Assembly: GCA_963675295.2 (NCBI GenBank)
Contig: CAXXKJ010000002.1
Coordinates: forward strand, 544,001-608,000
Origin: a bacterium
GTDB lineage: Bacteria > Electryoneota > Electryoneia > Electryoneales > Electryoneaceae
DNA length: 64,000 bases
Direction of reading: 5' to 3'
Shown: piece by piece, positions 1 through 64,000 of the stretch
How positions within the stretch are numbered: the stretch's first letter is position 1
How the letters are laid out: each line of letters starts with the position of its first letter
Program-made: the position numbers and the translations under genes
The notes under the pieces: generated by a model
The model's input: the letters and a program-made list of their open reading frames with translations, nothing else
What the model was told of the DNA's origin: nothing
Databases searched by the model: none

Positions 1-524
1 CGACTCCGGACACACTCGGCGTCGCGCCGGGAACCTACACCGGCAGGGGTTTGGTTGACCTTCCGGATTCCATTGAACCATGCGACAGTTGCTGGTTTTT
101 CGTGAGTGTCGGCTATCCAGTTCGTGATGAGTCAGTGGATACTCCTGTGGAATTTCTGCACGGCCTTACCACTGCTGAAACGAAGATCGCGGTGACTTTT
201 CCCGCAAATGATCTGCGCGGAACAGGGGGTGAACAAGTAACAGCGACTGGCATCCCGCTCACATACGCTCTCGTTGATCTCAAACCAAATCCATTCAATG
301 CGTCGGGATCGTTCGCGGTAACACTTCCTGAGCCGTCTCAGCTCCACGCCACAGTGTACAACATCACCGGTCAGAGGGTTGCGTCAATTGCGGATGGCAT
401 ATACGAACCGGGACGGCACGAGTTTGTTTTCGATGGGCAGAACTTGGCCAGCGGAATGTACTTTCTGCGGGTGGACGTGCCCGGTCATCTGGGTGAAATG
501 CGTAAATTGACACTGATGAAGTAA
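1..524 (+). CDS. 5'-truncated secreted protein with T9SS type A (Por secretion) C-terminal sorting domain
   Basis: Frame open from the window start; ends ...KPNPFNAS...VYNITGQRV...LASGMYFLRV...KLTLMK, the typical CTD signature. Confidence 0.85.
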   Translation, partial: TPDTLGVAPGTYTGRGLVDLPDSIEPCDSCWFFVSVGYPVRDESVDTPVEFLHGLTTAETKIAVTFPANDLRGTGGEQVTATGIPLTYALVDLKPNPFNASGSFAVTLPEPSQLHATVYNITGQRVASIADGIYEPGRHEFVFDGQNLASGMYFLRVDVPGHLGEMRKLTLMK

Positions 525-533
525 TAAATCTCT

Positions 534-571
534 CAGCGTGGTCCGGCAAAAATGCCGGACCACGCTGTTTT
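534..571 (+). terminator. Rho-independent terminator
   Basis: CAGCGTGGTCCGGCA-loop-TGCCGGACCACGCTG 15-bp stem followed by TTTT, just after the stop codon. Confidence 0.85.
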
Positions 572-607
572 GGTAGCATTTGTAGTTGCTAGCGAGCGGA
601 GGTTGAC

Positions 608-2011
608 ATGCGAAATATCACTTTGTTGATTTGTGGTCTTTTCTCTTGGACAAGCCTGTTTGGTCAGGCAATCCCACCGTATCACCTTCATCCTGAGTTG
701 TCTCAGGGTGGCATCATCCAGCTGTCATGGGAGCCGGGTCCAGCAGAAGGACTGATAGAAGACTTTGAGGACGGAATCGCGCAGGATTTTAAATGGTGGA
801 CGCCGCAAGGACAAGAGTATCTGGGTCAGGGATACTACTCGATTGATAATGGTTATGCACAAATAGCAGCTGGTTATGGGTTATTGAACTGGGGATCGGC
901 TGCCTATACCGAAACAGAATTTGCTAATTTCACTTGCGAAGTGGAGATGGTAAACACCTACTATGGTGATTCTCATGGTATTATTTTCCGGTCTGATGGC
1001 CTCAAAGATAATGATTTTAATGGATATATCTACGCAATAGGAAACACTGAACTTTTCGGAGGAATGTACTCAGTCTACGGATATATTGATGGATTGGGTC
1101 TTAATATTATTTATTGGCATGGGTCAGACCTCATTAATATTGGTCAGGGAGCCCATAATACCATCAAAGTGGTTGGTGTCGGTGACACCTTCGATTTTTA
1201 TATCAATGGCACCTATGTGAATTCCGTGACGAATCCAAATTTCACTGACACTGGTCTGGTAGGTTTTACAAACACTTCCGGCAATACCGTTCGATACTAT
1301 GATATTACCTGTTCGCATGACGCTCAGTTGCAGGATCGATCTATTGAACCTCAACGTGGCGAACGAGTTGATGGTTGGTTCGATGATGCCGGCCGTCCGA
1401 TAGATCATCCGCCGGCTATGTATGAGGCGTATGAACGACAACAAAACGGGAAAAGAGAGATCCTTCACTTTGTTAAGGATGACACACAGAATGAACTGGA
1501 CGAATTCGTCGAATACCGGATCTACCGTAATGGCGAACTGCTGGGGTCAGCAACCGAACCTGCTTTCACAGACCAGCTCCCAGGTTACGGCGAGTACGAA
1601 TATCGCATCACGGCGTACTACGATCCCGAAGGCGAGTCCATCCCCAGTGTTCCGGCGACGGTGAACTGGCAGCCGGTGACCTTCTCCCTCGCCGGTGGTG
1701 CCACCGTGGTACCCCATACCGGCGGCACGATCACCTATGACGCCCTCCTGTTCAATGAGTTACCGCAGACGTTCCGGAATGTCAGCTACCGTGTGTACGC
1801 CACCTTGCCAAGCGGATCGGAAGTGGGTCCGGTGTTTCAGCGCAGGTTCACCTTGGCGGCTGGTGCGTTCCACGCGATCCCAGGCATGACGCAGACAATC
1901 CCCGCAGCCGCACTCCCCGGAAACTACTTCCTCCATGGCCGATTGTACCATCAGGGCCAACTGTTTTACGAAGAGACCTTCCAGTTCGACAAGATGGGTG
2001 GTGGGGACTAG
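608..2011 (+). CDS. Secreted protein: lectin/LamG-like (DUF1080-like) beta-sandwich, FN3-like segment and shared C-terminal domain
   Basis: Signal peptide; HNTIKVVGVGDTFDFYING..GLVGF resembles a ConA/LamG-type fold; YRIYRNG..YEYRITAYY is FN3-like; GGAGG RBS. Confidence 0.65.
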   Translation: MRNITLLICGLFSWTSLFGQAIPPYHLHPELSQGGIIQLSWEPGPAEGLIEDFEDGIAQDFKWWTPQGQEYLGQGYYSIDNGYAQIAAGYGLLNWGSAAYTETEFANFTCEVEMVNTYYGDSHGIIFRSDGLKDNDFNGYIYAIGNTELFGGMYSVYGYIDGLGLNIIYWHGSDLINIGQGAHNTIKVVGVGDTFDFYINGTYVNSVTNPNFTDTGLVGFTNTSGNTVRYYDITCSHDAQLQDRSIEPQRGERVDGWFDDAGRPIDHPPAMYEAYERQQNGKREILHFVKDDTQNELDEFVEYRIYRNGELLGSATEPAFTDQLPGYGEYEYRITAYYDPEGESIPSVPATVNWQPVTFSLAGGATVVPHTGGTITYDALLFNELPQTFRNVSYRVYATLPSGSEVGPVFQRRFTLAAGAFHAIPGMTQTIPAAALPGNYFLHGRLYHQGQLFYEETFQFDKMGGGD

Positions 2012-2206
2012 GCTGTTATCCCACGACTCCATTGTTGCGTGGTTGTTGTACGGGTTGCCCTTCTGTTTGACTTCCATGATCTCACCGGTTGTGATAATTC
2101 CGTGACATTTCGGGACGGCCGGGGCTCGATATTAGGCGGGCCTAAAGCACGGGCGTGTGTCTTGACTTGTCGTGTTTGGAGCAACGAACTTCCGGCGCGT
2201 GACGCA

Positions 2207-2234
2207 GGCTGTCGGCTGTAGGCTTTGGGCTATG
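2207..2234. repeat. Degenerate heptamer tandem array (GGCTnTv x4)
   Basis: GGCTGTC GGCTGTA GGCTTTG GGCTATG. Confidence 0.6.
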
Positions 2235-2342
2235 GTCGGATGACCCGCGATAGCCGCCGAAACAGACCGGCGGTCAATCACGAGCACCGTGCCGACAGGT
2301 GTCCCCGCAAGTCGAGGAAACGATGATGGAGAGTTCCCCCGG

Positions 2343-3197
2343 ATGAAGAAGGTGCTGAAATCGGTAGGGTTGTGGCTGCTGGCGTTGTTGTTGACGCTGG
2401 TAACGTTGGTCTATCAGCGTTTGACCGGTCCGACATATCCGGTCAGCGGCGAGGTGACGGTTGCCGGTGAGACGATTCCGTACGAGCTGGAGCGGTCGCA
2501 CGCGCGTGATAACGATCCGCAGTTCGGGATGGATCACGTGGTCAGCCTTCCTGTGCCGAACATCGGGTTGACCGGCAAGTTGTACTGGAAACGGCTGGGG
2601 GTGGATGAACCATTCACCGAAATCCAGATGGACGAAGCGGCAGGCGAACTGTTCGCGGTGTTACCCGCGCAGCCTCCGGCGGGGAAAGTCGTCTATCACA
2701 TCGAGTTGTTCGCGCCGGACGGCAGCCACGTCGGTCTGCCCGGCGGGGAAGACACGATCACGTTACGCTTCAAGGACCCGGAACCGGGTTGGATTCTGAT
2801 TCCGCACATTATCGCGATGTTCCTCGCGTTGCTGTTCGGGATTCGTGCGTTGATCGAGGTGTTCACCGGGGAGAACATGAAGGTCGCGGCGTGGGGGACG
2901 TTGATCTTCCTGTTTGTCGGCGGGATGGTGCTGGGGCCGTTGCTCCAGAAGGCGGCGTTTGGAGATTACTGGACCGGCTGGCCGTTTGGTGGGGATGTCA
3001 CTGACAACAAGCTGGCGCTGGCATTCATCGCGTGGGTGGTCGCGGTCTGGCGGCTAAGCGTGGTGGAAAACCAGCGGAAGGCGCGTGTATTCGTGGTCAT
3101 CGCCTGCCTGGTCCTGTTCAGCATTTTCCTGATCCCGCACAGCCTCGGCGGCAGTACGTTCAACTACGAGACGGGCGCGGTCGATACAGGCTTGTAG
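2343..3197 (+). CDS. Conserved-looking membrane protein of unknown function
   Basis: N-terminal TM helix, soluble domain, then about 4 TM helices with YQRLTGPTYP and WTGWPFGGDVTDNK motifs; ATG at 2343 chosen as start. Confidence 0.75.
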   Translation: MKKVLKSVGLWLLALLLTLVTLVYQRLTGPTYPVSGEVTVAGETIPYELERSHARDNDPQFGMDHVVSLPVPNIGLTGKLYWKRLGVDEPFTEIQMDEAAGELFAVLPAQPPAGKVVYHIELFAPDGSHVGLPGGEDTITLRFKDPEPGWILIPHIIAMFLALLFGIRALIEVFTGENMKVAAWGTLIFLFVGGMVLGPLLQKAAFGDYWTGWPFGGDVTDNKLALAFIAWVVAVWRLSVVENQRKARVFVVIACLVLFSIFLIPHSLGGSTFNYETGAVDTGL

Positions 3198-3227
3198 CAA
3201 CAACAACATGGTACTCTCCCTGACTGA

Positions 3228-3388
3228 CAGTGGTCAGTCGTCAGTGCTCAGTACTCAGTGAAGGACGACAAACCCCTGGTCCATGCGAGCTGGCTTGTTT
3301 CGCGTGTGGCTTAGCAGTTCTTCAACGGGTATGATCAGACGGATCAGGATCAGTTCACTGATCACTGAAGACTGATCACTGACAACTG
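3228..3388. repeat. Inverted pair of heptamer arrays (CAGTnnT x5 ... AnnACTG x5)
   Basis: 3228-3262 CAGTGGT CAGTCGT CAGTGCT CAGTACT CAGTGAA; 3354-3388 TTCACTG ATCACTG AAGACTG ATCACTG ACAACTG. Confidence 0.75.
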
Positions 3389-3573
3389 TATTTTAACATT
3401 TCCGCCCGGATCCGGAACTTCGGACCCGGGCGGTCCTGCGTGTGTGGCTGATTGGTTGGTCCGTCCGGTGGCAATCGGCCGGACCGTCTGGAGGTGCGTG
3501 GCGCGGATGCCACGACAGTCGTTAGTTCTGGGACACCCGGGTTGCAAGACAACTCGGGCCACCCGCTCAGTTC

Positions 3574-4392
3574 TTACCCGCCGAAGACGAGGCCGACGCG
3601 GAAGAACGGTTTGTTCAGGTCGATCTCGGGACCGTCGCCGGTGAGCTCGTTCTCGTTGAACTCCCAGTTGTCGGTGCGCAGCGAGGTCCAGGTGTAGCCG
3701 GCGTTGCCTTGCAGTGCCATCCAGTCGAGCAGGTGAACGCGCACGGTGACGTAAGGCTCGGCGATAAAGAAGCCCTGGTCGATCTGGGTGCGGATGTTTT
3801 CGCCGTCACTGGGATCGCCGATGTACTGGTTGTTGAGGTCGCCCCAGGTGTAGGTGCCGGTGTCCTGCGACATGATGACCGAAACACCGCCGCCGCCAAG
3901 CATCGCGCCGAAGCCGAAGTTGACCGGGCCGAACATCCACGGGCTGTATTCGAACATGAAGCCGCCCATGCCGATGTCGAGCTCGAGGGAGCGGTTGAAG
4001 CGGTTGCCGTTGCCGTCGACGTAGACGCCGTCGGTGTAGGCGTGGCCACCGTGGCCGCCGCCGCCGATCCGCCAGCCGTCACCCACATGGCCCATACCCA
4101 TGCCGCCCCACATCGGGACGAAGCTGTCGAACTCGTCCAGGCCCATGGCGTTCGCGAGGTTTTCCAGGTCGCTGGATTCAAAGGTCTGCGCGTTGAAGTA
4201 GAATCCGCCGAATCCGGAGAACCCGCCGTGGCTGCGATGTGTGCGCCAGGTTTTCCAGCGGTAATCGTCATCTTCCTCATCGTCGTTCTGGTCGTAGCTC
4301 CAGTTGTCCTGGCCGGCGAGTGCGGCGAACGGTGCGATCACGAGGGTGAGAATGAAGGTGATGGCAAACAGTTTGAAAAGACGGTTACTCAT
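3574..4392 (-). CDS. Putative outer-membrane beta-barrel protein
   Basis: Signal peptide, Gly/aromatic amphipathic strands, C-terminus FFRVGLVFGG; GGGAGGAG RBS. Confidence 0.7.
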   Translation of the reverse strand: MSNRLFKLFAITFILTLVIAPFAALAGQDNWSYDQNDDEEDDDYRWKTWRTHRSHGGFSGFGGFYFNAQTFESSDLENLANAMGLDEFDSFVPMWGGMGMGHVGDGWRIGGGGHGGHAYTDGVYVDGNGNRFNRSLELDIGMGGFMFEYSPWMFGPVNFGFGAMLGGGGVSVIMSQDTGTYTWGDLNNQYIGDPSDGENIRTQIDQGFFIAEPYVTVRVHLLDWMALQGNAGYTWTSLRTDNWEFNENELTGDGPEIDLNKPFFRVGLVFGG

Positions 4393-4454
4393 GGTACTCC
4401 TCCCTATCGGTAGGGCGTTGCGCTTTAGTTGTTGTGCGTTCCCATGTGGTGTAA

Positions 4455-4470
4455 GGCAACGGCTGTGCCA
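4455..4470 (-). promoter_or_regulatory. Sigma-54 -24/-12 promoter candidate
   Basis: Minus strand TGGCAC-AGCCG-TTGCC about 60 bp upstream of the 4392 start. Confidence 0.6.
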
Positions 4471-4596
4471 GAATGTGAGTGGGGAGTAACATGTTGTTCG
4501 TAAAGAGAGTAGGCGGGAGTGAGCGGTGTGGAAACCTGTGGGCTGGGTGTCACAGGGCGGGTGAAGTGTGGTGAGATGGATACAGGGGGGTAAAGA

Positions 4597-4846
4597 CAGC
4601 TCTGAGCCATGAGCTCTGAGCTGTGAGTAACCACAAAAAGTCAGGGACAGCTACGCTTCGCGTCACTGTCCCTGCTGGTAATTGATTTACTGTAGAACCC
4701 GACCAGCAAGCTGGTCGGGGCAAACACCGTTTTTCCGCAACCCGCAACCCGCAACCCGCAACCCGCAGCCCGCGGCCCAAGAACAACACGACCGCGTCTG
4801 ACGAGCAGACACGGGCACATACTTTCCAGAGCCCAGAGCCCAGAGC
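4597..4846. repeat. Repeat mosaic: heptamer arrays and REP-like palindromes
   Basis: GAGCTCT-type x4 (4597-4624), CAGGGACAG..CTGTCCCTG hairpin, GTAG palindrome (4692-4720), CCGCAAC x4 plus 2 variants (4735-4776), CCGCGT..ACACGGGCAC (4792-4818), CCAGAGC x3 (4826-4846). Confidence 0.75.
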
Positions 4847-4852
4847 CTGATT

Positions 4853-5923
4853 TTACTCAGCGTACAGCACTTCGATCGCGTTCGGCGGGTCGGACAGTTC
4901 GTATGAGCCGACTTTCTGGCCGTCGTCGAACACGTCCAGCCGCATCCCGTCACGGCAGGCGGCGTACAGCAGGCCGCTGGTGCTGTCGTAGGCGACATCG
5001 ACCACGCCGAGGCTAGCATTGATCGGTTGCATCGGATCGAGCGAATCGTAATCATAGCGCAGGATCAGGCCGTTCTCGTCGCCTTCATTCGACCAGCCTC
5101 CGGCCGCGAGGTAGACCACGTGATCGTCCTTGTCGACGGTGGACCGTCCCGGGCTGTACCCGATGTTGATGATCCGTTCGGTCTGGATTGGGAACAGGGT
5201 GAGCACGTAGACGGTGCCCGGAATGTCATCGTAGTTGCCGGTGCAGACGACGTGGATTTCGCCCGGGTAGGTGTAGTGTGCGAACTGGGGGTTGACGCCG
5301 ACGGTCAACGAATCGAGTAATGCGCCGTTCGGGCCGAGCTTCCAGACGCTGCCGGTGTTGAACGTGAAGTCGTTAAAGTCGTACTTGGAATGAACGACGT
5401 AAACCTGGTCAAATCCGGTCAGCAGTTCGACGGGGGCGATGTTGACTTCCCAATCGTCCACCACTTTCCACTTGTTGACGTTGACTACGGTGATCGAATT
5501 CCACTGCAGGTTCGAGATCAGCAGCAGGGAGTCGCGGAAGGCGAGGCTGGCGTAGGGACTGCGATTTTCTGACAGGCCGATGTCGAGCTCTCCGGCCGGT
5601 TCGGCGGAACGGTTGCTGATGTCGAAGCGCTGCAGCGTGTTGCTCAGGCTGTTGACGACGTACAGGCTGTCGCCGATCCGTGTCATCCAGTTCGCGCCGA
5701 GGCCGAGACCTTGCGGTTGCTGCCAGGTTTTCGTGTCGGCGTTGAACAGGGTTAACGTTTCGTCACCCGCCACGGCGATGATGGAGCCGGTTTGGGACGG
5801 GTTGTCATCACCGTTGGAGTCGGCGGGGTTGTCGTCGCAGGCGGTGAAGGCAAGCATCAACGCGATGGCGAGGATCGGCAGCATCAGCAGACGTGGCGTA
5901 CGGAACGGGTTTGTCGGGCTCAT
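4853..5923 (-). CDS. YncE-like beta-propeller lipoprotein
   Basis: Lipobox LAFTAC; propeller blades LYVVNSLSNT, LTVGVNPQ, INIGYSPG; ATG 5923 chosen. Confidence 0.75.
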   Translation of the reverse strand: MSPTNPFRTPRLLMLPILAIALMLAFTACDDNPADSNGDDNPSQTGSIIAVAGDETLTLFNADTKTWQQPQGLGLGANWMTRIGDSLYVVNSLSNTLQRFDISNRSAEPAGELDIGLSENRSPYASLAFRDSLLLISNLQWNSITVVNVNKWKVVDDWEVNIAPVELLTGFDQVYVVHSKYDFNDFTFNTGSVWKLGPNGALLDSLTVGVNPQFAHYTYPGEIHVVCTGNYDDIPGTVYVLTLFPIQTERIINIGYSPGRSTVDKDDHVVYLAAGGWSNEGDENGLILRYDYDSLDPMQPINASLGVVDVAYDSTSGLLYAACRDGMRLDVFDDGQKVGSYELSDPPNAIEVLYAE

Positions 5924-6136
5924 TGCATCATCCGGTTGTGTCGGTCTGGATCGAATGTTCGTCTCCGGGGCGACGGCTGCCGTGCCGGTTTTGCTTGCGG
6001 CGGCGTGCGGCAGCACGTAATAACTCCGTAACCATGCCGAATCCAGGAAAGCGCGGGTTTGTTGGTCGGCGAGTGTTGGTCAACGGCATCGTTCCGGACA
6101 CGGTTTGAACGTTCAGTTTCGTCGGGAAGGTACAAT

Positions 6137-7108
6137 ATGGAATTCGACTTTGCAGCCTGGTGGGGCAAGTGGGGCGCGAATCTGATTCACGTTGCTGTGA
6201 TTCTTCTGCTCGGCATCGTGGCTGGTGTGATTGTCCGCAAACTGACCGACCGGATGGTGAAGAAGGCGGAGACGCTGGAAGATCGCCGTTCCGCCCAGCG
6301 CCACAAAACGCTCTCGGTGTTTCTGAGGAGCGTGGCGAAAGTGGTCATCCTCACCCTGGTGGGTGTTCTGGTCCTCGGAGAATTCGGCGTCGAGATTGGG
6401 CCGCTGATCGCCGCGGCCGGTATAGCCGGTATCGCGATCGGTTTTGGCGCGCAGACGCTGGTGCAGGACTTTCTCGGCGGGACGTTTCTGTTGACCGAGG
6501 GGTATGCTCGAGTCGGGGACGTGCTCGAGGTCAACGGCAAGGCCGGCCTGGTCGAGGATATCAGCCTGCGGTTGTTGGTGATGCGAGATTTTGCGGGGAA
6601 TGTGCATGTCATCCCCAACGGTGAGATCCGCACGATCACCAACATGACCTATCGTTTCAGCCGGGCGTTGATCGATGTCGGCGTGGCGTACCGTGAGGAC
6701 AACGATAAGGTTGTGCGGATCATGGAAGAGGTCGGCAACGAGATCGCGGAGGAGATGAGCGACGTGATCGAATCCGGTCCGGAGATCTTCGGGATCGACT
6801 CGTTCGGCGACAGCGCAATCAACTGGCGTGTGCGTTTCCAGACCAAGCCGATCGAACAGTGGAATGTGGCGCGCGCGTATCGCAGACGGCTGAAGCGTCG
6901 GTTTGATGAAGAGGGTATCGAGATTCCGTTCCCGCATCGCACCGTCTACATGGGCGAGAATCACGATGGCACCGCGCCGTTCCTGCACACCAAGCTGTAC
7001 CGTGCGAACGGAGCAGAACCGGAAGCCCACCGTGAACTGGACGACGCCGGCGATCCGGTTAAACGCGCTGGCGATGTCGTCTCGTCCGAAGCGGGTGGGG
7101 ATGCATAA
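6137..7108 (+). CDS. mscS: Small-conductance mechanosensitive channel (MscS family)
   Basis: AGIAGIAIGFGAQTLVQDFLGG, VHVIPNGEI, GIEIPFPHR motifs. Confidence 0.92.
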   Translation: MEFDFAAWWGKWGANLIHVAVILLLGIVAGVIVRKLTDRMVKKAETLEDRRSAQRHKTLSVFLRSVAKVVILTLVGVLVLGEFGVEIGPLIAAAGIAGIAIGFGAQTLVQDFLGGTFLLTEGYARVGDVLEVNGKAGLVEDISLRLLVMRDFAGNVHVIPNGEIRTITNMTYRFSRALIDVGVAYREDNDKVVRIMEEVGNEIAEEMSDVIESGPEIFGIDSFGDSAINWRVRFQTKPIEQWNVARAYRRRLKRRFDEEGIEIPFPHRTVYMGENHDGTAPFLHTKLYRANGAEPEAHRELDDAGDPVKRAGDVVSSEAGGDA

Positions 7109-7131
7109 CGCAATACAGCGGGTACGATCTG

Positions 7132-7160
7132 AAAGCGGGCGCGTAATCAGCGCCCGCTTT
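7132..7160. terminator. Bidirectional terminator hairpin; left copy of the IS1182 target duplication
   Basis: AAAGCGGGCGC-GTAATCA-GCGCCCGCTTT; identical copy at 8775-8803. Confidence 0.85.
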
Positions 7161-8774
7161 CAGACTGCTGACAAAGTCCCCACGGGCTCTCGACCTGTGG
7201 GGATTTGTTTTGTATCTTTGTAGATGCTACCTACTTCCAAAGCTCATCAAAGCGCAGCGGAGCTTATTTACATTGACGATTTGGTCCCGGACGATCATCT
7301 TTTGCGGAAGATTGATGCGGCAATTGATTTTTCGTTTATCCGGGATCGTGTAAAGCATCTCTACAGCGCCGACAATGGCCGTCCGGCTGTTGACCCTGTC
7401 CTTCTGTTCAAGATGTTGTTCATCGGTTACCTGTACGGAATTCGGTCCGAGCGTCAGCTGGTGCGTGAGATCCAGGTCAATGTTGCCTATCGCTGGTTCC
7501 TCGGGCTGGATCTGCGTGACAAGGTGCCGGACGCGTCCACGATCAGCCAGAATCGACGACGCCGTTTCCGTGAAAGCACCATCTTCCAGGAGATCTTCGA
7601 CGAGATCGTGCTGCTGGCGATCCGTCGTGGCCTGGTCGATGGCCGGGTCTTGTTCACCGATTCGACGCACCTGAAAGCCAGCGCGAACAAGAAGAAGTTC
7701 AAGAAGCGGCAGGTGACAGTGGCGACGAAGTCGTATCTGTCCGATCTGGAAGAGGCGGTGGATGCGGATCGCCTGGCGCATGGCAAAAAGCCACTGAAGA
7801 AACGTGACAATGACGATTCATCACCGCCGGCGACAAAGGAAATCAAGGTCAGCACCACCGATCCGGACAGCGGCTTCATGGTGCGGGACGGCAAGCCGCA
7901 GGGCTTTTTCTACCTTGACCACCGTACCGTAGACAACAAGGCCGGAATCATCACCGACACGCATGTCACCCCCGGCAATGTGCATGACAGCACCCCCTAC
8001 CTTGAGCGCCTCGATGCGCAGATCTGCAAATTCCACTTCCCGGTGGAAAGGGTCGGTCACGACGCCGGCTACAATACCGCCGCCATCTGCAAGGGGCTGG
8101 AGGATCGAAAGATCGACGGCGTGATCGGCTCGGTACGTACGACACGCAAGAAGGGAATGCTGGCAAAACGACTGTTTGTGTACGATTCGCTGGGGGATGT
8201 CTACCACTGTCCCGGCGGCCAGACACTACCGTATCGCACGACGACACGTGAAGGCTACCAGGAATATGTTTCCGACCCGTCGCGCTGTGTCCTCTGTCCC
8301 CTGTTGCAGCAATGCACCGAAAGCGCCAATCACCGCAAGGTGGTCACCCGGCACGTGTGGCAGGCCAGCCGTGAAAAGATGATCGCGACCGCTCGGACAG
8401 AACGCGGACGGGCCACGTACCGGCGACGACGGGAGACGGTCGAACGCAGCTTCGGCGAAGCCAAACAACTGTATGGCCATCGCTATGCCCGGCTGCGCTC
8501 GATAGCCGGAGCACGTGAACAATGCCTGCTGTCCGCCGCCTGCCAGAACATGAAGAAGATCGCCATGACAATGGCGAAACACCCCTCTATCTCAAGACTA
8601 TGGACCTATTTAGCCGGTCTTCTATCCCAGCGCACCACGCTCAACGGTCTCGATAGAAAAATCGAGCGAAGAACCAAACACAACCTGCCAACTATACCAC
8701 AAATCCAACCAGTAGGATGTGCCGTGTGAATACAAAACAAACCCCATCAAATGACGGGGTTTGTCAGCAGTCTG
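7161..8774 (+). mobile_element. IS1182-family insertion sequence
   Basis: Perfect 15-bp terminal IRs CAGACTGCTGACAAA / TTTGTCAGCAGTCTG; 29-bp direct repeats on both flanks. Confidence 0.92.
7224..8729 (+). CDS. IS1182-family DDE transposase
   Basis: DDHLLRKID, GRPAVDPVLLFKMLFIGYLYGIRSER, DSTHLKA, STTDPDSG, RRETVERSFGEAK. Confidence 0.93.
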   Translation: MLPTSKAHQSAAELIYIDDLVPDDHLLRKIDAAIDFSFIRDRVKHLYSADNGRPAVDPVLLFKMLFIGYLYGIRSERQLVREIQVNVAYRWFLGLDLRDKVPDASTISQNRRRRFRESTIFQEIFDEIVLLAIRRGLVDGRVLFTDSTHLKASANKKKFKKRQVTVATKSYLSDLEEAVDADRLAHGKKPLKKRDNDDSSPPATKEIKVSTTDPDSGFMVRDGKPQGFFYLDHRTVDNKAGIITDTHVTPGNVHDSTPYLERLDAQICKFHFPVERVGHDAGYNTAAICKGLEDRKIDGVIGSVRTTRKKGMLAKRLFVYDSLGDVYHCPGGQTLPYRTTTREGYQEYVSDPSRCVLCPLLQQCTESANHRKVVTRHVWQASREKMIATARTERGRATYRRRRETVERSFGEAKQLYGHRYARLRSIAGAREQCLLSAACQNMKKIAMTMAKHPSISRLWTYLAGLLSQRTTLNGLDRKIERRTKHNLPTIPQIQPVGCAV

Positions 8775-8803
8775 AAAGCGGGCGCGTAATCAGCGCCCGC
8801 TTT
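8775..8803. terminator. Right copy of the duplicated terminator hairpin
   Basis: Identical to 7132-7160; abuts the stop codon of the minus-strand dehydratase. Confidence 0.85.
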
Positions 8804-8804
8804 G

Positions 8805-9821
8805 CTATTTCAGCAACGTAGCCGTATCCACATTCCCCCCACTCAGCACCAGGCCCACGCGTTTCCCGGCGAACAGCTCGCGGTGTTTCAGCAGGGCGGC
8901 GAAGACGGTCGCGCCAGAGGGTTCGACGACCAGTTTCAGGCGTGTCCAGATCAGCAGCATCGCATCACGGATCTCGTCCTCGCTGACCAGCAGGATGTCC
9001 TCGAGGTGGTGGTGGAGGATCGGGAAGGTCAGCGTGCCGAGCGCGGTGCGGAGGCCGTCCGCGATGGTCAGGGCGTTTTTGGACGGCTGCAAGGTGCCGG
9101 TGTCGAGCGATTGTTTCGCGTCGTCGGCGATTTCCGGTTCGACGCCATAGACGGGGATGGGGAAGTGGCCACAGCGGGATGTGCTCGTGTCAGAGACTTG
9201 CAGACGCGGATGATCCGTCACGGTTTCACCATGCTCCCGATGCACGGCAATCGCGACACCAGAGCACAGCCCGCCTCCACCGACGGGAACCAGCACGGCG
9301 TCCAGATCCGGCACATCCTCCATTAACTCCAGCCCGACGGTGCCTTGTCCGGCGATGACGCGGGCGTCATTGTACGGGTGCAGGAACGTCGCACCGGTGT
9401 CGGCGACGACGTCCGCGAGGGTCGTTTCGCGCGCTTCGAGTGTTGGTTCGCACTGGACGATGCGTGCGCCGTAGCCCTCGGTCGCCAGCCGTTTCGCTTC
9501 GGGCGCGGAGGTTGGCATGACAACGTGCGCGGTGATCCCGCGCCACGCCGCGGCCTGCGCCAACGCCGCAGCGAAATTGCCGGAGCTGTGGGTGGCGACT
9601 CCACGGGACGCGTCCTCATCGGACAGGGAGAAGACGCCGTTGGTCGCGCCGCGCGCTTTGAACGAGCCGGTTTTCTGCAACGGTTCAGCCTTGAAAAACA
9701 GGTTGGCGCCCACGATTTCGTCAATCCGGCGGCTGGTCAGAACGGGTGTCCGGTGGATGTACGGACGGACTCGCTCGGCGGCGGCGAGAATGTCGGTGTA
9801 GTCTACGGCGAGCTCGGGCAC
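8805..9821 (-). CDS. PLP-dependent threonine/serine dehydratase (serine racemase-like) with an in-frame repeat-derived insertion
   Basis: QKTGSFKARGA PLP lysine, HSSGN, VPVGGGGL, TIADG, VVEPSGA, LSGGNVD. Confidence 0.9.
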   Translation of the reverse strand: MPELAVDYTDILAAAERVRPYIHRTPVLTSRRIDEIVGANLFFKAEPLQKTGSFKARGATNGVFSLSDEDASRGVATHSSGNFAAALAQAAAWRGITAHVVMPTSAPEAKRLATEGYGARIVQCEPTLEARETTLADVVADTGATFLHPYNDARVIAGQGTVGLELMEDVPDLDAVLVPVGGGGLCSGVAIAVHREHGETVTDHPRLQVSDTSTSRCGHFPIPVYGVEPEIADDAKQSLDTGTLQPSKNALTIADGLRTALGTLTFPILHHHLEDILLVSEDEIRDAMLLIWTRLKLVVEPSGATVFAALLKHRELFAGKRVGLVLSGGNVDTATLLK

Positions 9822-9940
9822 GGCGAAATCTCCACGCGAAGTTCGGACAGGCTTATATTCCCGCGCAAGGTAAGGGCCGAATGGGCCTTTGGGATATGGG
9901 CAGAATTCTCATGGGTACGACCTCTCAGGGTGAGCGTATT

Positions 9941-12505
9941 GTGACGCGCCAGCTGCGGAAGGCTTGGCGTGCGCTTGCGTTGTGTCTGCTCGCCTTAATA
10001 GTCATTACGATCCCCTCAATGGCCCAGCCTGGTGCGGGTTGGGTGGGGCCATACCATGAGTTGAACAGAGTCCAGCAGCAACATCAGAACGGCTTGGTCG
10101 AGAATTTACCTGCTACGATCTCGTGGGATCAGTGGGCGGCCGGCGACGTCCGGCTGGATTCGCTCGGGCTCCGGCGGGCGCATGTGCCTCACGGATTTTT
10201 GCCCGAATTGGAGGCGAAACGTCCGACGGTTGCGTTGGCGTTGTCCGGCGGCGGTGCGCGTGGGTTGGCTCATATCGGCGTGATCGAGGGGTTTGAGTGT
10301 GCCGGAATGCCGATTGATCTCGTGGTCGGCACCTCGATGGGCGGGGTTATCGGCGGCCTGTACAGCGCGGGCTACACCAGCGACGAGCTGCGCGGTCTGA
10401 CCCGCCGTCTCGATTGGGGCGGATTGTTTTCCGATGCGCCCTCCCGCCGCAACCTGTTCCTCGCGCAGAAGGAAACGGCAAATCAGGACCTGGTCACGTT
10501 ACGCTTCCGGCAGGACGGCGACCCGTACATCCCGGACGCGCTGGTCTCCGGCGAAACGTTATTTATCGAGACGTTCCGGCTGATGCACGAAGGTCCGTAC
10601 GCGCCGATCGGGAACGGTTTCGACGGCGGCCGGGTCAAGGTCGGGCTGGTGACGACGGACATCGTCAACGGGGAGCGTGTCTACCTCGATTCGGGCGACC
10701 TCGGGCTGGCGTTACGCGCGGTGATGGCGGTGCCGATCATTTTCCGGCCGATGCGGGATGACGGGCGGTTGCTGGTGGACGGCGGCGCGTCTGAGAATAT
10801 CCCGGTGCGTTCTGCGAAGGAACATGGCGCGGACATTGTGATCGCTGTCGATTGCGCCACTCCCACCACCGACCCCGATCCTGACCTGCCGTGGGAAGTG
10901 CTGAACCAGGTGACGACGCTGATGACGGTGCCGAATGATTCGGTGTCGCGGGCGTTGGCGGACCTCGTGCTGACGCCGGATCTGAGCGGATTCGGGAGCA
11001 CGGATTTCGATCAGAGCGATTCGTTGATCGACGCCGGTCTCGCGGTCTTTGAACAGTACCGGGAGGCATTGGACAGGATCATGCCGCCGCCGGTTGACGC
11101 GCCAGAGCTGATGGTGGACGTGTCCAAGGTCGTGCTGACACGGGACGGGCCGGGACGGCTGAAGGAACCGTTGCCAACCTTTGAGCTGGCGCCGGGTACG
11201 TATTCGACGGCGGAGATCAACCGTCACCTGACCGGCTACCTGAAACAGCTGCGAGCGTTGGATTACGGCATGGCGCGGGCGCAGGCGTCGGTGGTCGGCG
11301 ATGAATTGCGCGTTCATCTGCATCTCGGGGTGCTCAGCGGACTGCACGCGGAAGGGGTGGACTATACCCGTGGCCGGTCGCAGCTGCGTGATGTGGGCCT
11401 CAAACCCGGCCAGGTGCTGAAGACGCAGGACATCGTCGATGCGTTGTGGGACATGCACGCCACGCAGCGGTACACGACGGTGTATTGCCGGCTGGACCGT
11501 CTCGCGGACGGCACCCTCGACCTGACCTTCCTGTTCGAGCTGGCTCCGCCGGTGCGTCTCGGTGTCGGCCTCGGGTATGATACCGACTGGGGCGCACGCT
11601 ACAAGGGCACGCTGGTGATCGATCAGCCGTTGCCGCTGGTCAGTGACGAACTCCGTTTTCACGCCATGTTTGGCGAATCGCGCCAGGATTACCGGATCAC
11701 GCTTCGCGCCGACCGGATCGCGGGCAGCTACGCCGGCTGGCAGGGGCAGGTTGGGTATAACCGGATTGATGTGCCGCAGTATGACAACCAGGGCGAGCGT
11801 ACGAATTATGCCTTCCAGGGTTGCAGCTGCGCGGGCCTGATGGCGCTGTTCAACCTGTACACGTGGGGCCGGGTGTCCGGTGGGTTGCGCGGGGAACGCA
11901 TCGAGGACGCCCTCGACGGCACCGAACGGTTGAATTATTACACGGCATTTGAGCTGAGCGGCGATCTGGACACGGAGGACCGGCGTCCCTTCCCGAATTC
12001 CGGCGCGCGGATTGATGTGTCGTACAACTCGTACGTGCAGGAGCTCGGCAGCGCGCGGGCATTCAGCGTGTTCGACCTCAGTATGCGGTACACGATTCCG
12101 GTGCTGCACCGGCTGTACCTGCAGGTGGGGGCACGCACCGGTGTTGCGGAATCGACGACGCCGTCGACGCATCGTTTCGCCATCGGCGGCCTGACCAATT
12201 TCCCGGCGCTGGCGCCCTACCGTTATCTGGCGCTACGGCAGGTGGGGACGAACGCGACGCTGCGGTACGACCTGATCAGCCGGTTGGTCGCGGATGCCTA
12301 CGTACTGCTGCGCTATGATGGCGTCGCGTACGGCAACCAGCGTGACTGGCGGCCGACGCGAGAAGATATTCTGAACTCGTTCTCCCTTGGTTTCGCGTTG
12401 GATACGCAACTGGGACCGCTCGAAATCTGGTCCGCGTGGACCCCACCCGCCGAGTCGCACCACTACAACAACCGTGTCCTAGTCAACTTCGGGTATCGGT
12501 TCTAG
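9941..12505 (+). CDS. Patatin-like phospholipase fused to POTRA and Omp85/BamA-type barrel (type Vd, PlpD-like)
   Basis: LSGGGARGLAHIG, GTSMG nucleophile, VDGG; C-terminus VNFGYRF; start uncertain (9881-9941). Confidence 0.85.
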   Translation: MTRQLRKAWRALALCLLALIVITIPSMAQPGAGWVGPYHELNRVQQQHQNGLVENLPATISWDQWAAGDVRLDSLGLRRAHVPHGFLPELEAKRPTVALALSGGGARGLAHIGVIEGFECAGMPIDLVVGTSMGGVIGGLYSAGYTSDELRGLTRRLDWGGLFSDAPSRRNLFLAQKETANQDLVTLRFRQDGDPYIPDALVSGETLFIETFRLMHEGPYAPIGNGFDGGRVKVGLVTTDIVNGERVYLDSGDLGLALRAVMAVPIIFRPMRDDGRLLVDGGASENIPVRSAKEHGADIVIAVDCATPTTDPDPDLPWEVLNQVTTLMTVPNDSVSRALADLVLTPDLSGFGSTDFDQSDSLIDAGLAVFEQYREALDRIMPPPVDAPELMVDVSKVVLTRDGPGRLKEPLPTFELAPGTYSTAEINRHLTGYLKQLRALDYGMARAQASVVGDELRVHLHLGVLSGLHAEGVDYTRGRSQLRDVGLKPGQVLKTQDIVDALWDMHATQRYTTVYCRLDRLADGTLDLTFLFELAPPVRLGVGLGYDTDWGARYKGTLVIDQPLPLVSDELRFHAMFGESRQDYRITLRADRIAGSYAGWQGQVGYNRIDVPQYDNQGERTNYAFQGCSCAGLMALFNLYTWGRVSGGLRGERIEDALDGTERLNYYTAFELSGDLDTEDRRPFPNSGARIDVSYNSYVQELGSARAFSVFDLSMRYTIPVLHRLYLQVGARTGVAESTTPSTHRFAIGGLTNFPALAPYRYLALRQVGTNATLRYDLISRLVADAYVLLRYDGVAYGNQRDWRPTREDILNSFSLGFALDTQLGPLEIWSAWTPPAESHHYNNRVLVNFGYRF

Positions 12506-12903
12506 CGTCTGTTTCAGTCCTCGATTCACACGTTCAAGAAATATCATACTCGAAAACTAGCCTCGTCGATTCGGGTGTACCTCGACTCAAACAAGAAGTA
12601 TCTCCCTCTCAAAGTCGAAGTTTAGCCAACTGTTTTCTAATATACCAGATAGCAGAAATACAACTATTTTCCCTTCTATGAGCCGGGTTTCAGAGATAAT
12701 CCGGAATCTCTAAGAGCAAAAGAGACCCATGCTACGAAAGTGTTCAGAGGACACAAACTTCTTGCTTAAGTCGGTGCCGGGTTGTGAGTGAAGTAATTGC
12801 CTACCAAACAGGAAATATTTGCATACTATTGAATAACAAATATTTAATTTGCAAAATCGTCGACAAATGTTGAATAGCGAAAGCCCATCTCTTTTTCCGA
12901 GAG

Positions 12904-12932
12904 TTGACAAGCTAGAAGGAAGCTGCTATCTT
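12904..12932 (+). promoter_or_regulatory. Sigma-70-type promoter
   Basis: TTGACA-17 bp-TATCTT(TG) within an AT-rich islet. Confidence 0.75.
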
Positions 12933-12933
12933 T

Positions 12934-13290
12934 GACTTCTAAGGATACTGAGTGACACAAATGGTTTGGGGCCTATCAGGTCACAAAGCGAAAGGTATCG
13001 TTCGAAGGATCGAGTACCAGAGTGTGATTTTCTCAGTCGAAGTCCGCTCGACCTTGATGTCGCCCAAGGAGGAATATGATTACGGAGTCAAAACAAGGAA
13101 CTCTCACCAAAGCCAAGTGCTTGAGTGAGAAAACCCCCGAGTGGCTGCTCGAGGGTCAAAGAACGAGTCAGACGAGAAGGTCTGAGGCCCGTTACAACAA
13201 ACGCAAGCTAGTCATGCAGCGTCAAAGAATCAAGCCTCAGGTTTCAGATCCTTTCGTCAAGTATGATCGCAACAGACATGTACGAAAGGC
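12934..13290 (+). ncRNA. Candidate structured RNA or long leader (unassigned)
   Basis: Six consecutive complementary helices found by eye downstream of the promoter; no family recognised. Confidence 0.4.
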
Positions 13291-13296
13291 TTTCCA

Positions 13297-13590
13297 GTGG
13301 TTACAACGACAACGATAGTACAAGAACTGCTGAACCACGTCAGAAAATGTGGTGGAAGCTACAGTAGTTGGTATGCTGGCGTAGCGACAAACGCCGAACA
13401 CCGGCTCTTTGTTGACCATAACGTTTCGAAGTATAGTGGGCAGTGGGCTTATCGGAATGCAGGTTCCGAGATTCATGCGCGACAGATTGAAAAACAGCTG
13501 CTAAATCTTGGGTTCTCCGGTGGACCTGGAGGCGGAGTGTCCCCAAAGATGGTGTACGTGTATAGAAAGACAACTTCGACCAGGCCTTGA
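13297..13590 (+). CDS. Small hypothetical protein with GIY-YIG-like motifs
   Basis: WYAGVATNAEHRLFVDH, ARQIEKQLL, Gly-rich GGPGGG, C-terminal VYVY; GAAAGG RBS. Confidence 0.65.
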   Translation: MVTTTTIVQELLNHVRKCGGSYSSWYAGVATNAEHRLFVDHNVSKYSGQWAYRNAGSEIHARQIEKQLLNLGFSGGPGGGVSPKMVYVYRKTTSTRP

Positions 13591-13688
13591 TAAACCGTAT
13601 TCTTCAGTAACAAAGGAAAACATCATGGACCTCCCCTCTTTTCACGGACAGTGAAAGAAGTCCGATATTGGAAGGATAGGAGGTCACG

Positions 13689-14009
13689 ATGAAGCGTCGT
13701 CACTTCAGCCGTTCGTTCAAGGTGGAGGTCTTGCAGCGGATTGAGGACAGCGGCCTCCGCTGCAATCGAGTTGCCTTGGACATGGGTTTGGATCCCAGCG
13801 TTGTTCGCCGCTGGAAGCGTCAGTTGGATCGCGAGGGATCGGATTCGTTTCCGGGCAGTGGTCATGTTCGCAGTTCGGCAGCGAAGCAGCGCCAGCTAGA
13901 GCGCGAGAATGCTCGTCTTCGTCAGGAGAACGAGATCTTAAAAAAAGCCATGGCCTTTTTCGGGAAGGAATCGAGCATCGGTACCGATTCATCCGGGAAA
14001 AGGCGCTGA
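13689..14009 (+). CDS. IS3 transposase OrfA (HTH)
   Basis: RRHFSRSFKVEV, LERENARLRQENEILKKAMAFF; A7G slippery site at 13940-13947. Confidence 0.9.
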   Translation: MKRRHFSRSFKVEVLQRIEDSGLRCNRVALDMGLDPSVVRRWKRQLDREGSDSFPGSGHVRSSAAKQRQLERENARLRQENEILKKAMAFFGKESSIGTDSSGKRR

Positions 14010-14842
14010 TTTATCCCGTGGCTGTGATGTGCCGTCTTTTGCGTGTTTCACGCAGTGGATATTACGCTTGGCGTGACCGTGCGCCCAGCGCGCGAGCCTG
14101 TCAGAATGCGGTTCTGGTGGATGTGATACGTACGATCCATCCGCAAGTCCGTTTTACGTATGGCAGCCCGCGTATGCATCGCGAGCTTGTGGCGCGTGGG
14201 TTTGCTTGTGGACGTCACCGTGTCGCGCGGCTGATGCGGGAGCACCGCATACGTGCCAAACAACGTCGCGGGTATCGTCCGCAAACCACCCGTTCCTCCG
14301 GACAGACTGCTGTGGCGCCGAATCTTCTTTCCCGTCGCTTTGACGCCGGTGTCCCCGACTGGGCCTGGGTGGCAGATATCACCTACATTGCCACGGATGA
14401 AGGGTGGTTGTATCTAGCGGCGGTGCTGGATCTGGGTACGCGGATGATCGTCGGCTGGGCAACATCCAGGCGACTGACCCGCCAGTTGACCTTGCGCAGT
14501 CTGATGATGGCACAGCAACGCCGCAGACCCGCTGCTGGCCTGATCCATCACTCCGATCAGGGCTCGCAATACGCCAGCGACCAATACCAGGCGGCCCTTG
14601 CCTCTTGCCAGATGCTGCCGTCCATGAGCCGCAAAGGCAACTGCTGGGACAACGCTATGATCGAAAGCTTCTTCTGCACGCTGAAAATCGAAGAAGTCAA
14701 CGACGCACGCTATGGCACACGTGAAGATGCCAAACGAAGCCTGTACCAGTATATTGAACGGTTCTACAACACCAAAAGAAGACACTCAAGCCTGAACTAC
14801 AAAACACCCGCTGAAGCCATGAAGGACTTCAAACGGGTGTAG
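13940..14842 (+). CDS. IS3 transposase OrfB (DDE integrase core), joined to OrfA by -1 frameshift
   Basis: -1 frame open from the AAAAAAAG site; WVADITYI, HHSDQGSQY, DNAMIESFF, FYNTKRRHSSL. Confidence 0.9.
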   Translation, partial: KKSHGLFREGIEHRYRFIREKALIYPVAVMCRLLRVSRSGYYAWRDRAPSARACQNAVLVDVIRTIHPQVRFTYGSPRMHRELVARGFACGRHRVARLMREHRIRAKQRRGYRPQTTRSSGQTAVAPNLLSRRFDAGVPDWAWVADITYIATDEGWLYLAAVLDLGTRMIVGWATSRRLTRQLTLRSLMMAQQRRRPAAGLIHHSDQGSQYASDQYQAALASCQMLPSMSRKGNCWDNAMIESFFCTLKIEEVNDARYGTREDAKRSLYQYIERFYNTKRRHSSLNYKTPAEAMKDFKRV

Positions 14843-15122
14843 TAAAGTGTCCGTGAATTCAGGGCAAGTCCATCACTGGTAGCCCGGTCCACCGTTGGTC
14901 CGGGCTTCTCCTCTCTGGCATTCGACTACCCTTCCAGTTGAAATCGCAAAAGCAAACGTGCATCCGAGTGTACCAGCCCGTATGTTGTTTCACCTGATTC
15001 CAGACCATAAAACCACCCCGTGAAGAATGAGGAAGACGATGCGTCCGAACCGTGCGCAACTCCGGCCGTTGCCGATGATTCAGCGTGAAAGACCCGTTCT
15101 GCCGCGGCGGGTGCCCGGCTCC

Positions 15123-16619
15123 ATGCGGGCGATCCTGCTGCTGCTCCTGTTCGCCGCCGGGTTGACCGGTTGCATGACGTCGCAGGAGGTGACGCGGGAG
15201 GAGATTCCGCTGCCGTTGCCGGTGGATGTGGATGCGGTCGCGATGATGGCGGACACGACGTTGATCCAGCCGCTCGAGGCCGAGGGCGCGACGGTTGCGG
15301 CGATTGTCGGCGACGCGCGTACCGGGGCGATGCTGTACGCGCACGACGAAGCCCGGTACATGCTGCCGGCGAGTGTGCAGAAGCTGTTTGTCGCGGTGGA
15401 CGCGATGGTCCGGCTGCCCACGGACTACCGCTTCGAGACAATGATCCACAGCAACGGGCCGGTGGTGAACGACACGTTGTTCGGCGACCTGATTATCAGC
15501 GGGGGCTGGGACCCGAGCCTGTCCGGGGCGGAACCGTATTCGGAGTGGCCGTGGGCGGTGTGGGACAGCCTCGCGCAGCAGGTTCGGGCGCAGGGTGTGC
15601 GGCACATCGCGGGTAACATCATCGCCGAGGGTGCGGCGTTCCTGCCCGCCGGGTGGGAGGTTGGCGACCTCGAGTACCGCTTCGCGCCACGGATCGCGCA
15701 GCTGATGTGGAACGATGGATCGGTATCGTACGCGCAGGCGGTGAGCGGCGTGAACTCGGTCGGGCTGAAGGTGTCGGTTTCGCCGGACCCGGTGTTCTGG
15801 ACGGCGGAGCACGGCGAGTTGTGGCCGATGCACAGCGCGCGGGTCCTGGAACCGCCTCCGCCGCCGAAACCGCCGGTGGAATCGCTGGACGAGCTCGAGC
15901 AGCCGGTAACGTTGAACGGATCGTGGACCACGACGATGACGCCGTCCCCGCGCCCGCGTGTGCTCGCAGGGGATGCGTTCCGGGAATCATTGCGCCGCGC
16001 CGGTGTCAGCGGCGGGGATTCGACGCGGGCGGTGAGTCCGTTGCCGCATCAACTGCCGCGCGGCGTGCCGAACGGGTTGCGGATTGTGCATCGCAGCGCG
16101 CCGTTGGACAACATCCTCGCGCCGATGCTGAAGGTCAGCTCGAATGCGTGGGCGGAACAGATCGCGGCGGCGGCGGGTACCTACACCAGGGATATGTATC
16201 GGCCGACGTGGCCGTCGGTGCTGGATTCGCTGGGCCTGACGCACGACCCGAACCTGAAAGTGGCGGACAACTGCGGCATGGCGCGCCGGAACCGGATGAC
16301 GGTATTCACTCCGCACGAGCTGCTGGTAAAAGCGTACGCGGAATGGGGCGGGCGGTGGCTCAACTTGTTGCCGCAGGCGGATGAGGACGGCTCCACTCTC
16401 GAGGGACGGCTGGCTGGTTTGGGCGGACGTGTCGTGGCGAAAACCGGTACATTGAGTGGCTGCCGCTCGTTGGCGGGATATGTGCTGGACGAGACTGGCC
16501 GTCCGATGATGGATTTTGTCGTGTTTGTGAACCACGCGCCCGAGTCACCTACGTGGCGGATGGACGAGTTTGTCCAGAAGCTGGTGGCGGAATACGATCG
16601 CGGGCGTGGGGAGGAGTAG
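15123..16619 (+). CDS. dacB: D-alanyl-D-alanine carboxypeptidase/endopeptidase (peptidase S13, PBP4), lipoprotein
   Basis: PASVQKL (SxxK), SSN (SxN), KTGTL; lipobox LTGC. Confidence 0.88.
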   Translation: MRAILLLLLFAAGLTGCMTSQEVTREEIPLPLPVDVDAVAMMADTTLIQPLEAEGATVAAIVGDARTGAMLYAHDEARYMLPASVQKLFVAVDAMVRLPTDYRFETMIHSNGPVVNDTLFGDLIISGGWDPSLSGAEPYSEWPWAVWDSLAQQVRAQGVRHIAGNIIAEGAAFLPAGWEVGDLEYRFAPRIAQLMWNDGSVSYAQAVSGVNSVGLKVSVSPDPVFWTAEHGELWPMHSARVLEPPPPPKPPVESLDELEQPVTLNGSWTTTMTPSPRPRVLAGDAFRESLRRAGVSGGDSTRAVSPLPHQLPRGVPNGLRIVHRSAPLDNILAPMLKVSSNAWAEQIAAAAGTYTRDMYRPTWPSVLDSLGLTHDPNLKVADNCGMARRNRMTVFTPHELLVKAYAEWGGRWLNLLPQADEDGSTLEGRLAGLGGRVVAKTGTLSGCRSLAGYVLDETGRPMMDFVVFVNHAPESPTWRMDEFVQKLVAEYDRGRGEE

Positions 16620-16623
16620 CGTC

Positions 16624-17016
16624 ATGTTTTTCGGTGACATGTTCAAGCGGCAGAAGCCGCGCGGGCTGACGTGGACCCCGCGATATTTCGACGAGCGCGA
16701 GTTCGATCCGCTCGACGACGAACAATACGCCGAGATGCGGCGTCAAACCCGCATCCAGTTCCAGCAGTTGCGTACCAGTCACAGCAAACGGCGTGGGATG
16801 AACCCGTTCATCCTGCTCGCGTTTGTGTTCATGATCGGGGCGATTATCTGGGCGGCGTTGCGTCCCGAATCGCTGGAGAGTGTCCGTGACATTCAGCTGT
16901 CGCCGCAAGCGGTGGTTGAGGATGACCGTCCGGCGGCGGACGTGAAACCCCTGTACGTGGAAAGGGATACGGTGCATACGGAAGCAGCGCAGCCACAGAC
17001 CGGGGAGAGTCGATGA
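16624..17016 (+). CDS. Hypothetical single-pass membrane protein
   Basis: GAGGAG RBS, KPRGLTWTPRYF, one TM helix; ATGA overlap with mutL. Confidence 0.7.
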   Translation: MFFGDMFKRQKPRGLTWTPRYFDEREFDPLDDEQYAEMRRQTRIQFQQLRTSHSKRRGMNPFILLAFVFMIGAIIWAALRPESLESVRDIQLSPQAVVEDDRPAADVKPLYVERDTVHTEAAQPQTGESR

Positions 17017-19088
17017 CTCAGCCGGGGCTGCCGGAAACGAAGATCCCGCGTCAACCGATCCAGGTGTTGCCGGAAGGGTTGGCAAACCGTATCGCGGCCG
17101 GTGAGGTCGTGGAACGGCCGGCGTCTGTCGTCAAGGAATTGATCGAGAACGCGATTGACGCCGAAGCGCAGCACATCGTGGTCTCGGTGAAGAAGGCCGG
17201 GTTGGACGAGATCCTCGTCTCGGATGACGGCTGGGGGATGGACGAGGAGGATGTGGTGACCGCACTCCGGCGTCACGCGACCTCCAAGCTGCGCACGGCG
17301 GAGGATTTGCAGCGGATTCTGCATTTCGGTTTCCGTGGGGAAGCGTTGCCGTCGATTGCCAGCGTTTCGCGGATGGAAGTGCTGACACGCCGGGAGGATC
17401 GTGACCACGCGATCCGTTACCAGGTGGACGGCGGCAAAGCGACCGGTCCCGAACCGGCGCAACGCGAGCGTGGCACGACGATGCGTGTGCGGACGTTATT
17501 CTACAACGTTCCCGCCCGCCGCAAGTTCCTGCGCACACCAGCGACGGAATACTCTCACGTGGTCAAGGTGTTCAAGCAGTTCGCGCTGACGTACCCGGAA
17601 TATGCGTGGACGCTGGAGAAGGACGGCAAGGAAGAGTATGCGTTGACCGAAACCGATCTGCGCGGGCGGATCGGGCAATTGTTCGGCGAGTCGGCGATGG
17701 GCGATCTGCACCCGCTCGAGCATCGGGTTGGGGAAGTGTTCGCGTCCGGGGTGATCGGTGGGACGAGCCTGTTCCGGAAGTCGCGCGGGGATCAGTTCCT
17801 GTATGTGAACCGGCGTCCGATCCAGTCGGGGAGCCTGCATCACGCTGTGGTCAATGGGTTCGGCCCGTTGATTGAACGCGGGCAGTACCCGTTTTACGTG
17901 ATGAATTTGCGGCTCGATCCCGAAGAGTTTGATGTCAACGTTCACCCGGCGAAGCACGAAGTGCGGTTCCGCGACGAAGGCATGGCCTACCGTGCGGTGC
18001 TGGTCGCAGTGCGGAACGCGTTGGGGCTGAGCTTGCGCAGCGGGGACGCGCCGGTGCGTGCGCCGTTGGGGGACAGGGACGCACAGCAGCGATCCGGGGA
18101 TGGCCGTCACGAGATGGAGCTGCTGCTCGGCAAGCCGCCACGGCGGCCGGATCAGCCGGTGATGCCGTCCAGCGGCGGGAGTATCAGTGGCATTCCAGCG
18201 TCCCCGCCAGCGATTAGCGCGGGTCGTGGCGCGGCGTCGGTTCCGCCACCGCCACAGCGCCCGACGAAACAGCATGAACCGGCGGTGCCGTATGAGTTGC
18301 CACCCTCGGTGGCGGCCCCGGGGATGAATGTCGGGCAGGCCGGACACGACCAGACCGAATCCGGACATGCCCCGGACATTCATGTCCGGGATGATCAGCC
18401 CTCGGATCAGCCGCACCAGCAAGCTGGTACGGGCACACCACAGTCGGATCATGCACCGGTGGCGGGGCACGATCCGCACGCGTCCGAACCGGCGCCGTCG
18501 CCGGCGTTGGAGCAGGCGGCGCAACGGTTGAATGTGTGGCAGGTGCATCGGACATACATCCTGTCGCAGACGAAATCCGGGCTGGTGATCATCGACCAGC
18601 ATGTCGCGCACGAGCGGATCTTGTTCGAGAAGGCGTTGGCGGCGATGCGGCAACGGCCATGGTCGGGGCAACGGCTGCTGTTCCCGGTAGAGGTGAAGCT
18701 CGATCCCGCCGAATCGCAGATGATGGAAGAATTGGCGCCATCATTGGCTAAAATGGGCTTCGAGGTCGAACCGGCGGGGTCACGTCTCTGGGCGATCCAC
18801 TCCGTTCCGGCGGGGCTGAAGGTGCGCAGCGAGGAGAAGCTGCTGCGGGATATGCTCGAGGATTACCGGCAGGAATATGATGTACGTCTCGAACCGCAGG
18901 AATCGCTGGCGGCGTCCTTCGCGTGCAAGGCGGCGATCAAGGCGGGCGATCCGCTGAACCTGGACGAGATGAACGCGCTGATCGACGAGCTGTTCACGAC
19001 GGAATACCCGTTCGTCTGCCCACACGGCCGGCCGGTGGTCGTCAACCTGACGCTGAGTGAATTGCATCGGTTGTTTGGGCGGGAATGA
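17013..19088 (+). CDS. mutL: DNA mismatch repair endonuclease MutL
   Basis: IAAGEVVERPASVVKELIENAIDA, GFRGEAL, DQHVAHERILFE, CPHGRP. Confidence 0.97.
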   Translation: MTQPGLPETKIPRQPIQVLPEGLANRIAAGEVVERPASVVKELIENAIDAEAQHIVVSVKKAGLDEILVSDDGWGMDEEDVVTALRRHATSKLRTAEDLQRILHFGFRGEALPSIASVSRMEVLTRREDRDHAIRYQVDGGKATGPEPAQRERGTTMRVRTLFYNVPARRKFLRTPATEYSHVVKVFKQFALTYPEYAWTLEKDGKEEYALTETDLRGRIGQLFGESAMGDLHPLEHRVGEVFASGVIGGTSLFRKSRGDQFLYVNRRPIQSGSLHHAVVNGFGPLIERGQYPFYVMNLRLDPEEFDVNVHPAKHEVRFRDEGMAYRAVLVAVRNALGLSLRSGDAPVRAPLGDRDAQQRSGDGRHEMELLLGKPPRRPDQPVMPSSGGSISGIPASPPAISAGRGAASVPPPPQRPTKQHEPAVPYELPPSVAAPGMNVGQAGHDQTESGHAPDIHVRDDQPSDQPHQQAGTGTPQSDHAPVAGHDPHASEPAPSPALEQAAQRLNVWQVHRTYILSQTKSGLVIIDQHVAHERILFEKALAAMRQRPWSGQRLLFPVEVKLDPAESQMMEELAPSLAKMGFEVEPAGSRLWAIHSVPAGLKVRSEEKLLRDMLEDYRQEYDVRLEPQESLAASFACKAAIKAGDPLNLDEMNALIDELFTTEYPFVCPHGRPVVVNLTLSELHRLFGRE

Positions 19089-19144
19089 AGCTCTCGTTGT
19101 GGTTCCCTTTCCGAAACCTCGTCAACGCGAATTTCGCATTTTTC

Positions 19145-19173
19145 TTGATAGCTTCAAAATAAACCTGTATATT
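19145..19173 (+). promoter_or_regulatory. Sigma-70-type promoter candidate
   Basis: TTGATA-17 bp-TATATT(TG) about 95 bp upstream of the 19270 start. Confidence 0.5.
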
Positions 19174-19269
19174 TGCAGCAAGCGCGGGTCAGTGCCTTGA
19201 AGAAAGGCGCAGGTCCGCGCTCTGTTTTCTGGTTGCCAAAGTAGCAAAAATTGATATCGGGGGAATCTC

Positions 19270-20748
19270 ATGCGTCCGATCCTGGCGGTTGCATTGGTTT
19301 GCTTCTGGGTGGCTGCGGTTCACGCCGGCTGGCAGGAAGTGACAATTACAGACGACTATTACGGCGCGCAATGTGTTCACGCAGCGGATTTTGATGGTGA
19401 CGGCGACGTGGATCTGCTCGGTGCGGCGCTGTATGGGGATGAAATCGACTGGTGGGAGAACACGGACTCGAACGGTCTTGCCTGGACGCTGCACACTGTG
19501 GACGCTGAAGTCAGTCATCCGACGAGTGTGTATGCGATAGATGTGGATGATGACGGCGACATGGATATTCTCGGCACCAGCTATTATGACGACACTATCA
19601 CGTGGTGGGAGAACCTTGACGGGACCGGGCTGAGCTGGGGCGAACACACGGTTGGCAGCGAGTTCAGCAATCCATGGTGTGTTCATGCTGCGGATGTAGA
19701 CGGCGACGGCGATGTGGATGTCCTCGGTGCGGCATTTTACGGTGATGCGATATCGTGGTGGGAAAATCTCGACGGCACCGGCCAGAGCTGGACGGAGCAT
19801 TCGATAGGCACCCAGTTCAATGGCGCACTGAGTGTGTATACGGCGGATGTGGATGGCGACGGTGATCTGGACGTGATCGGTGGCGCCGCTTATGAGGCTG
19901 ACATCACGTGGTGGGAAAATCTGGATGGTGTTGGGCAAAGCTGGACTGAACACTCCGTGAACGGCCTGTTCGGCAACCCATGGGATGTGTATGCGGCAGA
20001 CATGGATGGTGACGGCGATGTGGATGTCCTTGGGTGCGACACGTACGAGGGGGATATCGTCTGGTGCGAAAACCGGGATGGAGAGGGCCTGCTCTGGTCC
20101 GGTCACAATGTCAGTAACACATCCAATGATGTACACGGCATTCAGGCAGCGGATGTAGACGGCGATGGTGATATGGACGTACTCGGCGCAGCTGGTGAAC
20201 TCGGTTGGTGGGAGAATCTCGATGGAACAGGGCAGTATTGGATCGAGCACACAATTGACAGCACGTATCGTTACAAGACTGTTTATTCAACGGATGTTGA
20301 TGGCGACGGCGAAGTAGACGTTCTCGGCACGGCAGAGTTTGACAATGCAATCATACTCAATCTGCAGGAGGGACCACACGAGCAGGAACCTGTTGTCGTG
20401 CTTATATCGCCTGTTACACCGACGGTGGTTCCGCAAGGTGGCTCATTTGTGTACGATTTCCGGATGCGGGTGAACTATCAACAACCGTTCAACGGTTACC
20501 TCTGGACGATGATCGGGTTACCAAACGACCAATACTACGGACCCGTATTCAGCACTCCGATCCAATTCTCTCCGGGCATGCAGGTGTCAATACCTGGAAT
20601 TCAGCAGCGGGTGCCGGGAGTCACGCCAGTGGGATACTATGACTGGATTGTAAACGCCGGGCCGACCCCCTTCATGCCTATCGGGACGGATTCTTTCCCC
20701 GTTCGGGTGATCGCTGGTTCCGCAGCAGATAGCATTACCACGGACTGA
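19270..20748 (+). CDS. Secreted FG-GAP/VCBS repeat beta-propeller protein with shared C-terminal domain
   Basis: Signal peptide; 7 repeats of AADVDGDGDVDVLG...WWENLDG. Confidence 0.88.
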   Translation: MRPILAVALVCFWVAAVHAGWQEVTITDDYYGAQCVHAADFDGDGDVDLLGAALYGDEIDWWENTDSNGLAWTLHTVDAEVSHPTSVYAIDVDDDGDMDILGTSYYDDTITWWENLDGTGLSWGEHTVGSEFSNPWCVHAADVDGDGDVDVLGAAFYGDAISWWENLDGTGQSWTEHSIGTQFNGALSVYTADVDGDGDLDVIGGAAYEADITWWENLDGVGQSWTEHSVNGLFGNPWDVYAADMDGDGDVDVLGCDTYEGDIVWCENRDGEGLLWSGHNVSNTSNDVHGIQAADVDGDGDMDVLGAAGELGWWENLDGTGQYWIEHTIDSTYRYKTVYSTDVDGDGEVDVLGTAEFDNAIILNLQEGPHEQEPVVVLISPVTPTVVPQGGSFVYDFRMRVNYQQPFNGYLWTMIGLPNDQYYGPVFSTPIQFSPGMQVSIPGIQQRVPGVTPVGYYDWIVNAGPTPFMPIGTDSFPVRVIAGSAADSITTD

Positions 20749-20767
20749 AGTCCATGGTAATTATCTT

Positions 20768-20816
20768 GCTCACAGCTCACAGCTCACAGCTCACAGCTCA
20801 CAGCTCACAGCTCACA
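20768..20816. repeat. Perfect heptamer tandem repeat (GCTCACA)x7
   Basis: Seven exact units between two convergent stop codons. Confidence 0.95.
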
Positions 20817-20818
20817 GC

Positions 20819-21469
20819 CTAGAAAACCACATCCAGTAGTCCACGTCCCATGCGGGCGAACCAGCCGGGGCGGTAGGATTGTTTCACGGAGCCGTCCGGG
20901 TTGAGCCAGACTTCGGTGCCGGCGCGCCACAGCGAGTTGTCGTAGGTGTAATCTTCGGCGAGGGTGCAGTGGGAGAGGTGGCCCTGTTCGTCGAAATGGA
21001 CCGCGGTCAGTGCCCCGCCTTTGACGACCACACCTTGAATTTCCCACGATTCCCGCAGGAAGCAGAGGCGCAGTTGTTTGTTCGGATGGAAGCCGGTATC
21101 GATTTTCCCGCCGCCGTCAATGGGGAGCCCGTCGATGTCCATATCATGTGCGAGCCAGGCTTTGACGATGTCACCGTCCTCGTAGAACACGGTGCTTCCT
21201 TCGGGGAGGACGATATCGCCGAACGGCAGGTCTTCGGCGAGTTCGGAGTGACGCAGGGTGCCGGTGGAATCGAACCAGGTCCAGCCTTCGAAGCGGACGC
21301 CGTCCAGGTCGACCGGTTCTTCGAGGTACACGCGTTTCGTCTCGCCGTTCTCGTGCAGAAGGCGGCTGCTTTCACGGATAGCGCTTTCCGGGATCTCGGA
21401 CGAGAACAGCAGGTTGGACAGGGCCACGAGAACCGGAACCAGGACGAATGTGTGCAGTCGATGATGCAT
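20819..21469 (-). CDS. Hypothetical exported protein with internal beta-hairpin repeats
   Basis: Signal-like N-terminus; recurring F..xG.L...xLAED unit; AAGGAGGG RBS. Confidence 0.7.
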   Translation of the reverse strand: MHHRLHTFVLVPVLVALSNLLFSSEIPESAIRESSRLLHENGETKRVYLEEPVDLDGVRFEGWTWFDSTGTLRHSELAEDLPFGDIVLPEGSTVFYEDGDIVKAWLAHDMDIDGLPIDGGGKIDTGFHPNKQLRLCFLRESWEIQGVVVKGGALTAVHFDEQGHLSHCTLAEDYTYDNSLWRAGTEVWLNPDGSVKQSYRPGWFARMGRGLLDVVF

Positions 21470-21770
21470 TGCGAATCTCTCCCTCCTTGGATCCGCGGCC
21501 CGAAAATCCGGCGGTGATTGCATGAGTTTTGGTCTGATCGTTGAACAGCCGGACGTACCCCGGGCAGGTATAACTTAGACACGGAAAGTCGAGGTTCAGT
21601 TACAGTGGAGGTTTTTCACGTGTCTCCGGAGTGGCATGTTTGAATCCAGTAAAATCATGAAAATCCTGGACTAAGGATTCTCCCATCGGTGTAAGTCGTT
21701 AGAATATCGGTAGCTCCGGAGATAGGTTACGAAACTACATTTGTCGTGGGGGACGACGCGGAGGGCAGGC

Positions 21771-22136
21771 ATGGCGATAAACTACGATATCGAGGTCCGG
21801 GACGGCTGTTTGTGTGTGAAGACGTCCGGCTTCGCCGAATCCCTGGAAGAGCACATGGCGTATGCTCACGCCGCATACGACGCCATGATCAACGCGGGAT
21901 GCTCGGAAATCCTGATTGACGAGTGGGAGATGGAATACCGGCTGGGGACGTTCGATATCTACAAGCTGGCCGAGGATGTGGCGAATTCGGCGGAAGTGCC
22001 GATGCGGGTCGCGGTGGTGACAAATCCGGAGAACAACATCGACGCCCGTTTTTTTGAGGATGTAGTCAGCAACCGTGGCTTCAAGCTATTGTATTTCAAG
22101 ACGCTGGACGAGGCGCATGCGTGGTTGAAATCCTGA
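21771..22136 (+). CDS. STAS/SEC14 (SpoIIAA-like) domain protein, paralog 1
   Basis: ILIDEWEM, RVAVVT, FFEDVVSNRG, FKTLDEAHAWL. Confidence 0.75.
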   Translation: MAINYDIEVRDGCLCVKTSGFAESLEEHMAYAHAAYDAMINAGCSEILIDEWEMEYRLGTFDIYKLAEDVANSAEVPMRVAVVTNPENNIDARFFEDVVSNRGFKLLYFKTLDEAHAWLKS

Positions 22137-22263
22137 CGCTGGCTGGTTCGCCAGGGGTCAGGCCGGAGCGGTCTATCAAAGTACGTTGTAGGGGTGTTTG
22201 GGAAACATGGCGGCTCGCGGGGATGGTGTGTTCTCCTGTCGGCCCTACCAGTCGGGGAATGCG

Positions 22264-22629
22264 ATGTCGTTGGATTTGCGTGTAGATGTGGCTGATGATA
22301 TTCTGGTCATCACGACGTCGGGAGTGCTGGGAAATCTGGATCAGCATCTGGACTATGTTCGGGCAGTGCACGCCGAAGTGGTCCGGCTTGGGAAAACGCG
22401 GCTGCTCCTGGATGAACGCGCGTTGCAGTACAACCTGAAGACGGCAGAGGTGTTCAAGCTGGGTGAAAACGTTGCCGGCACTGTTGAACCCGCGATGCGG
22501 ATCGCGGTGGTGACCGAAGCGAGAAAAGGCTCACGGTTCGAGTTTTTTGAAGATGTGGTCCGCAATCGTGGTCTTAGGTACAAGGTTTTCCTTTCGCGTG
22601 AAGACGCTGAAGCTTGGTTGATGTCTTGA
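22264..22629 (+). CDS. STAS/SEC14 (SpoIIAA-like) domain protein, paralog 2
   Basis: LLLDERAL, RIAVVT, FFEDVVRNRG, FLSREDAEAWL. Confidence 0.75.
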   Translation: MSLDLRVDVADDILVITTSGVLGNLDQHLDYVRAVHAEVVRLGKTRLLLDERALQYNLKTAEVFKLGENVAGTVEPAMRIAVVTEARKGSRFEFFEDVVRNRGLRYKVFLSREDAEAWLMS

Positions 22630-22735
22630 TAAATGACTGTTTTCTTAATAGAATTCTAATCTGTTTCCAGTAAATTACCAACCTTAACTGTGGCCGGTTG
22701 ACAGAGATCCTCATTCTGAATCCTGTGGAGCCTCC

Positions 22736-23107
22736 ATGGCGATCCACCATGAGATTGTACCGGATGGACGTGTGCTGCGCGTGCGGGCATGGGGATTTGA
22801 TGAATCACTTGATGATGCGAATGCATACGCAGAAACTGTGCTCGCAGGTATTCTCAAAAATGATGCAACTCACGTCTTTTGTGACGAACGCGAATTGACC
22901 TATCGCCTCAATCTGCTGGATACGTTCAAACTGGCGGAACACGTTGCAAAACTTGTCCCGCACTCATTGAAGGTGGCCATTGTCACGAAGTCGGAAAATC
23001 TGAAGGACGCGTCCTTTTATGAAGACGTGGCCGTGAGCCGTGGTATGTCGGTGCGGGTTTTCTATGACGTTGAACATGCATGGAAATGGTTAGGTATTCC
23101 ACGGTAG
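22736..23107 (+). CDS. STAS/SEC14 (SpoIIAA-like) domain protein, paralog 3
   Basis: VFCDEREL, KVAIVT, FYEDVAVSRG, FYDVEHAWKWL. Confidence 0.75.
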   Translation: MAIHHEIVPDGRVLRVRAWGFDESLDDANAYAETVLAGILKNDATHVFCDERELTYRLNLLDTFKLAEHVAKLVPHSLKVAIVTKSENLKDASFYEDVAVSRGMSVRVFYDVEHAWKWLGIPR

Positions 23108-23235
23108 GGTTCCAACGTCCCGGTGTATATCGTGCCGCTTCGAGCATTTCGTGCTCTATTTGCCTTACTACCCCTGTCTGCTGTCCTATTTTTACCCCCA
23201 GCTGGTTTGTCGCAATTGTCGAGGTGGAGATTCCG

Positions 23236-25293
23236 ATGCGTAATCCCGTTATTCGCTGTGCGTTGTTATTGTTGGTCGTGCTGCTGGCCGTGCCCGCTCC
23301 GGCACAGGAAATACTGACCGTCACCTCGCCGCTGGGTAAGAACCTGATTTCGTTCAGCCTGCAAGACGGCATCCCGATGTACCAGGTCGATCGTGGCGAA
23401 ACGCCGGTGATCAAGCCGTCGCGGATGGGTTTTACGCTCAAGCAGGTCGAGCTCAATGGCGGATTTGAGCTGGTCGAGAGTGAATCGGGCACGGTGGACG
23501 ACACCTGGGTGCTGCCGTGGGGCGAAGTTGACACGATCCGTGACTTCCACAACTGGATGAATGTGACGTTGCAGACCGTAGGCGACGATCCGTGGCGGCT
23601 GAAGGTGTATTTCCGGGCGTATGATGACGGGGTTGCGTTCCGGTATGAAATCCTGCCGCGTGAGGGTGTGGGTGAGGTTCAGATCATGGATGAGCTGACC
23701 GAATTTGCATTGGCGGGTGATCACAGCGCGTGGTGGATCGGCGGCTACCAGGGCAACCGTTACGAATACCTTTACCAGAACACGGCGGTCAGCGAGCTGG
23801 ACACAGTGCACACGCCGGTGACGATGGAAACCGCCGGTGGGCTGTACCTCAGTTTTCACGAAGCGGCGCTGACGGATTATGCGAGCATGGTACTGGTGCG
23901 CAACGAGGGATTGACGCTGGACGCCAGCCTCGCCGAATGGTCGGACGGGGTCAAGGTGCGTGGGGAGCTGCCGATCAAGTCGCCGTGGCGGACAATTCAG
24001 ATCGCGGATACGCCGGGCGGGTTGATCACCTCCTACCTCATCCTCAACTGCAACGAGCCGAGCAAAATCGAGGATACGAGCTGGATCAAGCCGGCGAAGT
24101 ACGTCGGGATCTGGTGGGAGATGCACCTGGCGACGTCCACGTGGGAATCCGGCGACAAGCACGGTGCGACGACGGAGAACACGAAACGTTACATCGACTT
24201 CGCGGCGGCCAACGGGTTCGACGCGGTGCTGGTCGAGGGCTGGAACATCGGTTGGGACGGCAATTGGGTCGCGAACGGCGAGCTGTTCAGTTTCACCGAA
24301 CCGTATCCGGATTATGACCTCACCGCTCTGGCGGAGTATGCGAAGGAAAAGGGTGTATATATCATCGCTCACAACGAAACGTCCACCGGAATCCTCAACT
24401 ATGAACAGCAGATGGACGCTGCGTTTACGTTGTACGAGAAGCTGGGGATGAAAGCGATTAAATCGGGGTATGTTGGCCACGGCAAAGAGATCCTGCGCAA
24501 GGACCCCGCGACCTCCGAGGTGCTGGGCAAGGAGTGGCATCACGGGCAGTGGATGGTGAACCATTACCGCCGGGTGGTGGAGACGGCGGCGAAGCATCAC
24601 ATCATGCTGGATGTGCACGAACCGATCAAGCCGACCGGCATCCGGAGGACGTGGCCGAACATGATGACGCGTGAGGGCGCGCGCGGGCAGGAGTATAACG
24701 CGTGGGCCGGGGACGGCGGCAACCCGCCGGAACATGTCTGCGTGCTGCCGTTCACCCGTCTGCTGGCGGGACCGATGGATTTCACGCCGGGCATTTTCGA
24801 CCTGCTCTACCAGAACAATCCGGACGCACGTCCGAACAACCGTGTCAACACGACACTTGCGAAGCAGTTGGCGGAATATGTGGTGATCTACAGCCCGATG
24901 CAGATGGCTGCCGACCTGCCGGAAAACTATGAGGGCCATCCGGCGTTCCAGTTCATCCGGGATGTGCCGGTGGACTGGTCAGAGACGGTGGTGCTGAATG
25001 GCGAGATCGGGGAGTTTGTGACCATCGCCCGCAAGGATCGCAACAGCGAGGACTGGTACCTGGGCAGCGTGACGAATGAAAAGGCGCGCACGTTGGCCAT
25101 CCCACTCGACTTCCTTTCGAATGGAATAACGTACACGGCACAGATTTACGCGGACGGTGCGGACGCGGACTGGGTGACGAATCCGTACTCGTACGAAATC
25201 GGCGAGCAGAAGGTATTCCCCGGAGATATCTTTGATATCAGGCTGGCTCCCGGTGGAGGTCAGGCGGTACGGTTTATCGCGGAAGAAGATTAG
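23236..25293 (+). CDS. Glycoside hydrolase family 97 (SusB-like alpha-glucosidase)
   Basis: KSPWRTIQI, KYVGIWWEMH, HGATTENTKRYIDFAA, REGARGQEY, GPMDFTPG, QMAADLPENY; signal peptide from ATG 23236. Confidence 0.95.
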   Translation: MRNPVIRCALLLLVVLLAVPAPAQEILTVTSPLGKNLISFSLQDGIPMYQVDRGETPVIKPSRMGFTLKQVELNGGFELVESESGTVDDTWVLPWGEVDTIRDFHNWMNVTLQTVGDDPWRLKVYFRAYDDGVAFRYEILPREGVGEVQIMDELTEFALAGDHSAWWIGGYQGNRYEYLYQNTAVSELDTVHTPVTMETAGGLYLSFHEAALTDYASMVLVRNEGLTLDASLAEWSDGVKVRGELPIKSPWRTIQIADTPGGLITSYLILNCNEPSKIEDTSWIKPAKYVGIWWEMHLATSTWESGDKHGATTENTKRYIDFAAANGFDAVLVEGWNIGWDGNWVANGELFSFTEPYPDYDLTALAEYAKEKGVYIIAHNETSTGILNYEQQMDAAFTLYEKLGMKAIKSGYVGHGKEILRKDPATSEVLGKEWHHGQWMVNHYRRVVETAAKHHIMLDVHEPIKPTGIRRTWPNMMTREGARGQEYNAWAGDGGNPPEHVCVLPFTRLLAGPMDFTPGIFDLLYQNNPDARPNNRVNTTLAKQLAEYVVIYSPMQMAADLPENYEGHPAFQFIRDVPVDWSETVVLNGEIGEFVTIARKDRNSEDWYLGSVTNEKARTLAIPLDFLSNGITYTAQIYADGADADWVTNPYSYEIGEQKVFPGDIFDIRLAPGGGQAVRFIAEED

Positions 25294-25439
25294 GATTCCC
25301 GAACAACAGGCGCTATACTCGCTGTTAGCGGCGCGATGTGGATTGTGAACTCGTTCCATGCCGCGCCGTTTTTTGTTACGCGAGTAGTGGTACAAACAAT
25401 TCCAGCCCTTTTGATGAACAGCACAGCACGGAGCAGTTG

Positions 25440-26948
25440 ATGAGCTATCGCATTGTGGCCTTTCTCTTGCTGGTGCCGATTGTGGCGCTGGCGCAACCGA
25501 ATTTCATTGCGCACACGGTGAGTACGACGATCAACTCACCCGTCGGCATCCATGCGAATGATCTTGATCAGGACGGCCAGATGGAGCTGGTCATCGCGGA
25601 TTATATCGGTGATGCGGCCTATATCCTGAGTGGGTCGGGGGATACGTGGACGGCGGAAACGCTGGCCGATCCGATACCCGGCATCAATGAATTCAACAGT
25701 GGCGATTTTGACGGGGACGGCGATCCTGATCTGTGTGCAGCGGTGTATGAAGGTGACAACATTCTGACGTGGAAGAATGAAGGTGGATCATGGATTCAGT
25801 ATCCGGTGGGCGACTACTACTCTCCGCGCCGTATCCTGACCGGGGATATCAACGGTGATGGTGATGTGGACATTATCGCGTGTTCCGGGACTCAGGGTGT
25901 CTGGTGGTGGGAAAACGAAGGCATGGCGGGTTCATGGACTCTGCATCCCATGTTTACCAGCGGCGATTTTCACGGTCTCGATGTAAAGGACATGGACGGC
26001 GACGGCGACCTCGATATCATCACCGGCGGACCGGCCAGCAACATCCGCTGGTCGGAGAATGACGGGAGCGGATCGTTTACGCACCACACGATTACGCAGC
26101 AGGGAAACGGACCAAAAGATGTGTTCGCCGCAGACATGGATGCGGATGGCGATATGGATGTGTTGGTTGGCGCGGACCTGTCTGACCAGGTGTTGTGGTA
26201 TGAAAACGATGGTTCGAATCCATGGCCGTCGCACGTCATTGATTATTCATTCGACAGCCCGCAGGACGTGGAAGCAGCTGACTTGGACATGGACGGCGAC
26301 CTCGATGTGATCGGCGCGGCGTACTACGGCGGGGTCATCCGCTGGTGGGAACAGCGGGCTGATGGCAGCTTCGAGCAATACGACATCCAGATCAATTTCC
26401 TCTATCCGACGAAAATCGACGTGGAAGATCTGGACGGCGACGGCGACCTCGACATCGCCAGCGCCTCGTACAGTCAGAACCTGATCACATGGTGGGAGCA
26501 GGAAGGTTCGCCGAGCCCGGTGCAGTTCACGTTGGTGCCGCAGGTGAGCGTGGTGCCGCCGAGTGGCGGTGATGTGGAGTATGACGCCAGCCTGGTGAGT
26601 TCCTTGCCGGGCACGATACCCGGATTGAGCTACTGGACCTACGCGCAGTTGCCGAACCAGCAACTGGTGGGACCGTTGAGCCGGATCAATTTCACGCACA
26701 CGCCATTTATGAATGTGACGGTTACCGGGTTGACGTTGAGCGTGCCCGCCGCCGCGCCCGCTGGAGACTATCTGCTGATCGGACGAGTGGGATTCTACCC
26801 GAATCCGCAGGCGGAAGCGAGTTTCCCGTTCACGAAATCCGGTGTCCAGGGCCGTGCGTTGTCAGGCGCTGACCTGGTGCATGTGTGGGTCAGCGAGGAA
26901 GTGGCGAACGGTCGGGCGCGGTTGAATGTTGAACGTCACAGCGACTAG
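25440..26948 (+). CDS. Secreted FG-GAP/VCBS repeat protein with shared C-terminal domain
   Basis: Signal peptide; 7 DxDGDGDxD repeats with W(W/Y)EN. Confidence 0.88.
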   Translation: MSYRIVAFLLLVPIVALAQPNFIAHTVSTTINSPVGIHANDLDQDGQMELVIADYIGDAAYILSGSGDTWTAETLADPIPGINEFNSGDFDGDGDPDLCAAVYEGDNILTWKNEGGSWIQYPVGDYYSPRRILTGDINGDGDVDIIACSGTQGVWWWENEGMAGSWTLHPMFTSGDFHGLDVKDMDGDGDLDIITGGPASNIRWSENDGSGSFTHHTITQQGNGPKDVFAADMDADGDMDVLVGADLSDQVLWYENDGSNPWPSHVIDYSFDSPQDVEAADLDMDGDLDVIGAAYYGGVIRWWEQRADGSFEQYDIQINFLYPTKIDVEDLDGDGDLDIASASYSQNLITWWEQEGSPSPVQFTLVPQVSVVPPSGGDVEYDASLVSSLPGTIPGLSYWTYAQLPNQQLVGPLSRINFTHTPFMNVTVTGLTLSVPAAAPAGDYLLIGRVGFYPNPQAEASFPFTKSGVQGRALSGADLVHVWVSEEVANGRARLNVERHSD

Positions 26949-27025
26949 CGGAAACCGAACCCACAGAAAAGTGGCAGTACCTGCCAGGAATGTGCGGGAC
27001 TACATTTTAAGTTCTAAACGCATCA

Positions 27026-27053
27026 GGGCCTGTTGACATGGATCAACAGGCCC
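27026..27053. terminator. Hairpin between convergent genes
   Basis: GGGCCTGTTGA-CATGGA-TCAACAGGCCC. Confidence 0.65.
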
Positions 27054-27081
27054 GGTGTTGTTCTGGCGCTGAAAGTGAGTG

Positions 27082-27867
27082 CTATTCCTGCGGCGTCATC
27101 GTGAGGGTGAAGTCGAACACCGCGGTGTCAACATATTCGTCGAAATCGGTTTCGACGAAACCGCCGTCGGTGTTGTCGATGACGATGTAGATCTGTGTGC
27201 CGTTGGGGATGAAGGTGTCGCCGATGGCCTGGGTAATGCCGGTCGCGGCGATGGTCTCGGCCCAGACGGCCTCGAACGGTTCGCGGGCAGCGTACTTGTT
27301 GTATTCCGCGGGTTCGAGAATCAGCAGCTCGAGCTCGTAGTCGCCGGGCCAGTCGATCAGGCTCATCTCGAAGGACGGTACGGTGTCGTAGAGCAGCGTG
27401 TACGGTCCGTGGTGGAATTCCTGGTCTTCGTGCAGGGTTGCCTCGGTGTATTCGACCAGCGTGTAGGCGTCCGGCAGCGGCACGTCCATGTGGACGCCAA
27501 CGACGGCCTGTTCGAGGTCATTGTCCATTGCACGGATGGTGTCGCTGTAGGAGCCCATCGTCAGGCCGTTCCGGGTGATCGAGACGAGCACGGTGTCGGT
27601 TTCGGCTTCGGCGACGCGTCCGGTATCCGGATCGAGGAAGATCCAGTAGCTGTCGGCGTTCAACGACCATTGCAGGGTGCCGTCGCCGGTGTTGGTCACG
27701 AACAGGGTGTCGGAGCTGCGGTCGCTGCTGAAGTCGAGCGACGCGGGCGAGATCAGCATTTCCGGGTTAGGCGGATCCACGAGACGGTTGGCTTCATCTT
27801 TATCGCAACCCATCAGGGTGAGGGCCAGCAGGGACAGCAGCAGCGTGCCGGTAAACAGTCGAACCAT
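27082..27867 (-). CDS. Lipoprotein with BACON/Ig-like domain
   Basis: Lipobox LMGC; ISPASLDF..TNTGDGTLQWS..WI pattern; AAGGAG RBS. Confidence 0.75.
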   Translation of the reverse strand: MVRLFTGTLLLSLLALTLMGCDKDEANRLVDPPNPEMLISPASLDFSSDRSSDTLFVTNTGDGTLQWSLNADSYWIFLDPDTGRVAEAETDTVLVSITRNGLTMGSYSDTIRAMDNDLEQAVVGVHMDVPLPDAYTLVEYTEATLHEDQEFHHGPYTLLYDTVPSFEMSLIDWPGDYELELLILEPAEYNKYAAREPFEAVWAETIAATGITQAIGDTFIPNGTQIYIVIDNTDGGFVETDFDEYVDTAVFDFTLTMTPQE

Positions 27868-28048
27868 CGGTCATCTCCTTGGCAGATCGTCGGGCCGGCC
27901 AATGTACTGTGGGGGGAGGCAAACCCGAGGCTTTGAATTAATATAGGCGGGTTTGACGGGTGCGCAAAGGGATTCGCTCGGATCGTGAGAAGATCGTCAG
28001 TCATTTGCCCATCTACCAGCTGTCCTTTATGTGAAATCTGCACAAAAC

Positions 28049-28132
28049 TAGGGACAGACCCATATAAATGAAGCAAAGTAGTAATCGGCTGAAACCCAGT
28101 ACTGGTAACAAATTAAATGGGGTCTGTCCCTA
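28049..28132. repeat. MITE/REP-like element with terminal inverted repeats
   Basis: TAGGGACAGACCCAT ... ATGGGGTCTGTCCCTA flanking an AT-rich core. Confidence 0.6.
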
Positions 28133-28180
28133 ATAAAAATATGACCGAAACGAGCGATACGAATGGTGGAAGGCGACAGG

Positions 28181-29230
28181 TCAGAAAGTGGTGGAGGATT
28201 CAGCCATCTCACGAATCCACTTGGTGGCGTGGTCGGATTTGGTGTCGAAATCCGGGGGCAACGGTGGCAGGTGGTTGAACAATCCCAGCTCCATCAGGTA
28301 CGTGCGGATCGCCTCCAGCCGTGCCCAGCCCAGCGCAATCTCGAACATCTCTGGCAGGGTGCTGTCCGCGACCAGGGATATGCGTTCGGGGAGCGGACCG
28401 TACCCGGGTGATGGCACATTTGCTTCTTCGAATGCCAGCGCGGCCTTGTGCGCGGACTCGATGTAGGTACCGAGGTGTTGCCTGAGGAGATCGTAGGACA
28501 TCAGGTAGCGGTTGAGGTACGCTTCCTTGCGCCATTTGATGAACATGTCGACCAGCGCGCGTCCGACGGATTTTTCACGTTCCCGGTAGGCTGTGTACCG
28601 AAAATAGTGGTCGTGAATCACGACGGAGTCGCGTGCGAACACGATCCGTCCTCCCGCCAGCCGCCAACGCAGGCCGAAGTCGGTATCCTGCATGCCGTAG
28701 GGGAGTTGTTCGTCGTAGCCGCCGAGGGTCAGGAAGCGGTCACGTTGGACGAGAGCGTGCGGGGCGTAATGCAGGCCGGGGTCGAGGTTGTTTGGGTCGG
28801 CGATGTTTTCGAACGTGAATTGCAGGCCGGAGTCGAGCACATGCCGCACGAACGCGTCCCCGGTTTGTGCCGGTTCATGTTCGATGAAGCCCTGCACCAG
28901 CGGATCGTCAAACTGCTGGTAGCGGTTGAGCAGATGGAACAGCGCGCTCGGCTTGGGGGTCATATCCTGCGCGAGCAGCCACAGCAGGTCGCCGCGGGCG
29001 TAACGTGCGCCACGGTTGGTGGTCGCGGACTGGCCTCGGCGTTCGTCGGAAATCACCATCACCGGCAGGGTTTGCCCGGCGGAGATATCCGGCTCCTGGT
29101 CGTGACCGTCACAGGAGATGACGACGTCCAGGTTGACTCCGGCAGGCAGTTCGAGGTGGGTTAATGCCTGGAACGTTGCCGGCAGTGTGTCGTGACCGTT
29201 GTAGAACGGGATGACGGCGGTAATCTGCAT
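28181..29230 (-). CDS. Family 2 glycosyltransferase
   Basis: AVIPFYNG, GQSATTNRG, LGGYDEQLPYGMQDTDFGLR. Confidence 0.85.
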   Translation of the reverse strand: MQITAVIPFYNGHDTLPATFQALTHLELPAGVNLDVVISCDGHDQEPDISAGQTLPVMVISDERRGQSATTNRGARYARGDLLWLLAQDMTPKPSALFHLLNRYQQFDDPLVQGFIEHEPAQTGDAFVRHVLDSGLQFTFENIADPNNLDPGLHYAPHALVQRDRFLTLGGYDEQLPYGMQDTDFGLRWRLAGGRIVFARDSVVIHDHYFRYTAYREREKSVGRALVDMFIKWRKEAYLNRYLMSYDLLRQHLGTYIESAHKAALAFEEANVPSPGYGPLPERISLVADSTLPEMFEIALGWARLEAIRTYLMELGLFNHLPPLPPDFDTKSDHATKWIREMAESSTTF

Positions 29231-29548
29231 GGGACAAAGCTACGGGTTGAAAGTGCTGCGAGCCAGCGGTGCCGAAAGCGGGTGATCCGCCGGGGGCTCC
29301 AGATGCGAATCGTTTTCTTGAACCCCTGCGTATGCCCGACTATTTTACCGCCTCGTCAGTCCCCTCCGTAAATTGCATTGTCAGGCCATTTGAAACGGTA
29401 TCCGTCTTTCCGTAGCGGTGTCGCTCGGGAGGACGGCTTGTGCGTTTTGCAAGGTCGAGGGGGAGCGAATCCGGCTGTATTTTCTGGTCCCCATCAGCCG
29501 GTTGGGCGCCGGTTGGAAAAACGAGATTTCATCACCTGCTTACGATAG

Positions 29549-30559
<1,011 letters not shown>

Positions 30560-30563
30560 GTCT

Positions 30564-30640
30564 GGACTGCGGACTGCGGGCTGCGGTCGCGGCTACAGGA
30601 TTGATTTCATCGGGGACACTTTGAGGACAAAGTGTCCCCG
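30564..30640. repeat. Heptamer array plus 13-bp-stem palindrome in the gap-pgk spacer
   Basis: GGACTGC GGACTGC GGGCTGC; CGGGGACACTTTG-AGGA-CAAAGTGTCCCCG. Confidence 0.65.
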
Positions 30641-30682
30641 GCTTTACCCTTGCGCAGGCGTTACCCTTACGTGGGCACAATC

Positions 30683-31894
30683 ATGGCCAACGAATTCAAC
30701 AAGATGACGCTTGACGACGTCAATGTCGCGGGCAAGAAGGTGTTGATGCGGGTCGACTTCAACGTTCCGCTCAACGACGAACTGGAAGTCACCGACGACG
30801 CGCGTATCCGTGCGGCGTTGCCGTCGATCCAGAAGGTGATCGGCGATGGCGGTCGTCTCATCCTCGCCAGCCACCTCGGCCGTCCGAAGGGCGAACCGGA
30901 CCGCAAGTTCAGCCTGCTTCCGGCGGCGCAGTCGTTGAGCGAACTGCTCGACAAGCCGGTCAAGCTGTTGCCGGACACGATCGGCCCGGAGGTGATGCTG
31001 TATGTCGAGCAGATGAAGGACGGCGACGTCGTGCTGCTCGAGAACACGCGTTTCCACGATGGCGAGAAGAAGAACGATCCGGATTTCGCGGCGTCAATGG
31101 CGCGTCTCGCGGACATGTATGTCAACGACGCGTTCGGCAGCGCGCACCGTGCGCACGCCAGCACCGAGGGCGTGACGAAGCATCTCAGTCCGTGTGTCGC
31201 CGGCTACCTGATGCAGAAGGAAATCGAGTATCTCGGCAAGGCGATCGCGGACCCGAAGCGGCCGTTTGTCGCGGTGCTCGGCGGTGCGAAGATCAGCGGC
31301 AAGATCGACGTGATCCAGAATCTGCTGAACAAGGTTGATACCATTCTGCTCGGTGGCGCGATGACCTTCACGTTTGACAAGAAGGAAGGTCTCGCGGTTG
31401 GCGGATCGCTGGTCGAGGATGATCGTCTCGAGATGGCGGGCGAACTGCTGGACGCGTTCAAGAGCGCGAAGGCAGAAGTTCTGTTGCCAACGGATTACAT
31501 TGCCGCCGACAAGTTCGCCGCGGATGCGAACACGAAGACGGTCAAGCGTGGCGAAATCGAAGACGGTTGGTCAGGTCTGGACATCGGTCCTGAGACCGCT
31601 GCGAAATACGCCGAAGTGGTGAAGAACGCCGGAACGGTCGTCTGGAACGGCCCGATGGGTGTGTTCGAGATGGACCCGTTTGCGGCGGGCACGCGTGCTG
31701 TTGCTGAGGCGATGGTTGCGGCGACGGAACAGGGAGCCGTTACGGTGGTCGGTGGTGGCGACAGTGCCTCCGCAATCGCGACCTTTGGGCTCAAGGAAAA
31801 GGTGTCGCATGTGTCGACCGGAGGCGGTGCGTCCCTCGAGTTTCTTGAGGGGAAGACGTTGCCGGGACTGGCGGCGCTGACCGACAAGGCGTAA
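30683..31894 (+). CDS. pgk: Phosphoglycerate kinase
   Basis: [51 protein letters not shown]. Confidence 0.98.
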
Positions 31895-31956
31895 GCAAAC
31901 TGCATCGTGCAGTGGGGTGGAACCCGCGGCAGGCTGCGCGGGGCAAAACGGGGCCA

Positions 31957-32715
31957 ATGATGCGCACTCCCCTGATTGCAGGCAATTGGAAGATGAACCT
32001 GCTGCGTGCGGAAGCTCGCAGTCTGACGGAAGCGGTGTCGGAGACGGCGTCCTCGGTGAAGAACGTCGAGGTGCTGCTGTGTCCGCCGTTTGTGTTGCTG
32101 GACACGGTTTGTGACGCCATCGGCGACGGTCCGGTGAAGCTCGGCGCGCAGAATGTGTACAACGAGCCGAGTGGGGCGTACACCGGTGAAATTTCGGCGA
32201 AGATGCTGGTCGATGCCGGCTGCGGCTTTGTCATCATCGGCCACAGCGAACGGCGCCAGTTCTTCGGCGAGACGGATGCCAGCGTGCGGCACAAGGTGAA
32301 GGCGGCGCTGGATGTGGGCCTGACCCCGGTGGTTTGTGTCGGCGAAACGTTGGACGAGCGCGAGGACGGCAGCACGGCGCTGGTGATCGAACGCCAGGTC
32401 AACGGCGCGCTGGAACGGTTCAAGCCGGAAGAAGTGCAGAAGATGGTGATCGCGTACGAACCGGTGTGGGCGATTGGCACCGGCAAGACCGCGACGCCGG
32501 ACACCGCCCAGGAAGTGCATGCGTTTATCCGCAACTGGCTGAAGAAAACGTTCGGCAAGCAGGTCGCGGCGGAGATGCGGATTCTGTATGGCGGGTCGAT
32601 GAAGCCGTCCAACGCCGAAGAACTGCTGTCTCAGCCGGACATCGACGGCGGCCTGATCGGTGGAGCGAGCCTTAAGGCGGACGATTTCTCCGCGATCATC
32701 AAGGCGGCGGACTAG
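31957..32715 (+). CDS. tpiA: Triosephosphate isomerase
   Basis: AGNWKMN, IIGHSERR, AYEPVWAIGTG, LYGGS, LIGGASL. Confidence 0.98.
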   Translation: MMRTPLIAGNWKMNLLRAEARSLTEAVSETASSVKNVEVLLCPPFVLLDTVCDAIGDGPVKLGAQNVYNEPSGAYTGEISAKMLVDAGCGFVIIGHSERRQFFGETDASVRHKVKAALDVGLTPVVCVGETLDEREDGSTALVIERQVNGALERFKPEEVQKMVIAYEPVWAIGTGKTATPDTAQEVHAFIRNWLKKTFGKQVAAEMRILYGGSMKPSNAEELLSQPDIDGGLIGGASLKADDFSAIIKAAD

Positions 32716-32736
32716 CCGGAGACTTACTTGTATGAC

Positions 32737-32767
32737 GTGCCCGTGTCAAAAAACTTGCAGACGCGGA
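32737..32767 (-). repeat. CCGCGT..ACACGGGCAC palindromic repeat copy
   Basis: Minus strand TCCGCGTCTGCAAGTTTTTTGACACGGGCAC. Confidence 0.8.
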
Positions 32768-32970
32768 GGAACCGGACGCATTCAAGGACGGATCTTCCCT
32801 GTTGGCGGAGTCCTCAGGGGGCACGATAGCACGACGACAAATGTTCGTGGATGAAACACGATGAGAGCGGCTCCGATTTTTCGTGTTGAGCCAGTGCTCA
32901 GAACCACTTGCGGTTTCGGGAGGTCTCGCTTATCTTGCGAGGCCTTTGCCGGAACGATAGGAACCTAACA

Positions 32971-33411
32971 ATGCTCTACGGATTCTTTCTGATCATTCAT
33001 ATCATCGTCAGCGTCATGCTGGTGGTTGCGATCCTGATGCAGGCATCCAAGGGTGGTGGCCTCGCGGGTATCGCTGGTGGTGCAGTTGGCGCGAGCAACC
33101 AGATGTTCGGCGGCCGTCAGGCTGCGGGCATGTTGCACAAGGTGACGATTGCGCTCGCGTTGGTGTTCGGCATCAACGCCTTGCTGCTTGGCGGCTTGTC
33201 GCGGACAAGCAGTGCGCCGCGTTCGGCGACGCTGGAGGCGATTCAGTCGGAATCCAGCAGTCCGCTCGATTTCCTTGGCGATGCGGCGATTGATCCGACG
33301 GATGCGCAGATGCAGCAGGCGGAAGATACGGTCCCGACTCCAACGGACGACGGTGGTGACAACGGTGACCAGCCGGCGGAAGGTGGCGAGACGGCCACAC
33401 CACAGTTGTAG
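32971..33411 (+). CDS. secG: Preprotein translocase subunit SecG with acidic C-terminal tail
   Basis: Two TM helices around ILMQASKGGGLAG; classic tpiA-secG-tRNA-Leu order. Confidence 0.93.
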   Translation: MLYGFFLIIHIIVSVMLVVAILMQASKGGGLAGIAGGAVGASNQMFGGRQAAGMLHKVTIALALVFGINALLLGGLSRTSSAPRSATLEAIQSESSSPLDFLGDAAIDPTDAQMQQAEDTVPTPTDDGGDNGDQPAEGGETATPQL

Positions 33412-33442
33412 CGATGTTTCCGGCGTCCAGCCGGGTTGCAAT

Positions 33443-33525
33443 GCCCGAGTGGTGAAATTGGTAGACACGCAGTGTTGAGGGCGCTGTGCTCAATGGGCGT
33501 GCCGGTTCGAGTCCGGCCTCGGGCA
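33443..33525 (+). tRNA. tRNA-Leu (anticodon GAG)
   Basis: Acceptor GCCCGAG/CTCGGGC, anticodon arm CAGTG-TTGAGGG-CGCTG, long variable arm, GGTTCGAGTCC T-arm; CCA not encoded. Confidence 0.95.
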
Positions 33526-33539
33526 CTTTCGATTGTGAG

Positions 33540-33571
33540 ACGCGTGGATGAGTGATCATCCGCGCGTTTTT
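33540..33571 (+). terminator. Terminator after tRNA-Leu
   Basis: ACGCGTGGATGA-GTGA-TCATCCGCGCGT followed by a T-run. Confidence 0.75.
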
Positions 33572-33670
33572 CGTTGTTGGACGCAACTGAAGCCAAAGAT
33601 GCCAAGGACGCAAGAGATGTAAAAGACAGGAAAAGACAGGAACAACCCTTCCCGGGACAGATTCTTTAGG

Positions 33671-33761
33671 TCCGCGTCAGCAAGTTTTTGACACGGGCAC
33701 ACCGTGTTTCCACAGCCCTTCGCCCATCGCCTACAGCCCATAACCAACAGCCTATAGCCCA
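33671..33761. repeat. CCGCGT..ACACGGGCAC repeat copy plus degenerate heptamer array x7
   Basis: TCCGCGTCAGCAAGTTTTTGACACGGGCAC (33671-33700); CAGCCCT TCGCCCA TCGCCTA CAGCCCA TAACCAA CAGCCTA TAGCCCA (33713-33761). Confidence 0.75.
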
Positions 33762-33766
33762 TTGAC

Positions 33767-33930
33767 AAAAAATGCCGCCGAATCTTGCGATCCGGCGGCG
33801 TGTGGCATGCGCCCTCAGGCGCGCAACCTCAATACGCTCGTACTGTGATCTGTCACAGACACCACCTCCATTTCCGTTTGGTTGACGGAAAGGGGACGAT
33901 CTTGCCATCCCTGCCGGACTCTCCGGCACC
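33767..33930 (-). ncRNA. Candidate small transcript (sRNA or 13-aa sORF mRNA)
   Basis: Possible promoter TTGCAG-18-TAGTTT, five short hairpins, TGGAGGTG SD before GTG (33856-33815), terminator GCCGCCGGATC-GCAA-GATTCGGCGGC-ATTTTTT. Confidence 0.45.
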
Positions 33931-33974
33931 TCCAAACTAACGGACAGCGGGTCTTGTCTGCAAGGGTGACGGTC

Positions 33975-34012
33975 AAAAAAATGCGAATCACACGGGACCG
34001 TGCGATTCGCAT
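33975..34012 (-). terminator. Rho-independent terminator of the receiver gene
   Basis: ATGCGAATC...GATTCGCAT stem with a T-run on the minus strand. Confidence 0.75.
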
Positions 34013-34049
34013 CAGAGTTTTTCTTCCAAAACCGCGTTGCGGCAGGGTC

Positions 34050-34430
34050 TTAGTTGACGATGAACTCGTCCACCTTGCTCTTGAGGTCCTGCACGCGGAA
34101 CGGCTTGGTCAGGATGCCGTCGAAATCGGTTTTCCACTCCTCTTCGTCCAGCACGTAACCCGAGACTACCACGACCGGGACACCATTCACCAGCTTACGT
34201 GCTTCGCGGGCGAATTCGCGTCCGTCCATGTCCGGCATGTCGAGGTCGGTCAGGATCAGGTCGAAGTTCTGCGAATCCTGCAGCGCCTTGATGGCCATCT
34301 GCGCCGAGGTGAGCCCGGTGACGCTGTACCCCAGCAACTCGAGCATCATCTTCGAGGTTTCCAGAATCGCGAATTCATCGTCCAACAACAGAATGGTCCC
34401 GGTGGACGAACCTGGATGAATCCCTTGCAT
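34050..34430 (-). CDS. Single-domain response regulator (receiver)
   Basis: ILLLDDE, DLILTDLDMPDMDG, VVVSGY, LTKPF. Confidence 0.92.
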   Translation of the reverse strand: MQGIHPGSSTGTILLLDDEFAILETSKMMLELLGYSVTGLTSAQMAIKALQDSQNFDLILTDLDMPDMDGREFAREARKLVNGVPVVVVSGYVLDEEEWKTDFDGILTKPFRVQDLKSKVDEFIVN

Positions 34431-34676
34431 CGTCAAAGCATCCCCATGCAAATAAAGCAGCGGCGCATCATCACGCCAACAGGCAACAAATCGAAACCGT
34501 AAGAAACAGCCAGCAGCAGCGTGCATGCAAGAATTCGACAGGCAATGCCGAATTCTCACGAGACTGATAGCGTCGGGTGACGAAATATAGCGTACCCGAC
34601 CCCGTAAAAGTTACATGTATTATAACTTTACTCCCGAGCCACCGAGCAACAGCCGATTTCCGAGATTTGCCTCAGA

Positions 34677-35621
34677 TCACGGTTCCGCGCGTTCGAGGAA
34701 GATGTTAAACTTGTGCTGACTATACCCGCCGAATACGCCGATCCCGCCGTGAACGTTCCACTCCGGATTCTGGGTGAAGCTCGGATCCTGCTGCATGATC
34801 ACGGAGAACATGTACATGTAGTACGATTCTGACGCGGCGTTGATGTAGAGCTCGTTCCAGCCAGACCATTCGAAGAAGATCCAGGCAATGGTCATCGAGC
34901 GCTGATCGTAGCGGGCGAACGTCCAGTTGTGGCGTTGCAGCTCGTAATCTTCGAATTGATCGTCGGGGTCGTCCGGATCCCATTCCGGGTCCAGCGGAAT
35001 CAGCTCATCACGTGGCGTTTGTGCGACGATACCGAGCACGAACCCGCGCGCACCGGCGGATTCGCTCCAGTTAATGAAGACCTCATCGTCTTCGCGGGTG
35101 AGCGACATGCTGTCGATGTTCACCGGGGTCAACGGATCGCTCTTGAACGCGGCGTAGAAGCTAAAGGTGTCCGGAATGCAGGTTTCAGCCCACACGTTCA
35201 CCCCATCAGCCGGCTTGCTGGCTTCGAGACGGTAGCTCCAGGTCGGATTCACCCGGTAATTCGGGTCCGCCGGGATGTAGTCGCCGTAGCCGTCCCGTCC
35301 CGGCGCGTCGATGAACCGCAGCACCTGTCCGGCGGAATCGACGGCGGAGCTGTCGCCATCGAGAATGGGGTACAGGATAACGTCGGCGTTTTCAATGCCG
35401 AGGTTTGAGCGGTCGTAATTCTTGTTGTAGGCTTCGGTCCACTCAAGCCGGAGCGTGTCCAGCGGAGCACCCGGTTGTGCGAAGAAGAACAGGGACGCCT
35501 GCGGTTCGAAATCGTCCGCCTCGGAGGGGTTGTCTTCGCAACCCGTCAGGATGAAGGCCGCCAGCATCAGGATCAGCAGCACCTGGATGGCGTACCGCGG
35601 AAATGTCTGAGTGATCGTCAT
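34677..35621 (-). CDS. DUF4249-like lipoprotein
   Basis: Lipobox LTGC; C-terminal NVHGGIGVFGG; 2 bp downstream of the TonB-dependent receptor. Confidence 0.75.
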   Translation of the reverse strand: MTITQTFPRYAIQVLLILMLAAFILTGCEDNPSEADDFEPQASLFFFAQPGAPLDTLRLEWTEAYNKNYDRSNLGIENADVILYPILDGDSSAVDSAGQVLRFIDAPGRDGYGDYIPADPNYRVNPTWSYRLEASKPADGVNVWAETCIPDTFSFYAAFKSDPLTPVNIDSMSLTREDDEVFINWSESAGARGFVLGIVAQTPRDELIPLDPEWDPDDPDDQFEDYELQRHNWTFARYDQRSMTIAWIFFEWSGWNELYINAASESYYMYMFSVIMQQDPSFTQNPEWNVHGGIGVFGGYSQHKFNIFLERAEP

Positions 35622-35623
35622 GG

Positions 35624-37927
35624 TTAGAACCTCACTTCGTAGCCGGCCAGCGGAAGAATCGGCAGCAATTTGACTTCAGAGAACTCGATCGGGTTTGTGC
35701 CGTCTTCACGGACACGGGTCCAGATCGCCCGGCGGCTGTAGACGTTGTAGACGCTCAGCGTCAGTTTCGCGGGCAGGCCGAAGAACTTGTGGTTGTAAAC
35801 GGCGCTGACGTCGAGACGGTGATCGGCCGGATAGCGGTAGTTGTTCAGCTCGCCATAAAGCGCGGAGCGGCCGTATTCGTCGTCGTATTCCAGCCCCACG
35901 TTCAGGTATTCGGTATAGCCGGCAACGCCCTGGGTGTAACCCTGGCCGGTGTTGTAGCGCCACTGGGCTGAAATGTCCCAGTGGTCGGTCAGCCGGTACA
36001 TTGCGATGCCGATGAAGTCGTTGCGGCGGTCCCATTTCGGGGGATACCAGTCGCCTTCGTTGAGATAGCTGTTCGGGAAGCGTCGTTCGGACCAGGCGAG
36101 TGAATAGCCGAACCAACCAGTCCAGCGTCCGGATTTCTTCCGCAGCAGGAACTCGATACCATACGACTGGCCCTCGCCTTCGAGGAACGCGTCATTGAAC
36201 GAATCGCCTTCATCGATCAGCTGGTTGAACTCGAGCAACCGTTCCATGTCGTTGTAGTACGTCTCGACGGTGAATTCGTATTCCGGGTGGAAATCGTATT
36301 CCCAGCCGAGCACATACTGGTTCATGACGGTCGGGTCGGTGGTGCCATCATACGGCAGCCAGATGTCGTAGAAGCTGAGCAGGTCGCCGGCGGAGATCAG
36401 GTTGACGAACTGGTGGTAGCGTCCCCCGGCGAGCTTGAAGCGCATCTCCGGGCTGTGGTGGTAGACCAGCGCCAGCCGTGGATCGAGACCGGTGTAGTCG
36501 CCGCCTTCGTGATAGTAGGCACGGAAACCCGGCTGAATTTCGAACATCGAGTTGATGCGCCACTGGTCCTGCAGGTAGTAGGCGACGTTGTAGGTTGTGG
36601 TGTCGATGTTGATGTAGACCAGGTCTTCCGACTCCTCGCGAACTTCGGCACCGAGCTGATTGACCTGGATACCGGTCTTGAAGCGGTGGTTCTTCAGTCC
36701 CATGTATTCATAGTCGACACGCAGGGACGTATCCTCGAACCGGTTGCGGAAATCGTCCAGCAGGTTGTTTTCGCCCTCGTTGCTCTCGTCGAGGTCCCAC
36801 AATTCCGCTCCGCTGCGGTAGTAGCTGTAGACGAATCCGACGGTGAGGAACGAGGTGTTGCTCAGAACCTGGCGCAGACGGGCGGTGCCGGTACGGTTGC
36901 CCCAGTAGCTGGAGACGGACAAGCGTGCATCCGAATCGCCGAACTCGCCGAAGAAATCGTCATGGCCGAGGTAGCCGCCGATGGTCAGCGTGGTGGTGCG
37001 GCTGAGGTCGAGGTTGACCTTGGCGTTTCCGTCGTAGAAGTAGTAGTCCGGGATATCTTCGAAGTCCTCGTTGCTGCTGCGCACAGCCTCCAGCACAGGC
37101 TCGAAGTAGGTGCGACGGAAGGATGCGGCGAACGATCCCCGCTCATCCGGCAACGGCCCTTCGAGGGCTGCGCGGGCGGAGATGAGGCCGATCATCAGCA
37201 GGCCTTCGTATTTCTTGCGGTTGCCGTCGTTGGTGATCACATCGAGCACCGATCCGGCGCGGCCGCCATATTCGGCGGGGAAACCACCCTTGATCAACTC
37301 GATATGCTTGACGGCGTCAGCATTGAACGTGCTGAACAGGCCGAACAGGTGCGACGGGTTGTAGACCGTCGACTGGTCCATCAGGATCAGCGTCATGTCC
37401 GGGCTCGCACCACGGACATACAGCGCGCTTGAGAGCTCAGACGATGCCTTGACGCCGGGGATGGCCTGGATCGTGCGCAAGACGTCCATCTCGGCTCCGA
37501 GGCTCGGCATTGCGCGCAACGTGGTGCCGTCCACCGGAACGGTTGAGACACGCGGGCTTTCGCGAATGGCCTCGTCATCCTGCTTGTCGACAGTGTAGGT
37601 GACGGTTTCCAGCGCCATCGACGTTGGCAGCAGACCGATGGTCAGCATGTCCATATCTTCGTCGGTGACGGTCACCTCGACTTGTTTCGGATAGTAGCCG
37701 AGGTAGCTGACGTGCAGGATGTGTGTGCCGGGCTCAAGGCCTGGCAGGACGAAGAACCCGTCGATATTGGTCGAGGCGCCCCGCTCTTCGCCTTCGACGA
37801 CGACATTGGCCACCGGCAAGGGTTCCTCGCTGGTGGAATCGATCACAAACCCTCGCAGGGATTGTGCTGCGTGAACCGGCAGGATCGCACAGAGTGCGAA
37901 CAACAGGCCGGTGTACAAACGGCTCAT
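35624..37927 (-). CDS. TonB-dependent receptor with N-terminal carboxypeptidase-regulatory-like domain
   Basis: GFVIDSTSEEPLPVANV, LYVRGASPD, YNPSHLFGLFSTFN, GGFPAEYGGR; terminal YEVRF. Confidence 0.92.
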   Translation of the reverse strand: MSRLYTGLLFALCAILPVHAAQSLRGFVIDSTSEEPLPVANVVVEGEERGASTNIDGFFVLPGLEPGTHILHVSYLGYYPKQVEVTVTDEDMDMLTIGLLPTSMALETVTYTVDKQDDEAIRESPRVSTVPVDGTTLRAMPSLGAEMDVLRTIQAIPGVKASSELSSALYVRGASPDMTLILMDQSTVYNPSHLFGLFSTFNADAVKHIELIKGGFPAEYGGRAGSVLDVITNDGNRKKYEGLLMIGLISARAALEGPLPDERGSFAASFRRTYFEPVLEAVRSSNEDFEDIPDYYFYDGNAKVNLDLSRTTTLTIGGYLGHDDFFGEFGDSDARLSVSSYWGNRTGTARLRQVLSNTSFLTVGFVYSYYRSGAELWDLDESNEGENNLLDDFRNRFEDTSLRVDYEYMGLKNHRFKTGIQVNQLGAEVREESEDLVYINIDTTTYNVAYYLQDQWRINSMFEIQPGFRAYYHEGGDYTGLDPRLALVYHHSPEMRFKLAGGRYHQFVNLISAGDLLSFYDIWLPYDGTTDPTVMNQYVLGWEYDFHPEYEFTVETYYNDMERLLEFNQLIDEGDSFNDAFLEGEGQSYGIEFLLRKKSGRWTGWFGYSLAWSERRFPNSYLNEGDWYPPKWDRRNDFIGIAMYRLTDHWDISAQWRYNTGQGYTQGVAGYTEYLNVGLEYDDEYGRSALYGELNNYRYPADHRLDVSAVYNHKFFGLPAKLTLSVYNVYSRRAIWTRVREDGTNPIEFSEVKLLPILPLAGYEVRF

Positions 37928-38315
37928 ATCCTACTCCTGATCTGGGAAAGAAAGAGGTGGGTGCGAAGTTGCCCCGGAGACTTCACGATCACGTACGATT
38001 AGGACGTCCCTTTCGCGGTGGAAGGTTACAACAGACAGGCCGGGATCTCCAATTCGTCTCTCGTTGAGTGCTCTCAGGGGAAAGATTGTGGCCAAATTGT
38101 TCGCGACTTCACAATCATAGTAACGGATATGGACGCAGATTCGCCAAGTTCAGGCACGAATGTGAGAGCTTCGTGAATGCGGTGGTACTGGAGGGCTGGA
38201 ACGGGGCTGGGTGTGATCTCGCATGGAGTTGACCTGAGTGAGATCTGGCGGGTGGTCTTCAAACAATTCATTGCTACATTAGCACATGCAATCAAGCGTA
38301 GACTGAGGTAGCATC

Positions 38316-39794
38316 ATGAAGGCAGTCCGAGTGCTGATACTCCTGTTGCTGGTGATGGCGCTGGTGCCGGCGTATGCAGTGGACAAGCAGCCGATCCGCG
38401 AGATTACGGAGTTCGCGGTTGGCAGTGATCCGGAGATTTTCGCATCGATCGTCCCGACGGCGAGCGGCGGAGCATTGCTCGCCGGTTTCACGTCCTCGAA
38501 CACGATGGGACAGATGGACGCCTACCTGGCGGAGATCGATGAGAACTCCGATCTGCTCTGGGAAAGCACGTACGGCGACACGTTGTCCGAAGAATTTTAC
38601 CAGGCGTTACCGGTGGCTGGCGGCGGGTACATCGCGGTTGGGACGAGCAACTCGTATGGTGACAAGGCCTACGACCAGTGGATCGTGCGTCTCGACAACA
38701 ACCACGAGGAAATCTGGTCGCGCAGTCTCGGCGAGGATGAGTTCGGCGTCGCAACGCAGGTTGTTCCGGATGGCGAGGGCGGCTGGTATATCGGCGGTTT
38801 CCAGAATATCCTGGATGAACAGCGTGCCAGTTTCTGGGTTGCCCGGATGGATGACGACGGCGAAATCATCTGGAACAACATCTATGGTGGTCCGGAGCAC
38901 GATTTCCTGACGGCGATGGTTGACGCACCCGGCGGCGGTGTCGTTGTCGCTGGCAGCACGCACTCGTTCACCTCGGAAAATCGGGACGGCTACATCGTCA
39001 AGATTGACGAAGACGGCACGCAGGTCTGGCAGCGTGTGATCGGCGGGCCGTGGCCGGATTACTTCAACGGCATCATTCGCAACGTGGACAACCAGTACGT
39101 CCTGATCGGCACGACGCACCGCTCGGAAACGTCCGAGGAGTCGGACATGAGCGTGGTGCTGGTGAACGATGATTCGGAAGTGCTGTTCCAGACGGCAATC
39201 GGCGGGGACAGCTGGGATGAAGGCTGGGGCATTGTCCAGCTTCCGGACGAAGGTTATTACTGTGTCGGCAGCTCCTACAACCCGGACGCTGGTGTGATGA
39301 ATGGCTACGGCGTCCGTTTGAACAGCAACGGCGATATTCTCTGGTATGACACATTCGGTGACAATGACGGCTACCAGGAATTCCGCGATGTGATCATGTG
39401 GGACACGGACAACAGCCTCGTCAAGGCGGTAGGATATACGTCCAGCACGGATAATGGCGACGCCGATTTCCACACCCGTTTGATCAACTATGATGAGACC
39501 GTGGTACCGAACGAGTCGGTTGTGCGTGCGGAGAAGATGGAACTGAGCCGCGCGTTCCCGAACCCGTTCAATGCGACCACCAAGTTCAGTGTCAACCTGC
39601 CGGTGGCGGGGCATCTGGAAGTGGCAGTGTACAACCTGCTCGGGCAGGAAGTCCGGCTGTTGACGTCGGGCCGCTGGGCGGCTGGGCAGCATACGTTTGA
39701 GTGGCATGCGGAAAATGTCGCCAGCGGGACGTACGTGATTCAGGCGCGTACGGGATCGCAGTCGTTACGTCAGCGGATCATGCTGGTGAAGTAA
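38316..39794 (+). CDS. Secreted beta-propeller repeat protein with T9SS type A C-terminal domain
   Basis: Signal peptide; repeated W...YGG..D/GG.++AG.T.S blades; AFPNPFNAT..VYNLLGQEV..ASGTY..IMLVK. Confidence 0.88.
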   Translation: MKAVRVLILLLLVMALVPAYAVDKQPIREITEFAVGSDPEIFASIVPTASGGALLAGFTSSNTMGQMDAYLAEIDENSDLLWESTYGDTLSEEFYQALPVAGGGYIAVGTSNSYGDKAYDQWIVRLDNNHEEIWSRSLGEDEFGVATQVVPDGEGGWYIGGFQNILDEQRASFWVARMDDDGEIIWNNIYGGPEHDFLTAMVDAPGGGVVVAGSTHSFTSENRDGYIVKIDEDGTQVWQRVIGGPWPDYFNGIIRNVDNQYVLIGTTHRSETSEESDMSVVLVNDDSEVLFQTAIGGDSWDEGWGIVQLPDEGYYCVGSSYNPDAGVMNGYGVRLNSNGDILWYDTFGDNDGYQEFRDVIMWDTDNSLVKAVGYTSSTDNGDADFHTRLINYDETVVPNESVVRAEKMELSRAFPNPFNATTKFSVNLPVAGHLEVAVYNLLGQEVRLLTSGRWAAGQHTFEWHAENVASGTYVIQARTGSQSLRQRIMLVK

Positions 39795-39819
39795 CACGAG
39801 CTGTTCTGTCACGGAGACC

Positions 39820-39848
39820 AAACCCGGATCGCAAGGTTCGGGTTTTTT
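39820..39848 (+). terminator. Rho-independent terminator
   Basis: AAACCCGGATC-GCAA-GGTTCGGGTTT then T-run. Confidence 0.75.
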
Positions 39849-40046
39849 CTCGTCGTTTTTTTTTAAAGGGAGTGGGCGGATGTTTTTAATTATATTGAGC
39901 TCAGGTAGTGGTTACCCTCCGGGATCGCACGGTTTTTCCTGCAGATAACTCACCTCCTGGGTTGTGTTTTCAACCGATCATACTTATATTACTATGTCGT
40001 ATTATAAGATTGCTGTTCCGGGTCAATCGCGAAATCGGAGAAATTC

Positions 40047-42317
40047 GTGCCCTCGGTGTCACGAAAAAAGGGTTCCTCAAACTGTCTACGCCGTATCATC
40101 CTTCAGGGGATCACGGCCGGTATGATCCTGCTCCTGCAGTTTTCGGTGCTTATGATCGGCAAGAACACCGCTCCGATTCCGCTTGGTTCGGATACCATCA
40201 CGAACGACCTCCTTGCCACCGGCAGCCGAAAGGCGAGTAACCTGACGCATGGCTGGGAATTCCTGCCTGAAGGATCACGGTATTACACGTACGGCTCGTT
40301 GCCTGATTCCGGTTGGACGGCGGTTGATCTGAAAACGTTTGACGGTACGGGCTGGTCGGGTGACGGTTGGTTCCGGACGACATTGCAGATTTCGGATACA
40401 GTAACCGATTCGACGATTTCCTTCCTGTATGCTCATTATGGCGCGGTTGAGTTCTATTACGCTGGCGAATTGCTTCATGCCGACGGGGCAATTCTGCCGG
40501 ATGGAACGGCGACGGGTGAGCGGGTGTCGCGTTTTCCCTCACCGGTATTGCTGGATGTACGCCGGCAAAACCGTGATTTTGCGGTTCATGTGCATTCGTC
40601 ACACAAGCGCGAGCACATGGATTCCTACTGGTTTTCGTCCTGGTGGCGGTCGCAGCAGCCTGGTTTCATGCTGTCGTTCATCCGGACGGATCTTGGGCGT
40701 CCGTATTACATCAAGGAAATCATTGTCAACAATCTGCTGTTGATTGCAGCGACAGCATTGCTGATATTATCATTGTTATATTTCTTTATCTATTTAAATG
40801 CGATAATTTTGAAAGAATCATTATTATATAGCCTTTATGGTATATTATTGACAGCTAGTGCATTAATTTTCAATGTATTTAATCAATACACACCGTTAGA
40901 ATGGAGTTTATTTAACTATTATGGAACGTGGGGTCTATTTTCCATATCTGCGTATTTTGGATTACTGCTTCTGGGTTCATTATACAAGGTCAATTTAAAG
41001 AATGTTGTATTAATTGGCGTTATTATCAATATTGTATCGCTGGAGATCGACAGGCATATCGGGTTCAATGTCATACCGATTCCGATGGCAATTTTCAGCG
41101 TTGTGAATCTCTCCTTGATTATCTACGGACTCATCAAAAAGAAGAGTGGTGCCTGGATAGTCGCGGTTGGGTATTCAAGTCTGGCGATAATTGCCGCGCT
41201 GTGGGTGACGTTGTATGGCGAGTTGCGTGATTTCTCGATGCACATCGAGGCGCTGTGGTTGATCGGTTTCCTGCCGCCGTTCATCGCGTTTACCTATATC
41301 ATCTCCAACCGGATCGGCGAAATCTGGCAGCAGCGGCAGGAATTCCATGAACAGATCATGGAATTGCTTGAAAAATCAACCTTGCTCGAACAGCAGGCGG
41401 CCACCAACGAACACATCAACGCGGAAGTGCGTGAGTTCAACCGGGCGCTGGTGAAGCAGTTGGATATGCGCACGCAGGAGCTGATTATCGCTGAAAGGCA
41501 GGCGAGTTTCGGCCAGTTTGTCCAGGGGATTGTGCACAACCTGAAGAATCCGCTTTCCGGAATCATCGGCTATGCGGACATGAGTCGCGAATCGGTGCGG
41601 GAGCTGCGCGAAAGGCTGGAGATATCGGGTGGGCTGACCGAAGATGTTGAAGCCGGTTTCGAGGATCTGGAAGACGATGTAAACACGGTGATCGACGGCG
41701 GCAATCAGTTGCTGGAGATGCTGAACAGCTTGATGTCGAAGAGCCGTGGTGATCAGGACAGCCAGGCGGTAGTCTGCGATCTGAATGATTGTTTGCGCAA
41801 CGAGTTGGAGTTCCTGAATGCGGACCCGCGGTTGAAGAAGGTGATCAAGCTGGATATTCGTCTCGCGGCCGAACCGTTGTTTGTCAAGGCGGTTCGCGGG
41901 GAGATGACGCAGGTGATCTCCAATCTGGTGATCAACGCGCGGGATGCGTTGCACGAGATTCGTGAGCCGGAAATCGTGATCACGTCGTGGCAGGATGGTG
42001 ATTGGGTCGGATTTGATGTGCGTGACAACGGCTGCGGCATTCAGCCGAAGAATCTGAAGCGGATTTTCGATCCGTTCTACACGACGAAGCGGTTGCTCAA
42101 CGACGAGAACAAGAATGGTGGCGGCAACACACCAAGCGGCACCGGGCTTGGGATGTGGATCTGCAAGCAGATGGTTTCCTCGCATGGAGGCCGGATCGAG
42201 GTGGACAGCGAGGTAGGTGTTGGCACGACGGTGACCATCCGTCTGCCGGGCGTGATCGGTGACACGGTGGAACCGCGCGGCAATCGCAGAGAACCCGCTC
42301 AGCATCGACATGCATGA
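40047..42317 (+). CDS. Membrane sensor histidine kinase (periplasmic carbohydrate-binding-like domain, ~7 TM, HisKA, HATPase)
   Basis: VHNLKNPL H-box, NLVINARDA, DNGCGI, IFDPFYTTK, GTGLGM; start uncertain. Confidence 0.9.
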   Translation: MPSVSRKKGSSNCLRRIILQGITAGMILLLQFSVLMIGKNTAPIPLGSDTITNDLLATGSRKASNLTHGWEFLPEGSRYYTYGSLPDSGWTAVDLKTFDGTGWSGDGWFRTTLQISDTVTDSTISFLYAHYGAVEFYYAGELLHADGAILPDGTATGERVSRFPSPVLLDVRRQNRDFAVHVHSSHKREHMDSYWFSSWWRSQQPGFMLSFIRTDLGRPYYIKEIIVNNLLLIAATALLILSLLYFFIYLNAIILKESLLYSLYGILLTASALIFNVFNQYTPLEWSLFNYYGTWGLFSISAYFGLLLLGSLYKVNLKNVVLIGVIINIVSLEIDRHIGFNVIPIPMAIFSVVNLSLIIYGLIKKKSGAWIVAVGYSSLAIIAALWVTLYGELRDFSMHIEALWLIGFLPPFIAFTYIISNRIGEIWQQRQEFHEQIMELLEKSTLLEQQAATNEHINAEVREFNRALVKQLDMRTQELIIAERQASFGQFVQGIVHNLKNPLSGIIGYADMSRESVRELRERLEISGGLTEDVEAGFEDLEDDVNTVIDGGNQLLEMLNSLMSKSRGDQDSQAVVCDLNDCLRNELEFLNADPRLKKVIKLDIRLAAEPLFVKAVRGEMTQVISNLVINARDALHEIREPEIVITSWQDGDWVGFDVRDNGCGIQPKNLKRIFDPFYTTKRLLNDENKNGGGNTPSGTGLGMWICKQMVSSHGGRIEVDSEVGVGTTVTIRLPGVIGDTVEPRGNRREPAQHRHA

Positions 42318-42407
42318 ACGGCTGAACGGGTTGGTGTTGTAACTTCAGTCCTGGATCCCGGAATTCAGTATCCCAGATGTTTCAACTCTGCATAAGCGCG
42401 GGGTTGC

Positions 42408-43382
42408 CTACCACGCATAGCATTCCGGCGCGGGTCCACCGGGTCCGGGCCAGATCTCATCCAGCTTCTTAAGTGTTTCCTCGGACAGCTCGACATCGAC
42501 AGCGTGCATGTTCTCCTTGAACTGGTCAAGGGTTCGCGGGCCGACGATGGGTGCGGTGATGGCTGGATTCGCCAGCAGCCACGCCAGGGCGACGTCGGCC
42601 GGCCGTTCGCCGATCTCGTCGCACAGGGCTTCGTACTGTTCGAGCTGGGTACGGCGTTCCTCAATCTGCTTCAGCATGTTGTCGGTGGTACGGCGTCCTT
42701 CCGACATCTTTTTCAATACGCCGCCGAGTAGTCCACCGCCAAGCGGGCTCCACGGGATGATGCCGACGCCGTACGCTTCGCAGGCCGGAATCAGGTCGGA
42801 TTCGATGGCGCGGTTGCCGAGGTGGTAGAAGCTTTGTTCGCTGACGATGCCGTAGAGGTTGCGTTTGAACGCGATTTCGTTGCCCTGCACGATGTGCCAG
42901 CCGGCGAAATTGCTGGTGCCGACGTAGAGGATCTTGCCTTCCTGGATCAGCTGGTCCATCGCCTGCCAGATTTCTTCCCACGGGGTGTCGCGGTCGACGT
43001 GATGCATCTGGTAGAGGTCGATGCGGTCGGTTTGCAGGCGTTTCAGGCTGGCATCCACGGCCTGGCGGATGTTGTAGGCGGACAGCTTGCGATCGTTGAT
43101 ACCGTCCTCGGACATCTGGCCGTAGACTTTGGTCGCGAGCACGATTTCGTCCCGCTTGCCCGGATTCTGCTTGAACCAGCGGCCGATGTATTCTTCGGAG
43201 GTGCCACGTCCCTTGCTGCCGCCGTAGACGTTCGCGGTATCCCAGAAGTTGACACCGCTGTCATAAGCGGTGTCCATGATGGTGCGGCTGTCGGCCTCGG
43301 TGGTCCAATGGCCGAAGTTCATCGTGCCGAGGCAGACACGGCTGACGCGTACGCCGGACCGGCCGAGATGTGCGTATTTCAT
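42408..43382 (-). CDS. Aldo/keto reductase
   Basis: LGTMNFG, DTANVYG, SLKRLQTDRIDLYQMH, PWSPLGGG; GGAG RBS before ATG 43382. Confidence 0.94.
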   Translation of the reverse strand: MKYAHLGRSGVRVSRVCLGTMNFGHWTTEADSRTIMDTAYDSGVNFWDTANVYGGSKGRGTSEEYIGRWFKQNPGKRDEIVLATKVYGQMSEDGINDRKLSAYNIRQAVDASLKRLQTDRIDLYQMHHVDRDTPWEEIWQAMDQLIQEGKILYVGTSNFAGWHIVQGNEIAFKRNLYGIVSEQSFYHLGNRAIESDLIPACEAYGVGIIPWSPLGGGLLGGVLKKMSEGRRTTDNMLKQIEERRTQLEQYEALCDEIGERPADVALAWLLANPAITAPIVGPRTLDQFKENMHAVDVELSEETLKKLDEIWPGPGGPAPECYAW

Positions 43383-43575
43383 GATCGCTCCAGGTTGGTG
43401 GCTGGTGGTGGCTCGCAAGCTATTTGTACGGGTGGTGGCGGCGCAATCGGGAATGGATCGTGGGGTGGGCCGTGTGAGGGTCGCGAACGCTCCGTGCTCA
43501 TCTCTCCGCGTATGGGGGTAAAAGCTGCCCCTACCCTCAGTTTGTGTCTGTTCTATGCTGCTCTATCCTATGTAA

Positions 43576-43621
43576 TATCAGCGAATTACTCTCCACAAGA
43601 TGCTCTGGCGTGCTCCTTGCT
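43576..43621 (+). promoter_or_regulatory. Sigma-54 promoter with upstream IHF-like site
   Basis: TGGCGT-GCTCC-TTGCT (43606-43621); TATCAG-CGAA-TTA (43576-43588) fits WATCARN4TTR. Confidence 0.6.
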
Positions 43622-43663
43622 CCAAGGTTTGCGGACCCGTATCTCCGCGACCCAGAGGACGCC

Positions 43664-46600
43664 ATGGATTTTCCACAATTTGCGGGCCGGCCGAACCGGC
43701 CGGACGAGATCGAACGGCAATTGGACAGCCGAACTCGGGACGAGTACACCGTCACGGCGATCGTGTCGGCGTATGCGTCAACGAAGTTCCTGCCGGACCT
43801 GCTCGAGGACCTGTTCGGCCAGACGCTTTATGCGCGTGGCGAGCTGGAAATCGTGTTCGTCGACAGCCACTCGCCGGAAGACGATTGGTCGCTGATCGAA
43901 GCGGCTGCCCGTGACCACGATCATGTCCGCGCCATTCGGACGGTGGAGCGTGAGACGCTGTACACGGCGTGGAATCGTGCCATCGCCGAAGCGCGCGGAC
44001 GTTACATCAGCAACGCAAACACGGACGACCGGCACCGCGCGGATGCGTACGAGCTGTTATCCGGCGTGCTGGACCAGCGCGAGGATGTCGCACTGGTGTA
44101 TTCGAACACGTATGTCTCGCGAGTGGAGAACGAACCCTTCGCGGAGAATACCGGCACCGAACCGTTCACTACTCCCGCCTTTTTCGCCCCGAACCAGTTG
44201 CTGCATTTCCCGTTTGGCGCGCAGCCGATGTGGCGCCGGACGGTTCATGATGTGATCGGTGTCTTTGACGGCTCGTTCAAAGCGGCCGGCGACTGGGATT
44301 TCGCGATCCGGTTTGTGCGCAAGTTCCGTGCGTTGCACATCGAGGAGGTGCTCGGATCGTACCTCGTGCAGGACAACGCAATCAGCTTCCGCGATGATAC
44401 GGTCAAGCGGGAGAATGCGCTCATCCACGGCCGGATTCACAATCCGGACACGGCGTACGTGTTGTACCGGCAGGAAGGGCTGGCGCTGGACACGCCGCAG
44501 GAGAAGGCGCAGGCGCTTGTCGATCTGGGCGTGCGCGCGTTGGGGTACAAGATTCCGTATGGCACCCCGCGGACCAAATTCCCGCTGGCGTTGAACTTTT
44601 TCGCGGAAGCGACCCGTCTCGCGCCGGAGTGGGCGGTGGGCTGGAACAATCTCGCGATCGCGCTGGCGTTGACCGGACAGCAGAAGCAGGCGCAGGAACT
44701 GATCGAGGCGCTGTCGGCGAAAGCGAAGCACCCGACGGTGGAGCGGAACGCGCGGATCATCCGTGAGGCGGCGACAGGAACGCCGGGCGAGGGATTGGAG
44801 GTGCTGCCCTCGGGGTTGCCATTCCCGAGCCAGGAGGAGCTACAGACCTCGGCGGTGGGACCGGACCGCAGTGTCAGCGCAGAGCAGTTGCTACAGGGAC
44901 AGGGTGAACAGCGGCCGGCGTCAACCGGATCAGCGCAAGGACCGACGAACGGCCAGGCGGCAGTGAGTCCGGTGGATCAATTGCGTGCCGAGGGGATTCG
45001 TCTACTGCAATCCGGTCAATTCGAGCCGGGAGTGGCGAAGCTGGATGCTGCGATTGAACGGGAACCGTTCGACACGAAAACCCACGACGCATTGCGTGTG
45101 CTCAGCCTGCAGGCGCCGGAGGGGTGGCAGCGGGAACGGGACACGCGTGTCGCGCAGATGATCCGTTCGACCAAGGGCGTGGAACGGCTGAATTGGATCC
45201 ACCGCTCGGGCCAGTTCCACGAAGCCCCGCAGTCGATGGAGACAATCTGGGATCTGGTGCGCACGGAGCTGACTCCGCAGCAGCCGGATACCTCAGGCGA
45301 GCCACGGGTGACGGTCGTGCTGACGGTGCACAATCACGAACGGTACGTCGAAGAGGCGTTCCGTTCGGTGATCGCGCAGACAGTGCGTGACTGGGAGCTG
45401 GTGATCGTTGATGATAACTCGACCGACGGCACCCCGGCGCTGATTGAGCGGCTGGTTAGCGAACATCAGGACTATCGGATCACGTCGCTGCGGCTGGATG
45501 GTGCCGGACCGGCGCGCGCACGGAACACCGGCGCATCGCACGGCAGCGCGCCGTACCTGTTGCTGCTGGATGGGGACGATCTGCTCGCGGCAGACTACAT
45601 CGAACAGCTGCTGCCTGTGATGGAGAAGGACGCGAATCTCGGCTGGGCGTACCCGGTCAGTGTGCAGGCAGGCGGACACAACCGGTTGTGGAGCTGGCGG
45701 CCGTTTGATGTCGCTGAGCTGGCTGCGGCGGACCGGATGCCGGTCAACAGTTTGATGCGTCGCGAGATGTTTGAGGACATGGGCGGCTTCAGCCCGGAAC
45801 TGGTCGGCGCGTACGAGGATTGGGATCTGTGGCTGCGGGCGGTTCGGGCCGGCTGGAAGGCGCGGATGGTGCCGTCAGCGCTGTTCCTGTATCGCAAGGT
45901 GGCGGGGTCGCGTTGTGACTTCAATGGCCAGCCGGAAGCGCCGGAAGTGGACGCGAAACGCACGATGATGCGTCATGTGCCGGAATTCTACCAGCCCGGT
46001 GCGGTGGATCATCCGGTGTTGACACAGGTGTTGCGGATTCCCATCGAGCTGGCGAACCGGGAGTATTGTGACCGACTGATGAAACGTTTTACCGCCAACA
46101 CACCGCCGGACAGGCCGGACAGACGACCGGAGATGATGACGGTGGAACCGGTAACGGGTCCGCGTTTGCAAGCAAACACGGGCACGGATACGAAGTTGCC
46201 AAGTGCGGATGAGCCGCGTCCGCAAGTTTTTAACACGGGCACGAACAAGGGAGTGGAAGCTGCGGATGATCCGCGTTTGCAAGCAAACACGGGCACGTCT
46301 GCAGACGGCAAGCCGGTGCGGGTGCTGTTCTACTTCTTCAAGAACGTACACATCCCGGTGTTGTTGCCGGTGTATCGCGAGATGAAGCGGCAGGGCGGGT
46401 TCGAGATCGCGTTCGCAATGCACGGGTATGACCGTCACATTCGCGCCGGGATGGAATCGTACGAGCTGGAGCTGTTGCGTCGTGAGGGCGCACCGATTGT
46501 GCAGGACCCGAGCGAGTGGCGTGCCGACGTGACGTTGATGGCGGATAACGTCGCGTTCAACCTGTTCGGCTGCGGAGAGATTGTCAACATCGGGCACGGC

Positions 46601-48247
46601 CTGCTGTCCAAAGGCCAGTATTTCACCGACACCGACATGATCCACCGTGAGAATCTCGAGGATCTGCTCTGTGTACCGGGTCCCTATCACAGGCAACGTA
46701 TCGCCGAGGGCGGACGGGTGTTCATCCCGGTTGTCGCGACCGGTTTCCCGAAGCTGGACAAGCTGTTCGATCCGAACGGGCCGTCTCGTGAACAGCTGCT
46801 GAAGCGGTACAAGATCGACCCGTCGAAACGGGTGGTGCTGTACGCGCCGACATTCAACATGTCGCTGTCCAGCATTCCGATTCTGTGGATGCGCGTCGCC
46901 GAGCTGGCGGATGAGGATACCGTGCTCCTGATAAAGCTGCACAGCTCGAGTTTGCCCGAGTTCAAGGACTCGTACCGTGAGTTGGCGGAAACACACAAGA
47001 ACGTGATCTACAGCGACGATCCGGACATCACCAACCTGCTGCGTGTTGCGGATGTGATGGTGACCGATGTCTCGTCGGTGATGATGGAGTTCATGGCGCT
47101 GGACAAACCGGTGGTGCTGTTCGACAACCCGAACCAATACACCTACCGTCACTATGACCCGCGCGACATCGAGTATGCCTGGCGTGATGTCGGCATCCGG
47201 GCGTCAACGTTGGACGAGGTGAAAGACGCGGTCGCGCGCTCGTTCGCCAACCCCGGCGAATTCCACGCGAAACGAAAAGAGTACGGCGAACTGATCCTGG
47301 CTGACCGTCAGGGCGGTGCGTCGGCGAACGTGGTGACTGCGATCCGCGATCTGCTCGCGGGAGCGTACGAGCCGAAGAAGATGCTGCCGGACGCGACGAC
47401 GGTGCTGCTGCCAGCTCATGCAGGCGAGGAGCAGGACACGGCGGCAACGGTCACGAGTGTGCTCGAGGACGGCGGCGAGAACGCGCGGCTGGTGGTGGTT
47501 GATCACGGTTGCGACCGGACGGCGTTGAGTCAGGCGTTGGGCGAATGGACCGGTGAGGTCAAGGTGATGACGCCGGATGAGGTACAGACTCAAGAGTTTG
47601 GCACCGAGTATCTCGCGTTGCTGCAGCCCGGTCTCGATTTGGGTGAGAAGCGCCTGTTCCGGTTGGTGAACCATCTGCGGCGCAGCGATCAACCCGCGGC
47701 GGTCGCGCCGTTGCTGTTCCCACGGATGGCGCAGGAGATCCCGCTGCAGAATGCCGCGAAGTATGTCCAGGGCGATACGTCGATGATGGCCGATCCGACG
47801 GCGCTGGACCGCAAGATGCGTGTGGTCGGGCTTGCGCAATTGCACCCGTCCTCGATTCCAGCGGCAGCGGTGACGGTGGCGGCGTCTCGAGGCAGCAACG
47901 TGTGGGACGTGCTGCGCGACCGTGCGGCGTCCGGATCAGGGGATGCGATTCCTGGAGTGCGGCTGGCGTTCGACGTGGCGGTCGGCCGGTTCGTGGATAA
48001 CCGTACGCCGCAACCGGCGCAGATGGCGTCAAAAGGAAACGGTGGCAACGCGAATCCGGGCAATGGGTCAGCGAAACCTGCTGCACCGCCCCGGAAGAAC
48101 CGGATGAGCCTGGTTACGCATTACGAGACCAAGGGCCAGCTGGATCGAGCGTTGGACCATGCCCGGCGGGCGTTGGCGGAGAACGCGGACGATCCGGAGG
48201 TGCGTGCGGCGGTGGAGCGGTTGGAACAGGCGGTCAGCCCGGCGTGA
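43664..48247 (+). CDS. Multidomain glycosyltransferase: GT2-TPR-GT2-CDP-glycerol glycerophosphotransferase-like-degenerate GT-TPR
   Basis: SNANTDDRH and AGDWDF; LLLLDGDD and YEDWDLWLR; GHGLLSKG, LYAPTF, KLH, TDVSSV (TagF-like); GAGGA RBS before ATG 43664. Confidence 0.85.
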   Translation: MDFPQFAGRPNRPDEIERQLDSRTRDEYTVTAIVSAYASTKFLPDLLEDLFGQTLYARGELEIVFVDSHSPEDDWSLIEAAARDHDHVRAIRTVERETLYTAWNRAIAEARGRYISNANTDDRHRADAYELLSGVLDQREDVALVYSNTYVSRVENEPFAENTGTEPFTTPAFFAPNQLLHFPFGAQPMWRRTVHDVIGVFDGSFKAAGDWDFAIRFVRKFRALHIEEVLGSYLVQDNAISFRDDTVKRENALIHGRIHNPDTAYVLYRQEGLALDTPQEKAQALVDLGVRALGYKIPYGTPRTKFPLALNFFAEATRLAPEWAVGWNNLAIALALTGQQKQAQELIEALSAKAKHPTVERNARIIREAATGTPGEGLEVLPSGLPFPSQEELQTSAVGPDRSVSAEQLLQGQGEQRPASTGSAQGPTNGQAAVSPVDQLRAEGIRLLQSGQFEPGVAKLDAAIEREPFDTKTHDALRVLSLQAPEGWQRERDTRVAQMIRSTKGVERLNWIHRSGQFHEAPQSMETIWDLVRTELTPQQPDTSGEPRVTVVLTVHNHERYVEEAFRSVIAQTVRDWELVIVDDNSTDGTPALIERLVSEHQDYRITSLRLDGAGPARARNTGASHGSAPYLLLLDGDDLLAADYIEQLLPVMEKDANLGWAYPVSVQAGGHNRLWSWRPFDVAELAAADRMPVNSLMRREMFEDMGGFSPELVGAYEDWDLWLRAVRAGWKARMVPSALFLYRKVAGSRCDFNGQPEAPEVDAKRTMMRHVPEFYQPGAVDHPVLTQVLRIPIELANREYCDRLMKRFTANTPPDRPDRRPEMMTVEPVTGPRLQANTGTDTKLPSADEPRPQVFNTGTNKGVEAADDPRLQANTGTSADGKPVRVLFYFFKNVHIPVLLPVYREMKRQGGFEIAFAMHGYDRHIRAGMESYELELLRREGAPIVQDPSEWRADVTLMADNVAFNLFGCGEIVNIGHGLLSKGQYFTDTDMIHRENLEDLLCVPGPYHRQRIAEGGRVFIPVVATGFPKLDKLFDPNGPSREQLLKRYKIDPSKRVVLYAPTFNMSLSSIPILWMRVAELADEDTVLLIKLHSSSLPEFKDSYRELAETHKNVIYSDDPDITNLLRVADVMVTDVSSVMMEFMALDKPVVLFDNPNQYTYRHYDPRDIEYAWRDVGIRASTLDEVKDAVARSFANPGEFHAKRKEYGELILADRQGGASANVVTAIRDLLAGAYEPKKMLPDATTVLLPAHAGEEQDTAATVTSVLEDGGENARLVVVDHGCDRTALSQALGEWTGEVKVMTPDEVQTQEFGTEYLALLQPGLDLGEKRLFRLVNHLRRSDQPAAVAPLLFPRMAQEIPLQNAAKYVQGDTSMMADPTALDRKMRVVGLAQLHPSSIPAAAVTVAASRGSNVWDVLRDRAASGSGDAIPGVRLAFDVAVGRFVDNRTPQPAQMASKGNGGNANPGNGSAKPAAPPRKNRMSLVTHYETKGQLDRALDHARRALAENADDPEVRAAVERLEQAVSPA
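46159..46296 (+). repeat. Three in-frame copies of the CCGCGT..ACACGGGCAC palindrome
   Basis: 46159-46185, 46214-46242, 46270-46296; encode PRLQANTGT / PRPQVFNTGT / PRLQANTGT. Confidence 0.85.
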
Positions 48248-48275
48248 TGCCGGCGTTGCGATACGGGAGTGATGG

Positions 48276-49460
48276 ATGAACGGCTTCAACGGGAACAACG
48301 GCTTCGGCAAGGACGATGGCGCGAAGGGTGTCAACGGCTTCAGCGGAAACGGGGTCAACGGCCACAGCCTGCATAACGGACACGGCAACGGTGGTGGCAA
48401 TGGCAATCCCAGCCCACTGCGGGCGTTGATTACCGGCATCACCGGGCAGGACGGCAGCTACCTCGCCGAACTGTTGCTCGCGAAGGGGTACGAGGTACAC
48501 GGCCTGATCCGGCGTTCCTCGACCTTCTCCACCGGCCGGATCGATCACATCTACGACGATCCGCATTGGGAAAACGCCAATTTGCGCCTGCATTACGGCG
48601 ATCTTACCGACAGCACGGGCTTGCGCCGGATCATCGAGGAAATCGAGCCGCACGAGGTGTACAACCTCGGCGCGCAGTCGCATGTGCGGGTTTCGTTCGA
48701 CCAGCCGGAGTACACGGCGGATGTGGTCGCGACCGGGACGCTGCGTCTGTTCGAGGCGATTCGGGATTATATCGCGATCTCCCGGAACAGTCCGAAGATC
48801 TACCAGGCGTGCTCGTCCGAGATGTTCGGCAGCTCGCCCCCGCCGCAGAATGAACTGACGCCGTTCCATCCGCGCAGTCCGTACGCGGTGAGCAAGGTCG
48901 CGGGGTATCATTATGGTGTGAACTATCGCGAGGCGTACGGCCTGTTCATCTCGAACGGCATCCTGTTCAACCACGAATCGCCTCGCCGTGGCGGCACGTT
49001 TGTCACTCGCAAGATCACCCGGGCGCTGACCCGCATCAAATTGGGCCTGCAGGAAACGTTGTTCCTTGGCAACTTGGACGCCAAACGTGACTGGGGCTTC
49101 GCCGGGGACTATGTCGAGGCGATGTGGCGGATGTTGCAGCATGATCGTCCCGATGATTTCGTCGTCGCGACCGGCGAAACGCACTCGGTGCGCGAATTTC
49201 TCGAGGAAGCGGCGAGCGTGCTCGACATGGACTGGGAGCGGGTGGTGGAATTCGACCCACGGTATCTGCGCCCGGCGGAAGTGGACGCGCTACTCGGCGA
49301 TTCGCGCAAGATTCGTGAACAGTTGGGCTGGCAGCCGACGGTCACCTTCTCCGGCCTGGTACGGATGATGGTTGAACACGACCTCGACCTGGCGGAGCGG
49401 GAACGGGTGCTGGCGGACGCCGGGCATGCGATGAGACGGCAGGCGAGTGGGGATGAATGA
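48276..49460 (+). CDS. gmd: GDP-mannose 4,6-dehydratase with Asn-Gly-rich N-terminal extension
   Basis: [52 protein letters not shown]. Confidence 0.95.
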
Positions 49461-51810
49461 GGCCGTGACGTCAGCAAAGCCAATTATCGTCACCGGATCG
49501 CACCGGTCGGGGACGACGTGGGCGGGGAAGATGCTCGCGTTGCTGCCGCAGGTGCAGTATCTCCAGGAACCGCTCAACCACAACGACAATCCGGTTCGAC
49601 GCGGGTTGTTCCGTTTCACCCCGCCGCACTGGTACCAGTACATCTGTGCGGACAACGAGGAACAATATCTCGCCGAATTTCGGCGTGTGTTCGCCTTCCG
49701 GTTCGATATCGCGAACGCGTTGAAGTACGTAAAGGTGGATGAGACCAGCTACGGCGAGGACGAGCTGAAGCTGATCGAGGCGTATGCTGGCTTCGCGAAC
49801 GCCCACCTGCAGCGTAAGATCCCATTGATCAAGGACCCGTTCGTGGTGGTGTCGCTGCCGTGGTTTGAGCAGCGGTTCGGCGCTCGGCCGGTGGTGCTCG
49901 TGCGTCACCCGGCGGCGTTTGTCAGCAGCCTGCTGCGGTTGGGCTGGAAGCACGGCCTCGACGAATACACCGCGCAGCCGCTCCTGATGCGGGACTTTCC
50001 GGTGGAGGACGACCGCGACCTTGAACTGCAGGAGAAATACAAGCGCGAGGGTAACGACGCTGCGACGGCGGCGTTGGGCTGGAAGTACCTGCACAGCGTG
50101 ATCGCGCGGCATCAGGACAAGCATCCGGACTGGATTTATGTACGGCATGAGGACCTGTCCCGTGATCCGGAAACGGAATTCGGCGCATTGTACCAGCGGT
50201 TGGGGTTGCCGTACACGGGTCCGGTGCGTGCGGCGATCCGGGCGCATTCCGGCTCGGACAATCCGCAGGAGCTCAATGAGAATCAGCCGCACGCGATTCG
50301 TCTCGACAGCGCGGCGAACATCATGAACTGGCGGCACCGGCTCGATCCGGCGACGGTGGATCTGATCCGTGAGCTGACGGAGAATGTGGCCGGGAGGTTC
50401 TACAGCGATGCCGACTGGGAGGCGGATGAGGCGGAGACGGACAAACCGGTCCATCCGGTCACGGCACCAGTGGCGTCAGAGGTAAATGTGGGGCCGGGCC
50501 GGAAGAAGATTGTGATCGTGTCGATGTCGGACAGCGGTGGCGCAGGCACGGCGGCGTGGCGGCTGCATCGTGGTCTGCAGGCGGCCGGGCAGGACTCGAC
50601 GATGCTGGTCGGCACGAAGAAGCGGCAGGACCCGACGGTGAAGGTGTTGCCGTTGGGTGCGGGCGACGGCGATGTGACGTTGCTCGACGCCGATCCATCG
50701 AACGCCGTGTGGCAACATGCCGCAGAACGCTGGCGGCGGAACATGACGTCCTATCCGAATCGCCCGCCGGGATTGGAAACGTTCACCGATGGGCGCTCTG
50801 AGATTCGGTTGGATCGGGTGCGGGAGATTCGGGACGCGGATGTTGTCAACCTGCACTGGGTCGCGGGGGTGGTGGATGTGCCGACGGTCGCGCCGGCGTT
50901 GACAGGGAAGCCGGTGGTGTGGACGCTGCATGATTTGAACGCGTTCACCGGCGGCTGCCACTACGCGGCGGGGTGTACGAAGTACCGGGATACCTGCGGT
51001 GCGTGCCCGGCGCTGGGGTCGGATCGTGAGCAGGATCTGTCGCGGCGGACGTGGAGCGAACGCGAGGCGCTCTACCGGGAGCTGGATCTGCATGTGGTGA
51101 CGCCGTCCGCGTGGCTGGCGAATGAGGCGCGGAGTAGTGGTCTGTTGCGGGGCAGGGATGTGCGGCATATTCGCAACGCGCACCCGTTGGACGTGTTCAA
51201 GCCGCGCGACACTCGCGCTCTGCGGCAGAAACTCCAGCTTGCGGACGATGAACGCGTGATCCTGTTCGGCGCGGACGCGGTCAGCAACTTGCGGAAGGGA
51301 TTCGCGTTGCTCGAGCGGGCGTTGCCACACATGGCGCAGCGGTTGAATCCGGACGAACGGGTGGTGCTGTTGACGATGGGCCGCAAACCTGTGGCATTGA
51401 CTCCTCCCGCGACGATGCGTGTGCAGCATCTCGGGTCGCTGGCCGACGAGAACCGCATCGCGGCGGTGTACTCGCTGGCGGATCTGTTCGTGATCCCGTC
51501 GCTCGAGGATAATTTGCCGAATACGATTGCCGAAGCGCATGCGTGCGGCACACCAGCGGTCGGGTTTGCGATTGGCGGCATTCCGGAGATGATCGAGCAT
51601 CAGGTGGCCGGCTACCTGGCGAAACCGTTCGAGGTGCGAGATCTGGCGGCGGGGCTGGCGTGGACCTTGGACGCGGTGCGAGGCGACGCCGGGATGCGTC
51701 AACGGTGCCGGGACCACGCCGAACGGGACTATGATCACGCACGTCAGGCGGCGGAATATGTCGCGCTGTTTGATGAACTGCTTGCCGAATCGACCGTTCC
51801 CGCAGAGTAA
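49453..51810 (+). CDS. Sulfotransferase-GT4 glycosyltransferase fusion (WcaC-like C-terminal half)
   Basis: [15 protein letters not shown]-binding loop; [30 protein letters not shown]. Confidence 0.85.
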
Positions 51811-51915
51811 ACCACGACATGAATGTCGTGGGCATGTCCCCCAGATGAATGCCCCGACCAGCTTGCTGGTCGGGCTCAACGTCCGCTGATCGGCAGGGGG
51901 CACAGTTTGCCCCCT
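51811..51915. repeat. Cluster of REP-like palindromes
   Basis: CCACGACATGAATGTCGTGG; TGCCCCGACCAGCTTGCTGGTCGGGCTC (reverse copy of 4695-4722, 27/28); AGGGGGCA..TGCCCCCT. Confidence 0.7.
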
Positions 51916-52075
51916 CGAGGTCAATCTCCTCCGCATTTCTCCAGATACAGGGAAGGTTGAAGTCAACACTGGAAGTTCGCCGGTTGTATCCAGCCCACAT
52001 GATTCAATTGAAATAATCAGGAGTTACGTGATTCACTAGCGTGTATTCTCCGTCCCGCCAACCTCCCATCCCCTC

Positions 52076-52091
52076 TGGCCCCCTGTTTGCT
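52076..52091 (+). promoter_or_regulatory. Sigma-54 promoter candidate
   Basis: TGGCCC-CCTGT-TTGCT upstream of the gmhA-led operon. Confidence 0.5.
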
Positions 52092-52197
52092 CGAAGCTGT
52101 TGTGGAAAACCGTGCCGCGCTCTCTCGCCCGTTTTCAGACGGGACCTAAACCGAGTGAGAACAGGTGGTTACGGTTGATGAACGAGGGCAGTCGATC

Positions 52198-52950
52198 ATG
52201 CCGACCCACATCGCCGCCGCGCGACGTACCGCGGCTCTGGAATCTGTGCTCGGGTACCTGAGCGACCTCAGCGAAACGATTGAGCGGGTCAATGTCGATC
52301 CGATCGTGGATGTGGTCCGTGTGCTGGAGGAGGCGTTCGCCGAGGGCAGCACGGTGTACATCGCGGGCAATGGCGGCAGCGCGTCTACCGCCTCGCATTT
52401 CGCCGTTGATCTGGCGAAAACGGTCCGTGGCTACCCGCCGGGGCCGTCGTCCGACGGTTTCCAGGTCTGGTCGTTGGCGGACAATGTCGGCCTGATCACG
52501 GCGTGGGCGAACGATGAGGGCTACGATCGTGTCTTCAGCGAGCAGGTGCTGCGTGTGGGGCAGCCGGGTGATGTGCTGATCGTGATCTCGGGCAGCGGCA
52601 ACTCGGAAAATGTGGTCAAGGCGGTCGAAGCCGCACAGGAACAATCGATGATCACCATCGGATTCCTTGGCATGGGCGGCGGCAAACTCGGGCCGATGGT
52701 CGATTATCCGGTGGTGATCCAGTCGGACGATTACGGCGTCATCGAAGACGCGCACATGGTGCTGGTGCACCTGGTCGCGCGGCATTTCCGGCTCGTGGAC
52801 AAGAAGAAGCTGAAGAAGGAAACGCGGCAGATCGTGCGTGAAAGTAACGGCGTCACGCCACCGTTGACGCTGCACGGTGGCATCGAACGCAAGCGCAACA
52901 AGCATGGCCGTTGGATTGTGACGCGAACCAATTCCCGGAACGGCGCGTGA
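52198..52950 (+). CDS. gmhA: SIS-domain phosphoheptose isomerase (GmhA-like)
   Basis: AGNGGSASTASHF, ITAWANDEGY, ISGSGNSENV, IEDAHMV. Confidence 0.85.
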   Translation: MPTHIAAARRTAALESVLGYLSDLSETIERVNVDPIVDVVRVLEEAFAEGSTVYIAGNGGSASTASHFAVDLAKTVRGYPPGPSSDGFQVWSLADNVGLITAWANDEGYDRVFSEQVLRVGQPGDVLIVISGSGNSENVVKAVEAAQEQSMITIGFLGMGGGKLGPMVDYPVVIQSDDYGVIEDAHMVLVHLVARHFRLVDKKKLKKETRQIVRESNGVTPPLTLHGGIERKRNKHGRWIVTRTNSRNGA

Positions 52951-55900
52951 CCGGGCGGCAGAAATACAGCACCGGTTTGTTCTCGGATAAACCGTTCGCG
53001 CGGGTCTATCACTACCACATCCGGAAGACTGGCGGCACGAGCCTGAACTACGCGTTTTTCCGGCTGTCGGGTGACGATCCGAAGCAGCTGTACGCCCGCA
53101 TCAACGAACACGGCGCGGTCACTTCCGGCGGGATTCGCTATGTCGGTTGGCGGCGTCCGTTAATCGCGGCGGGGAACTGGGATTACGGGTTTGCGCATGC
53201 GGCGTTCCACAACGTCGGCATGCCGGATGATACATACACCTTCACCGTGCTGCGTGACCCGGCGGCGCGGGTGTTGTCGCATTACAAGATGTTGCTGCAC
53301 ATGCGGGACCATGAACCGAACCATCCGGGCTACATCAAGGAAGCGTCGTGGATTGACGGCGGTTTTGACGGATTTCTCGAGCGCATGGACCGGCGTGAAT
53401 TGTTGCGGCAGGTGTTCATGTTCTCGCGCGAGATGAACGTGGACGAAGCGTTGCAGAATCTCGGCTGGGTCGACCGTGTGCTGCTGCTGGATGACAACTT
53501 CGAAGACGATCTCGAAGCCCTGCGCGGCGACATCAGCCTGGACCTGCAGTACATCCACGAACGTGCCGCAAAAGCGGAGTTTCAGCCATCGGATGACCAA
53601 CACGCGCGCCTGCGTGAACTGCTGGAACCGGAATACCGGCTGTACGACGAGATGACGAAAACGCTGCGGTCCAATACCGTGGCAAAGGATCACACAACCG
53701 AGCCCGTGACGATGAACGAAACGCCACGCAACACACCCAATCCCGCCGATCCTGTCGAAACCGCCTACCGCGACCTGTGGAAGAAGAAGCTCAGCGACGA
53801 TGAGTGGTTGAAGAATGACGGACGCGGTCGTGTCGAATACGCAGCGAACCTGCTGCGCGGGGCGTTACGTCCCGAGCACCGTGTGCTTGACATCGGCTGC
53901 GGGCGCGGCACGTTGGGCATCAAGCTCGGCCGCCGGGACGGCATTTTCGGCGTCGACCTCGCGCCGGAAGCGGTGACGAAGGCTAAGGAAGTGTACGAAG
54001 ACGCACGTGTGGTCAACATCGACGCCGAGCCGTTGCCGTGGCCGGACAACACGTTCGAATTCGTGGTCTACCTCGATGTGATCGAGCATGTGTTCGATCC
54101 GCGGGTCGGGCTGCGTGAGATCAAACGGGTGCTCAAGCCCGGCGGCAAGCTGCTGCTTTCAACGCCGAACATTCTGGCGCACATCGACAAGATGCGGGAG
54201 ACGAAACGCTTCCCGAAGACCAGCGGCGACCCGGAACCGTACGATGGCGGCCACCTGCATTTCTTCACCTACCAGGATATCTACGATCTGCTGGAGCTGA
54301 CAGGGTTTGCCGAGTCGCAGCACGCCAGCCCGAAGGGCAATGATCCGAACTACGAGTTCAGTGACAAGATGGTCTGGGTTGTTGGCACGAAGGGAATTCA
54401 GCCGGAATCCGGGCGTGGCGAAACGAACGAGGAAGTAACTCCATATAAGGGTGCAGCGCCGGACCCTACTCCGGCCACCACGCCTGAGAAATCGGTGAAT
54501 GTCAACACGCGGAAGGCGTTTGACGTGCCGGTAGCGGTGGTGGCGTACAACCGTCCGGACCACACCCGCCAGGTGCTGGAATCGCTACAGGACTATGGCG
54601 TTGAGCGGCTGTACCTGTTCGCCGATGCGCCGAAGACGCCAGAACACGCGGAGACGGTCGGGCAGACGCGTGAGCTGCTGCGGTCGGTGAACTGGACGAA
54701 GGTTGAGTTGATCGAGCGTGACCAGAATTATGGTCTCGCCAGGTCGATTGTCGCGTCGGCAAATCACGTGTTCGCGAAACACGACCGGCTGCTGCTGCTG
54801 GAAGACGATATCGTCCCGTTCCCGAGCCTGTTCCCGTTCCTTGAAGCGGCGCTCGACAAGTACGCGGACAATCCCCGCGTGACCGGAGTCTCCGGGTATG
54901 GCGTGCCGCAACCGGAAACGGTGAAGCAACGGTATCCGTATGACGCATGGTTCTTCCCGCGCATCTCGAGCTGGGGCTGGGCGACGTGGAAACGGGCGTG
55001 GCAGCGATTCGATCCGAACCTGCCGAAGTTGGTGGACGAAGCGGCGCGTGCGAACCTCGACCTGACGATGGGCGGCACCGACCTCGTGCGCAATCTGCAG
55101 CATGCGTTGGACGGCCGGGACATCTGGACGATGAACTGGATGATCCGGTTGATGCTGGACGGCGGCGTGTTCCTGTACCCGGTGGAATCGCAGGTGCGAA
55201 ACGTCGGAATGGACGGCACCGGGCTGCACTGCGGCGTGACGGATAAGTTCGACGTGAAGCCGCCGAGCCGCACGCCGGACTGTCTGCCGGACGAGATCGT
55301 GATCGATCCCGACTTGGCGAAAACGTTCTACGCGTACTACGACAAGAAGGGCACGCAGCGGAACCTGAATGTGGAGGCGATTGGTTCCTTTCCAGTGAAA
55401 CGGTTGACGGCAAACGCCCCCGCCGCACCGGAAGTGAACAACCCCGCACAGGTCAACGGGAACGGGTCCACGGCAACGAACGGAACCGGATCGAGCGTGA
55501 ACGGCAACGGAACGTCCGCTGCCGGGTTGGACGATCCGAACGTCATGCTCGAGATCGCTGTGCGTGAGATGGAGGGCGGCGACGCCACGTCGGCGTTGGC
55601 CAAGCTGGACATCGTGCTGGAAGCCGAGGGCGCGATTCCGAACCTGAACCTGGTGCGTGCGATCTGTCTGCAGCGGTTGGGCCGGATCGACGACGCATTA
55701 CACGCCACCCGAGCTGAGCTCGCGGCGCATGTGTATAACCGTGACGCGCAGATGTACGAACAGGTGCTGATCCGTCAGCTGCAGGCGAACGCCGGCGGAC
55801 CAGCAAAATCTAGCAGTGATAACGGTTTCCACGGGTACGACGTGGCGGCGGCAAGCAAGGAAGCTGCCGAATCTACACATCCGGCAACCCCGCCGGCGAG

Positions 55901-57077
55901 GTCTGAGAAGTCGGCTATTAAGGTTTTGACTCCAAACTATCTGGATGATTGCAATCCGGATCTGATTGTCTTCATCTCGGATGAACCACGCAGCCGTGAA
56001 GCGAAACTCGCGCACGGTCTGAAGCAGGCCGGGAAACAGGTTGTGTTGCTGTACAAGCAGACGCCGACGTTTGATCCCTCTCGATTCTTTGTGGAATCGT
56101 TGCCGTACACCACTCCCGTTGAGGCGGTGCAGCTGGCACGGACGTGGCGCCCGTTGGCGTTTCATGTCTTCGCCAACTGGAATTTCGAGACGGCGAAGGC
56201 GGTGATCGAAGCGCGTCCCGGGCCGGTCTTGTTTGACGATTACGACGTGATGACCGGCATGCTACAGGACGAGGTGATCGCGAGGAAACACCCGGGGAAG
56301 CCGGAGGCGGAGCGGTTCTGCCTGGAACATGCTGACGGGTTGGTCGCTCGTCACCTGGAACTGCGGTATCTGCGCCGCACGCTCGGTTTCAAGCTGCCGC
56401 CGCGATTGCTGGCGGTGGACGGTTGCTGGGCGGAGATGACGGACAACCCGGAGGGGAAGTTGTCCTCGCACACCGGCAAGGTTCACGTAGTGACTTGCGG
56501 CAACTATAATCCGAGCGATCCGGCGGATGAGGGTGATGTGGTGTATGTGTATGAGGTCGCGCGCATTCTGCATGAGGCCGGAATGCGGTATCACATCTAC
56601 CCGTCCTCGCCGAAGCTGGCGAAACGGACACGGCAGGGCATGCGTGACCAGGGGCTTGGTAAGGCGTTGGGCCGAACAGTTCATGTGCACGAACCGATTC
56701 CACCGGATGATCTGATCCCAACGCTCGCCCGCTATGACTACGGGCTGCACATCCTCTCGAACAAGGTGAACGGAATACGTCACCGGTACGAGCTGCGTAA
56801 GTACGAGCACGCCACCGCGAACAAGATTTTTGATTTCATCGACGCTGGACTGCACATCCTGGTGCATGGCGGAAAATTCCAGCGCTTCCTCAGCACGCGG
56901 TACGGTCATGGCCGCCAGCTGCATTCGTTGGATGAATTTCGCGGGTTGACGGTTCCGCCGCCGGTGCCGCCGGTGCCGGCTGCGTATCGCGTTGACCGGA
57001 TCGCACGGAATCTGGTTGGATTCTACGAACGTATCGCTGAGAATGTGCCGCTTCCGGCGGAGGAGGTGGCGGTATGA
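52947..57077 (+). CDS. Fusion: sulfotransferase-like, SAM methyltransferase, GT-A glycosyltransferase, TPR, GT-B-like
   Basis: YHIRKTGGTS and LRDPAARVLS; LDIGCGRG, DVIEHV; AYNRPDH, LLEDD, SSWGWATW; ANKIFDFIDAG; GTGA overlap with gmhA. Confidence 0.8.
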   Translation: MTGRQKYSTGLFSDKPFARVYHYHIRKTGGTSLNYAFFRLSGDDPKQLYARINEHGAVTSGGIRYVGWRRPLIAAGNWDYGFAHAAFHNVGMPDDTYTFTVLRDPAARVLSHYKMLLHMRDHEPNHPGYIKEASWIDGGFDGFLERMDRRELLRQVFMFSREMNVDEALQNLGWVDRVLLLDDNFEDDLEALRGDISLDLQYIHERAAKAEFQPSDDQHARLRELLEPEYRLYDEMTKTLRSNTVAKDHTTEPVTMNETPRNTPNPADPVETAYRDLWKKKLSDDEWLKNDGRGRVEYAANLLRGALRPEHRVLDIGCGRGTLGIKLGRRDGIFGVDLAPEAVTKAKEVYEDARVVNIDAEPLPWPDNTFEFVVYLDVIEHVFDPRVGLREIKRVLKPGGKLLLSTPNILAHIDKMRETKRFPKTSGDPEPYDGGHLHFFTYQDIYDLLELTGFAESQHASPKGNDPNYEFSDKMVWVVGTKGIQPESGRGETNEEVTPYKGAAPDPTPATTPEKSVNVNTRKAFDVPVAVVAYNRPDHTRQVLESLQDYGVERLYLFADAPKTPEHAETVGQTRELLRSVNWTKVELIERDQNYGLARSIVASANHVFAKHDRLLLLEDDIVPFPSLFPFLEAALDKYADNPRVTGVSGYGVPQPETVKQRYPYDAWFFPRISSWGWATWKRAWQRFDPNLPKLVDEAARANLDLTMGGTDLVRNLQHALDGRDIWTMNWMIRLMLDGGVFLYPVESQVRNVGMDGTGLHCGVTDKFDVKPPSRTPDCLPDEIVIDPDLAKTFYAYYDKKGTQRNLNVEAIGSFPVKRLTANAPAAPEVNNPAQVNGNGSTATNGTGSSVNGNGTSAAGLDDPNVMLEIAVREMEGGDATSALAKLDIVLEAEGAIPNLNLVRAICLQRLGRIDDALHATRAELAAHVYNRDAQMYEQVLIRQLQANAGGPAKSSSDNGFHGYDVAAASKEAAESTHPATPPARSEKSAIKVLTPNYLDDCNPDLIVFISDEPRSREAKLAHGLKQAGKQVVLLYKQTPTFDPSRFFVESLPYTTPVEAVQLARTWRPLAFHVFANWNFETAKAVIEARPGPVLFDDYDVMTGMLQDEVIARKHPGKPEAERFCLEHADGLVARHLELRYLRRTLGFKLPPRLLAVDGCWAEMTDNPEGKLSSHTGKVHVVTCGNYNPSDPADEGDVVYVYEVARILHEAGMRYHIYPSSPKLAKRTRQGMRDQGLGKALGRTVHVHEPIPPDDLIPTLARYDYGLHILSNKVNGIRHRYELRKYEHATANKIFDFIDAGLHILVHGGKFQRFLSTRYGHGRQLHSLDEFRGLTVPPPVPPVPAAYRVDRIARNLVGFYERIAENVPLPAEEVAV

Positions 57078-57994
57078 CGAAGCCCCGGATCCTGGTCCTC
57101 GGTGAGAAACCACAGGGAGCAACCTGGCTGTCGATGGCGTTGCAGTCGGACCTGTTTGAAGTTGTCGCCGGCGTACCCCGTTACAGCGACAAGAATGTTT
57201 GGTGGGACGGCGAGTTCTTCGAGGCGATTCTTCGTGCGAACAGCATCCCGGTGATCAAGCGCAAGCAGGTGCTGGAGTACGATTACGATATCCTGTGGTC
57301 GATGATGTACGGGTACATCATCGAGGCGGAGTTGATTGAGCAGGCAAAATTCGGGCTAAATCTGCATGAGTCGCCATTGCCGCGCTACCGTGGCTGCAAT
57401 GGCTATTCGCACTCGATCCTCGAGAACGATTCGACCTACGGCACTACCCTGCAGTTCCTTCATCCGATTCTCGATCAGGGCGACATCATCGACCAGGAGA
57501 TCTTCGCGATCCATCCGGACGAAACGGCGAAGGATCTGTATGTCCGCACGATGAGCGTCTCCAACGAAATTTTCCGCCGCAACCTGAAGCAGATCGCGAC
57601 GTTGGACATTCGCGGACATACGATGGATACGGAGTCCGAACCGATCCGCAAACGAAGCTCGTTGATGGAGCTGAAGGAAATACCGGCGGAAGAATCTGGC
57701 GATGTCGAGGCGATCTACCGGCGGGTTCGGGCGTTGGATTTCCTCCCCTTTGAACCGGTGTACATCGATACCGAGAAGGGCCGCTACTACCTGTTTGTGA
57801 ACGCGTCAACGGCACGTTTCGACCATCGGGAAGAAGGCAAGACGGTCACGAGTTTCAGCAGCCTGTTCGAGCTGGTGGGACAGGATCTGGCCGTGCTCAT
57901 GGTGACACCCCGTCCGATGGTCTGGATGCACGAGCCGCTGTATGCGGCGCGTTACCCGATGCTGCGGCCAACCTATTCGTGGGTGAAGACATGA
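57074..57994 (+). CDS. Sugar N-formyltransferase (Fmt family)
   Basis: NLHESPLPRYRG, GTTL..LDQGDII. Confidence 0.82.
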   Translation: MTKPRILVLGEKPQGATWLSMALQSDLFEVVAGVPRYSDKNVWWDGEFFEAILRANSIPVIKRKQVLEYDYDILWSMMYGYIIEAELIEQAKFGLNLHESPLPRYRGCNGYSHSILENDSTYGTTLQFLHPILDQGDIIDQEIFAIHPDETAKDLYVRTMSVSNEIFRRNLKQIATLDIRGHTMDTESEPIRKRSSLMELKEIPAEESGDVEAIYRRVRALDFLPFEPVYIDTEKGRYYLFVNASTARFDHREEGKTVTSFSSLFELVGQDLAVLMVTPRPMVWMHEPLYAARYPMLRPTYSWVKT

Positions 57995-58665
57995 ACGTTG
58001 AATTTTTTCCCAGTTCCAGCCGTGGGGCGGAGGAGCGCCGGGCGCTGGCAGAACAGATTCTGCGCGGGTCGGCGGTAAGCACGAGCTACCTCGATTTCGG
58101 CTACGACTACTTCGACAACCCGGCGCACGGGGTCGGGTATGGCGGCTACCGTTATGATGGCCGCTACGCCGAGGTCGCGCGGCGGATGGTGGAGCATTAC
58201 GGATTGAAACCGGGTGACCGTTTGCTGGAAATCGGCTGCGCGAAGGGGTTTCTGCTGGTCGAATTCCTCAAGCTGGGGATGGAGGTCGCCGGGTTCGATG
58301 TCAGCGACTACGCGGTGTCGAATTCGCACCCGCAGGTGCGTCCGTTCATCCGCAACGCTCCGGCTGTGGATATGCCGTTCCCGGATAGTCATTTCCAATT
58401 GGTGATCGGCAAGGAAGTGTTGCCGCATGTACCGCGCCCCGACCTGGAGGCGACGGTCCGGGAATGTGTTCGTGTCAGCAGCGGTAACCTGTTCTTCGAG
58501 ATTCAGTGCGGCACGACGGAGCGTGAATTGAGCTACATGCAGGCGTGGGACAGGACTCACCAGGTGTGTGAGACGCCGGCGTGGTGGAATGAGATGTTCG
58601 CGCGGGTGGGCTACCCGGGTGACGTCCATTACAAGGTGTTGATTCCAGAAGGAGAAGCGGTATGA
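57991..58665 (+). CDS. Class I SAM-dependent methyltransferase
   Basis: GYGGYRYDGR, LLEIGCAKGFL, FDVSDYA. Confidence 0.88.
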   Translation: MNVEFFPSSSRGAEERRALAEQILRGSAVSTSYLDFGYDYFDNPAHGVGYGGYRYDGRYAEVARRMVEHYGLKPGDRLLEIGCAKGFLLVEFLKLGMEVAGFDVSDYAVSNSHPQVRPFIRNAPAVDMPFPDSHFQLVIGKEVLPHVPRPDLEATVRECVRVSSGNLFFEIQCGTTERELSYMQAWDRTHQVCETPAWWNEMFARVGYPGDVHYKVLIPEGEAV

Positions 58666-59660
58666 TCGGTCGCACGGTATACGTCACGGGCGGCGGTGGG
58701 TATGTCGGCAGCGCACTGGTGCCGGCGTTGCTGGACGCTGGCTACGTGGTCAAGGTGCTCGATCTGTTCATCTACGGGCGCGAGGTGCTGGACGCGGTCA
58801 AGGATCACCCGAAGCTGGAGCTGATCGAGGGCGACATCCGTGACGCGGACCTGATTCGCGGCACGATTGCCGGTAGTGATGCGGTGATCCATCTCGCGTG
58901 CATTTCGAACGATCCTTCCTTTGAACTCGATCCGGAGCTGGGCAAGTCGATCAACCTCGACGCGATGGAACCGCTGGTTGTTGCGGCGAAGGATGCCGGC
59001 GTGAAACGGTTCATTTACGCGTCATCGTCCAGTGTCTACGGTATCAAGGACGATCCGGATGTCACTGAGGATCTGCCGCTTGAACCATTGACCGACTACA
59101 GCCGGTTCAAGGTGATGGGCGAGGAAATTCTGTTCCGGCATGACAGCGAGGAGTTTGTCACCGCGGCGATCCGTCCGGCGACGGTCTGCGGCTATGCTCC
59201 GCGTCAACGGCTGGATGTGATCGTCAACATTCTGACCAACCACGCGGTGAATAACCGCCGCATCCGTGTCTTCGGAGGCGACCAACTGCGGCCGAACATC
59301 CACATCAGCGACATGGTGGATGTGTACCTGCTGATGCTGGAAGCTCCGGCGGAGAAGATCCGTCAGCAGGCGTTCAACGCCGGGTATCACAACCACAGCG
59401 TGCGCGCGTTGGCGGAGATGGTGAAAAATGAGGTCGGTCCGGACGGGATCGAGCTGGACGTCGAGCCGACGGATGACAACCGGTCGTATCACGTGTCGTC
59501 GCAGAAGCTGAAGGATACGCTTGGTTTTTCAGCGCAGCACAGCATCGAGGAAGCGGTGCGTGACCTGGTGCAGGCGTTCGAGGCGGGCAAGCTGCCTGAT
59601 TCGATGACGGATACCCGCTACTTCAACGTGAAGCGGATGAACGAACTGGCGCTGGTGTAA
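58662..59660 (+). CDS. NAD-dependent epimerase/dehydratase (extended SDR)
   Basis: VTGGGGYVGS, HLACISNDPS, YASSSSVYG, YSRFK. Confidence 0.9.
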   Translation: MIGRTVYVTGGGGYVGSALVPALLDAGYVVKVLDLFIYGREVLDAVKDHPKLELIEGDIRDADLIRGTIAGSDAVIHLACISNDPSFELDPELGKSINLDAMEPLVVAAKDAGVKRFIYASSSSVYGIKDDPDVTEDLPLEPLTDYSRFKVMGEEILFRHDSEEFVTAAIRPATVCGYAPRQRLDVIVNILTNHAVNNRRIRVFGGDQLRPNIHISDMVDVYLLMLEAPAEKIRQQAFNAGYHNHSVRALAEMVKNEVGPDGIELDVEPTDDNRSYHVSSQKLKDTLGFSAQHSIEEAVRDLVQAFEAGKLPDSMTDTRYFNVKRMNELALV

Positions 59661-59663
59661 ACG

Positions 59664-61571
59664 ATGAATCCGGCCACACAAAACACGGTGCATGTGGTTC
59701 TTTGCAGCGGCCACTCCGGCAGCCGTCTGCTGGTGCGTCTGTTGGCGGAGAACGGCGTTTACATGGGCGCGCGCCGTGGCGGAGTCGGCGAGGACAACCA
59801 GGACTTCGGCGAGTTGCTGTGGTTGGAAAACTTCCGCCGTCAGGTGGTCGCACACTGGAAGTATCCCAACGATCCGCGTCTGCTCGAACCGATCCACACG
59901 GGCCTGCTTAGGGCGCATCGCAAGTTCATCAGCGGCTTGGCGGAGATGAATACGCCGGCGGTTGCGATTGGTAGCAAGAACGCGACGCAGTTCCCGTATG
60001 TCGCCGGGCTGTACCGGGATGCGCTGGTAGCACAGGGTGTGCGAGTGAAGTTCATCCATCTGACCCGTGACCCACGGATGTGGATGTTGTCCGGACGAGA
60101 TCCGGACAGCCGGGGAGTGGTCCGCCCGGCCCGGCATCCGCGTTTTTCGCTGCTGGACGATCCGTTCAACCGGTATCTCTGGACAGGTTCGTTCGCGGGC
60201 GAGGTGGAGACCCCGCTGGGTGAGATCCGGCTCTCTGATTACGCTGTCTATAGTGAAGAACAGCAGATCGCGCTGGAGGCGCGATTTTGGGCGACGACCA
60301 ACAGCGTCGCAGCGGAGTTGGGTTCTGAGCCGGGTGACTACTTGCACGTGCGGTACGAGGATCTGATCCTCGATCCGGCGGCGGTGTTCGCACAGTTGAG
60401 TGAGTTCATGGGCGTTTCCCTGACGCACGAACCCGCTGGTGGGACACGGATCAGGACCGACCGGGTGCAACGTGATCCGGTCATGGCGGTCGGCGAAGGC
60501 ACGGCACGGTTGATCGCTGCGACCTGCGGCGAGTTAATGGTCCAGTTCGGGTACACGCAAGACGGCACGAAGACCGCCCCCGAAGCCAACGGTGCCAGGC
60601 TTTCCGCGGCAAAGCCGTTCGGCCCGACGATTCACACGGCAAACGGTAGCGGATTGCGCCCGGTGTTCGTTGTTGGCTGCATGCGCTCGGGCACGACGAT
60701 CCTCGGCAAGGTGCTGGATTCGCATTCCGGCCTGAAGCAGATCGGCTGGGAGATGAACGACGAATGGTCCACCCTCGGTTGTGCGCCGAGCGGGCTGGTC
60801 TGCGAGAGCCGTCATGCGGGTGATGCGACCGAGCAGGCGCGTGTCGCGATGGACGGTTTTTTCCGGTCGAAACTGGCGAAAGTGGGACCGGGAGTGCGCC
60901 CGGTGAACAAGTCGCCGCATTTGGGCAACAAGCTGGATTATGTGCGTGCGTTGTTCCCGGACGCTCAGTTCATCCACATCGTGCGCGATCCGTTTTCGCA
61001 CACCAACAGCATGAAGTCGCATTTCGAACGGATCACGTACCAGCAGCGCCAGAGTGTCGCCTACTGGCCGGACAGCGGCGAAAAGCCGTGCTGGCAGCAG
61101 TTTACGGTGCAGCAGGCAGCCGAACGTGACCTGCCGTTGGATCGTGTCTATCCAGGCGAGGGATTCGCGCGAATCCCGGAAGCGTGGGCGGTGATCAACG
61201 GGTACATCACGGCGGAACTGGAATCCTGGCCTGAGGATGCCGCGACGGTGATCCACTACAACCGGCTGGTCACCGATCCGGCGGGTGAAGCGGCGCGGTT
61301 GTTCGCGTTTCTCGGACTGGACACTGGTCCGGCGGAAGCGGCGCCGGCGTTGATGGGCGGATCGGACGGGCTGGTGAATTCGCAGACGCGGAACCCGTTG
61401 GACGAGTGGCGCAAGACCCTGTCGCGAGAGCTGATCGATGAGATCCACCGTCAGCTGCACCGCCATGTGAGCGAACTGGCGGTGATCGAGCGCTGGCTGC
61501 GGCACTCGTATGGCGATGACTCGCTGAGCGTGCTGCCTGTGCGAAACGAGGTGTTGGCCGATGAGCGCTGA
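59664..61571 (+). CDS. Tandem double sulfotransferase-domain protein
   Basis: SGHSGSR ... HLTRDP ... RYEDL, then VGCMRSGTT ... HIVRDP ... HYNRL. Confidence 0.78.
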
Positions 61572-62688
61572 GACGCAGGTAAAAACGGTCAGCGTACCGT
61601 ATGTCGACCTCGGCGCAGAACCGTCCGACGAACTCACCCGCGAACTGTTGGCCGCGGTTGAGGATGGGCTCAGCTCCGGCCAGTTCATACTGGGCGCGGC
61701 GGTAGAGGAGTTCGAGCAACAGTTCGCCGAAGTGTGCGGAGTGAAGCATGCGATCGGCGTGGGCAATGGCACCGACGCGATCATTCTTGCGCTGCGTGGG
61801 TTGGGCATCGGTGTGGGGGACGAAGTCATCACCGCGTCGAACTCGTTCCTGGCGTCTGCGTCCGCGATTGTAATGGCTGGCGCAACGCCGGTATTTGCTG
61901 ATGTTCAGGACGATCTGAACCTCGATCCGGCGGCGGTCGAGGCAGCGATCACCGAACGGACGAGGGCGATACTGCCGGTGCATCTGACCGGACGTCCCGC
62001 CGATATGCGCGCCTTGCTGGAGATCGCGGAACGTCATGAGCTGCTGGTGATTGAAGACGCCGCGCAGGCGGTTGGAGCGGCGTACGACGGGCAGCCGGTG
62101 GGATCCTTCGGCGCGGCGGGTTGTTTCAGCCTGCACCCGTTGAAGAATCTTGCAGCGGCGGGTGATGGTGGCGTGATCACAACCAACGATGACCGGTTGG
62201 CGGACTGGCTGCGTCAGGCGCGCAATCACGGGCTGCGTGACCGTAATACCTGCGATTTCTGGAGTGTGAACAGCCGCCTTGACGCGTTGCAGGCGGCGAT
62301 GTTGACGGTCAAGCTGCGGTGTCTTGACAAGTGGACCGTCGCCCGCCGGGCGAATGCGGCGTACTACCGTGAACGGCTGGCGGATGTGGTGACGGTGCCT
62401 GACGAAAAGCCTGAAGAGTACAGCGTGTACCACACGTTCGTGATCCAGGCGGAGCGTCGGAATGAACTGCAACGATTCCTGGCTGAACGCAACATCGGCA
62501 GCGCGGTGCACTATCCGATCCCAATCCACCTGCAGCCGGCGGCGATGGATCTCGGCTACCGGTTGGGATCGTTGCCGATGACGGAACGGTTGGCAGGGCA
62601 GATCCTCAGTTTGCCGGTGCATCCGAAGTTGAACGAAGAACAGCTCGCGCATGTGGTGCGTGCGGTTCGGGACTTTTACGCGGCGTAA
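61561..62688 (+). CDS. DegT/DnrJ/EryC1/StrS sugar aminotransferase
   Basis: [39 protein letters not shown]. Confidence 0.93.
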
Positions 62689-62704
62689 ACGGAAGACGGA
62701 CGTC

Positions 62705-63718
62705 ATGAGCAGCAAGCATTGCATCGTTACGGGCGGAGCGGGTTTCATCGGCAGCCATGTGGTGGATCGTCTGCTCGCGGACGGCCACACGGTCACCGCA
62801 ATCGACAATTTCTCCACCGGCAACCCGCGCAATGTCGCGCACTTGAAGGATAATCCGTCGTTCACGCTGGTGCAGGCGGACATAGCCGCCACGCCGAATC
62901 TGAAGGACATCTTCAATGGGGCGGACTGGGTGATTCACCTGGCTGCGTTGGCGGATATCGTGCCGTCGATCCAGAAGCCGCGTGAGTACTACCGGTCCAA
63001 TGTGGACGGCACGTTCGAAGTGCTGGAAGCGGCCCGTGCGGCCGGTGTGAAACGGCTGGTATATGCGGCGTCTTCGTCGTGTTATGGCATCCCCGATGTG
63101 ACACCGACGCCGGAAACGGCGGAAATTCGCACCGAATACCCGTACGCCCTGACCAAGCACCTTGGCGAAAAACTGGTGCTGCACTGGGCGCAGGTGTACA
63201 AGCTGCCAGCGGTGTCGTTGCGCTTCTTCAACGTGTACGGCCCGCGTGCCCGGACGACGGGGACCTACGGCGCAGTGTTCGGCGTCTTCCTCGCGCAGAA
63301 GCTGGCGGGGAAACCGTTCACCGTGGTCGGCGACGGCACGCAGACGCGTGATTTCACGTATGTCACTGACATCGCGGACGCGGTCGTGGGTGCGGCGGAG
63401 TCGGAGATCAGCGGCGAGATCATGAATGTCGGCAGCGGTGGAACGTACAGCATCAACCGGTTGGTCGAACTTCTCGGTGGGCCGGTGACGTATATCCCTA
63501 AACGTCCTGGCGAACCGGACAGCACGTTCGCGGACACCGCGAAAATCGAGCGGCTGCTGGGGTGGAAGGCAAGCGTGAGTTTTGAGACGGGGGTCAAGCG
63601 GATGCTCGAGCACATCCACAACTGGGAGGAAGCGCCGGTGTGGACGCCGGATTCCATTTCGGTCGCAACGAAGGAGTGGTTCGAGTACCTCAGTCCCCGG
63701 GAGGAAGTCCATGAGTGA
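62705..63718 (+). CDS. NAD-dependent epimerase/dehydratase (extended SDR)
   Basis: [44 protein letters not shown]. Confidence 0.92.
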
Positions 63719-64000
63719 ATCGACCCTGTTGCGGAACGGACACAACGGCACGGCCACCGCGCCACCGTTGGAGAAACTGATTCCGCTGGAAACATTGCCG
63801 GACAAGCTGCGCGTGCATCGTGACCGTGGCGAAATGATTGTCCAGTGTCACGGCGTCTTCGACCTGCTGCACCCGGGCCATGTTCGTCATTTCAAGGCGG
63901 CGAAGCAGGAAGGTGACGTGCTGGTGGTGACGTTGACGCCGGACCGGTTTGTCAACAAAGGGCCGGGCCGTCCGGTGTTCAACGAACTGTTGCGCGCCGA
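63711..64000 (+). CDS. 3'-truncated cytidylyl/adenylyltransferase (RfaE/HldE-like)
   Basis: Manual translation [13 protein letters not shown]...CHGVFDLLHPGHVRHF...VNKGPGRPVF (HxGH motif); runs off the window. Confidence 0.85.
   Translation, partial: MSESTLLRNGHNGTATAPPLEKLIPLETLPDKLRVHRDRGEMIVQCHGVFDLLHPGHVRHFKAAKQEGDVLVVTLTPDRFVNKGPGRPVFNELLRA

Follow-up and report, generated by a model that had tools for sequence, protein, structure and literature searches.

In-frame intragenic palindromes are not new as a phenomenon and are known in other bacteria. Di Nocera et al. (2013, PMC3733652) reported REPs as in-frame copies in many proteins, among them a DNA ligase and a dehydratase-annotated ORF of Opitutus terrae, with clusters that encode 43-82 aa. 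The GTAG-type REPs, BIMEs and REPINs are described there as imperfect palindromes of 20-40 bp with a terminal tetranucleotide, G-T pairs and a variable but complementary stem, lying near gene 3' ends and forming dimers and clusters. In the account of TnpA-REP classes by Quentin et al. (2018, PMC6006769), subclasses 2.4 and 2.6 and class 3 likewise combine a tetranucleotide foot with a hairpin, in-frame REP insertions in the tnpA-REP genes occupy peripheral loops, and a non-GTAG foot is known from class 3 (CnGA, hundreds of copies). Rickettsia palindromic elements (RPEs) are also found in frame in unrelated conserved genes, where they encode a recurrent peptide; their descriptions give ~105-150 bp, nearly half of copies coding and, for RPE-4 and RPE-6, a CGTC tag (PMC10969869, PMC3733652, PMC3184786).

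The window analysed here, a single 64-kb stretch of DNA, carries a repeat that we call family A; its host is an uncultured FCB-group lineage, an assignment based on one named match. The pattern CCGCGTYN{9,13}ACACGRGCAC occurs seven times in the window against a mean of 0.00 and a largest count of 0 in 100 dinucleotide shuffles, at the positions given by the original prediction, whose ends are off by at most one base. Three of the matches are intergenic: a hairpin with a 9-bp stem at 4792-4818 (+), which follows the stop codon of ORF 4853-6016 (minus strand) by ~35 nt and is foot first on that ORF's transcript; a 28-nt long form at 32737-32766 (-), ~22 nt downstream of the tpiA stop codon, also foot first and with a TGA in the P-R frame; and a 27-nt long form at 33672-33700 (+), flanked by tRNA-Leu (33443-33526) and a response regulator on the minus strand. 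The other four are coding, with the peptides, gene strand and P-R-x-Q frame that had been reported for them: a 27-nt long form at 9181-9209 (-), in frame in a loop of a racemase/dehydratase (peptide PRLQVSDTST), and a three-copy array at 46160-46296 (+; copies at 46160-85, 46214-42 and 46271-96) in a glycosyltransferase linker, aa 873-921. These three copies are one array, and the seven matches hold only two independent coding sites. Two further copies had been missed. A variant with two compensatory stem changes (18411-18436, +) lies in frame in the MutL linker (peptide PHQQAGTGT), and an intergenic long variant (2245-2287, +) has a similar foot and outer stem around a long inner hairpin, with related copies in loci of other genomes (four in L007, one in L003). 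In total, five of the nine family A copies in the window are coding, in three genes. Sibling hairpins accompany them: family B at 18371-18390 (+), also in frame in the interdomain linker of mutL (17013-19088, +; peptide APDIHVRDD); an intergenic family C hairpin at 4698-4719 (-), with the CTTG loop of family A; and an intergenic family B and family C pair at 51812-51874 (51812-31 and 51853-74), both with an NTGC foot.

Family A is abundant in three related metagenome-assembled genomes (JAHLLB, CAJVXH and CAZKGR), with at least 79 copies among the loci listed, which cover ~176 kb of the three MAGs. The scan listed 96 loci, none of them from the window's own genome (the best locus is 82% identical); 55 are family loci in the three MAGs, and the 41 outside them, single matches in about the number estimated for chance, were excluded. 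Read on one strand, the element consists of a 4-nt foot (GTGC or AGGC), a 9-bp stem with a fixed T-G pair, a CTTG loop and an ATNAT tail. The unit is 24 nt long in 73 copies, 28 nt in five and 29 nt in one. The three inner stem pairs are complementary in 69 of the 73 short copies, with six main combinations, and across 26 hand-picked copies 98.7% of stem cells pair, with four pairs changed on both sides, compared with 29-62% in slid controls. The foot strand gives the more stable fold in 78 of 79 copies. The foot is GTGC in 33/38 copies of JAHLLB and AGGC in 33/35 of CAJVXH and 5/6 of CAZKGR, counts in which the GC half was partly preset by the search pattern. Foot and tail are common to at least five sibling hairpins (families A-E), and doublets in which a family B, D or E unit is joined to family A through ATNAT occur in six loci (L002, L014, L015, L027, L071 and L076). 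One of these, L027, holds a seven-unit array, and its tandem arrays have a 65-bp period that indicates local duplication.

This anatomy is that of a REP: an imperfect palindrome within 20-40 nt that forms a hairpin, shows compensatory changes and bears a conserved tetranucleotide 5' of its foot, while the doublets and the L027 array show the paired inverted palindromes and mosaic repetition of BIMEs and REPINs. Family A nevertheless differs from the described members of that class. Its foot (GTGC, ATGC or AGGC) is neither the GTAG nor the CGTC of the Di Nocera REPs, the string GTGC is absent from the main text of that paper (PMC3733652), and the GYRG tag of GTAG REPs is practically missing (GTGG in 1/79 copies, GTAG in 0/79), as is the CGTC tag of the CGTC REP families, which include RPE-4 and RPE-6. 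An NTGC/AGGC foot is also not known to be among those described for TnpA-REP classes in PMC6006769. Further differences from the Di Nocera REPs are the five or more siblings with a shared foot and ATNAT tail, the uncultured FCB host and the failure to find a RAYT. For family A, unlike those REPs, the analysis measured orthologues with and without the insert, the reversed strand of the coding copies and a near-neutral rate. The original prediction had placed the repeat in an RPE-like class. It does resemble RPEs in being inserted in frame in unrelated conserved genes, with orthologues of two of them (racemase and LigA) lacking it, and in its recurrent peptide; compared by description, however, the class does not fit, as family A units of 24-29 nt fall far short of the ~100-150 bp of RPEs (~150 bp in PMC10969869), only ~9% of copies are coding, and most lie after stop codons. 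A MITE was rejected, since 70-300 bp and terminal inverted repeats are required and family A has asymmetric ends, as was a CRISPR, the copies being dispersed with no spacer array. Plasmids and phages gave no match to the repeat, and Rfam at gathering score left it unmatched in the window and five loci, the sole match, in L027, being to a group II intron domain that lies apart from the repeat. Nor does any paper describe family A by its title or abstract opening in the literature searched, whose coverage excludes most subscription journals.

We counted coding against intergenic copies, as had been proposed, in the three related MAGs. Among the 64 classifiable copies (loci of at least 1 kb) 58 are intergenic, though 75% of that DNA is coding, and six (~9%) are coding. 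This tally omits ten of the 55 family loci, which have 300-bp flanks only; among these L090 (LigA) still serves as a coding case, and L096, open over 202 aa with no Pfam match, was left unclassified. The gaps that hold copies are co-directional (25), convergent (8), divergent (4) or of uncertain orientation (4), in gene calls that used a codon score trained on the window, missed some genes and had six added before the count. Intergenic copies mostly follow stop codons directly, and the copy closest to a stop has its foot first in 26/36 gaps (16/25 among the co-directional gaps), compared with none of six coding genes (Fisher p=0.007). Among the loci listed, then, family A has the REP distribution: many copies, mostly extragenic, that follow genes and lie in co-directional or convergent gaps.

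Such placement could also be expected of host-selected RNA elements, 3' mRNA stabilisers or terminator-like hairpins, that are propagated by recombination or gene conversion with no transposase involved and whose coding copies are captured intergenic DNA or products of slippage. The strong 3' bias, in which the transcript carries the strand of more stable fold, the lack of a transposase found nearby, the local duplication in L027 and a copy at the C-terminus of RarA that could have been captured by stop-codon read-through all speak for this reading. But inserts within the domains of the racemase, LigA and an FNR-like protein cannot be captured ends, and a 5' tetranucleotide foot outside the stem together with a fixed T-G pair are features recognised by HUH enzymes on single-stranded DNA (PMC6006769, PMC8266576). 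The transposase search, moreover, extended over only ~176 kb of the three MAGs, and an RNA role and transposition are not mutually exclusive. We consider the RNA explanation unlikely, though worth keeping in mind. The reading that we prefer, with a probability of roughly 0.75, is that family A is a REP-like extragenic palindrome, mobile or amplifying, whose rare coding copies pass a filter at the protein level.

Coding copies occur in six unrelated genes, encoding the racemase, LigA, the FNR-like protein, RarA, MutL and the glycosyltransferase. The strand is the same in all six and the frame is P-R-x-Q in five, so that the proposed frame bias stands while its exclusivity does not; these are statistics of six genes, with MutL added post hoc. 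The repeat sits within a domain in the racemase, LigA and FNR-like protein, in a C-terminal tail in RarA and in an ordinary linker in MutL. Empty orthologues demonstrate the insertion in the racemase and LigA, the FNR-like insert is deduced from its Pfam span (141 aa on 108 positions), and the call for MutL and RarA comes from the repeat in the gene rather than from an orthologue alignment. Of the six frames of the short form, P-R gives the most hydrophilic peptide (GRAVY -1.48), and the common 28-nt long form carries a stop in this frame, both coding long copies being 27 nt. The family B peptide, however, is not in its own most hydrophilic frame (GRAVY +0.37 vs -1.72), and polarity alone therefore cannot account for every insert.

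The PLP enzyme (8805-9821, -) gives the clearest view of an insertion. It is predicted to be of the serine racemase/hydroxyaspartate dehydratase type, with serine racemases as its best PDB matches and BhcB as the best NCBIfam match, below cut-off; the lysine, SSGN, GGGG and SGGN motifs are intact. The insert of ~20 aa noticed earlier in a "PLP dehydratase" measures +22 aa by orthologue alignment (about nt 9159-9236) and separates helix 184-193 from strand 224-229. The loop spans 25-27 aa in 114 of 120 matches and 49-116 aa in the remaining six, where inserts of +22 to +89 aa occupy one site. LigA repeats the pattern: its loop is empty in four close relatives and extended by +18 and +61 aa in two, and the sister taxa without the insert apparently number the genome of the window itself (P0128) among them. 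The central claim of the original prediction, that a lineage-specific palindrome adds in-frame residues to conserved proteins, is borne out by these empty loops, and orthologues from repeat-free relatives do not carry the segment. On predicted structures the inserts are low-confidence loops (pLDDT<50) in otherwise confident models, although low pLDDT there partly reflects missing alignment depth. All of these sequences come from uncultured assemblies, and one might suspect decaying pseudogenes or errors of assembly behind the insert-bearing genes; yet all six filled racemases keep their catalytic motifs and LigA its KxDG lysine, and separate assemblies show inserts at the same site.

The glycosyltransferase (43544-48247, +; 1567 aa) comprises two GT2 domains and a CDP-glycerol glycerophosphotransferase-like domain. 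Its repeat linker has a dN/dS of 0.82 (46 codons, one species pair), whereas the two flanks have 0.11 and 0.20 and a second linker 0.23, and indels between the window and L073 in the linker all preserve the frame. Judged by these ratios the protein outside the repeat linker is under purifying selection, and we regard pseudogenes or artefacts as extremely improbable. The array lies between the GT2 and glycerophosphotransferase-like domains and the MutL copy in an interdomain linker, which had led to the suggestion that the repeats mark or mediate domain-fusion joints. That suggestion is unsupported and very improbable: staphylococcal TagF (3L7I), from an unrelated organism, has the same two-domain order, the other linkers of the glycosyltransferase are repeat-free, and three of the six genes carry the repeat inside a domain and one in a tail. 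A search for other decorated proteins, with the linker region against proteins of <860 aa, gave 0 matches among 58 candidates, but was insensitive and is not evidence of absence.

The peptides might instead be functional modules, recruited from an RPE-type element specialised for gene entry. The uniform strand and prevailing frame would fit, as would the filled loop in six related racemases, the 12-aa PRLQVSDTSTSR identical in P0001 and P0004, and the single peptide register shared by the sibling families (H-A-x-D-I-H-V-x-D-x-P-R-L-Q). Against this, few copies are coding, stem changes alter the peptide freely (L, P or Q at position 3), the repeat linker evolves at a near-neutral rate, inserts at one site vary from 22 to 89 aa, sister taxa lack the LigA insert, and 12 identical residues are unremarkable at ~91% aligned identity. 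Recruitment of this kind is improbable. A second search for decorated proteins, with a profile of ten insert segments, was again insensitive and no proof of absence; it found one match among 1.84 billion representatives, a spurious ORF over an L027-like intergenic array. From sequence and models, the coding inserts are floppy and apparently neutral loops.

Under the REP-like reading, a host HUH/Y1 transposase (RAYT-like) would mobilise the copies in the form of single-stranded hairpins. Often a copy would move with a sibling hairpin as a doublet, the two linked by the palindromic ATNAT tail, and tandem duplication or repeated insertion would then enlarge the arrays. Of the copies in genes, only those would survive that preserve the reading frame, are read in a polar frame and occupy a linker, a tail or a loop at the surface; the shared P-R-x-Q...T-G peptide would result from this filter of frame, site and polarity, the inserts being tolerated passengers rather than selected functions. 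We can only infer the mobiliser, because Pfam, NCBIfam and motif searches found no Y1/HUH transposase in the window ORFs scanned or in 247 ORFs (121 + 126) of the 55 family loci with 2-kb flanks. Characterised RAYTs bind GTAG or GTGG, from which the family A foot differs. A more ambitious version, which we hold unlikely, groups the sibling hairpins that have an NTGC/AGGC foot in one superfamily, moved by an undescribed HUH transposase; with the ATNAT-locked, stop-free register of its doublets, the element would be pre-adapted or selected to enter proteins and would be the main ongoing source of disordered loops in the lineage. The stop-free doublet register in that version reads H-A-x-D-I-H-V-x-D-x-P-R-L-Q-A-N-T-G. 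If it were true, individual loops of housekeeping enzymes would lengthen stepwise, gaining 20-90 residues, and comparison of sister species would show the steps.

The discussion in PMC3733652 left open whether palindromes inside genes are harmful, helpful or mere decoration for the protein. Our data, which are of sequences, point to neutrality combined with a strand and frame filter. From the non-GTAG foot one would expect a Y1/HUH enzyme whose specificity is new. In an NAD-dependent DNA ligase and in a PLP enzyme, a single loop provides a natural series, from empty through one copy to multi-family arrays, and the question of harm, help or decoration is therefore directly testable on recombinant proteins.

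Seven matches to family A, a hairpin repeat of 24-29 nt whose search pattern includes CCGCGT(C/T) on one strand, lie in the window, far above chance (none in 100 shuffles) and at the originally predicted positions to within one base. Four are in frame, as had been stated: one in a minus-strand PLP enzyme of the racemase type (8805-9821; below, the racemase), and three in a 1567-aa glycosyltransferase; because the latter three form a single array, these represent only two independent coding events. Two copies can be added, a long variant at 2245-2287 and a variant in the MutL linker (18411-18436) with the strand and frame of the other coding copies, the latter based on a structural pattern that matches three times in the window and never in 50 shuffles. 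A scan of GTDB genomes yielded at least 96 loci, at least 55 of them in three related MAGs (JAHLLB, at least 27; CAJVXH, at least 23; CAZKGR, at least 5); the remaining 41 of those listed were single hits and were excluded. JAHLLB is a sister species of the window's source, with 82% identity across the glycosyltransferase. The sole species-level name among close matches is 'bacterium BMS3Bbin04', unclassified in NCBI, which we take to belong to Electryoneota. One preprint assigns this bacterium to the FCB group (10.1101/2020.06.18.160598).

The opposite strand reads as a hairpin with a CTTG loop, a 9-bp stem that contains a fixed T-G pair, and a foot of 4 nt. Among the matches listed, 73 of 79 distinct copies have the 24-nt form, and the three inner pairs are complementary in 69 of these 73, in six main combinations; the scan pattern set the outermost of these pairs and left the two inner right-arm bases free. 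In 26 copies, hand-picked to display variants, 98.7% of cells are paired (slid controls, 29-62%), with both-sided change at four pairs. The foot strand forms the stabler RNA hairpin in 78 of the 79 copies listed, and an ATNAT-like tail precedes 39 of them. JAHLLB and the window have GTGC as the foot; CAJVXH and CAZKGR have AGGC. At least four sibling hairpin families (B-E) have a similar foot and the ATNAT tail in common and are often fused to family A across this palindromic tail; one example is a 7-unit array at locus L027, near which lies a group II intron domain match (4001-4132). A family E-like hairpin overlaps the end of an FG-GAP repeat gene (window 20739-20756). In an Oscillochloris MAG (L039 2001-2025), the pattern matches the interior of a palindrome with a GTAG foot, probably an unrelated case.

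Wherever orthologues could be aligned, sequence comparison shows that the coding copies are insertions, and the prediction that the repeat creates new protein sequence is borne out by orthologues of the racemase and LigA with empty loops. Of 120 racemase matches, 114 have a GGGGL...EP span of 25-27 aa; the span is 49 aa in the window and 72, 72, 97, 108, and 116 aa in five close relatives, in which PRLQ...TG and DIHV motifs make up the long loops as mosaics. An empty loop is found in two racemases of the same clade (P0009 and P0010). In solved serine racemases, ~7 residues bridge the two insert flanks. Four close relatives (including P0128) have an empty LigA loop immediately N-terminal to the catalytic KxDG; this loop gains 18 aa with one family A copy in P0125/L090, and 61 aa with three family A copies and one family B copy in P0124. 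Four distant ligases bear unrelated inserts at this loop, which is therefore a generally tolerant site. AlphaFold2 models give pLDDT<50 at 199-216 of the racemase (model mean 91.4) and 108-166 of LigA (model mean 87.7), values that owe partly to poor alignment depth. An IS1182-family transposase (7224-8729) lies in an element with 44-bp inverted ends (7132-8803), the right end of which is at most 2 nt from the stop codon of the intact racemase gene.

When the glycosyltransferase is compared with its L073 counterpart, dN/dS in the repeat linker is 0.82 (46 codons), against 0.11 for the 595 codons upstream of it, 0.20 for the 637 codons downstream, and 0.23 in another linker (41 codons), and all indels in the linker preserve the frame. 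The gene is thus maintained while the repeat-derived peptide drifts. The suggestion that the repeat marks domain-fusion joints is not supported: TagF has the same GT2 and glycerophosphotransferase order, and the majority of decorated sites lie elsewhere than at joints. The surrounding surface-polysaccharide cluster (43544-63718) encodes several very large proteins in which glycosyl-, sulfo-, and methyltransferases are fused.

Among the window and the loci listed, coding copies occur in six unrelated genes: those for the racemase, glycosyltransferase, and MutL in the window, an FNR-like oxidoreductase (L003 1556-2410), RarA/MgsA (L028 1932-3419), and LigA (L061, L090). Among the matches listed, the copy is foot-last relative to the gene in 6/6 coding genes versus 9/25 co-directional gaps (Fisher p=0.007), and the P-R-x-Q frame is used in five of six genes, or 3/4 without the two discovery genes (p=0.016 at 1 in 6), although numbers are small and the MutL copy was added post hoc. 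In the FNR-like gene the copy is read in another frame, as SASASRHGH, so P-R-x-Q is favoured rather than exclusive; the originally noted strand and frame stand for the four window copies, and across the six genes the strand is shared by all and the frame by five. Among the six frames of the short form, P-R has the most hydrophilic reading (GRAVY -1.48; the three reverse frames, +0.07 to +0.34). A stop interrupts this frame in the common 28-nt long form (five of six long copies in the loci listed, plus window 32737), and the two coding long copies, both 27 nt, are open. The family B reading frame has a GRAVY of +0.37, which counts against a polarity-only filter; its register may follow from linkage to family A. 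The FNR-like protein has a degenerate family B insert (HAHDLHCVD) in addition to its family A insert, and the RarA C-terminal tail carries family D then family A, in frame.

In loci of at least 1 kb among the matches listed, 58 of 64 family A copies are intergenic, yet the DNA there is 75% coding. The 41 intergenic gaps among them are co-directional (25), convergent (8), divergent (4), or of undefined orientation (4). The copy closest to the stop codon is foot-first in 26/36 of these gaps, and in 24/28 where it lies within 100 nt. Heptamer tandem repeats, often adjoining hairpins, are also intergenic (window 4735-4778, 4826-4847, 20768-20818, 33722-33756, and others), and the LigA insert contains a similar translated run. 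A separate palindrome (GGGGACAC...GTGTCCCC) lies between gapA and pgk (window ~30610-30641; L036 ~1290-1322; L091), a gap that additionally holds a family A copy in CAJVXH and none in the window. In one instance, a small GIY-YIG gene adjoins a family A copy (L020 2193-2513).

We observed a hairpin with a foot, high copy number, gains at particular loops within the lineage, local expansion, and frame preservation. By analogy with established REP biology (PMC6006769, PMC8266576), a Y1/HUH enzyme would read the folded single strand via the foot and stem irregularity and spread the hairpin. The tallies suggest that intergenic copies would be retained foot-first downstream of genes, perhaps as RNA hairpins, and that coding copies would be filter survivors in the reverse, polar reading. 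Searches of the window and of 247 ORFs near copies (~176 kb of the three MAGs) revealed no Y1/HUH transposase gene. The window also contains an IS3-like element (13689-14842; HTH_Tnp_1 and rve ORFs) preceded by ~1.2 kb of AT-richer DNA with no ORF of 100 aa, and an inverted pair at ~28050-28140 (TAGGGACAGACCC / GGGGTCTGTCCCTA) resembling the GGGGWSAS-type ends of TIRYT genes, with no gene inside.

The original prediction likened the repeat to Rickettsia palindromic elements, which is apt in the narrow sense that family A adds in-frame peptide; its length, tag, and coding share do not fit membership. Family A has the structure that defines REP/BIME elements, although its tag is neither GTAG nor CGTC. 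We found no description of this repeat or lineage in the open-access literature, in a comparison that excluded figures with published consensus sequences. Intragenic in-frame REPs are already known: two studies describe them across many species, with examples that include a DNA ligase and clusters of 43-82 aa (Di Nocera et al. 2013, PMC3733652), and in frame within loops (Quentin et al. 2018, PMC6006769). Family A is a real variant of these REPs, apparently not yet described, with an unusually clear series of filled and empty loops.

Follow-up and report, generated by a model that had tools for sequence, protein, structure and literature searches.

A small foreign islet carrying one gene of an unnamed, GIY-YIG-related protein family behind a lineage-specific leader

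We find that the window analysed here (the whole 64-kb stretch of DNA) contains a low-GC islet of about 1.2 kb, which is foreign DNA inserted into a short spacer, and that this islet holds a genuine member of a large, sporadic and unnamed protein family. The gene starts with GTG, lies on the plus strand at 13297–13590, and encodes a protein of 97 aa whose family is unannotated and related to GIY-YIG nucleases. The 364 nt between a promoter-like site and this gene constitute a lineage-specific leader and hold no conserved RNA. Taken as a whole, the account that we favor, and regard as rather probable, is that of an acquired islet with one conserved GIY-YIG-related gene, a lineage-specific leader and likely translational coupling. 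The original prediction had been a new RNA-associated nuclease system, which is not upheld, and this saves the follow-up effort that such a system would have called for. The remaining result is modest but real, namely that at least 699 clusters of proteins of approximately 100 aa, carrying no name in Pfam, NCBIfam or PHROGs, have a GIY-YIG catalytic core in an unusual arrangement.

The GC content is 0.39–0.49 at 12450–13650, compared with 0.63–0.69 on both flanks. In the closest genome of the same genus (G027), the two genes flanking this region are 87–90% identical to their counterparts in the window, and the spacer between them is 70 nt; in the window it is 2521 nt, and the homology between the two genomes picks up again at approximately 14957. 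By this comparison, the inserted segment (12506–14956) consists of the low-GC islet of approximately 1201 nt, an IS3 element of 1247 nt and a 3-nt target duplication, and a 3-nt identity, cgt, is found at each junction. The low GC content and the 70-nt spacer of the related genome thus bear out the suggestion that the islet is foreign. The islet ends are without inverted or direct repeats, the islet DNA gave no match among plasmids and phages, and neither a coding signal nor a family was found on either strand of 12506–12900. Comparison of two DNA runs with the contigs confirmed the assembly. The small islet was acquired horizontally, landing directly 3′ of the patatin/Omp85 stop codon, and the IS3 element struck it later.

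This IS3-family insertion sequence (13626–14872, plus strand) is an ordinary one, showing all the features of the family that were tested and no difference from it. It has inverted repeats of 26 nt with TG...CA ends (TGGAC...GTCCA), an orfA with HTH_Tnp_1 (13689–14009, plus strand) and an orfB with rve (DDE; 14018–14842, plus strand), both by Pfam, and it is flanked by a 3-bp target duplication, TCA, at 13623–13625 and 14873–14875. A second, identical copy is located elsewhere in the genome, and the read depth over the element is approximately twice that of the contig. The element sits between the stop codon of the islet gene and a putative terminator, a GC-rich hairpin GCCCGGTCCAccgtTGGTCCGGGC followed by TTCTCCTCTCT (14881–14906, plus strand). 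This hairpin has a folding energy of −19.9 kcal/mol (z −1.98), is matched by 9 of 200 shuffles and was not called by a simple terminator scan; it is likely the terminator of the islet operon, severed from it by the insertion sequence.

That the 97-aa ORF is a true gene with a nuclease-like product, as originally predicted, is borne out by the size of its family and by its GIY-YIG core. All eight candidates were homologous, with 40–51% identity and lengths of 94–102 aa. Related loci were gathered by IUPAC patterns and genome search (the search for related loci with the single protein as query returned no relative). The family comprises 699 cluster representatives at E ≤ 1e-3, 168 of them at E ≤ 1e-10, and is distributed sporadically across phyla; the genome studied here has one copy of the gene. 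The invariant residues of the family are W25, Y26, G28, R36, L37, F38, H41, R62, E65, GGPGGG, Y87 and Y89, all of which are carried by the window protein, and the AF2 model of the latter is a single compact domain with a pLDDT of 96.5. Searches of the 97-, 80-, 58- and 66-aa ORFs of this locus against Pfam, NCBIfam and PHROGs gave nothing meaningful and nothing at threshold, and no PADLOC-DB 2.0 family matched them at E ≤ 1; NCBIfam and PHROGs likewise gave nothing for 123 family members. The best match in a sequence-profile search of the PDB, a glycosyltransferase segment (E 0.21), was judged to be due to chance. Among the papers listed for circular permutation of GIY-YIG domains and for uncharacterized GIY-YIG proteins of defense islands, none deals with the family, and it is not described in the GIY-YIG and DndB passages of PMC10853773.

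The relationship to GIY-YIG nucleases is seen by hhalign against 29 canonical GIY-YIG domains (probability 75.8%, E 2.3e-5), where Y26, G28, R36, H41, A61 and E65 align with the Y, G, R, H, A and E that never vary in the canonical set. Among 123 sequences, the YIG strand with its Arg and His is present, W25-Y26-x-G28, R36 and H41 being conserved in 90% or more of the sequences or invariant. The Glu of the later helix, which binds metal in GIY-YIG nucleases, is present too: conservation is 90% or more at A61, R62 and E65, and A61 and E65 align to the invariant canonical A59 and E63. PF01541 matches at E ≤ 0.1 in 54 of the 123 members and at E ≤ 0.01 in 4 of 35 proteins, the latter with 16.6–20.7 bits and starting at position 14 of the 78 in the profile; 20.7 bits is the best score seen, and all members seen lie below the gathering threshold of 22.6 bits. 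The window protein has no PF01541 match at E ≤ 1, and a whole-genome PF01541 search at E ≤ 1e-6 did not pick up its gene. The nearest Atlas clusters are partly GIY-YIG, T5orf172 or MUG113.

The N-terminus lacks the GIY strand with its Tyr, and the AF2 model has a helix (residues 4–18) before the first strand; the best hhalign alignment begins at the YIG strand. In the second-best hhalign alignment (E 0.12) the GIY strand is matched by the VYxY strand at the C-terminus, and we suspect a circular permutation of the GIY-YIG domain in this family. Foldseek found no match in the PDB at E ≤ 1e-3, a search by a sequential aligner that would miss a permuted domain. For VIA-align against 48,161 chains the best Z was 4.3, and the 50 matches listed include no GIY-YIG protein; in BFVD a GIY-YIG protein appears at rank 4 (E 1.8, sequential aligner). 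A permuted domain would have escaped both. None of these searches of solved and viral structures gave a clear match.

Family members often adjoin genes for XRE- or LexA-type repressors, restriction-modification and mobile elements. The 204 immediate neighbors that were scanned include 13 HTH_3, 4 Peptidase_S24 and 7 Methylase_S, as raw counts in which many loci are close kin, and further neighbors include DNA methylases, DndB, integrases or recombinases, and AbiU2. We suggest that the gene product is most probably a minimal nuclease dependent on Mg, or an enzyme that processes nucleic acids, drawn from the gene pool of the mobilome or of defense islands. Alternatively, it could be an inert binding or regulatory module derived from GIY-YIG, for example a defense sensor or adaptor or an anti-defense protein. 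The missing N-terminal strand with its Tyr and the lack of a structural match by Foldseek (PDB) and VIA-align fit such a module, as does a 447-aa protein in which the family domain lies between SEFIR and TIR, the position of a sensor or adaptor; a search of longer proteins, which is weak evidence, found no fused forms. However, the Tyr, Arg, His and Glu that are invariant in the family are the residues that GIY-YIG enzymes use for catalysis, and the VYxY strand at the C-terminus may stand in for the GIY strand, although at an E-value of only 0.12. We regard an inert module as unlikely. Less likely by a clear step is a selfish homing-type element with this gene as its active part, the nuclease cutting empty intergenic sites and repair copying the islet. 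GIY-YIG enzymes include free-standing homing endonucleases, and such an element would fit the precise insertion into a 70-nt spacer that separates two conserved genes, with 3 nt of identity at the junctions, the sporadic distribution across phyla and a relative inserted between recA and recX, where the GC content of the gene is 0.48 and that of the locus 0.63. On the other hand, the 97 aa make up one domain that has neither a DNA-recognition module nor another Pfam domain, the genome has just the one copy, no common flanks or target motif were seen among the loci, and three copies in one MAG sit in repeats of at least 2.9 kb and not as a small unit.

Upstream of the gene, a sigma-70-like promoter is predicted by motif match at 12904–12932 (plus strand), TTGACA-17-TATCTT with a TG before the −10 (extended −10). 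This motif, part of the original prediction, is a strong putative site: five sites in the 64-kb window have at least 10 of 12 matches, counting both strands, and this is the only one of the five with a perfect −35 plus TGn. We infer that the promoter is used. A chain of hairpins had been proposed to follow it, and the complementary pairs are indeed all present at the positions given. Four of the helices form in the MFE structure of the leader (GGTATCG/CGAGTACC, TCTCAC/GTGAGA, ACCC.CGAGT/GCTCG.GGGT and CCTTTCGT/ACGAAAGG), whereas the outer GACTTC/GAAGTC and ACTGAG/CTCAGT, GGTCACA/TGTGATT, CCTTG/CAAGG and CTGAGGC/GCCTCAG do not form as drawn. The leader from 12934 to 13300 (367 nt) folds at −107.2 kcal/mol, compared with −98.8 ± 6.6 kcal/mol for shuffles (z −1.29, 11 of 100 as good); independent shuffles gave z −1.41 for the plus strand and −1.62 for the minus strand, and the 5′ untranslated part that contains the first of the proposed helix groups (12934–13075, plus strand) has a z of −1.0 to −2.0. 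With z-scores of −1.3 to −1.4, the hairpin chain is no better than shuffles, and its folding is at the level of chance. The sole part to stay ahead of 200 of 200 shuffles is a pair of adjacent hairpins at 13095–13160 (z −3.6); as these bounds were picked post hoc, after the hairpins were seen, and as the minus strand is better (z −4.7), the pair is no evidence for a plus-strand RNA.

The leader is not conserved either. Its comparison by blastn with the upstream regions of 123 homologues, of which 109 are at least 400 nt and which do not include those of the closest relatives, P0009–P0011 (52–59% identity), gave a best E of 0.33. A covariance model (R1) made from the 5′ domain, 12934–13075, found itself alone in 144 sources, and neither a sequence match nor a covariance-model match to the leader was found in the 123 homologue upstream regions or in 143 related loci. 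The upstream regions of homologues resemble each other only among near-identical loci. Many homologues begin 2–50 nt past the preceding gene, which leaves no space for such a large RNA. Rfam 15 gave 0 matches at E ≤ 10 for 12300–14100 on both strands, in agreement with the original statement that no known RNA family is recognized here; the large ncRNA that had been proposed is not recovered by any of these routes (the homologue upstream regions, the covariance model and Rfam).

A Shine-Dalgarno motif, AAGGAGG (13066–13072, plus strand), is found 3 nt 5′ of the ATG at 13076, where an orphan basic ORF of 80 codons begins (13076–13318, plus strand; K+R 21/80, pI 11.2). This ORF was predicted to overlap the start of the next gene, and we confirm an overlap of 22 nt. 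The motif itself had been thought to be masked by CCTTG/CAAGG, but it is predicted to be mostly unpaired (probability 0.79) and is therefore not masked. The case is different for the hairpin CCTTTCGT/ACGAAAGG (13250–13289, plus strand), which is present in the MFE structure and had been proposed to hide the RBS of the 97-aa gene, GAAAGG (13284–13289, plus strand): the site is predicted to be paired, with an unpaired probability of 0.05 for 13283–13288, which takes in five of the six RBS bases. The hairpin is marginal by its folding statistics (z −1.97, 8 of 200 shuffles as good). Judging from this one sequence, translational coupling would be the likeliest control: a hairpin lock on the RBS of the 97-aa gene would be released by ribosomes that translate the upstream ORF to its end, 22 nt into the gene. 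Such RBS sequestration, with its relief through the upstream ORF being translated, is plausible as a model for this lineage's copy only. The coupling may not operate, as the gap between the Shine-Dalgarno motif and the ATG is only 3 nt and the ORF lacks homologues and scores low for protein-likeness. No homologue of the 80-aa product was found, including upstream of the 123 homologues of the 97-aa gene, and its Atlas recognition is low (1283). In 78 other genomes, the two matches to it (E approximately 0.009) do not exceed chance, and neither does its nearest Atlas match (0.77), the lambda-N-like antiterminators. The small ORFs upstream of family genes (126 loci) cluster only among near-identical loci. 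An N-terminal extension in P0010, which looked similar by eye, gave a BLASTP E of 9.6 and p 0.073 in a shuffle test, and the lowest p among nine such tests, 0.027, was not significant after correction.

What the leader does can be read in other ways. If it were a large structured ncRNA working with the small nuclease, in an RNA-guided, selfish or anti-phage module, this would give a role to the strong promoter-like site 364 nt 5′ of the gene and to the several local hairpins, among them the pair ahead of all shuffles. The partnership is nevertheless unsupported, with folding at shuffle level overall and the minus strand equal or better, no Rfam match, no recurrence among the homologues, a 5′-domain covariance model that recovers itself alone, many homologues lying too close to another gene, and an ORF led by a Shine-Dalgarno motif running across the stretch; we consider it close to refuted and give it hardly any credence. 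A more serious contender, although still somewhat unlikely in our view, is that leader and 80-codon ORF are functionless filler from the donor, so that the 97-aa gene is simply transcribed behind a long 5′ UTR in which hairpins and Shine-Dalgarno motif are due to chance. The orphan status and low protein-likeness of the ORF, the 3-nt gap to its ATG, the near-chance folding and the lack of conservation are all in line with filler. Against it, a perfect AAGGAGG, an ATG and 80 codons ending inside the next gene would be an unlikely coincidence (AGGAGG occurs 14 times in the 64 kb on both strands, and 6 of the 14 have a start codon 3–10 nt downstream), and pairing of the gene's RBS is predicted with a probability of 0.95. 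The boldest combination of the above is a circularly permuted minimal GIY-YIG nuclease, its GIY strand shifted to the C-terminus as VYxY behind a GGPGGG loop, that would form a selfish or defense one-gene cassette across bacteria and archaea and whose toxic expression would be locked here until the lineage-specific leader ORF is translated and frees the RBS; it strikes us as quite improbable, if less so than a homing element. Our preferred account remains an acquired gene with a lineage-specific leader. For its family, a name and an activity test would close an annotation gap in catalogues of defense islands and the mobilome, and the latter would show whether a GIY-YIG domain works without its first strand.

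In TnpB and IscB with omega-RNA, and in IS110 with bridge RNA, a small nuclease has a guide or partner RNA next to it. The likeness of the islet to these systems, a structured-looking stretch beside a nuclease-like gene in foreign DNA, is superficial: here there is no conserved or statistically supported RNA, the nuclease fold is a different one and the stretch is capable of coding. Translational coupling with an RBS-sequestering hairpin is a general mechanism in bacteria and phages, with which the islet shares the overlapping upstream ORF and an RBS predicted to be paired, whereas the upstream ORF here is an orphan and the arrangement is kept in 0 of 125 related loci. GIY-YIG enzymes also include free-standing phage homing endonucleases of the Seg and I-TevI type, and a low-GC gene in a short spacer between conserved genes, sporadically distributed, is common to these and to the islet; those enzymes have a separate DNA-binding domain and approximately 200–250 aa, and the protein described here is a single domain of 97 aa. 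The closest likeness is to the GIY-YIG (URI) superfamily itself, with which the family shares a size of approximately 100 aa as well as the order and spacing of YxG strand, Arg helix, His and Ala..Glu helix. It differs from the superfamily in that a helix stands where the GIY strand would be, in its GGPGGG loop, which is invariant, and in the VYxY strand at its C-terminus.

The 97-aa gene of the window (13297–13590, GTG start) is real, and every residue conserved in its family is present in the window's copy, which therefore looks functional to judge from its sequence. A word-based search gave eight candidates, all of them homologous (E 8e-25 to 6e-17, 40–51% identity, 94–102 aa), and an exhaustive HMMER search found 699 cluster representatives at E<=1e-3 (168 at E<=1e-10), mostly of 95–105 aa. 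The N-termini of the homologues line up with the GTG start. W25, Y26, G28, R36, L37, F38, H41, V43, R62, E65, Y87, Y89 and T95 do not vary within the close set and are conserved to at least 90% in 123 sequences, across which G28, H41 and Y87 are invariant; in the glycine-rich loop 75–80, G75, G79 and G80 are at least 90% conserved in the 123 sequences and P77 varies. No model in Pfam, NCBIfam or PHROG covers the family at threshold, and PADLOC, scanned with the window's own ORFs only, gave no match.

Across the phylum, 8 of 79 genomes, counting the window's own, carry the family gene; within the genus, the three other genomes (completeness 86–96%) all lack it. Pattern scans found it on two viral contigs, on 76 metagenome contigs and in 58 stretches of species-representative genomes, from Acidobacteriota, Desulfovibrionales, Saccharibacteria, Elusimicrobia, Verrucomicrobia, Alicyclobacillus, Treponema and a Nitrosopumilus MAG, where it is truncated. 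The copy in this MAG (locus L048) is broken, its frame stopping after 59 aa, and adjoins an rve_3 fragment; that at locus L040 is broken as well, with the C-terminal half out of register and a 132-aa product without the GGPGGG loop. One MAG chromosome has three identical copies (L018, L025, L030); rather than forming a small unit, they are embedded in long repeats, which measure 2.9 kb (99% identity) and 4.5 kb (89% identity).

The foreign character that the original prediction gave to this low-GC stretch is borne out both by composition, GC being 0.39–0.49 within 12506–13625 vs 0.63–0.69 on the flanks, and by insertion relative to G027, the closest same-genus genome. In G027, 70 nt separate the patatin/Omp85 gene from the PBP4-type gene, vs 2521 nt in the window, with flanks 87–90% identical; homology ends directly after the TAG at 12505 and picks up again near 14957, both junctions bearing 'cgt'. 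The islet lies right behind the stop codon of a 919-aa protein (9746–12505) with a patatin-like phospholipase domain and a C-terminal Omp85-type barrel. Inside it is an intact IS3-family element of 1247 bp (13626–14872; HTH_Tnp_1 and rve ORFs by Pfam) with 26-nt inverted repeats as its ends, bounded by a TCA target duplication. A second identical copy is found in the window's own genome (G000:C2:4382455–4383701), and the depth of the element is double that of the contig. Removal of the IS leaves an islet of about 1201 nt, closed by a terminator-like GC-rich hairpin with a T-rich tail (14881–14906; −19.9 kcal/mol, z −1.98), so that insertion of the IS parted the stop codon of the 97-aa gene from what is probably its terminator. 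No ORF with any family signal is found in the first 400 nt of the islet. At 50–75 nt upstream of the −35 there is an imperfect, AT-rich palindrome, TTGAATAACAAATATTTAATTTGCAA (12829–12854), and the non-coding beginning of the islet contains a 17-nt inverted repeat whose arms (12583–12599/12757–12773) are 88% complementary and stand 157 nt apart; each may represent an operator or a remnant. We are confident that the islet is foreign and carries a real gene related to GIY-YIG nucleases.

This conserved GIY-YIG-like gene stands behind a strong promoter-like site and a leader (12934–13300) that is not conserved. The promoter proposed originally, TTGACA-17-TATCTT (12904–12932), is present, has TG before the −10 and is a good sigma-70-like match: only five sites in the 64-kb window, both strands counted, have at least 10 of 12 matches, and no other of them combines an extended −10 with a perfect −35. 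A scanning tool with a looser threshold gives 2 sites in the region vs 1.8 expected. The 97-aa ORF and the 80-codon basic ORF (13076–13318) also exist as described.

The original prediction read the leader as a chain of hairpins that might be a large RNA partner of the nuclease. Each complementary pair listed for it was found; in the whole-leader minimum-energy structure, four of the helices form; the outer helices of the 5′ domain do not, and neither do CCTTG/CAAGG and CTGAGGC/GCCTCAG. As a whole, the hairpin chain is not more than chance: the leader folds at −107.2 kcal/mol and its dinucleotide shuffles at −98.8 ± 6.6, with 11 of the 100 doing as well (z −1.29); a second, independent run put the plus strand at z −1.41 and the minus strand at −1.62. 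Plus-strand sub-windows reached z −1.97 (12934–13044), −1.01 (12934–13075), −1.92 (13176–13245) and −1.97 (13245–13296). The strongest, 13095–13160 (z −3.58; 0 of 200 shuffles as good), has bounds picked around hairpins, and its better fold on the opposite strand (z −4.69) points to palindromic DNA rather than to a strand-specific RNA. No leader match was found in Rfam at E<=10. Nor did the leader recur upstream of homologues in 123 regions (400 nt or more in 109 of them), a set that leaves out the three closest relatives (52–59% identity), which are protein records only, on contigs of 1–2.7 kb. Against these regions, the best blastn hit of 12506–13296 had E 0.33 (15 nt) and the best tblastn hit of the 80-aa and a 58-aa ORF E 0.39; a single-sequence covariance model of 12934–13075 (46 pairs) matched itself alone in 144 sources (854 kb in total), and upstream regions were alike solely among near-identical loci. 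Furthermore, many homologues start 2–50 nt behind another gene, for example 34 nt after recA at locus L016, so a partner RNA of 350 nt cannot be general to the family. An RNA-associated system is therefore not supported, and we consider a conserved partner RNA improbable. On the minus strand, the leader region has a terminator-like hairpin with a T-run at 13168–13185 and folds at z −2.67 over 13076–13300; an antisense transcript from here is conceivable.

The other reading is that the leader couples translation of the two ORFs. Transcription would start a few nt past 12932, and ribosomes would load at the AAGGAGG, which was proposed to be masked and is instead predicted open (unpaired probability 0.79), and translate the 80-codon ORF, with a short SD–ATG spacing of 3 nt. 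They would then melt the hairpin at 13250–13289 holding the GAAAGG ribosome-binding site of the 97-aa gene, which is predicted closed as proposed (unpaired probability 0.05), and termination at 13316–13318, 22 nt inside the 97-aa gene, would let the GTG at 13297 initiate. The product may act as a small metal-dependent nuclease. The 80-aa ORF itself has no homologue in a 5.8-billion-protein index, two chance-level matches (E about 0.009) in the 78 other genomes of the phylum and low Atlas recognition. Same-strand ORFs ending near the start codon (90 ORFs, 126 loci) cluster solely within near-identical groups, and it joins none of these clusters. We regard the coupling step as possible and lean somewhat against it.

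To judge from its neighbours, the family belongs to the pool of mobile and defence genes, frequently under a repressor of its own. The counts are descriptive, and many loci are close kin. Among 204 immediate neighbours (genome and viral loci 108, metagenome loci 96) are 13 HTH_3/XRE proteins (about 113–143 aa for the most part, 301 aa in one case; most lie upstream and divergent), four Peptidase_S24 (LexA/CI-type) proteins and seven single-TRD Methylase_S proteins, of which six come directly after the family gene on its strand and one lies upstream on the opposite strand. Others are HsdM, a C5 methylase and DndB (2), tyrosine integrases (2), a serine recombinase and an IS1595 transposase, and AbiU2, an AGS_C sensor, ImmA/IrrE with DprA, and Fic/RhuM; in a relative from the phylum the divergent neighbour is a DNA methyltransferase, recognised solely by reading its DPPY motif. 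In several loci gene GC is well under locus GC. At L016, a Burkholderiales MAG, the family member (GC 0.48 vs 0.63 for the locus) lies between recA and recX and looks like a recent insertion into that operon. A recurrent pair (loci L078, L121, L125, L129, L024, L061; also L015, L049, L050) consists of the family gene and, directly downstream on the same strand, a 194–218-aa single-TRD Methylase_S (half HsdS) protein, replaced in Desulfovibrio-type loci by a 197-aa protein without Pfam match; the two genes may form a module. The sole fusion seen, P0085 (447 aa, metagenome), has SEFIR, the family domain (residues 201–289) and TIR_2 in that order.

The proposed nuclease-like character of the 97-aa ORF is upheld by its likely core residues. 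PF01541 (GIY-YIG) is touched by 54 of 123 members at E<=0.1 (best E 3.9e-5), and in a 35-protein scan four matches (16.6–20.7 bits, below the 22.6 cut-off) all start at profile position 14 of 78, past the GIY strand. Compared profile to profile with 29 canonical small GIY-YIG domains from genomes of the same phylum, the family aligned over 46 columns (probability 75.8%, E 2.3e-5), with Y26/G28 on YIG, R36, H41 and A61/E65 on the invariant Arg, His and Ala/Glu. In the second-best local alignment it is the C-terminal YvYrk strand that falls on the GIY strand. As this match spans just 10 columns (E 0.12), and the two pieces stayed separate with a doubled template, we offer only as a hypothesis that the domain may be circularly permuted, YvYrk replacing the GIY strand. 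AlphaFold2 with the family alignment predicted a helix-strand-helix-strand-helix-strand topology (pLDDT 96.5). Foldseek with this model found nothing in the PDB at E<=1e-3; VIA-align over 48,161 chains (best Z 4.3) and BFVD (best E 0.075; a GIY-YIG protein at rank 4, E 1.8) were not convincing. Atlas neighbours are unnamed clusters, a few partly with GIY-YIG, T5orf172 or MUG113. A full-text literature search, judged from listings, found no paper on such a family; GIY-YIG/URI nucleases are mentioned generically next to Dnd genes in a portion of PMC10853773. The finding is a gap in annotation, possibly with a structural twist, and does not amount to a system of a new kind. Because the N-terminal GIY strand, one defining feature of GIY-YIG nucleases, is missing, we do not file the family as a plain member, and it is best described as a large and unnamed variant of the GIY-YIG kind.
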